From the NCBI GenBank assembly GCA_040752695.1, contig JBFMGO010000094.1, positions 1-22,103 of the forward strand: DNA of 22,103 nucleotides. The letters are read 5' to 3'. The position numbers and the translations under genes are program-made. Shown piece after piece: positions 1-22,103 of this stretch (positions within the stretch are counted from its first letter, which is position 1; the number at the start of each line of letters is the position of its first letter). The DNA is from a bacterium. GTDB lineage: Bacteria; SZUA-182; DTGQ01. The notes beneath the pieces are model-generated. The model searched no databases and was not told the DNA's origin. It saw only the letters and a program-made list of their open reading frames with translations.

Positions 1-1306
1 AAAGGTAATACATATTGTTAAGCCAAAGCTCCCACCTCGAATTTCTCCCGCCAAAAAGCTTTCTCCCCACCGTTGAAATGTCATTCGATATCTTTCGTAA
101 TGTATCCAGCCGAGACGGTGAAACATCTTTAACGAGCTTTAACACCTTGAACTCAGCCTGAGATTTATGCCAGAACAGAATGTTCATCAAAAAAGCGTCC
201 TGCCTGCTCCCGACATGAGCACTCCCGACATGCATGCCCCCATTCTGACCTCTCTGGTCCTCATGGCTGTAATTCCCTGCCTGTGAAAGGAACTTTTTAT
301 AATTGTCTGCTCTTAAGGTGGCATCAAAGGAGAGTTTCAGCCATGTGGTCCATTTTGGCAAGTCTCCATCAAAGGGAAGGATAAGCTCAGGTATGATATA
401 CACATTTTGATTGGCCAGCCGGGTGGACAGGAAATTTTTGGTAAAGCTCTCACCGATAACCAGAGAATGGTAACATCCTTTGCAGAACGAAAGATTCTTG
501 TAGAAATGCTTATCACCCCCAAACTCGGAGGAAAATCCTACCTTGTCAGTAATATAATAGCTGAATTCCAGTTTGGTGGTATCGGATGACACCTGCCCTC
601 GCCTTCCACAGATATGACAGACGGACGTCCGGCATCTGTCGAACACCTCCTCCTGCTTTTTCCGCAGGAGATAGGCCTGATAGTCTTTGAATGTTCTTAC
701 GTCCGCTCCGTTAATTTTGACGGTAAACATACGCAGATCTCTTCTGGAGATCCCTTTTGACTCCCTCACCCAGTTCCAGAAACACTGAGAAGCCACTCTC
801 ACCATCAGTTTATGGTTGATAAGGACTTTCTTCCCCCCGCCGTCACAGATCGATTCCGGATTTCCCTTGCGGTAGCCGGGCAGCCTGCAAAGATCAAGGA
901 TAAATCTGTATCTTTTGGCAGATCCTTTTTGCTCGCCAAAGTCGTGAAAAAAGGTATCTCTGATTTTAACCAGATTATCTTTCAGGCTTCCGGCAGGCAG
1001 GCAGGTGATCAGATTGGGAATGGTCTGCGATAGAAGATAATCCACATTATTGGTGGTTAACCTGTCCTGAGGACTGTTGGCGGTTTCAGCATTTCCAATC
1101 CAAAGATACTTCCTTGACGTTCCCTCATTTATCACTTCAAGATCAAAATTGAGGCAACCATTCACAAGGTCAAAGTCGATGATCCCGATATAGACTGCTT
1201 CCCCATCCCTGCCCGATACTCCGACCGGCTCGATCAGGTTATCCAAAAAATGACCCTTCGATCCCTGTAAGATAACATCTCCAATCTCTTTTAAAGCCTC
1301 GATCAT
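1..1306 (-). CDS. cas8b: Type I-B CRISPR-associated large subunit Cas8b/Csh1 (TM1802-like), 3'-truncated by the window edge
   Basis: Not in the ORF track because it has no stop in the window. Manual minus-strand translation from ATG at 1306 gives an open frame of ~435 codons: MIEALKEIGDVILQG...KYLWIGNAETANSPQDRLTT...CHICGRRG...FSYYITDKVGFSS...NLSFCKGCY...NVYIIP...MNILFW. It has two CxxC motifs and lies directly downstream of cas6, the usual I-B order. Confidence 0.8.
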   Translation of the reverse strand, partial: MIEALKEIGDVILQGSKGHFLDNLIEPVGVSGRDGEAVYIGIIDFDLVNGCLNFDLEVINEGTSRKYLWIGNAETANSPQDRLTTNNVDYLLSQTIPNLITCLPAGSLKDNLVKIRDTFFHDFGEQKGSAKRYRFILDLCRLPGYRKGNPESICDGGGKKVLINHKLMVRVASQCFWNWVRESKGISRRDLRMFTVKINGADVRTFKDYQAYLLRKKQEEVFDRCRTSVCHICGRRGQVSSDTTKLEFSYYITDKVGFSSEFGGDKHFYKNLSFCKGCYHSLVIGESFTKNFLSTRLANQNVYIIPELILPFDGDLPKWTTWLKLSFDATLRADNYKKFLSQAGNYSHEDQRGQNGGMHVGSAHVGSRQDAFLMNILFWHKSQAEFKVLKLVKDVSPSRLDTLRKISNDISTVGRKLFGGRNSRWELWLNNMYYL

Positions 1307-1354
1307 CCGCTGTCCATCCTTACGATTGATTCACCATTTCTGAATGCCGACTCC

Positions 1355-1498
1355 TTTTATGCTGCTCCTCTTTTTGATTCTTTCACCGCTTGGTGAATGC
1401 TTCCCCTTAACGCCGCCCCTTTTAGCCGTACCCTTAACGCCGCCCCTTCTATGCCGTACCTTTTTATGCTGCTCCTCTTTTTGGTTCATTCACCGCTT
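1355..1498. repeat. Nested direct repeats between cas6 and cas8b: two 37-bp copies flanking two 27/28-bp copies
   Basis: TTTTATGCTGCTCCTCTTTTTG(A/G)TTC(T/A)TTCACCGCTT at 1355-1391 and 1462-1498 (2 mismatches). CCCTTAACGCCGCCCCTT...GCCGTA at 1404-1430 and 1431-1458. Confidence 0.9.
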
Positions 1499-2256
1499 CC
1501 GACTCCTGCTTCCCTTTCATCAAGCATTACTTCGAAACAGCCAAACCCTTGTGAATTCTTGGCACCGATTCCGGTATTATAAGCAACGTCGAGCAGTTCG
1601 GGCGTGCCTTTCAATTCGTAGACTCCTTCCCAGGCCTTGATGATGAAGTCCTTGTAAGTCAGGATTCGTTCGTTTTTATTGCCTGAGAAAAGAGGAGTTA
1701 TGCGAAGAGTGTAATCGCACTTTTTTGAATACAGGATCTCGAACTTTTTCTTGATATTGGCTTCGATCTGTTCAGTGAATTCGTTTTCGAAGGGAGAGAA
1801 GTAATAGGTCTTTTTCCCTCCGTCTCCCTTTTGCAGGGTACTGTAAACGGTGACTGGAGACAGCATAACGATTTTCACTCTTTCGGGAAAGCTCTTTGGA
1901 AGGTGAATGCTTATGGATTCCGGTCGAAGTTTGTTCTTTCCCAGCATTACGAATTCCTGCTTAACCATATACTCGGCGAAGTCCTGCATGAACCAGTTAA
2001 TGGGAGAGGCTATGACAAACTTGATGTCCTTTGTGAAAATAAAATATTTGGAATAATTATCTACCAGAGGGCTCGCCAGAATCCTGGAAAAAGTAAAAAG
2101 TTTAAATCTGCGGTTTTGATGTAAAAATCCTTCCTGATGGAGCCTTGTTGCACTTTCCGGCGGCAGGTTGCGATAAATCATCCCCTGGATGAGCTGATTA
2201 TGCTCAAACGGGAGAACTACTTGGGTTTCTGAAGCTAAAGAGACAGTTATTCTCAT
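1486..2256 (-). CDS. cas6: CRISPR-associated endoribonuclease Cas6
   Basis: 256 aa. LHQEGF..RRFKLFTFS, SPVTVYST, YFSP and the C-terminal Gly-rich loop GIGAKNSQGFG are typical of Cas6. Confidence 0.95.
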   Translation of the reverse strand: MRITVSLASETQVVLPFEHNQLIQGMIYRNLPPESATRLHQEGFLHQNRRFKLFTFSRILASPLVDNYSKYFIFTKDIKFVIASPINWFMQDFAEYMVKQEFVMLGKNKLRPESISIHLPKSFPERVKIVMLSPVTVYSTLQKGDGGKKTYYFSPFENEFTEQIEANIKKKFEILYSKKCDYTLRITPLFSGNKNERILTYKDFIIKAWEGVYELKGTPELLDVAYNTGIGAKNSQGFGCFEVMLDEREAGVGSGE

Positions 2257-2338
2257 AATGGATACTCTCTTTACTGAAAAATGTTTTTATAACTTTGGTC
2301 CGGAAAAGTTTAAAGGGAAACGTTCATTATTTAGTAAA

Positions 2339-2367
2339 ATAGTAATCGATCCTGGTTTTATTTTCAA
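2339..2367 (-). promoter_or_regulatory. Candidate sigma70-type promoter for the cas operon
   Basis: Minus strand TTGAAA-N17-TACTAT about 80 nt upstream of the cas6 ATG, in an AT-rich divergent intergenic region. Confidence 0.35.
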
Positions 2368-2515
2368 GGAAAATGTTTAATTACCAGACATAATTCATAA
2401 ATAGAAATGAGATGACTTTAATTTTGTAAAGTTATTTTTTAAATCGATATTGCTATGATTTTAAATTTGGCATTCATTTTTCTCCAGCAAGTACACTTTT
2501 CTGCCGGGGATCGGA

Positions 2516-2559
2516 TCCTTGGAATCTTCTCCATCGGGGGTCCTTGGAATCTTCTCCAT
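2516..2559. repeat. 19-bp direct repeat (period 25) upstream of the enhancer-binding protein gene
   Basis: TCCTTGGAATCTTCTCCAT at 2516-2534 and 2541-2559. Confidence 0.85.
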
Positions 2560-2658
2560 TACATGAAACCTGATGGAAAAACATGCTCATTCCGATACCT
2601 TAAAAGAGGGAACATTCATTTTGCTTATCTATTTTAACCATCCTGGTAGGATTCATTT

Positions 2659-4209
2659 ATGTGGAAGGTTTTACTGATTGATCAAAATCGTGCCTTTGCA
2701 GATGTAGTGGTCAGTCGCGTCTGCGCAGATGACAAAAGACTGATCATCGCCCGGGATTCAGAAACAGCGGTCAAGATGCTCCAAGGTGAGCAGTTTCACA
2801 TGATCGTCATTCATGATGATCTTCCTGACAGGGGCTGTTTTCGCATTTTGGAACTGGCCATGATGATCGATGAAGCCATGCCGGTAAACCTGATTCTCTC
2901 CCGGTGTCGATTGGAGGATTTTAAAGGCATCATCAAGCCTTACACCTGGAGTGTCCTGGACGGCGGATTTACGATTGACTCGCTTATCAACACCATCAAT
3001 AACACCATCGAAAATATAAAGCTCAATCATAAAATCCGCTATCTGACTCACACCCAGAACTACATTTTCAAGTTCGATAATATTGTCGGAGTCAGTGAAA
3101 AGATCCAGGAAGTTTTCTCCTTTATCAGAAAAGTTGCCAAGAGCGATTCTACGGTGCTCATTCAGGGAGAGACAGGAACGGGGAAGGAACTGATTGCTGC
3201 TGCACTGCATTATAACAGTTTGCGATGTCAGGAGAATTTTGTAGCCGTGAACTGTGCCACCCTGAACGAGAACCTCCTGGAGAGCGAGCTTTTCGGTCAT
3301 GAAAAAGGTGCTTTTACCGGCGCCCAGAACCTGAGAATCGGGCGGTTTGAGCAGGCAAACTGCGGAACGCTGTTCCTCGACGAGGTTGGAGAGATGAGTC
3401 TGGCGGTTCAGGCCAAGGTTTTACGGGTATTGCAAAACCAGGAGTTTGAAAGAGTCGGAAGCAGCAAAACGATTAAGGTGGATGTCAGGGTGATTGCCGC
3501 CACGAACCGGAACCTGCAGGCAGAAGTGAAAGAGGGCAGGTTCCGGCAGGACCTTTACTACAGATTAAGTGTTCTCCCCATTACTATTCCTCCTTTGCGG
3601 GAGAGAAAAGAGGACATAGCACCCCTGGCAGTCTACTTTTTTAATAAATATAAAAAGAGAGGAGAAAACATTCTGGTGGGCTTTCATCCTGCCTGCCTCA
3701 GCATGCTTGAAGAATACCATTGGCCAGGCAATGTCCGCGAACTGGAAAATGTCATTGAGCGTGCCCTGCTGGTTGCGGGTAACGAATATATTATGCCGGA
3801 TGACCTTTTGATACCCAATGCGCTGAAATTGAATACCATCACTGAGAAGAAAATGACAAACAGTAGCGGCACCGACGCTGGCAGCGGCACCGACGCTGGC
3901 AACGGCACCGACGCTGGCAACGGCACCGACGCTGGCAGCGTCGGCGGCAGTAGTAACAGCAGTAATAACAGCAGTAATAATAATGGTTTTAACATAAAGC
4001 TGCCCCCTGGAGGGGTAAACTTAAAGTCGATCGAGCGAGAGCTCATTATCCAGGCCATGAAAATGAGTGACGGCGTTCAGAAAGATGCAGCCAAGTTACT
4101 GGGAATCAGTAGCAGGGTGATTAATTATAAGATCAAAAAGTATAAACTGCTTCCATCGGGAAAACCCGGCGGCCCGGCTCAAAAGATGGGAAAGGCACAT
4201 GAATGTTGA
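2659..4209 (+). CDS. Sigma54-dependent transcriptional activator (NtrC/Fis family): atypical REC - AAA+ - HTH
   Basis: Walker A GETGTGKE, ESELFGHEKGAFTGA, Walker B LFLDEV, RQDLYYRL, WPGNVREL, C-terminal HTH AAKLLGIS..INYKIKKY. The N-terminal domain has a REC-like pattern. Confidence 0.95.
   Translation: MWKVLLIDQNRAFADVVVSRVCADDKRLIIARDSETAVKMLQGEQFHMIVIHDDLPDRGCFRILELAMMIDEAMPVNLILSRCRLEDFKGIIKPYTWSVLDGGFTIDSLINTINNTIENIKLNHKIRYLTHTQNYIFKFDNIVGVSEKIQEVFSFIRKVAKSDSTVLIQGETGTGKELIAAALHYNSLRCQENFVAVNCATLNENLLESELFGHEKGAFTGAQNLRIGRFEQANCGTLFLDEVGEMSLAVQAKVLRVLQNQEFERVGSSKTIKVDVRVIAATNRNLQAEVKEGRFRQDLYYRLSVLPITIPPLRERKEDIAPLAVYFFNKYKKRGENILVGFHPACLSMLEEYHWPGNVRELENVIERALLVAGNEYIMPDDLLIPNALKLNTITEKKMTNSSGTDAGSGTDAGNGTDAGNGTDAGSVGGSSNSSNNSSNNNGFNIKLPPGGVNLKSIERELIIQAMKMSDGVQKDAAKLLGISSRVINYKIKKYKLLPSGKPGGPAQKMGKAHEC
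3865..3936 (+). repeat. 4 x 18-bp in-frame tandem repeat (S/N-GTDAG) in the AAA+-HTH linker, followed by a Ser/Asn tract
   Basis: A(G/A)CGGCACCGACGCTGGC repeated four times. Confidence 0.95.
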
Positions 4210-5179
4210 TGAGGCCATTGCGAAGATAGAGGATATCCCCACACTCCCGACGACACTGGCAGAGGTTCTGCGGACTACCTCTTCAGAAAATGGTTCTGTG
4301 AAGGAATTGAGCCAGATAATCTACTCCGACCAGTCCCTGACCACCAAGATCCTGAAAATGGCCAATTCATCTTTCTATGGATTTGTTCACCAGATAAGGA
4401 GCGTCGATCGGGCCATCGTTATCCTCGGGTTTGATGAAGTACGCGCCATAGCCATAGCCGTGTCTATTTTCGATTCCGTCTATCTGAGAAAAGGGGGAGT
4501 CTACTACAGCAGGATCAGGTCCTGGAACCATTCTCTCCTGTGCGCGCTCGGCACCAGGCTCCTGGCCGGTATATTCGGGAAGAGCAAGAATCTTGGGCCG
4601 GAACTTTTTGTGGGGGGATTGATTCACGATATCGGCAAGGTTTTTATGGACCGGTACTTCCCCGAAAGCTTCGTCAAGGTTCTGGAACTGGTTGAAGAAA
4701 CATCTTTGACTATGGAATCTGCGGAGCGGGAAGTTTTTGGTTTCGATCATGCTCTTCTGGCCGGGGCGCTTTTGAGGAAATGGAAATTTCCCGAACAATT
4801 GACCGATATCGTCATGTACCATCACCACCCTGAACTTGCAAGAGCCAATAAGGGCCGGATCGCTTTGATTTGTATGGCGGACCTCATGTGTCACCAGTTA
4901 GGATACTCTACCTATACCTGTGAACCCAGGCCCAGTCTCAGAGAGTCTTTCCGCTCGAAGATGTTGACCTTGGCCCAGAATGAGGGAGAACTTCTGACTC
5001 CCAGGATTTTGATCGCTTCTTTACGGAAACTGAAGGAACGCACGGCTGAAGTAGATCATCTGTCCAGATCCTTATTCCCCCATGAATGCCCTGAGTACCC
5101 TGAGCACCATGCAAACGGAAAAAAGCTACGAGACGCAACGAAGGAAGCCAGCCTGGAAAAAGGGTTGGCCTCTCCTTAA
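4199..5179 (+). CDS. HDOD domain protein (HD-related signal output domain)
   Basis: IPTLP, DQSLTTKILKMANSSFYG, AIVILGFDEV, WNHS, GLIHDIGK, EREVFGFDHA, WKFP, YHHHP. Overlaps the end of the upstream regulator by 11 nt. Confidence 0.92.
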   Translation: MNVDEAIAKIEDIPTLPTTLAEVLRTTSSENGSVKELSQIIYSDQSLTTKILKMANSSFYGFVHQIRSVDRAIVILGFDEVRAIAIAVSIFDSVYLRKGGVYYSRIRSWNHSLLCALGTRLLAGIFGKSKNLGPELFVGGLIHDIGKVFMDRYFPESFVKVLELVEETSLTMESAEREVFGFDHALLAGALLRKWKFPEQLTDIVMYHHHPELARANKGRIALICMADLMCHQLGYSTYTCEPRPSLRESFRSKMLTLAQNEGELLTPRILIASLRKLKERTAEVDHLSRSLFPHECPEYPEHHANGKKLRDATKEASLEKGLASP

Positions 5180-5219
5180 AAGTACCGGAGAGGCCGCATC
5201 GTGCCTTCTTAGTGTGTGC

Positions 5220-8144
5220 TTAAAACCAGGAGCCGATGGCCGAAATAAAACACGTTTTTGATTTGCCTGAAGATTCCGAAGGTACGAGGATATACTCAGG
5301 CTTCGTATTGTTGGGATCTTGAGGCGTAGCGTAAATATTCTGCGACGGCAGACTTTCGATATCATACTCGTTATATGCGGTGAGCAGGATCCAGTAAGTG
5401 GTGTTGTTCTGAAGATTGGTGAGGGTGTAGGTGCTCACATCCCCCACATCAACCTTATTTTTCAGGTTTCTGGTGCTGCTGCTCCCAGTTCCGTCTATTC
5501 CGCCCGGAGTACCGCCAGTGCCATCCATGCCGCTGTTATCCCATCCGCCACTGCTGCCTCCATCGCCGGGAGTACCACCGCCGCCTGGAGTACCGCCGCT
5601 GCTGCCGGGAACACCGCCGGGATTATAGCGGCTCACGGGCTGGAGTGCCTTGATTGCGGAAATGTCATAGTAGAGATAGTAGCCGTTGGCTGCATCAACC
5701 CTCTCCCAACTGAGTTTGACCGTAGAGGCATCGACGGTGACCAGGATTGATGCCGGCCTGGATGGAGGCTCGGCTATGCCTTTTCTCCCGAAACTTTCTT
5801 GAATCAAATCCCTGTTCACTTTGTTGTACTTGGCCTCATCTACGGCCAGAACATCCAGGAGGAAATCCAGGTAAGTAACCGGCTCTGCATACATAGCGTA
5901 TAAAAAGAGGGTATCGGCTACCTTGATCCCATTTTCTCCCTTGTACTTATCGTAGAGCTTGTTGCGCAGGTCCCACATGGCACCGGACAGAATGAGGCTG
6001 CTTTCATAGAGATCATCCCCGTAATTAAGCTTGTAGTGCAGGTCATTGTTAAGGTCCCGCAAGGCACCGCCGGTCCAGAACCCGCCTTCGGCAATTTGCG
6101 AATCGTCATTCAGGGTACAGGCCCAGTAATCGGAAAACGCCTCATGCATGGCATCGAACTGATTGAAGCGGCTCGGATTGGAGAAGGGATTACTCTTGTA
6201 GATGCTGTCCGTGACAGCATGAGCTACTTCATGGTAAATGATGTCTGAAAAGAGCGAGAAATCCTGATACTCAGATTTGTTTCCCTCCCCCAGGTAGATT
6301 CCGTCACCTTCGAGCCAGTAGGAATTCGTGCTCTCCGCTGTATTATGAACCGTTACGGAAATGGGAAAGGAAGATGCATTTTTCACAGGAAAGTTCGGAT
6401 CAATTGTTCGAAGGTACTCGATAAGACGATTAGAGTGATAATAGGCATTCAACTCATCGATGTCCGCTGAGGCGCTGATCACTCCGGTATCAGTCTGAAC
6501 ACTGTAGTCGCTGGCGGGCTTGAGGTTAATGGTGATGTCCTGGCTGTTTCGGTTGACATTACCGCTGGTATAAACCAGTCCTTCCCCCATCGTGGTTCGT
6601 ATCTGAAAATAGGTCCCCTTGAGGTTAATATCAAGAATATTGCTCTGTGCCTCATCAGTAAAGGTGAAACTTCCATTCACGTTCGTCACTGACTGGTTCC
6701 CCTGATAGACACCGATATCGTCCAGGTTCCACCCGCAGTAGTTATAGTAACTGTTGGTCGTTCCAAGCCCCCATCGGATAGAGAGGGTATTCTGGCTACT
6801 GGTCAACAAAGATGACAGATCGTAAGAGATCAGTTTCCATGTTCCATCGTAGATCGGGTCTTTCGGATTTGACCAGACTTCACGCCAGGTGCCTGGAAAG
6901 TCGCTGACTTCAATAGTGGCTCTGTCCGAATCCGACCCTTCGACTCCAAGCCATCGCCAGAATCTGAGCACGATTTTCCCCCCTTCGCCGGCTTTGCTCA
7001 TAGCCGGAGTGCTCAGGTATTCCCGGTTGGGCATGTTATTGGGGTAGCTGCCCTGAAGGTTATACCCGTAAACCTTGGATCCTGTGTGGCCAGAGGCCGG
7101 ATCTGCCCAGGTTTCATTGTTCTCCGGCTGCGGCGTGCCGTATCCCCAGCCAAACAGTGATGTGCCGGACCAGCCCGGATCGGAGCCGAGATCCTCGTAC
7201 ATCAGGGGATTGGTCTTATCTAAAAGCATGATCTTCAGATTTGGAAAGGGAACCTGAATTGTCTGATTGGGATATTTGGGAAAGATCAGCCCTTGAACTT
7301 TTCCAGAAACCGCGTAGCGCGCCCGATCGTAGCCTTCGACAACGGTTTTGTCATGAGCGTCAATCAAATACCTCCACCCCTTCCTTTGAGTCCTGGAGGT
7401 CAGGTTGACCTCCCAGCACAGCCTGTAGGAAGTATTCTGATTGTCCTCCTCCGTGCTCGGGTAGATAACCAGCCGGAGATCACTGCCGGTGAAAGAATCC
7501 GACGAAAGGCCGAGATCACCCGCTGCAATGTCCAGTGCTGTCTGGCTTCCTAAAGATGCTGTCGTATCAATGACTATTCCCGGATAAAATGTTCCGCCAA
7601 AATTCAGGAGCTTGCCGGATTTGTGGTAGCGGAAAATCAAACTGCTCCCATACACTGGGACATCCTGAACGTACTGCATGAACCGTACAGACCAGATTCC
7701 TCCTCTTTGGTAGACTTCCTCCTGCCGGAAATTCTCGCTGCTTACGCCGAAGACCGATTCGTTTTCCTGTATGAATTTTTTCGCCTCTTCGGCAAAATCC
7801 GTCTGATTGTTCAATTTCCTGGCGGCATTCTCTGAAGGGTCCGTATTGTCTACCCGAAGATAATGTGCAGTTTCATCCCGCAGGATCCTCCATTTTTCTC
7901 CATTTTGAGCCAGAAAAGATTTCCATGTCTTATCCTTTTGAAGTTCTTGAGGGGTAACTCGGCGAATGTTTTCTCCTCTCCTGGTATAACCGCCGGTCAA
8001 CCCTTTTTCACCTTTATTCGCATGAGTCGAAAAAAGTGCATGAGCAGGACTGCTCCAGAGAGCTGTCCCTCCGATAAGAATAATGAGAGATAGCATAGTA
8101 AAAAGAAAACCAAGCAGTCGGTCGCGTTGAAACATGATGAACAA
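5220..8144 (-). CDS. Secreted multidomain zinc metallopeptidase, M4/M36-like: signal peptide, FTP/PepSY-like propeptide, inserted beta-sandwich, gluzincin domain, FN3, CFI-like C-terminus
   Basis: Signal peptide ending SPAHA. Propeptide motifs RFMQYVQDVPVYGS and WRYLIDAHD. Zinc motif HEVAH plus downstream HEAFSDYW. NSYW...YLGEG resembles thermolysin NAFW..YGDG. FN3 motifs LSWE..GYYLYY, LTNLQNNTTY..LTAYN. Ends CFISAIGSWF. Start could be TTG 8144 or ATG 8135. Confidence 0.82.
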   Translation of the reverse strand: MFIMFQRDRLLGFLFTMLSLIILIGGTALWSSPAHALFSTHANKGEKGLTGGYTRRGENIRRVTPQELQKDKTWKSFLAQNGEKWRILRDETAHYLRVDNTDPSENAARKLNNQTDFAEEAKKFIQENESVFGVSSENFRQEEVYQRGGIWSVRFMQYVQDVPVYGSSLIFRYHKSGKLLNFGGTFYPGIVIDTTASLGSQTALDIAAGDLGLSSDSFTGSDLRLVIYPSTEEDNQNTSYRLCWEVNLTSRTQRKGWRYLIDAHDKTVVEGYDRARYAVSGKVQGLIFPKYPNQTIQVPFPNLKIMLLDKTNPLMYEDLGSDPGWSGTSLFGWGYGTPQPENNETWADPASGHTGSKVYGYNLQGSYPNNMPNREYLSTPAMSKAGEGGKIVLRFWRWLGVEGSDSDRATIEVSDFPGTWREVWSNPKDPIYDGTWKLISYDLSSLLTSSQNTLSIRWGLGTTNSYYNYCGWNLDDIGVYQGNQSVTNVNGSFTFTDEAQSNILDINLKGTYFQIRTTMGEGLVYTSGNVNRNSQDITINLKPASDYSVQTDTGVISASADIDELNAYYHSNRLIEYLRTIDPNFPVKNASSFPISVTVHNTAESTNSYWLEGDGIYLGEGNKSEYQDFSLFSDIIYHEVAHAVTDSIYKSNPFSNPSRFNQFDAMHEAFSDYWACTLNDDSQIAEGGFWTGGALRDLNNDLHYKLNYGDDLYESSLILSGAMWDLRNKLYDKYKGENGIKVADTLFLYAMYAEPVTYLDFLLDVLAVDEAKYNKVNRDLIQESFGRKGIAEPPSRPASILVTVDASTVKLSWERVDAANGYYLYYDISAIKALQPVSRYNPGGVPGSSGGTPGGGGTPGDGGSSGGWDNSGMDGTGGTPGGIDGTGSSSTRNLKNKVDVGDVSTYTLTNLQNNTTYWILLTAYNEYDIESLPSQNIYATPQDPNNTKPEYILVPSESSGKSKTCFISAIGSWF

Positions 8145-8209
8145 TTCCCTCCTTCACATAATGAGATACATGTACACTTTGTTGTCAGGGCTGTTTGTTT
8201 GCTCTGTGG

Positions 8210-8225
8210 TGCATATCCTGTACCA
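8210..8225 (-). promoter_or_regulatory. Candidate sigma54 (-24/-12) promoter of the metallopeptidase gene
   Basis: Minus strand TGGTACAGGATATGCA = GG-N10-GC, about 65 nt upstream of the start codon. Confidence 0.55.
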
Positions 8226-8543
8226 AAAGCGATTCTTCACCTAAACAAGAAAATGGAGAGGAAAACAAACTGATGTGAAAGGAAATGCTGTCCTCTTTCC
8301 TTACCGGCCAGCAGGTTAGGTGTCCTTTTTCAGCAGGGAGCTTTGGTTAATTTTTGAACAGCGATGCAGGTGGAAGGCGGATTGCCTGGAATTGAACAGG
8401 GACGCAGGTGAGAGGCGGATTGCCTGGATCGGGCATTAGGTTTTGCAGACTGGCCGGATGATCGATCAGGTAATTGAGTTGCTTGAAGCTTCAGATGCTT
8501 GCAGCCCCCCCCCGATTGATGGCATCTGTCGATTGCAGCCATT

Positions 8544-8579
8544 AAAAAGGGGATCAGCCTTCTTTAGGCTGATCCCCTT
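8544..8579 (-). terminator. Intrinsic terminator ending the Gly/Tyr-protein gene array
   Basis: Perfect 14-bp stem AAGGGGATCAGCCT / AGGCTGATCCCCTT with a 5-nt loop, running into a U-tract on the minus strand, ~70 nt after the stop at 8647. Confidence 0.85.
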
Positions 8580-8646
8580 ATACGAGCTAAGCAATCCAGT
8601 TAAAAGGAGATTTACACCTTTTATAAAAAGTCCAGTTCTCGCCCTC

Positions 8647-9948
8647 CTAGAACAGGAGGAAATACAGACCAGAGATTACCGCCGGCACCGCTGTAGCCGT
8701 AGGAACAACAGGAGCAGGAACGAGAGCTGTAGGTGCAGCAACCGTAGGAGCAACGATTGTAGGAGCAACAACAGGAGCGACAACCGTAGGTACAACTGGA
8801 GCGGCAATCGTAGGTACAACAGGAGTTACGACCGTAGGTACAGGCGGAGGAACAACAACCGTAGGTACAACTGGTACCGTGGGTACGACAGGAGCGACAA
8901 CCGTAGGTACAAGCGGAGGAACAACAACCGTAGGTACAACTGGTACCGTGGGTACGACAGGAGCGATAACCGTAGGTACGAGAGGCACCGTGGGTACGAC
9001 TGGAGCGACAACCGTAGGAGCAACAACCGTAGGAGCAACAACCGCAGGTGCTACAGCCGGAGCAGCAATGGTAGGAGCAACAGCCAGGGTAAGATCAAAA
9101 CTTCCTGCCTGAGTAACTCCCAGGGCGGTAGCTACAGCGCCGGTAGCTACAACCGCGATATTCCAGGTACCGGTCATGGTTGTAGGACTGGTCAGGGTTC
9201 CATTGATCTGCAGAGCATATTTACCCAAAGGATCGATTCCACTGACACTGACTGAATAGGCAGTAGAGGTGCCATAAACCGTAATCGCTGCCGGGATAAG
9301 AGCGTTTCCAAAGAGGGTTGCCGTTCCACTGAGGAATCCGGTTATAGGATTCTCGACCAGGGTCAGCGTCATATCAGCAAACAGAAAGCCAAGATGCCAG
9401 GTTCCGGTCCAAGCCCCGGCCTGTTCGGTAGAAGCAAAAGAAAGCAGACCTCCCAGGTTTCCAAAGCCAGTCGGCCTGCCCAGACTGCTGTACATTCCAC
9501 CCAGTCCGCTATACATGCTGCCGCCGTATATTCCACGCAGGCCGCCATACAGGCCACCCAGACCGGAATACATTCCACCCAGGCCGCCATACAGGCTGCT
9601 GCCATACAGCCCGCCGCCATACAGCCCGCCCATACCGTAGAGGCTGCCACCATACAGGCTGCCGCCATACAGCCCGCCGCCATACAGCCCGCCTAAACCA
9701 TAGGTTCTTCCCATGCCGCTATACATACCACCATACAATCCACCGCCATACATACTTCCGAACAGACCACTACCCAGACCATAGGAGCCAAGACCATAGG
9801 ATCTACTCCCTAAGAGACTCGAAAGACTGGAGAAACCGCCACCATAAGAGCCGTAATATCCTTCACTTGGCTTGGCGAGAGTGATCATCAGGCAAAAGAC
9901 TAAGAGACACGATAAACAAGTCCATAATTTTCCAATATTCTTCTTCAT
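8647..9948 (-). CDS. Secreted Gly/Tyr-rich repeat protein (paralog A): GLYG repeats, conserved beta domain, Val/Pro/Thr/Ala tail
   Basis: 433 aa. Signal peptide MKKNIGK...PSEG then [13 protein letters not shown] repeats, [10 protein letters not shown] domain, (VAPVVPT)n tail ending [12 protein letters not shown]-like GAAAGG upstream. Clear paralogy with neighbours. Confidence 0.9.
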
Positions 9949-10043
9949 AAGACGATACCTTCTTTACATAAAATGCACTTTGACGCGCATTGCTTAACAT
10001 TCTCAAGAACTCGTAAAAGCTCCTTTGGATAAAAGGCAAAGAG

Positions 10044-10085
10044 GGTGACCTTCTCTTTTTTACGTTTCTTCAAAAGAAGGTCACC
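10044..10085 (-). other. Intergenic stem-loop upstream of paralog A
   Basis: GGTGACCTTCT (10044-10054) pairs with AGAAGGTCACC (10075-10085). Purine-rich loop in the mRNA sense. Confidence 0.7.
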
Positions 10086-10133
10086 TTAAGCCCGTTATCC
10101 TATAACTCCTTCAGCCTTACGATGCCTTATCCT

Positions 10134-11039
10134 TTAAACAACAGGTGTAGACAGGGTAAGGTTAAAGCTGCCGGTTTCTTTGATCGAACTGCTGTTGATC
10201 AAAGTATAGGTTCCAGTCATCGTGGTCGTAGAAGTCAGAGTTGCCACGATATCAATGGTATAGGTCGTACTGCCAAGGCCAAGACCAGAGCCGGAGATAA
10301 TGAGCTGGTTGTTCAGAGCTGTTCCGGTAACATCTACCAGGGTGCCCAGGAAGGGGTTACCCAAAAGTTGAACGTATCCAGCCAGCCCTCCAAGGACAGG
10401 ATCTACAATGATATTGAGAGTCATAGGCCCGGAGACCAGTCCTGAAGACCATATACCAGTCCAGGTTCCAGCCTGCTCTGCAAGACCATATCCTAAGCCA
10501 CCGAAACCGCCCAGGCCACTGTAAAGGCCGCCGCCGTACAGACCGCCAAGACCGCCATACAGGCCGCCCATACCACCATACATACTGCTGCCGTACAGAC
10601 CGCCCATACCACCATACATACTGCTGCCATAAAGGCCACCGTACATGCCGCCATACAGGCCACCCATACCGTAGAGTCTGCTACCATACAGACCGCCGCC
10701 ATACAGGCTGCTCATACCGTACATGCCGCCATACAGGCCGCCCATACCGTAGAGGCTGCTGCCATAAAGGCCGCCCATACCATAGCTGCTGCCATACAGG
10801 CCGCCATACAGACCGCCCAGACCACCATACATGCTGCTGCCATAAAGGCCGCCGTACATGCCGCCCATACCGTAGAGGCTGCTACCATACAGACCGCCGC
10901 CATACAGGCTGCTCATACCGTAGAGGCTGCTGCCATAAGAGCTGTAATATCCTTCACTTGGGGTGGAGAGAGTGATCATCAGGCAGAATACTAACAGGAA
11001 CGATAAACCGGTCGATAATTTTCCAAAATTTGTCTTCAT
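10134..11039 (-). CDS. Secreted Gly/Tyr-rich repeat protein (paralog B): GLYG/YGSS repeats plus conserved beta domain
   Basis: Start moved from 11060 to ATG 11039 ([15 protein letters not shown]) by homology with paralog A and an upstream AGAAGGT. 301 aa. [11 protein letters not shown] domain, ends LSTPVV. Confidence 0.9.
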
Positions 11040-11130
11040 CAAACGATACCTTCTTTGCATGAAATACTCTTATGCATTGCTTAAAAATCTCAAGAGCTTG
11101 TGAAAGCCCGGGTTTACAAAGCAGGGAGAG

Positions 11131-11169
11131 TGGCCTTCTCTTTTTCAGTTTCCCTACAAGAGAAGACCA
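11131..11169 (-). other. Intergenic stem-loop upstream of paralog B
   Basis: TGGCCTTCTCTT (11131-11142) pairs with AAGAGAAGACCA (11158-11169), one mismatch. Homologous to the hairpin at 10044. Confidence 0.65.
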
Positions 11170-11219
11170 TATCTCCTCCACGCGACATGTAACGTAAGCC
11201 TTATAAAAAACCTTCTTCT

Positions 11220-12044
11220 CTAAATAACAGGTGTAAGTAAGCTAAGGTTAAAGCTGCCTGTTTCTTTGATCGAACTGCTGTTGATCAAAGTGTACGTACC
11301 GGTCATCGTAGTCGTAGAGGTCAGAGTTGCCACTATATCAATGGTATAGGTCGTACTGCCAAGGCCAAGACCAGAACCTGAAATAATGAGCTGGTTGTTC
11401 AGAGCTGTTCCGGTAACATCCACCAGGGTGCCCAGGAAGGGATTACCCAAAAGTTGAACGTATCCAGCCAGCCCTCCAAGGACAGGATCCACGATAAGGT
11501 TGAGAGTCATTGGCCCGGCAACCAGTCCTGAAGACCAGGTACCATTCCAGGTCCCTGCCTGCTCAGCAACCGCTGGTGCTGTGGTTGTCCCACCAAGCAG
11601 CGAGCCAGACAAAGCTGATAAGAGCGCTATCGTACTCAAATCACCCATGCCGTAGAGCCCGCCAAGGCCATAGAGTCCACCAAGACCGTAGAGCCCGCCG
11701 TAGAGCCCCAGACCGCCGTACAGTCCGCCGTAAAGCCCCAGACCGCCGTACAGCCCGCCATAGAGCCCCAGACCGCCGTACAGCCCGCCATAGAGCCCCA
11801 GACCGCCGTACAGACCGCCGTAGAGGCCGTAGCCGCCATACAGCCCGCCGTAGAGCCCCAGACCGCCGTACAGCCCGCCGTAGAGGCCGTAGCCGCCGTA
11901 CAGACCGCCGTAGAGCCCCAGACCTCCATATAAACTTCCCAAACCCAATCCATAGTAGGCATCCGCTTTTTTCGCGGGTGTATTAACAAGAGCAAGCGTA
12001 AGTAATAAGATTGTAATCAGTACTTTAACCTTAGAGAAACGCAT
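11220..12044 (-). CDS. Secreted Gly/Tyr-rich repeat protein (paralog C): 10-aa YGG(L/Y)GLYGGL repeats plus conserved beta domain
   Basis: Start moved to ATG 12044 (MRFSKVKV..KADA|YYG) because of an AAGGAG RBS and homology to paralog E. 274 aa. 30-bp DNA repeats at ~11690-11930. AEQAGTWNGTW domain, ends LLTPVI. Confidence 0.9.
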   Translation of the reverse strand: MRFSKVKVLITILLLTLALVNTPAKKADAYYGLGLGSLYGGLGLYGGLYGGYGLYGGLYGGLGLYGGLYGGYGLYGGLYGGLGLYGGLYGGLGLYGGLYGGLGLYGGLYGGLGLYGGLYGLGGLYGLGGLYGMGDLSTIALLSALSGSLLGGTTTAPAVAEQAGTWNGTWSSGLVAGPMTLNLIVDPVLGGLAGYVQLLGNPFLGTLVDVTGTALNNQLIISGSGLGLGSTTYTIDIVATLTSTTTMTGTYTLINSSSIKETGSFNLSLLTPVI

Positions 12045-12190
12045 ATTTAAACTCCTTCTCTCTCCCCCTTGGTTTTGCACAGTAGCTCAAAGGATAGTGA
12101 GAATCAGCTTTACTATACTCCACTTTGAATAAAACAATCAGTCATTTTGAAAAGGAGATCCATGTTATACAATAATTATCATCCTCACTG

Positions 12191-13573
12191 CTAGAACAGG
12201 AGGAAATACAGACCAGAGATTACCGCCGGCACCGCTGTAGCCGTAGGAACAACAGGAGCAGGAACGAGAGCTGTAGGAGCAGCAACCGTCGGAGCAATGA
12301 GTGTAGGAGCAACAACTGGAGCAGCAACCGTAGGTACAACAGGAGCAGCAACTGTAGGTACAACAGGAATCACAATCGTAGGTACGACCGGAGGAGCAAC
12401 AACTGTAGGCACTATTGGAGCGATAACCGTAGGAACGACTGGAGCGACAACCGTAGGAACGACTGGAGGAGCTATAACCGTAGGTACTATTGGAGCAGCA
12501 ACCGTAGGTACTACAGGAGCAACAACCGTAGGAGCGACAACTGTAGGAGCGACAACCGTAGGAACGACAACCGGCGCAGGAATGGTAGCAACAGTAGTCA
12601 GGGTAAGATCAAAGCTTCCTGTCTGGAGAACTCCCAGAGCCTTAACTACAATACCGGTGGCTACACTTACGATACTCCACGTTCCGGTCATGGTTGTAGG
12701 ACTGGTCAAGGTTCCATTAATCTGCAGAGCATAAAGACCAGCAGCAGTAATTCCACTGAGGCTGACAGAATAAGGAGTAGAGGTACCATAGACCGTAACC
12801 GGTGTTGGGACAGAGGCATTTCCAAACAGGGTTGCCGTTCCGTTGAGGAATCCGGTCAAAGGATCTTCAACCAGGGTCAAGGTCATGTCAGCAAACAGAA
12901 AACCCAGATACCAGGTTCCTGTCCATGCTCCGGCCTGCTCAGCAGCAATAACTGTAGCCGCAGGTGCAGGCGCAGCAGGTGCTGCCGGAACCACAGCAGG
13001 AGTAGTAGTGGTGGTGGTAGTGGTAGTAAGTCCGCCCAGCAGGCTTCCCAGATCTCCCAGTCCTCCCAGACCGCTCAAGCCACTCAGGCCACCCATCATG
13101 CCCATCATGCCCAGGCCACCGTAAAGACCGCCATACATTCCGCCATAGAGGCCGCCATACATTCCGCCGCCATACAGACCGCCCAGACCGCTATAGATTA
13201 TGCCGCGGTTATATCCACCAAGACCGTACATTCCGCCCAGGCCGCCATATAAACCGCCATATAAACCGCCATACATGCCCATGCCGTATAAGCCGCCATA
13301 CATGCCCATGCCGTAGAGGCCGCCATACATGCCCATGCCGTATAAGCCGCCATACATACCGCCCAGGCCGCCATATAAACCGCCATACATGCCCATGCCG
13401 TATAAGCCGCCATACATACCGCCATACATACTGCCATACAGACCACCGCCATACAGGCCACCATAGGAACCATAGTAGCCTTCACTTGGCCTGGAAAGGG
13501 CAATAATCAAGCAGAATATCAAGAGGTAGGATAAGCAGGCTTTTAACCATAATTTTCCAAAATCTTCCTTCAT
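12191..13573 (-). CDS. Secreted Gly/Tyr-rich repeat protein (paralog D): YGGLYGMGM repeats, poly-Thr linker, beta domain, Val/Pro/Thr/Ala tail
   Basis: Start moved to ATG 13573 (MKEDFGKLW..PSEG|YYG), RBS AAAGGA. 460 aa. [11 protein letters not shown] domain. The tail ends identically to paralog A. Confidence 0.9.
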   Translation of the reverse strand: MKEDFGKLWLKACLSYLLIFCLIIALSRPSEGYYGSYGGLYGGGLYGSMYGGMYGGLYGMGMYGGLYGGLGGMYGGLYGMGMYGGLYGMGMYGGLYGMGMYGGLYGGLYGGLGGMYGLGGYNRGIIYSGLGGLYGGGMYGGLYGGMYGGLYGGLGMMGMMGGLSGLSGLGGLGDLGSLLGGLTTTTTTTTTPAVVPAAPAAPAPAATVIAAEQAGAWTGTWYLGFLFADMTLTLVEDPLTGFLNGTATLFGNASVPTPVTVYGTSTPYSVSLSGITAAGLYALQINGTLTSPTTMTGTWSIVSVATGIVVKALGVLQTGSFDLTLTTVATIPAPVVVPTVVAPTVVAPTVVAPVVPTVAAPIVPTVIAPPVVPTVVAPVVPTVIAPIVPTVVAPPVVPTIVIPVVPTVAAPVVPTVAAPVVAPTLIAPTVAAPTALVPAPVVPTATAVPAVISGLYFLLF

Positions 13574-13665
13574 CTTACATCCTTTCCTTAACATCAGGCA
13601 CTGCATGCATTAGTGCATACAGAACCCAAATCTCTCAGAACCCTACACTAAAACCTCTCGTTAGA

Positions 13666-13709
13666 CGGGAGGGTAACCCTTCTTTACTTTCTTGGGGACT
13701 ACCCTCCCG
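13666..13709 (-). other. Intergenic stem-loop upstream of paralog D
   Basis: CGGGAGGGTA (13666-13675) pairs with TACCCTCCCG (13700-13709), extendable inward. Purine-rich loop in the mRNA sense. Confidence 0.7.
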
Positions 13710-13740
13710 GTAAAGCATCTCAACCTGAAAAAGTTATTGT

Positions 13741-14487
13741 TTAGATAACAGGAGTAAGCAGGCCGAGTTGGAAACTACCAGTTTCAACAAGTGAAGAACT
13801 GTTGATCAAGGTGTAGGTACCGGTCATGGCCGTAGTAGAGGTCAAGGTACCCGTAATATCAATAGTGAAGGTCATGCCGCCAAGGCCGATACCGGAGCCG
13901 GAGAGAATGATCTGGTTATTAAGAGAGGTACCGGTGACATCCACCAGACTGCCCAGCGTGGGATTGCCCAAAAGTTGAACGTATCCGGCCAGTCCTCCGA
14001 GGACGGGATCCACAACGATATTGAGAGTCATCGGTCCGGAAACAAGCCCTGAAGACCACAGACCTTCCCATGTCCCGGCTTGTTCAGCAAGACCATATCT
14101 CAAACCACCATAACCATACAGGCTGCTGCCGTATAAACCGCCATACAGGCCCATGCCGTAGAGGCCGCCATACAGGCCCATGCCGTATAAGCCGCCATAC
14201 ATACCATAGCCGCCATACAGACCGCCATACATGCCCATGCCGTATAAGCCGCCATACATGCCCATGCCGTAGAGGCCGCCATACATGCCCATGCCGTATA
14301 AGCCGCCATACATACCATAGCCGCCATACAGACCGCCATACAGCCCGTAGCCGCCACCATAGAGACCACCATATAAGCTTCCCAAACCCATTCCATAGTA
14401 GGCATCTGCTTTTTGTGCAGACATACTCATGAGAGCAAAAAACAAAAATGAAAGTGTAATCGCTACCTTAACCTTAGAGAACCGCAT
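13741..14487 (-). CDS. Secreted Gly/Tyr-rich repeat protein (paralog E): YGGLYGMGM repeats plus conserved beta domain
   Basis: 248 aa. MRFSKVKV..KADA|YYG, AEQAGTWEGLW domain, ends LLTPVI. GGAG RBS upstream. Confidence 0.9.
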   Translation of the reverse strand: MRFSKVKVAITLSFLFFALMSMSAQKADAYYGMGLGSLYGGLYGGGYGLYGGLYGGYGMYGGLYGMGMYGGLYGMGMYGGLYGMGMYGGLYGGYGMYGGLYGMGLYGGLYGMGLYGGLYGSSLYGYGGLRYGLAEQAGTWEGLWSSGLVSGPMTLNIVVDPVLGGLAGYVQLLGNPTLGSLVDVTGTSLNNQIILSGSGIGLGGMTFTIDITGTLTSTTAMTGTYTLINSSSLVETGSFQLGLLTPVI

Positions 14488-14696
14488 GATACCAACTCCC
14501 TCTCTCTCCCCCTCCTAGCACGTAATGAATAAGTGGTTAACGATTGAATTAAATGCATGAAATGCACACGACAATTGATTTACTCCCGATAAACAACCAC
14601 CTCCTTACTTTTTGATCATCGACAAACAAAGATTCCGGCATAGTTTGTCAATGGAGTTGTTCCCATAATATGTACTCCTCTCTTCTTTACCCACTT

Positions 14697-16556
14697 TCAG
14701 GATCCCGAATAGTAATAATAGGGGAATTGAATCATTGACAATGGACCCATCGATAACGGATTGGCAACCAGCGACAGTAGATTCGTTCCCACAGACCATG
14801 ATAGTGGATTCATACTCAGAGACCACGGGTACGTAACCAAAGACCGTTGATTCGAACTCAGCGACAACGAGTTCGTACCGAAAGACCATGGATTCATGAA
14901 CACAGACCATGGGTTCGAACTCAGAAGCAATGAGTTCGTACCAAAAGACCATGGATTTGCGAACGTTGATAACGGATTCAAACCCGTAAAAAGCGACGGC
15001 TGCTGAAAATTGCTCCCGAACAAGGGAAAAGGGCCCGCCAATTCAGCCAGAATCGCACTGGACGGGTCGATTCCGAAAAAAACAGCCAAAGGATCCGGCT
15101 GAGATAAACGAAGAAGCGTCGAATTCAGAACAGGATCCGCAGCCAATGCCAGGGGCACCAGGCCACCCGCCACTGCTGCTACAGGCAAAACCGATTGCAC
15201 TGCTGCCAGTGCATCGATCAGCCCCCAGCCGAAGTCCTCATCCCAGCCCGCAGTTCCAAGATCTATAGCCGTGGCTTCCAGGGTGGTTTTCAAGGCATCG
15301 GGACTTAAAGTATTCCCAGCCACAGATTGAACCAGAGCAGCCACACCCGAAGCATGGGCAGCGGCACAGGAAGTTCCCTGATAGAGTGCGTAATTGAACT
15401 GCGTAAAGACTGTTCCGTCATGAGTCTGCTGACAGATGCCGTCCTGGTGTCCGTCCTGGTTCTGGTCAACGGAAAGATCGCCACCCGGAGCACAGATATC
15501 CACATCCGGTCCATAGTTGGAATAAAATGGACGGGTCCTGTCGTATCGAACCGCGCTGACACACACGCAGGTGGGATACGACGAAGGATAGTGGGGAATG
15601 CTGGTGGCATTGTTTCCCGCAGAGGTAATGATACTCACCCCATTCAGGTAAGCATAATTAACCGCGTCCTGGAGCGTCGCAGATGCGGTATACGTACCAA
15701 AACTCATGTTAATGATTTTAATACCATTATTGACCGCATAGTAAATCCCGTCGGCAATATCACTGAAAAGACCATTGCTTGAGCTGTCCAGCACCTTGAT
15801 CGGCATGATGGTACATCCATAGGCGATTCCGGCTACACCCAGAAGATTATTGGTGGTCTGGGCAATAGTGCCCGCTATGTGAGTGCCATGTCCGTTATCA
15901 TCGTCCGAATAGCCATCGTCATTGACGAAATCCCAGCCTGGCTTAAAGAGTGTGCCCGCAAAGTCCGGGGCCCTGACATAAATCCCATTATTTTCAAAAG
16001 CTACACCGGTATCGATTACGGCCACCGTAACACCGCTTCCATTGGAAAGATCCCAGGCCAGTTCCATATTGATCATGGGGAAGTTCCATTGGTAAATATA
16101 GTAAGGATCGTTCGGAACCAATTCGGCCCTGGCCAGATAATTGGGCTCTGCGTACTCAATGGCAGGATCCTGTCTCAGAAGCGCAGCGACTTCCAGTGCA
16201 TTGTTGACGGGAAGCACTGCACGTTGAAAGCCTGTTCTGATATTCGCTTCGACTCCTCTGATCCCCTGGCTGGCCAGAAGCCGCGAGACCTGTGCCTGAC
16301 TGACTCCTGCTCTCACCCTGAAGATAACCTCGTTCGGAGCAAACGCGCCAACATCTAAGGACCGGAATGCAAAAGGCACAATTGCCCCCGGTACAGGGAG
16401 AAGAAAAAGAGCCCGGCATCTTACCGGATACAAAAAGAGGCAGAAAGACCCAAGAATACATAAAACGAATTTTGGCTGATCGCCTCGCCACTTTGTATTT
16501 GACAAAGCAGCCATGATAATGCTTAAATTCTTTCCTGATGGCATAGTTTTTTTCAA
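14697..16556 (-). CDS. Secreted subtilisin-like serine peptidase (S8) with propeptide and a low-complexity NPWS-repeat C-terminal tail
   Basis: Catalytic motifs VAVIDTG (Asp), HGTHIAG (His), SAGN (oxyanion Asn), GTSCAAAH (Ser). EYAEPNY/PNDPYY propeptide junction. Hydrophobic N-terminal segment ending RCRA. The start is uncertain (TTG 16556, ATG 16544 or ATG 16514). Confidence 0.92.
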   Translation of the reverse strand: MKKTMPSGKNLSIIMAALSNTKWRGDQPKFVLCILGSFCLFLYPVRCRALFLLPVPGAIVPFAFRSLDVGAFAPNEVIFRVRAGVSQAQVSRLLASQGIRGVEANIRTGFQRAVLPVNNALEVAALLRQDPAIEYAEPNYLARAELVPNDPYYIYQWNFPMINMELAWDLSNGSGVTVAVIDTGVAFENNGIYVRAPDFAGTLFKPGWDFVNDDGYSDDDNGHGTHIAGTIAQTTNNLLGVAGIAYGCTIMPIKVLDSSSNGLFSDIADGIYYAVNNGIKIINMSFGTYTASATLQDAVNYAYLNGVSIITSAGNNATSIPHYPSSYPTCVCVSAVRYDRTRPFYSNYGPDVDICAPGGDLSVDQNQDGHQDGICQQTHDGTVFTQFNYALYQGTSCAAAHASGVAALVQSVAGNTLSPDALKTTLEATAIDLGTAGWDEDFGWGLIDALAAVQSVLPVAAVAGGLVPLALAADPVLNSTLLRLSQPDPLAVFFGIDPSSAILAELAGPFPLFGSNFQQPSLFTGLNPLSTFANPWSFGTNSLLLSSNPWSVFMNPWSFGTNSLSLSSNQRSLVTYPWSLSMNPLSWSVGTNLLSLVANPLSMGPLSMIQFPYYYYSGS

Positions 16557-16629
16557 GAATAGTGACTGTAAAAGTTAATCTTAAGGGCCCCCGGAAAAAA
16601 GAGCCCTACCCCTTGCTCTTCTTATGGTT

Positions 16630-16645
16630 AGCATAGTTGATGCCA
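16630..16645 (-). promoter_or_regulatory. Candidate sigma54 (-24/-12) promoter at the head of the S8 + Gly/Tyr array
   Basis: Minus strand TGGCATCAACTATGCT = TGGCA, GG-N10-GC, ~75-90 nt upstream of the S8 start. Confidence 0.65.
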
Positions 16646-16968
16646 ATGTTGTTTTTTTGAAGATAGATACAGGCTGGCTCTGGATCGAATGGATATCTGA
16701 AAAATTTCCGGCAGATTTTCGGTCTATCCGGTGATCGGTGCAGTCTGTCCCTTACGGAAACTCTTTTTCTTTCACGGACCTTAATAAGGTACCGCAACAT
16801 AGTATAAAAATTACCTCTTGAAGGGATACGCGGCCACTTTCCGGCTTTCATTGTCCAATGATTGAAGAGGGGGGTAAAATTTATGCAGTATTGGAAAATT
16901 TTATGGAGGCTTCGAACGACAGAGCTGTTTTTCAACGATATGCCGTTTTTTATGAAAGGTATCAGCTT

Positions 16969-18483
16969 ATGAAACGGACCTTACGATATCTGGCAATTCT
17001 GTCTTTCTTCCTGGTAGTTATCCTGCTTGGCTTATTTAAAATCGTTAACTTTGACGTTGGCTGGCATCTGAAAGCCGGCGAATATATTTGCTCCCATAGA
17101 TCTATCCCCAGGCAGGATATGTTTTCTTATATAGCTCAGGGGAACAAGTGGGTTGACTCGCACTGGCTGTTTCAGGTGCTGCTGTATCTTTCGTACACGC
17201 TCGGAGGGGCAGGCGGCGGCATTGTCTTGCGTATTCTGGTAATCGGCCTTACCTTCGGTCTTTTATTTCTGACCATCTATCGGAAAGAATATTACCACGT
17301 TTCTGTGGTCATCTGCCTTGCAGCTTTATTCATGGCCTTTCAGAGGTTTCTCCTGCGGCCTGAAATTTTTACCTTCCTTTTTCTGGCTCTTTTTGTCTAC
17401 GGTGCGGAAAACTTTTCAAAGCATCCCCGCTTATCCCTGATCGTGATTCCGGTCGCGCAGGCTCTGTGGGTTAACATGCACGGCCTGCACGTCCTGGGGA
17501 TAGCTTTTCTTGGGCTTTACCTTCTGGGAGATCTGGTTCAGACCCTGCTCAACAGGCATATACCTTTTGTCCCGGCAATAGAGGCAAGACCGGGTGAATG
17601 GCGGCAAAAAGGACTCCTGTCCGGCCTGACCTTATTTGCACTCCTCATCAATGCCAACGGATTTGACGGCATTCTCTACCCTTATAAAATCTTCGGCGAA
17701 CTGAAAACCAAGCCCATGATTTTTTCCATGCTCACAGAACTGGTTTCTCCCCTTTCGATCAAGCAGGCACCATTCCCTGACCCATGCGTGATCTATAAAA
17801 TCTTTCTTCCCCTCTCTGCTCTTGCCCTGGTCCTGCAAATCAAGCGTCTTCGCCTGGCTCACCTGCTTCCCTGCGGAGCATTTTTTTACCTTTCGCTTCT
17901 GGCTATCAGGAACGTGCCCCTGTTTGCGATTGTAGCCACTCCCATGACCATCCGGAACATTCATGGTATTCTCGATTTCTGTCAGAAGAAAAAATTCTTC
18001 CCTGCCACCTGGCCAGTTTCTCCCGTGGCCGGCGTCCCGCTCATTGCCCTGTCTCTCTGGACGTGCGTATTTATTGCCGATAACGGACTGTATCACAGGC
18101 TGCATTACCTGCGAACCTTCGGATTCGGCATATCCGATAGCTATCCGAAAGAGGCCGTTGACTACCTGAAGGGCAGAAACCTGGCAGGGAACATCTTTAA
18201 CAGCTCTGATATCGGAGGCTACCTGCTCTGGCAGATGTACCCCCCAAAACAGGTGGCTCTGGATGGCAGGTGGGAGGTATATGGTGATTTTCTCGATAAT
18301 CTCAAAAGACTCAACGATCCGAGGTACTTTGCCGAACTGACGGCAAAATACCGCATCGAAGCCATTATCCTCTACAAACGATCAATGGAAATAAGCCTCA
18401 TGGCCCCATGGCTGCAAATCAGTCCCTTTTGGCAGCCAGCCAGGGAAACGGATACAGCCATTGTCTACGAAAGAGTGGATTAG
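16969..18483 (+). CDS. Polytopic membrane protein, probable GT-C-type glycosyltransferase-like
   Basis: About 10 hydrophobic segments. D(V)GWHLxxG right after TM1, HWLFQ, LRPEIF, WVNMHG, and a C-terminal soluble domain with GGYL.W and DGRW. Start moved to ATG 16969 (GAAAGGT upstream); the ORF track start is 16858. Function is inferred from the motif pattern only. Confidence 0.65.
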   Translation: MKRTLRYLAILSFFLVVILLGLFKIVNFDVGWHLKAGEYICSHRSIPRQDMFSYIAQGNKWVDSHWLFQVLLYLSYTLGGAGGGIVLRILVIGLTFGLLFLTIYRKEYYHVSVVICLAALFMAFQRFLLRPEIFTFLFLALFVYGAENFSKHPRLSLIVIPVAQALWVNMHGLHVLGIAFLGLYLLGDLVQTLLNRHIPFVPAIEARPGEWRQKGLLSGLTLFALLINANGFDGILYPYKIFGELKTKPMIFSMLTELVSPLSIKQAPFPDPCVIYKIFLPLSALALVLQIKRLRLAHLLPCGAFFYLSLLAIRNVPLFAIVATPMTIRNIHGILDFCQKKKFFPATWPVSPVAGVPLIALSLWTCVFIADNGLYHRLHYLRTFGFGISDSYPKEAVDYLKGRNLAGNIFNSSDIGGYLLWQMYPPKQVALDGRWEVYGDFLDNLKRLNDPRYFAELTAKYRIEAIILYKRSMEISLMAPWLQISPFWQPARETDTAIVYERVD

Positions 18484-18576
18484 GAGCTTCCTCCCCCGGT
18501 TCCCGATTTTGTAGAGAGTCTTTTTGCGAAATTTCTTTGAAGAATCTTCTTGGGATAATCACGCTGATTGTGTGGT

Positions 18577-19386
18577 CTAAACCAGCCCTTCCCTCCCCTT
18601 GCGCTGAGCCCAGAGAGTTCCCAGACGGGGAAAGATAAAGCCGGTATTTTGCTTGTAGACCCGGTATTCAGGAAGATGCATCGATAGCTTGCGCTCTTCC
18701 AGTTTTGCCCGCGAAAGCTGCATGATTGAGACTACGATAAAGAAGCTGTAGGAAAATCGATTATTAAAGAGCATACAGACCCCCAATAGATGAGTCAACT
18801 CACCAGTATAAAGGGGATGGCGGATGAACCGGTATGCTCCGGTATTAATCAGCTTGCGCACTTCGACCATAACGCTGAAGGAATTTTTGAGCTGCCACAA
18901 GGAAGCGATGTTCAACGTGATTCCGACAACACAAAAGATCAATCCTATGAGATAAACGGTCGGCACGTAGTTACTTTTAGTGTTGGTAGACAGAATCGAA
19001 GTGCCGATCAGATGGAACCCCACCACAAAGACCGGATAGAATCTTTCCAATACTCCCTGCGCTTGCTTCTTGGGCGTAGACCGGATAATATAGCTGAAGA
19101 CGACGATTCCCATAAAAATGGATACAAAAATGCTATTGACCAGGCCAAGGATCGAAGGAAGAGTAACGTGCGCTTGCGCCTTCAGGCTGAAAATGGTAGG
19201 CACCAGACCTCGAATGAGCATGACCAGGAAGAATATAATGGGGAGGGGATAATTCTTTATCCAGTTTCTGCCATCTTCCGGGGATACCCAGTAGATATAG
19301 AGAGAAAAAAATACCAGCGGAACAATAATACTCCAATTCTCCAGGCAAAAATTAAAAATGTTTTCCAAATAAGCGATCATTCCCAT
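18577..19386 (-). CDS. Isoprenylcysteine carboxyl methyltransferase / PEMT-like membrane methyltransferase
   Basis: Multiple TM segments, then FSVMVEVRKLINTGAYRFIRHPLYTG and RAKLEERKL...YRVYKQNT, the ICMT/Ste14/PEMT C-terminal signature (G.Y..RHP.Y, EE). Confidence 0.82.
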   Translation of the reverse strand: MGMIAYLENIFNFCLENWSIIVPLVFFSLYIYWVSPEDGRNWIKNYPLPIIFFLVMLIRGLVPTIFSLKAQAHVTLPSILGLVNSIFVSIFMGIVVFSYIIRSTPKKQAQGVLERFYPVFVVGFHLIGTSILSTNTKSNYVPTVYLIGLIFCVVGITLNIASLWQLKNSFSVMVEVRKLINTGAYRFIRHPLYTGELTHLLGVCMLFNNRFSYSFFIVVSIMQLSRAKLEERKLSMHLPEYRVYKQNTGFIFPRLGTLWAQRKGREGLV

Positions 19387-19731
19387 TCCCTTCCTTCTTC
19401 CGGTCCAGTTTGGTCCCCGGTCTGGTATCCGGACTGATATTCCGGTTTATCGTAAAGCAACCCCGCCCGGCCTCTCTTCCCCATGAGAGGCAATGTTCAT
19501 CAAGTAAGGGGAAACCTCCCGCCTTTCCTGTGCTCTCCTAAGGGAGGAAAAGCCAGGGGTCAGCACTCCTGCCAATTGGCTTAAAAATCCCTCCCGAAGT
19601 CAACAACCACAACCCAAAAACATATCAACCTCGGCAGCAAACATGACAGCCACCGTAAAAAACGCGGCACTTATGGCAATAAACACAGACCTTACCAAGT
19701 ACCTCAAACATGGCACCTACGATAGAAACAC

Positions 19732-19861
19732 AGCCGTAGTAGCACCAAACGATAATAAACACAGCGAAGGTTGACCGTCTCTTAAAGGAAAATCTAAGCC
19801 GTAGTAGCACCAAACGATAATAAACACAGCGAAGGTTGACCGTCTCTTAAAGGAAAATCTA
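19732..19861. repeat. Exact 65-bp tandem duplication
   Basis: AGCCGTAGTAGCACCAAACG...GGAAAATCTA at 19732-19796 and 19797-19861. The second copy includes the stop codon of the 19859 gene. Confidence 0.95.
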
Positions 19862-20698
19862 AAAGGATCTTTGCGGTGCACCCCGGAATTTGGGAAACAA
19901 GAAGCCGGTTCTTGCCTTATAATCAGCATATTCGGGTAAAACCACCAAAAACTTTCTTTCCTCAAATTTCGCTCTGATCGCTTCCAGGGTAAAGAAAAGA
20001 ATATAGATAAAAAGGGTTGCAGAATTGAGGAGAAGTAAGGTCGTTCCAAGAGCATGGGTCAACTCAGCAAAGTAGAGCGGATGCCGCATATACTTATAAA
20101 ATCCGGTAGTTACAAGTTGCCTGACTTCGACCATGAGGCTGAAGGAATTCTTTAGTCTCCACAGGACGATACAACTGAGTGTACATCCAATAAGGGAAAG
20201 CACAAAGCCTGCTATTCCAACCGTGTGTACAAACGATGGAGATTGATAAAGATTCCGGAACAGGAAATCACTCTCTATGGGAATAGGATAATAGAGCAGA
20301 TAGGTAAAAGAAACCATAGGGATAAGAACGGTAATGATGGGGAACCACCTCTCCCAAAACCCTTGCGCCTTCCCTTTATCACTAACTGGTTTGACCCGGA
20401 TCAGATAGGTGAAAACGATAAGCAGATCAAACAAGATAGCAGCAATCGTATACATGAAATCCAGGACAGGACGGGAGAAAAGAATTGCCTTGATACCGGT
20501 AAAGCTTTGATCAATTCCATACATGACACTGACGAAACTGGTAGTGATATCAATTTTACCGATAAAATGATAGACCTTTAAACCAATAAGAGAGCCGAAA
20601 AATAAAAATGGGACCGGATCACTGATGATCTTTTTGATATAGGTTACAGGATTTTTCATGGAATAGTTTCTTTCCTGTTCATTACTCACATTATTCAT
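19859..20698 (-). CDS. Second ICMT/PEMT-like membrane methyltransferase (paralog of 18577-19386)
   Basis: FSLMVEVRQLVTTGFYKYMRHPLYFAE, RAKFEERKF...YADYKARTGFLFP. Shares AQG..ER..P with its paralog. Confidence 0.82.
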   Translation of the reverse strand: MNNVSNEQERNYSMKNPVTYIKKIISDPVPFLFFGSLIGLKVYHFIGKIDITTSFVSVMYGIDQSFTGIKAILFSRPVLDFMYTIAAILFDLLIVFTYLIRVKPVSDKGKAQGFWERWFPIITVLIPMVSFTYLLYYPIPIESDFLFRNLYQSPSFVHTVGIAGFVLSLIGCTLSCIVLWRLKNSFSLMVEVRQLVTTGFYKYMRHPLYFAELTHALGTTLLLLNSATLFIYILFFTLEAIRAKFEERKFLVVLPEYADYKARTGFLFPKFRGAPQRSF

Positions 20699-20760
20699 GG
20701 TGCAGCCCCTTATTTGATAAATGGTTAAAAAAGGTTTTCGTGGTTCTTGACTTACTGCTT

Positions 20761-20776
20761 ATCAAGTTTGTTGCCA
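20761..20776 (-). promoter_or_regulatory. Weak sigma54-like motif upstream of the methyltransferase pair
   Basis: TGGCAACAAACTTGAT: TGGCA and correct spacing, but GA rather than GC at -12. About 60 nt upstream of ATG 20698. Confidence 0.3.
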
Positions 20777-20845
20777 ACCGCCTCTTTTGAAATACCTGCC
20801 GGGCAACAAGATGATCAATTAACCTTTCCCAAAAGAGAATCGCCA

Positions 20846-20939
20846 TGTTGAAAATCCCCTCTCTCCCCTTTTTACAAAAGAGGGAATAAGGTGTATTCTC
20901 TTGTTAAAAATCCCCCCAGCCCCCTTTATAAAAAGGGGA
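20846..20939. repeat. Two related REP-like palindromic units
   Basis: TGTT.AAAATCCCC...CCCCTTT..(A)AAA.GGGA at 20846-20886 and 20902-20939, each with a CCCCTTT/AAAGGGG-type hairpin. Confidence 0.55.
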
Positions 20940-21104
20940 GCGATATGCATCGGGAAAGGTTCATAACAATAAGCCGATCAATTTATGAGATTTATCCCTG
21001 GTATTTTCTCCTAATATTAATAATAACTGAAAATGATGTCAATAAATTATTCGTTTTAAGCAAAGTAAAGCAAAGCCTGTAATTTTATTACTGGTAATCC
21101 TCGT

Positions 21105-21147
21105 AAAAAAAACCCTCTCCTTCGGTTTTCGAAGGAGAGGGTTTTTT
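21105..21147 (-). terminator. Intrinsic terminator (bidirectional architecture) after the sixth Gly/Tyr gene
   Basis: A8-CCCTCTCCTTCG-loop-CGAAGGAGAGGG-T6, ~60 nt after the stop at 21205. Confidence 0.9.
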
Positions 21148-21204
21148 GTTGTATCCAGGATTGCTATCACCAAAGGAGAGCTGCTTCACTCTCACCTCGA
21201 TGCC

Positions 21205-21684
21205 TTATTGGGAAACGGCAGTAGTCGTACCAGAAGAAGATAACTGTTTCAACAGGGAAGTCCAGCCCAGTAATTCAGATTGATCCTGCAGCATGAAAAG
21301 GCCACCCAGTCCGTACATTCCACCCGATCCGTAGAGTCCGCTCAATCCGTATAATCCACTCAACCCGTAGAGTCCACCCGATCCGTAGAGTCCGCTCAAC
21401 CCGTATAATCCACTCAACCCGTAAGGTCCGCCGTATAAACTGCCTAATCCACTCAATCCGGATAATCCATAGAGCCCGAGGCTATATCCTCCATAGAACC
21501 CAGGGTACACGCCGCTCTGGCCGTACCAGCCGAGACCATATAGCCCACTCCCGTAACTGCCGTAATATCCTCCCCCATAAAGACTGTAATAGCAACTCCC
21601 AGGTGAAGAAAAAGTAACTATCAGTATGCCGATTACTAAAAAAGTGCGTATATATACCAGAGTCTTTCTGCCGATAGTCAGCAC
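21205..21684 (-). CDS. Secreted Gly/Tyr/Ser-rich repeat protein (paralog-like F), without the beta domain
   Basis: Likely GTG start at 21684 (GGGGAGG 6 nt upstream; the ORF track start is 21711). Hydrophobic signal ending SPGSC, then [19 protein letters not shown] repeats and a short amphipathic tail. Confidence 0.8.
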   Translation of the reverse strand: MLTIGRKTLVYIRTFLVIGILIVTFSSPGSCYYSLYGGGYYGSYGSGLYGLGWYGQSGVYPGFYGGYSLGLYGLSGLSGLGSLYGGPYGLSGLYGLSGLYGSGGLYGLSGLYGLSGLYGSGGMYGLGGLFMLQDQSELLGWTSLLKQLSSSGTTTAVSQ

Positions 21685-21740
21685 TGAAGTCCTCCCCTTT
21701 TCCGCTTCCACACTAACGTTTATTCAGCATTATATCCATT

Positions 21741-21774
21741 CTCTGCACTTCCACTTCCTCTGCACTTCCACTTC
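21741..21774. repeat. 17-bp tandem duplication upstream of gene F
   Basis: CTCTGCACTTCCACTTC at 21741-21757 and 21758-21774. Confidence 0.85.
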
Positions 21775-21919
21775 CACACTGACGATAAGAGCAAAAATGA
21801 GGAGGGATTGCATCCGGTGCTGAAGCCTAAATGCCAAAACATGGATGCAACCCCCCCAGGAACCAGGAACCAGTTGGGGGGGAGTTTCATACCGGTCCCC
21901 GATCCCCATCATTACTTAA

Positions 21920-21957
21920 TCTACCCCTAACATGATTTATTTTGTCTACCCCTAACA
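21920..21957. repeat. 13-bp direct repeat (period 25)
   Basis: TCTACCCCTAACA at 21920-21932 and 21945-21957. Confidence 0.75.
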
Positions 21958-22003
21958 CAATCTTTATGTCCTAATTAACCAAAATTCAATCTCTCCCGAA
22001 CAT

Positions 22004-22103
<100 letters not shown>

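Follow-up and report, generated by a model that had tools for sequence, protein, structure and literature searches.

Exported bacterial proteins with glycine/tyrosine repeats and a predicted barrel domain: a large, undescribed family

Results

The window, by which we mean the whole 22,103-nucleotide stretch of contig JBFMGO010000094.1 that was analysed, contains five tandem, co-oriented open reading frames on the minus strand (8647-9948, 10134-11060, 11220-12080, 12191-13606 and 13741-14487). Shine-Dalgarno sites place likely true starts at 11039, 12044 and 13573, and at 21684 for a further gene. The layout originally predicted for the five paralogs, namely signal peptide, YY, repeats and conserved domain, is present in all of them: a hydrophobic leader is followed by YY, a block of Gly, Tyr, Leu, Met and Ser (G/Y block), and a 115-aa domain that opens with [AT]EQAG. 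Signal peptides were called by eye and with a heuristic of our own. The blocks span 104-178 aa (143, 156, 130, 178 and 104 aa in gene order from 8647 to 13741) and consist of 38-44% Gly and 15-25% Tyr, with 1-4 charged residues (His counted) and 0-5 Pro; each paralog has 10-24 [LM]YG sites. The copies of the domain in the window are 39-82% identical to that of the gene at 13741.

Paralog 1 (13741..14487, minus strand; 248 aa) has its signal peptide, YY at nt 14400, a 104-aa G/Y/L/M block, the domain (hereafter the barrel) at 14088-13744 and a C-terminal PVI. The same plan is found in paralog 3 (11220..12044, minus strand; 130-aa block, barrel at 11567-11223) and paralog 4 (10134..11039, minus strand; 156-aa block, barrel at 10481-10137). 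Paralogs 2 (12191..13573, minus strand) and 5 (8647..9948, minus strand) are of a long type, with an extra Pro/Val/Ala/Thr tail of 135-145 aa that is absent from the original prediction. In paralog 2, a 178-aa block that includes a poly-Thr/Ala-Pro linker precedes a barrel from nt 12943, a 135-aa tail and an aromatic end; in paralog 5, a 143-aa block precedes a barrel from nt 9429 and a 145-aa tail. The sixth G/Y gene predicted at 21205 was also found (21205..21684, minus strand), encoding a secreted protein with a signal, YY and a 128-aa mature part but no barrel, and a seventh lies just beyond the window (contig 22356-23027).

The array is flanked by a gene for a secreted S8 subtilase (14697..16556, minus strand; PF00082 over cut-off, E 8e-56), which has the Asp/His/Ser triad (D182/H223/S396) and a 164-aa low-charge aromatic tail. 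On the other side lies a gene for a secreted M4-family metallopeptidase (5220..8144, minus strand; PF01447 over cut-off, E 6e-7) with an HExxH motif (HEVAH, 638-642), a downstream Glu (E668), FN3 and a C-terminal CFIS. Two ICMT/PEMT-family membrane methyltransferase genes (18577..19386 and 19859..20698, both minus strand) match PF04140/PF04191 over cut-off (E 1e-9 to 1e-10). Pfam profiles and intact catalytic motifs thus bear out these four assignments. The polytopic membrane protein encoded at 16969..18483 (plus strand), divergent from the S8 gene, belongs to a widespread unnamed family with no Pfam match in 12 members. It clusters in the Atlas with PMT_2, Dpy19 and STT3 at 0.92, and a low-confidence model (pLDDT 53) matches DPY19, OST and AftA at E 0.04-0.2; the predicted GT-C fold is therefore a supported lead only.

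The predicted intrinsic terminator at 8544 (8544..8579, minus strand) was confirmed by a 14-bp stem (8579-8547) with a U-tract to 8544 (z -6; 0 of 200 shuffles equally good), and it closes the array and separates it from the M4 gene. Intergenic minus-strand hairpins with approximate ends lie 3' of paralog 1 (13667..13708, without a U-tract; z -2.6), paralog 3 (11120..11181; z -2.9) and paralog 4 (10044..10085; z -4.7), and a strong terminator lies 3' of the sixth G/Y gene, between it and the ICMT pair (approximately 21104..21147, minus strand; z -7.7). The stretch from the S8 gene through the 8544 terminator is probably one transcript. Terminators divide the 16.5-kb block as a whole into four or more transcription units.

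The 115-aa domain is predicted with high confidence to be a soluble, eight-stranded avidin-like barrel (AF2 model, pLDDT 93.4). A structure search with the model returned avidins and de novo barrels at Z 12-14 and rmsd 2.1-2.3. For the set made up of zebavidin 4bj8, shwanavidin 3szh, rhizavidin 3ew2, the de novo barrels 8ah9 and 6czj, and the barrel domain of QHNDH 1pby, Z was 11-14 and TM ~0.65. The proposed check of the domain by sequence search uncovered no characterised family, with no match in Pfam, NCBIfam or the PDB; its profile found no avidin in the PDB at E<=10, and none of 66 members matched PF01382. With avidin and streptavidin it shares the up-and-down antiparallel topology, the length of ~115 aa and an N-terminal GxW motif, but identity is only 9-21%, and the barrel here is fused to low-complexity arms and massively paralogous. 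The biotin pocket of avidins is built from several Trp, Tyr and Asn/Ser/Asp residues. In the barrel consensus, read without residue-level superposition on avidins, two Trp are conserved and no polar residue is invariant; the invariant columns are Gly and the near-invariant ones core W/F/L. In the alignment of 66 sequences, rather than in coordinates, strands alternate hydrophobic with polar Thr/Ser/Asn/Gln residues, and on this pattern the lipid-facing hydrophobic exterior of the OmpA/OmpW class appears to be missing. Since dN/dS between orthologous barrels is ~0.1 (dN 0.11 vs dS 0.94 with G001, and 0.12 vs 0.97 with G002), the paralog genes are real. Barrels also occur mid-protein and in tandem. 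The barrel is found, too, combined with different N-terminal regions and, in distant form, in ordinary lipoproteins; therefore it need not be structural.

Together, the exported proteins with glycine/tyrosine repeats and a barrel make up a bacterial family that is large and undescribed; the window is one cluster of it and not a bounded system. The source genome (G000) has 26 barrel open reading frames on 17 contigs, 18 of them of the GGLYG type, and GGLYG itself occurs 290 times in 43 open reading frames. Each of the 13 order genomes has barrels (4-41 matches each), and none of seven other genomes of the phylum does; this distribution does not support the original idea that this locus is the system. 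The whole block is syntenic only in the two genomes from the same genus as G000. As judged from sequence, the family belongs to a class of ~90 exported, uncharged, aromatic low-complexity proteins. Signal-bearing open reading frames dominated by low complexity number 93 in G000, 11 in 172 kb of G006 and 3 in 142 kb of G007, and none in 503 kb from three outside genomes. The class mostly ends in a free hydrophobic residue. In G000 and a second set, the C-terminus falls in ILVFWY for 23/23 and 32/32 barrel proteins (expected 8.4 and 11.1) and for 46/67 and 28/30 non-barrel low-complexity proteins (expected 23.6 and 11.6), compared with 203/736 and 45/126 other signal-bearing open reading frames (expected 239 and 43), a control group that includes shadow open reading frames, as the signal and low-complexity filters are our own heuristics on six-frame translations.

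The proposed check of whether homologous loci keep the neighbours of the array showed that they do so in part. The S8 protease is the best-supported partner: in 9 of 12 relatives its best match has a G/Y or barrel gene as a neighbour, against a background of 7%, and its tail resembles the low-complexity class. Of the three relatives without such a neighbour, one has the match near a contig end and two are 63%-complete genomes. All six close S8 paralogs carry low-charge aromatic-type extensions, but in G000 a low-complexity gene is found within 2.5 kb of only two of the six. The subfamily is expanded in the order (4-10 copies per genome at E<=1e-60; best outside match 7e-49). The M4, GT-C and ICMT orthologs each occur in 13/13 order genomes and 0/7 others; all of this co-distribution rests on one clade and so counts as one evolutionary event. 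Outside the genus, a G/Y or barrel gene was near the best M4 match in 0/10 genomes and on the examined stretch around the GT-C candidate in 1/8, while the ICMT pair lay within ~3.5 kb of some G/Y gene in 8/10, five of these eight coming from a single genus that shows one arrangement. Another M4 paralog is encoded 1 kb away from a barrel gene; the M4 protein of the window is order-specific and weakly tied to the array. The host cell is diderm, and its genome encodes BamA and seven secretins.

Discussion

Dozens of these proteins probably serve one uncultured order of diderm bacteria as the material of an outer proteinaceous coat or matrix. On balance, we lean towards the view that the five paralogs are subunits of an exported material, i.e., a cell coat, sheath or matrix, that self-assembles non-covalently and is remodelled by the S8 protease. 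The original prediction stands as far as secretion, novelty, suckerin-like repeats and S8 linkage are concerned, and the structural role is the best reading, but the idea that this locus is the system is not supported. Both assembly and location are predicted here from gene sequences, and low-complexity composition by itself is no proof of assembly. Sec export and signal-peptidase cleavage would leave the conserved YY at the N-terminus. By analogy with suckerin M2, the uncharged Gly/Tyr/Leu/Met arm would be disordered and self-associating, with Tyr, Leu and Met as stickers on Gly spacers, and might form a condensate first and later perhaps beta-sheet, without covalent cross-links. The predicted barrel, with its Thr-rich outer face, could act as a soluble folded node. 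Related low-complexity segments may be tags that draw the ~90 proteins, including enzymes and cytochromes, into the same material, and the free hydrophobic C-terminal residue may be a shared recognition or sorting mark. The S8 subtilase, likewise tagged, may trim or remodel the material, and the GT-C and ICMT proteins may modify it or envelope lipids. A bolder version, which we hold to be rather doubtful, is that a secreted condensate of many components, ~90 low-complexity aromatic proteins, forms the outer envelope or matrix throughout the order. Suckerin-like arms and avidin-like barrel nodes would join the subunits, the same type of tag would recruit enzymes and multiheme cytochromes, and tagged subtilases would remodel the material. 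The free hydrophobic C-terminus would then be a new sorting or docking signal, with either a PDZ-bearing GspC or the barrel as its reader.

Alternatively, the barrel could be the active part: a module that binds ligands or peptides, or inhibits proteases, and that duplication has diversified. The G/Y arm would then only tether or retain it, and bulk material would not form. Its fold neighbours include avidins, GID4, Cap15 and PliC, conserved hydrophobic residues sit on loops at one barrel end, G007 proteins hold up to five tandem barrels, and barrel genes adjoin S8 proteases. However, no conserved polar pocket set is apparent in the consensus, the conserved columns being Gly and core W/F/L, and a barrel is absent from 67 of the 90 low-complexity proteins that were scored in G000, so that we find this unlikely. 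That the barrel is a minimal outer-membrane beta-barrel anchoring the arm is scarcely credible: although OmpA, OprF and OmpW were matched at Z 11.8-12.5, charges are few and the C-terminal residue is hydrophobic, the alignment shows a polar Thr/Ser/Asn/Gln/Asp face on every strand and no aromatic girdle, barrels occur mid-protein and in tandem, and soluble barrels score equally or higher. It also seems improbable that the 16.5-kb block is a self-contained system with M4, S8, GT-C and the ICMT pair as dedicated maturases and cross-linked Tyr. Both same-genus genomes keep the block intact, and the order-wide M4, GT-C and ICMT orthologs, the eight ICMT pairs near G/Y genes and the second M4 paralog would fit this, but the block is split by terminators into at least four units, the G/Y neighbour is missing at the best M4 match in 10/10 genomes and at the GT-C match in 7/8, and five of the eight ICMT cases are a single arrangement. 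ICMT-type enzymes, moreover, need cytoplasmic SAM. The dityrosine cross-linking raised in the original prediction is unsupported, because no tyrosinase (control silent), multicopper oxidase, DyP or PF00141 peroxidase was found in G000.

A periplasmic coat around a storage inclusion, whether of sulfur or another deposit, is distinctly unlikely, even though Sgp proteins are signal-bearing, repetitive, structural and periplasmic in the consulted portion of PMC10386293 and the cell is diderm with no sign here of material crossing the outer membrane. No window protein matched PF17228 at E<=0.1 (0 of 5 genomes in a genome search, control silent); of the sulfur-oxidation genes, the test covered dsrA and soxB, with dsrA over cut-off in 0/20 genomes and soxB in 0/5 (soxB control positive); and dozens of genes here stand against one to six sgp genes per organism in that portion of the source. 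The [LM]YG repeats might also be spliceotide-type RiPP cores, from which a radical-SAM splicease excises tyramine and S8 frees ketoamide peptides. According to the excerpt seen of PMC11414181, spliceases target XYG, and PlpX is able to work there without a leader; XYG motifs are present at the 10-24 [LM]YG sites per paralog. Enzymes resembling spliceases (E 1e-77 to 1e-86, under cut-off) are present in 10/13 order genomes and at that level in 0/7 others; in G000, one of their genes is 2.4 kb away from a barrel gene. The enzymes adjoin substrates of their own, however, which carry no signal but have a HIFFE leader, and this leader is missing from the paralogs. No SPASM gene was found on this contig, and the two genus-g1 genomes with the top-scoring enzyme are the only ones where a barrel gene is near it, which makes this reading highly improbable.

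To our knowledge, known bacterial protein materials (curli, Fap, TasA, chaplins, S-layers and Sgp) use a handful of genes; some 90 genes for uncharged aromatic low-complexity exports point to cell-surface construction of a different kind. The proteins are natural bacterial block copolymers, with a squid-like amorphous arm and a minimal barrel in hundreds of variants, suited to heterologous expression and to tests of sticker-spacer rules. The predicted barrel, resembling de novo designed ones, is a new family of natural scaffolds, and the C-terminal mark offers a cheap and direct test for an unknown sorting rule.

Curli and Fap are functional amyloids whose exported structural subunits are encoded in arrays and contain Q/N-rich repeats. 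The arrays are a shared feature, but the paralogs have no Q/N-rich repeats, no window protein matched curlin or another Pfam repeat, and the window has no CsgG-like gene, the CsgG-like matches in the genome being partial and on other contigs; the original reading did not recognise curli or Fap here, and these results agree. Sulfur-globule envelope proteins, which are rich in Gly and Tyr, are a bacterial precedent that had been missed earlier. As far as the consulted part of PMC10386293 goes, SgpA/B/C/D (PF17228) share the bacterial origin, the Sec signal peptide and a repetitive structural body, but differ from the present proteins, which have a folded barrel, arms with 0-5 Pro and dozens of genes instead of 1-6. 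The tick cement glycine-rich protein, a model for liquid-to-gel ageing in the available excerpt of PMC11794139, is likewise secreted, disordered and Gly-rich with aromatic stickers; it uses Arg cation-pi contacts, whereas the arms here have 0-4 Arg. The amorphous M2 module of squid suckerins, in the part of PMC11931252 consulted, shares the words GYG, GGY and GGLY, and paralog 2 has 13 of 17 residues in a row in common with a squid amorphous-domain peptide given there. In contrast to suckerins as presented in that part, our proteins have no His/Ala/Val/Thr M1 module and no P[M1]P[M2] alternation, but one long block and a folded barrel. The sulfur-globule proteins and suckerin M2 are thus the nearest precedents, and the paralogs belong to neither group; the suckerin likeness comes with no sign of homology and is most simply read as convergence.

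Results

The five co-oriented Gly/Tyr genes described in the original prediction are present in the window (8647, 10134, 11220, 12191 and 13741, minus strand). Each encodes a signal peptide, a YY pair and a Gly/Tyr block of 104-178 aa (38-44% Gly, 15-25% Tyr, 1-4 charged residues), followed by a 115-aa domain, here called the barrel; paralogs 8647 and 12191 carry an extra Pro/Val/Ala/Thr tail, and the sixth Gly/Tyr gene, at 21205, lacks the 115-aa domain. None of these six proteins (0/6) had a match in Pfam or NCBIfam at E ≤ 0.1. The S8 subtilase (14697-16556, minus strand), the M4 metallopeptidase (5220-8144, minus strand) and both ICMT/PEMT genes (18577-19386 and 19859-20698, minus strand) were also correctly recognized, scoring above Pfam cut-offs with their catalytic motifs retained. 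Just beyond the window lies a seventh signal-YY Gly/Tyr gene (contig 22356-23027; 253-924 of stretch L173), with a likely ortholog upstream of an S8 gene in another genome of the order (G003, L057).

The terminator at 8544 is real, and hairpins without U-tracts occur in three of the four inter-paralog spacers (z -2.6, -2.9 and -4.7); neither the remaining one nor the S8 spacer folds in this way. Together they fit a single transcript from S8 to 8544, whose loops would stabilize its segments. Upstream of 39 YY-type ORFs, a search for a common promoter motif showed enrichment only of Shine-Dalgarno words, and a sigma-54-like promoter was rejected, with eight loose matches in seven genes and none in the five paralogs. 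A promoter/terminator scan did no better than shuffles and did not pick up the 8544 terminator; Rfam gave 0 matches. At 8354-8428, upstream of the M4 gene, is a direct repeat of 37 nt (89%), possibly an operator.

The family extends well past this array. The window's genome has 26 barrel ORFs, spread over 17 contigs; 18 belong to the GGLYG type. The barrel profile is found in 13/13 genomes of the order and in 0/7 others of the phylum, which are 85-97% complete. The family's modules recombine: the arm occurs without the barrel, the barrel can follow low-complexity heads of other kinds, and as many as five barrels stand in a row (G007). In that genome, an array of at least seven genes (L028, 3685-18599) has one to five barrels per gene, most genes beginning with a conserved head of another kind (QNW..PPYNTLWPLWSP), which is found also without barrels in G006. 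A third module, a non-repetitive motif of about 40 aa starting PF.LQN, follows the Gly/Tyr arm in several proteins, barrel-bearing and barrel-less (L036, L035, L162, and contigs C35 and C3 of the window's genome).

Our own heuristic counts 93 signal-bearing ORFs in the window's genome that consist mainly of uncharged, aromatic low-complexity sequence. In stretches of other genomes it counts 11 (G006, 172 kb), 3 (G007, 142 kb) and, outside the order, 0 (G014, G016 and G018, 503 kb together); a looser cut (≥40 aa) finds 5 in the outside sample. Among 21 such ORFs, chosen by eye, Pfam matched a family in 13 and none in 8, the families including rhodanese, polysaccharide deacetylase, CAP, I42 inhibitor, LRR, Ig/PKD and two multiheme cytochromes. 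CxxCH proteins and multiheme cytochromes also carry fused segments of Gly/Tyr or related low-complexity sequence (L162 1811-2572, L166, L170); such fusions could wire redox proteins into a matrix.

A free hydrophobic end residue is far commoner in this class than its own composition predicts. Non-barrel members, too, show it in 46/67 (23.6 expected) and 28/30 (11.6 expected), against 203/736 of other signal-bearing ORFs (239 expected), counts that overstate independence since members were taken without clustering by homology. The cell is a diderm with T2SS parts, and its genome has seven secretins (C5, C7, C14, C46, C77, C97); secretin number does not discriminate, the ranges for order and outside genomes overlapping (3-8 vs 2-4, n=5 each). 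GspC of the window's genome has a PDZ domain, and a GspC-like protein of an outside genome has no PDZ match at E ≤ 0.001 (one pair). The PDZ-bearing GspC of the C5 T2SS (L153) is a candidate reader of hydrophobic C-termini.

The original prediction treated the array's neighbors as one set. The S8 link largely holds, and the M4 and GT-C links are mostly lost beyond the genus. The whole block (ICMT-ICMT-GT-C-S8-array-M4) is retained in the two same-genus genomes, G001 and G002, a contig break splitting the G002 copy. The best S8 match adjoins a Gly/Tyr or barrel gene in G001-G007, G009 and G010, in three orientations; G008, whose contig stops after a further 0.7 kb, G011 and G012 showed no such neighbor, and the best matches of G003, G011 and G012 may be paralogs. 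The chance rate of such a neighbor within 2.5 kb in the window's genome is 117/1673 long ORFs. The best M4 match has one in 0/10 genomes outside the genus, and a second M4 paralog adjoins a barrel gene in the window's genome and G003. For the GT-C-like protein (16969-18483, plus strand), a Gly/Tyr gene lies on the same stretch in 1/8 genomes (G011 and G012, with weak matches, left out); for the ICMT pair, one lies within about 3.5 kb in 8/10, five of these eight belonging to one genus. GT-C, M4 and ICMT also show the 13 vs 0 distribution, which represents a single branch. The GT-C family itself occurs widely, in clusters of Planctomycetota and Chloroflexota, and its model retrieved nothing from Foldseek at E ≤ 0.001. 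All full-length M4 homologs (window M4, L062-L070) have a CF-type motif near the C-terminus that differs from the hydrophobic-end signal and resembles CFI-box sorting tails; NCBIfam found no sorting-domain match for the CFIS end.

Several other features were noted. At 2-2256 (minus strand) is cas6 (Pfam E 7e-37), then an ORF of 435 aa that runs off the contig start and resembles a type I-B Cas8 subunit. At 2659-5179 (plus strand), a sigma-54 activator that carries four GTDAG repeats and, ahead of its HTH, a run of Asn/Ser precedes an HDOD protein; the pair is still beside M4 in G001, G002 and G003. A perfect 65-nt tandem duplication across the second ICMT stop codon (19732-19861) is either recent or an assembly artefact, and a 100-base poly-C run (22004-22103, minus strand) beside a scaffold gap is probably a sequencing artefact. 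A cassette of stomatin-rSAM and splicease-like rSAM is kept across the order (L180, L181; L179, L182-L190), with signal-less YG substrates bearing a HIFFE leader; one copy in the window's genome is near a barrel gene, the other beside an S8 paralog.

Discussion

The barrel is under selection (dN/dS about 0.1 vs orthologs), and the model from a 66-domain alignment has eight strands at pLDDT 93.4. The original prediction suggested placing the domain by profile search; Pfam, NCBIfam and PDB sequence searches gave nothing credible, and Foldseek returned nothing at E ≤ 0.001. The Foldseek list is headed by avidins (TM about 0.65), two spirocyclases and lipocalins. VIA-align puts a pair of de novo barrels at the top (Z 14.0 and 13.6), then the QHNDH barrel (12.8), OmpA (12.5), Cap15 (12.4) and zebavidin (12.2); because these rows are closely spaced, the modeled fold names no function. 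GFP was rejected as a relative (E ≥ 0.018, partial strand matches), and Atlas feature matches were all below 0.9. Strand columns alternate, so that one face is hydrophobic (W/M/L/V/I/F, kinked at Gly) and the other is made of Thr/Ser/Asn/Gln, a pattern that reads as that of a soluble barrel. Homodimer prediction scored 0.00 in both runs, which carries no weight either way. Among 1.84 billion representatives, 233 proteins matched at E ≤ 0.001 and 91 at 1e-10, the weaker matches listed including small lipoproteins and surface-protein domains from other organisms. The comparison also covered curli, Fap, the avidin pocket residues and ICMT topology.

We propose that the subunits would be exported beyond the outer membrane and would self-assemble, that they might be substrates of S8, and that they may be modified. 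The Tyr cross-linking raised in the original prediction finds no enzyme in the window's genome: among five genomes, tyrosinase (search control silent) and DyP were found in 0/5, and multicopper oxidase and PF00141 peroxidase in 1/5 each, only in G007. We therefore favor non-covalent assembly through aromatics. The system is real and larger than first thought, our searches turned up no description of it, and the idea of a bounded locus falls away. A categorically new envelope seems rather unlikely. Our literature search, with subscription papers and supplements outside its scope, found the family undescribed; papers and supplements on this MAG lineage could bear on its novelty.

Judging by titles and the starts of abstracts, the 10 papers that contain the repeat word deal with materials derived from squid, with turtle keratin and, in one case, with wounds. 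The comparison with a tick cement glycine-rich protein draws on PMC11794139. An Sgp-type (sulfur-globule) reading, set against PMC10386293, scored low when tested, as did a splicease reading set against PMC11414181. Suckerin M2 is amorphous, and Tyr stacking can convert it to beta-sheet (PMC11931252). The window proteins work most like suckerin M2 and the Sgp proteins, while belonging to neither group.
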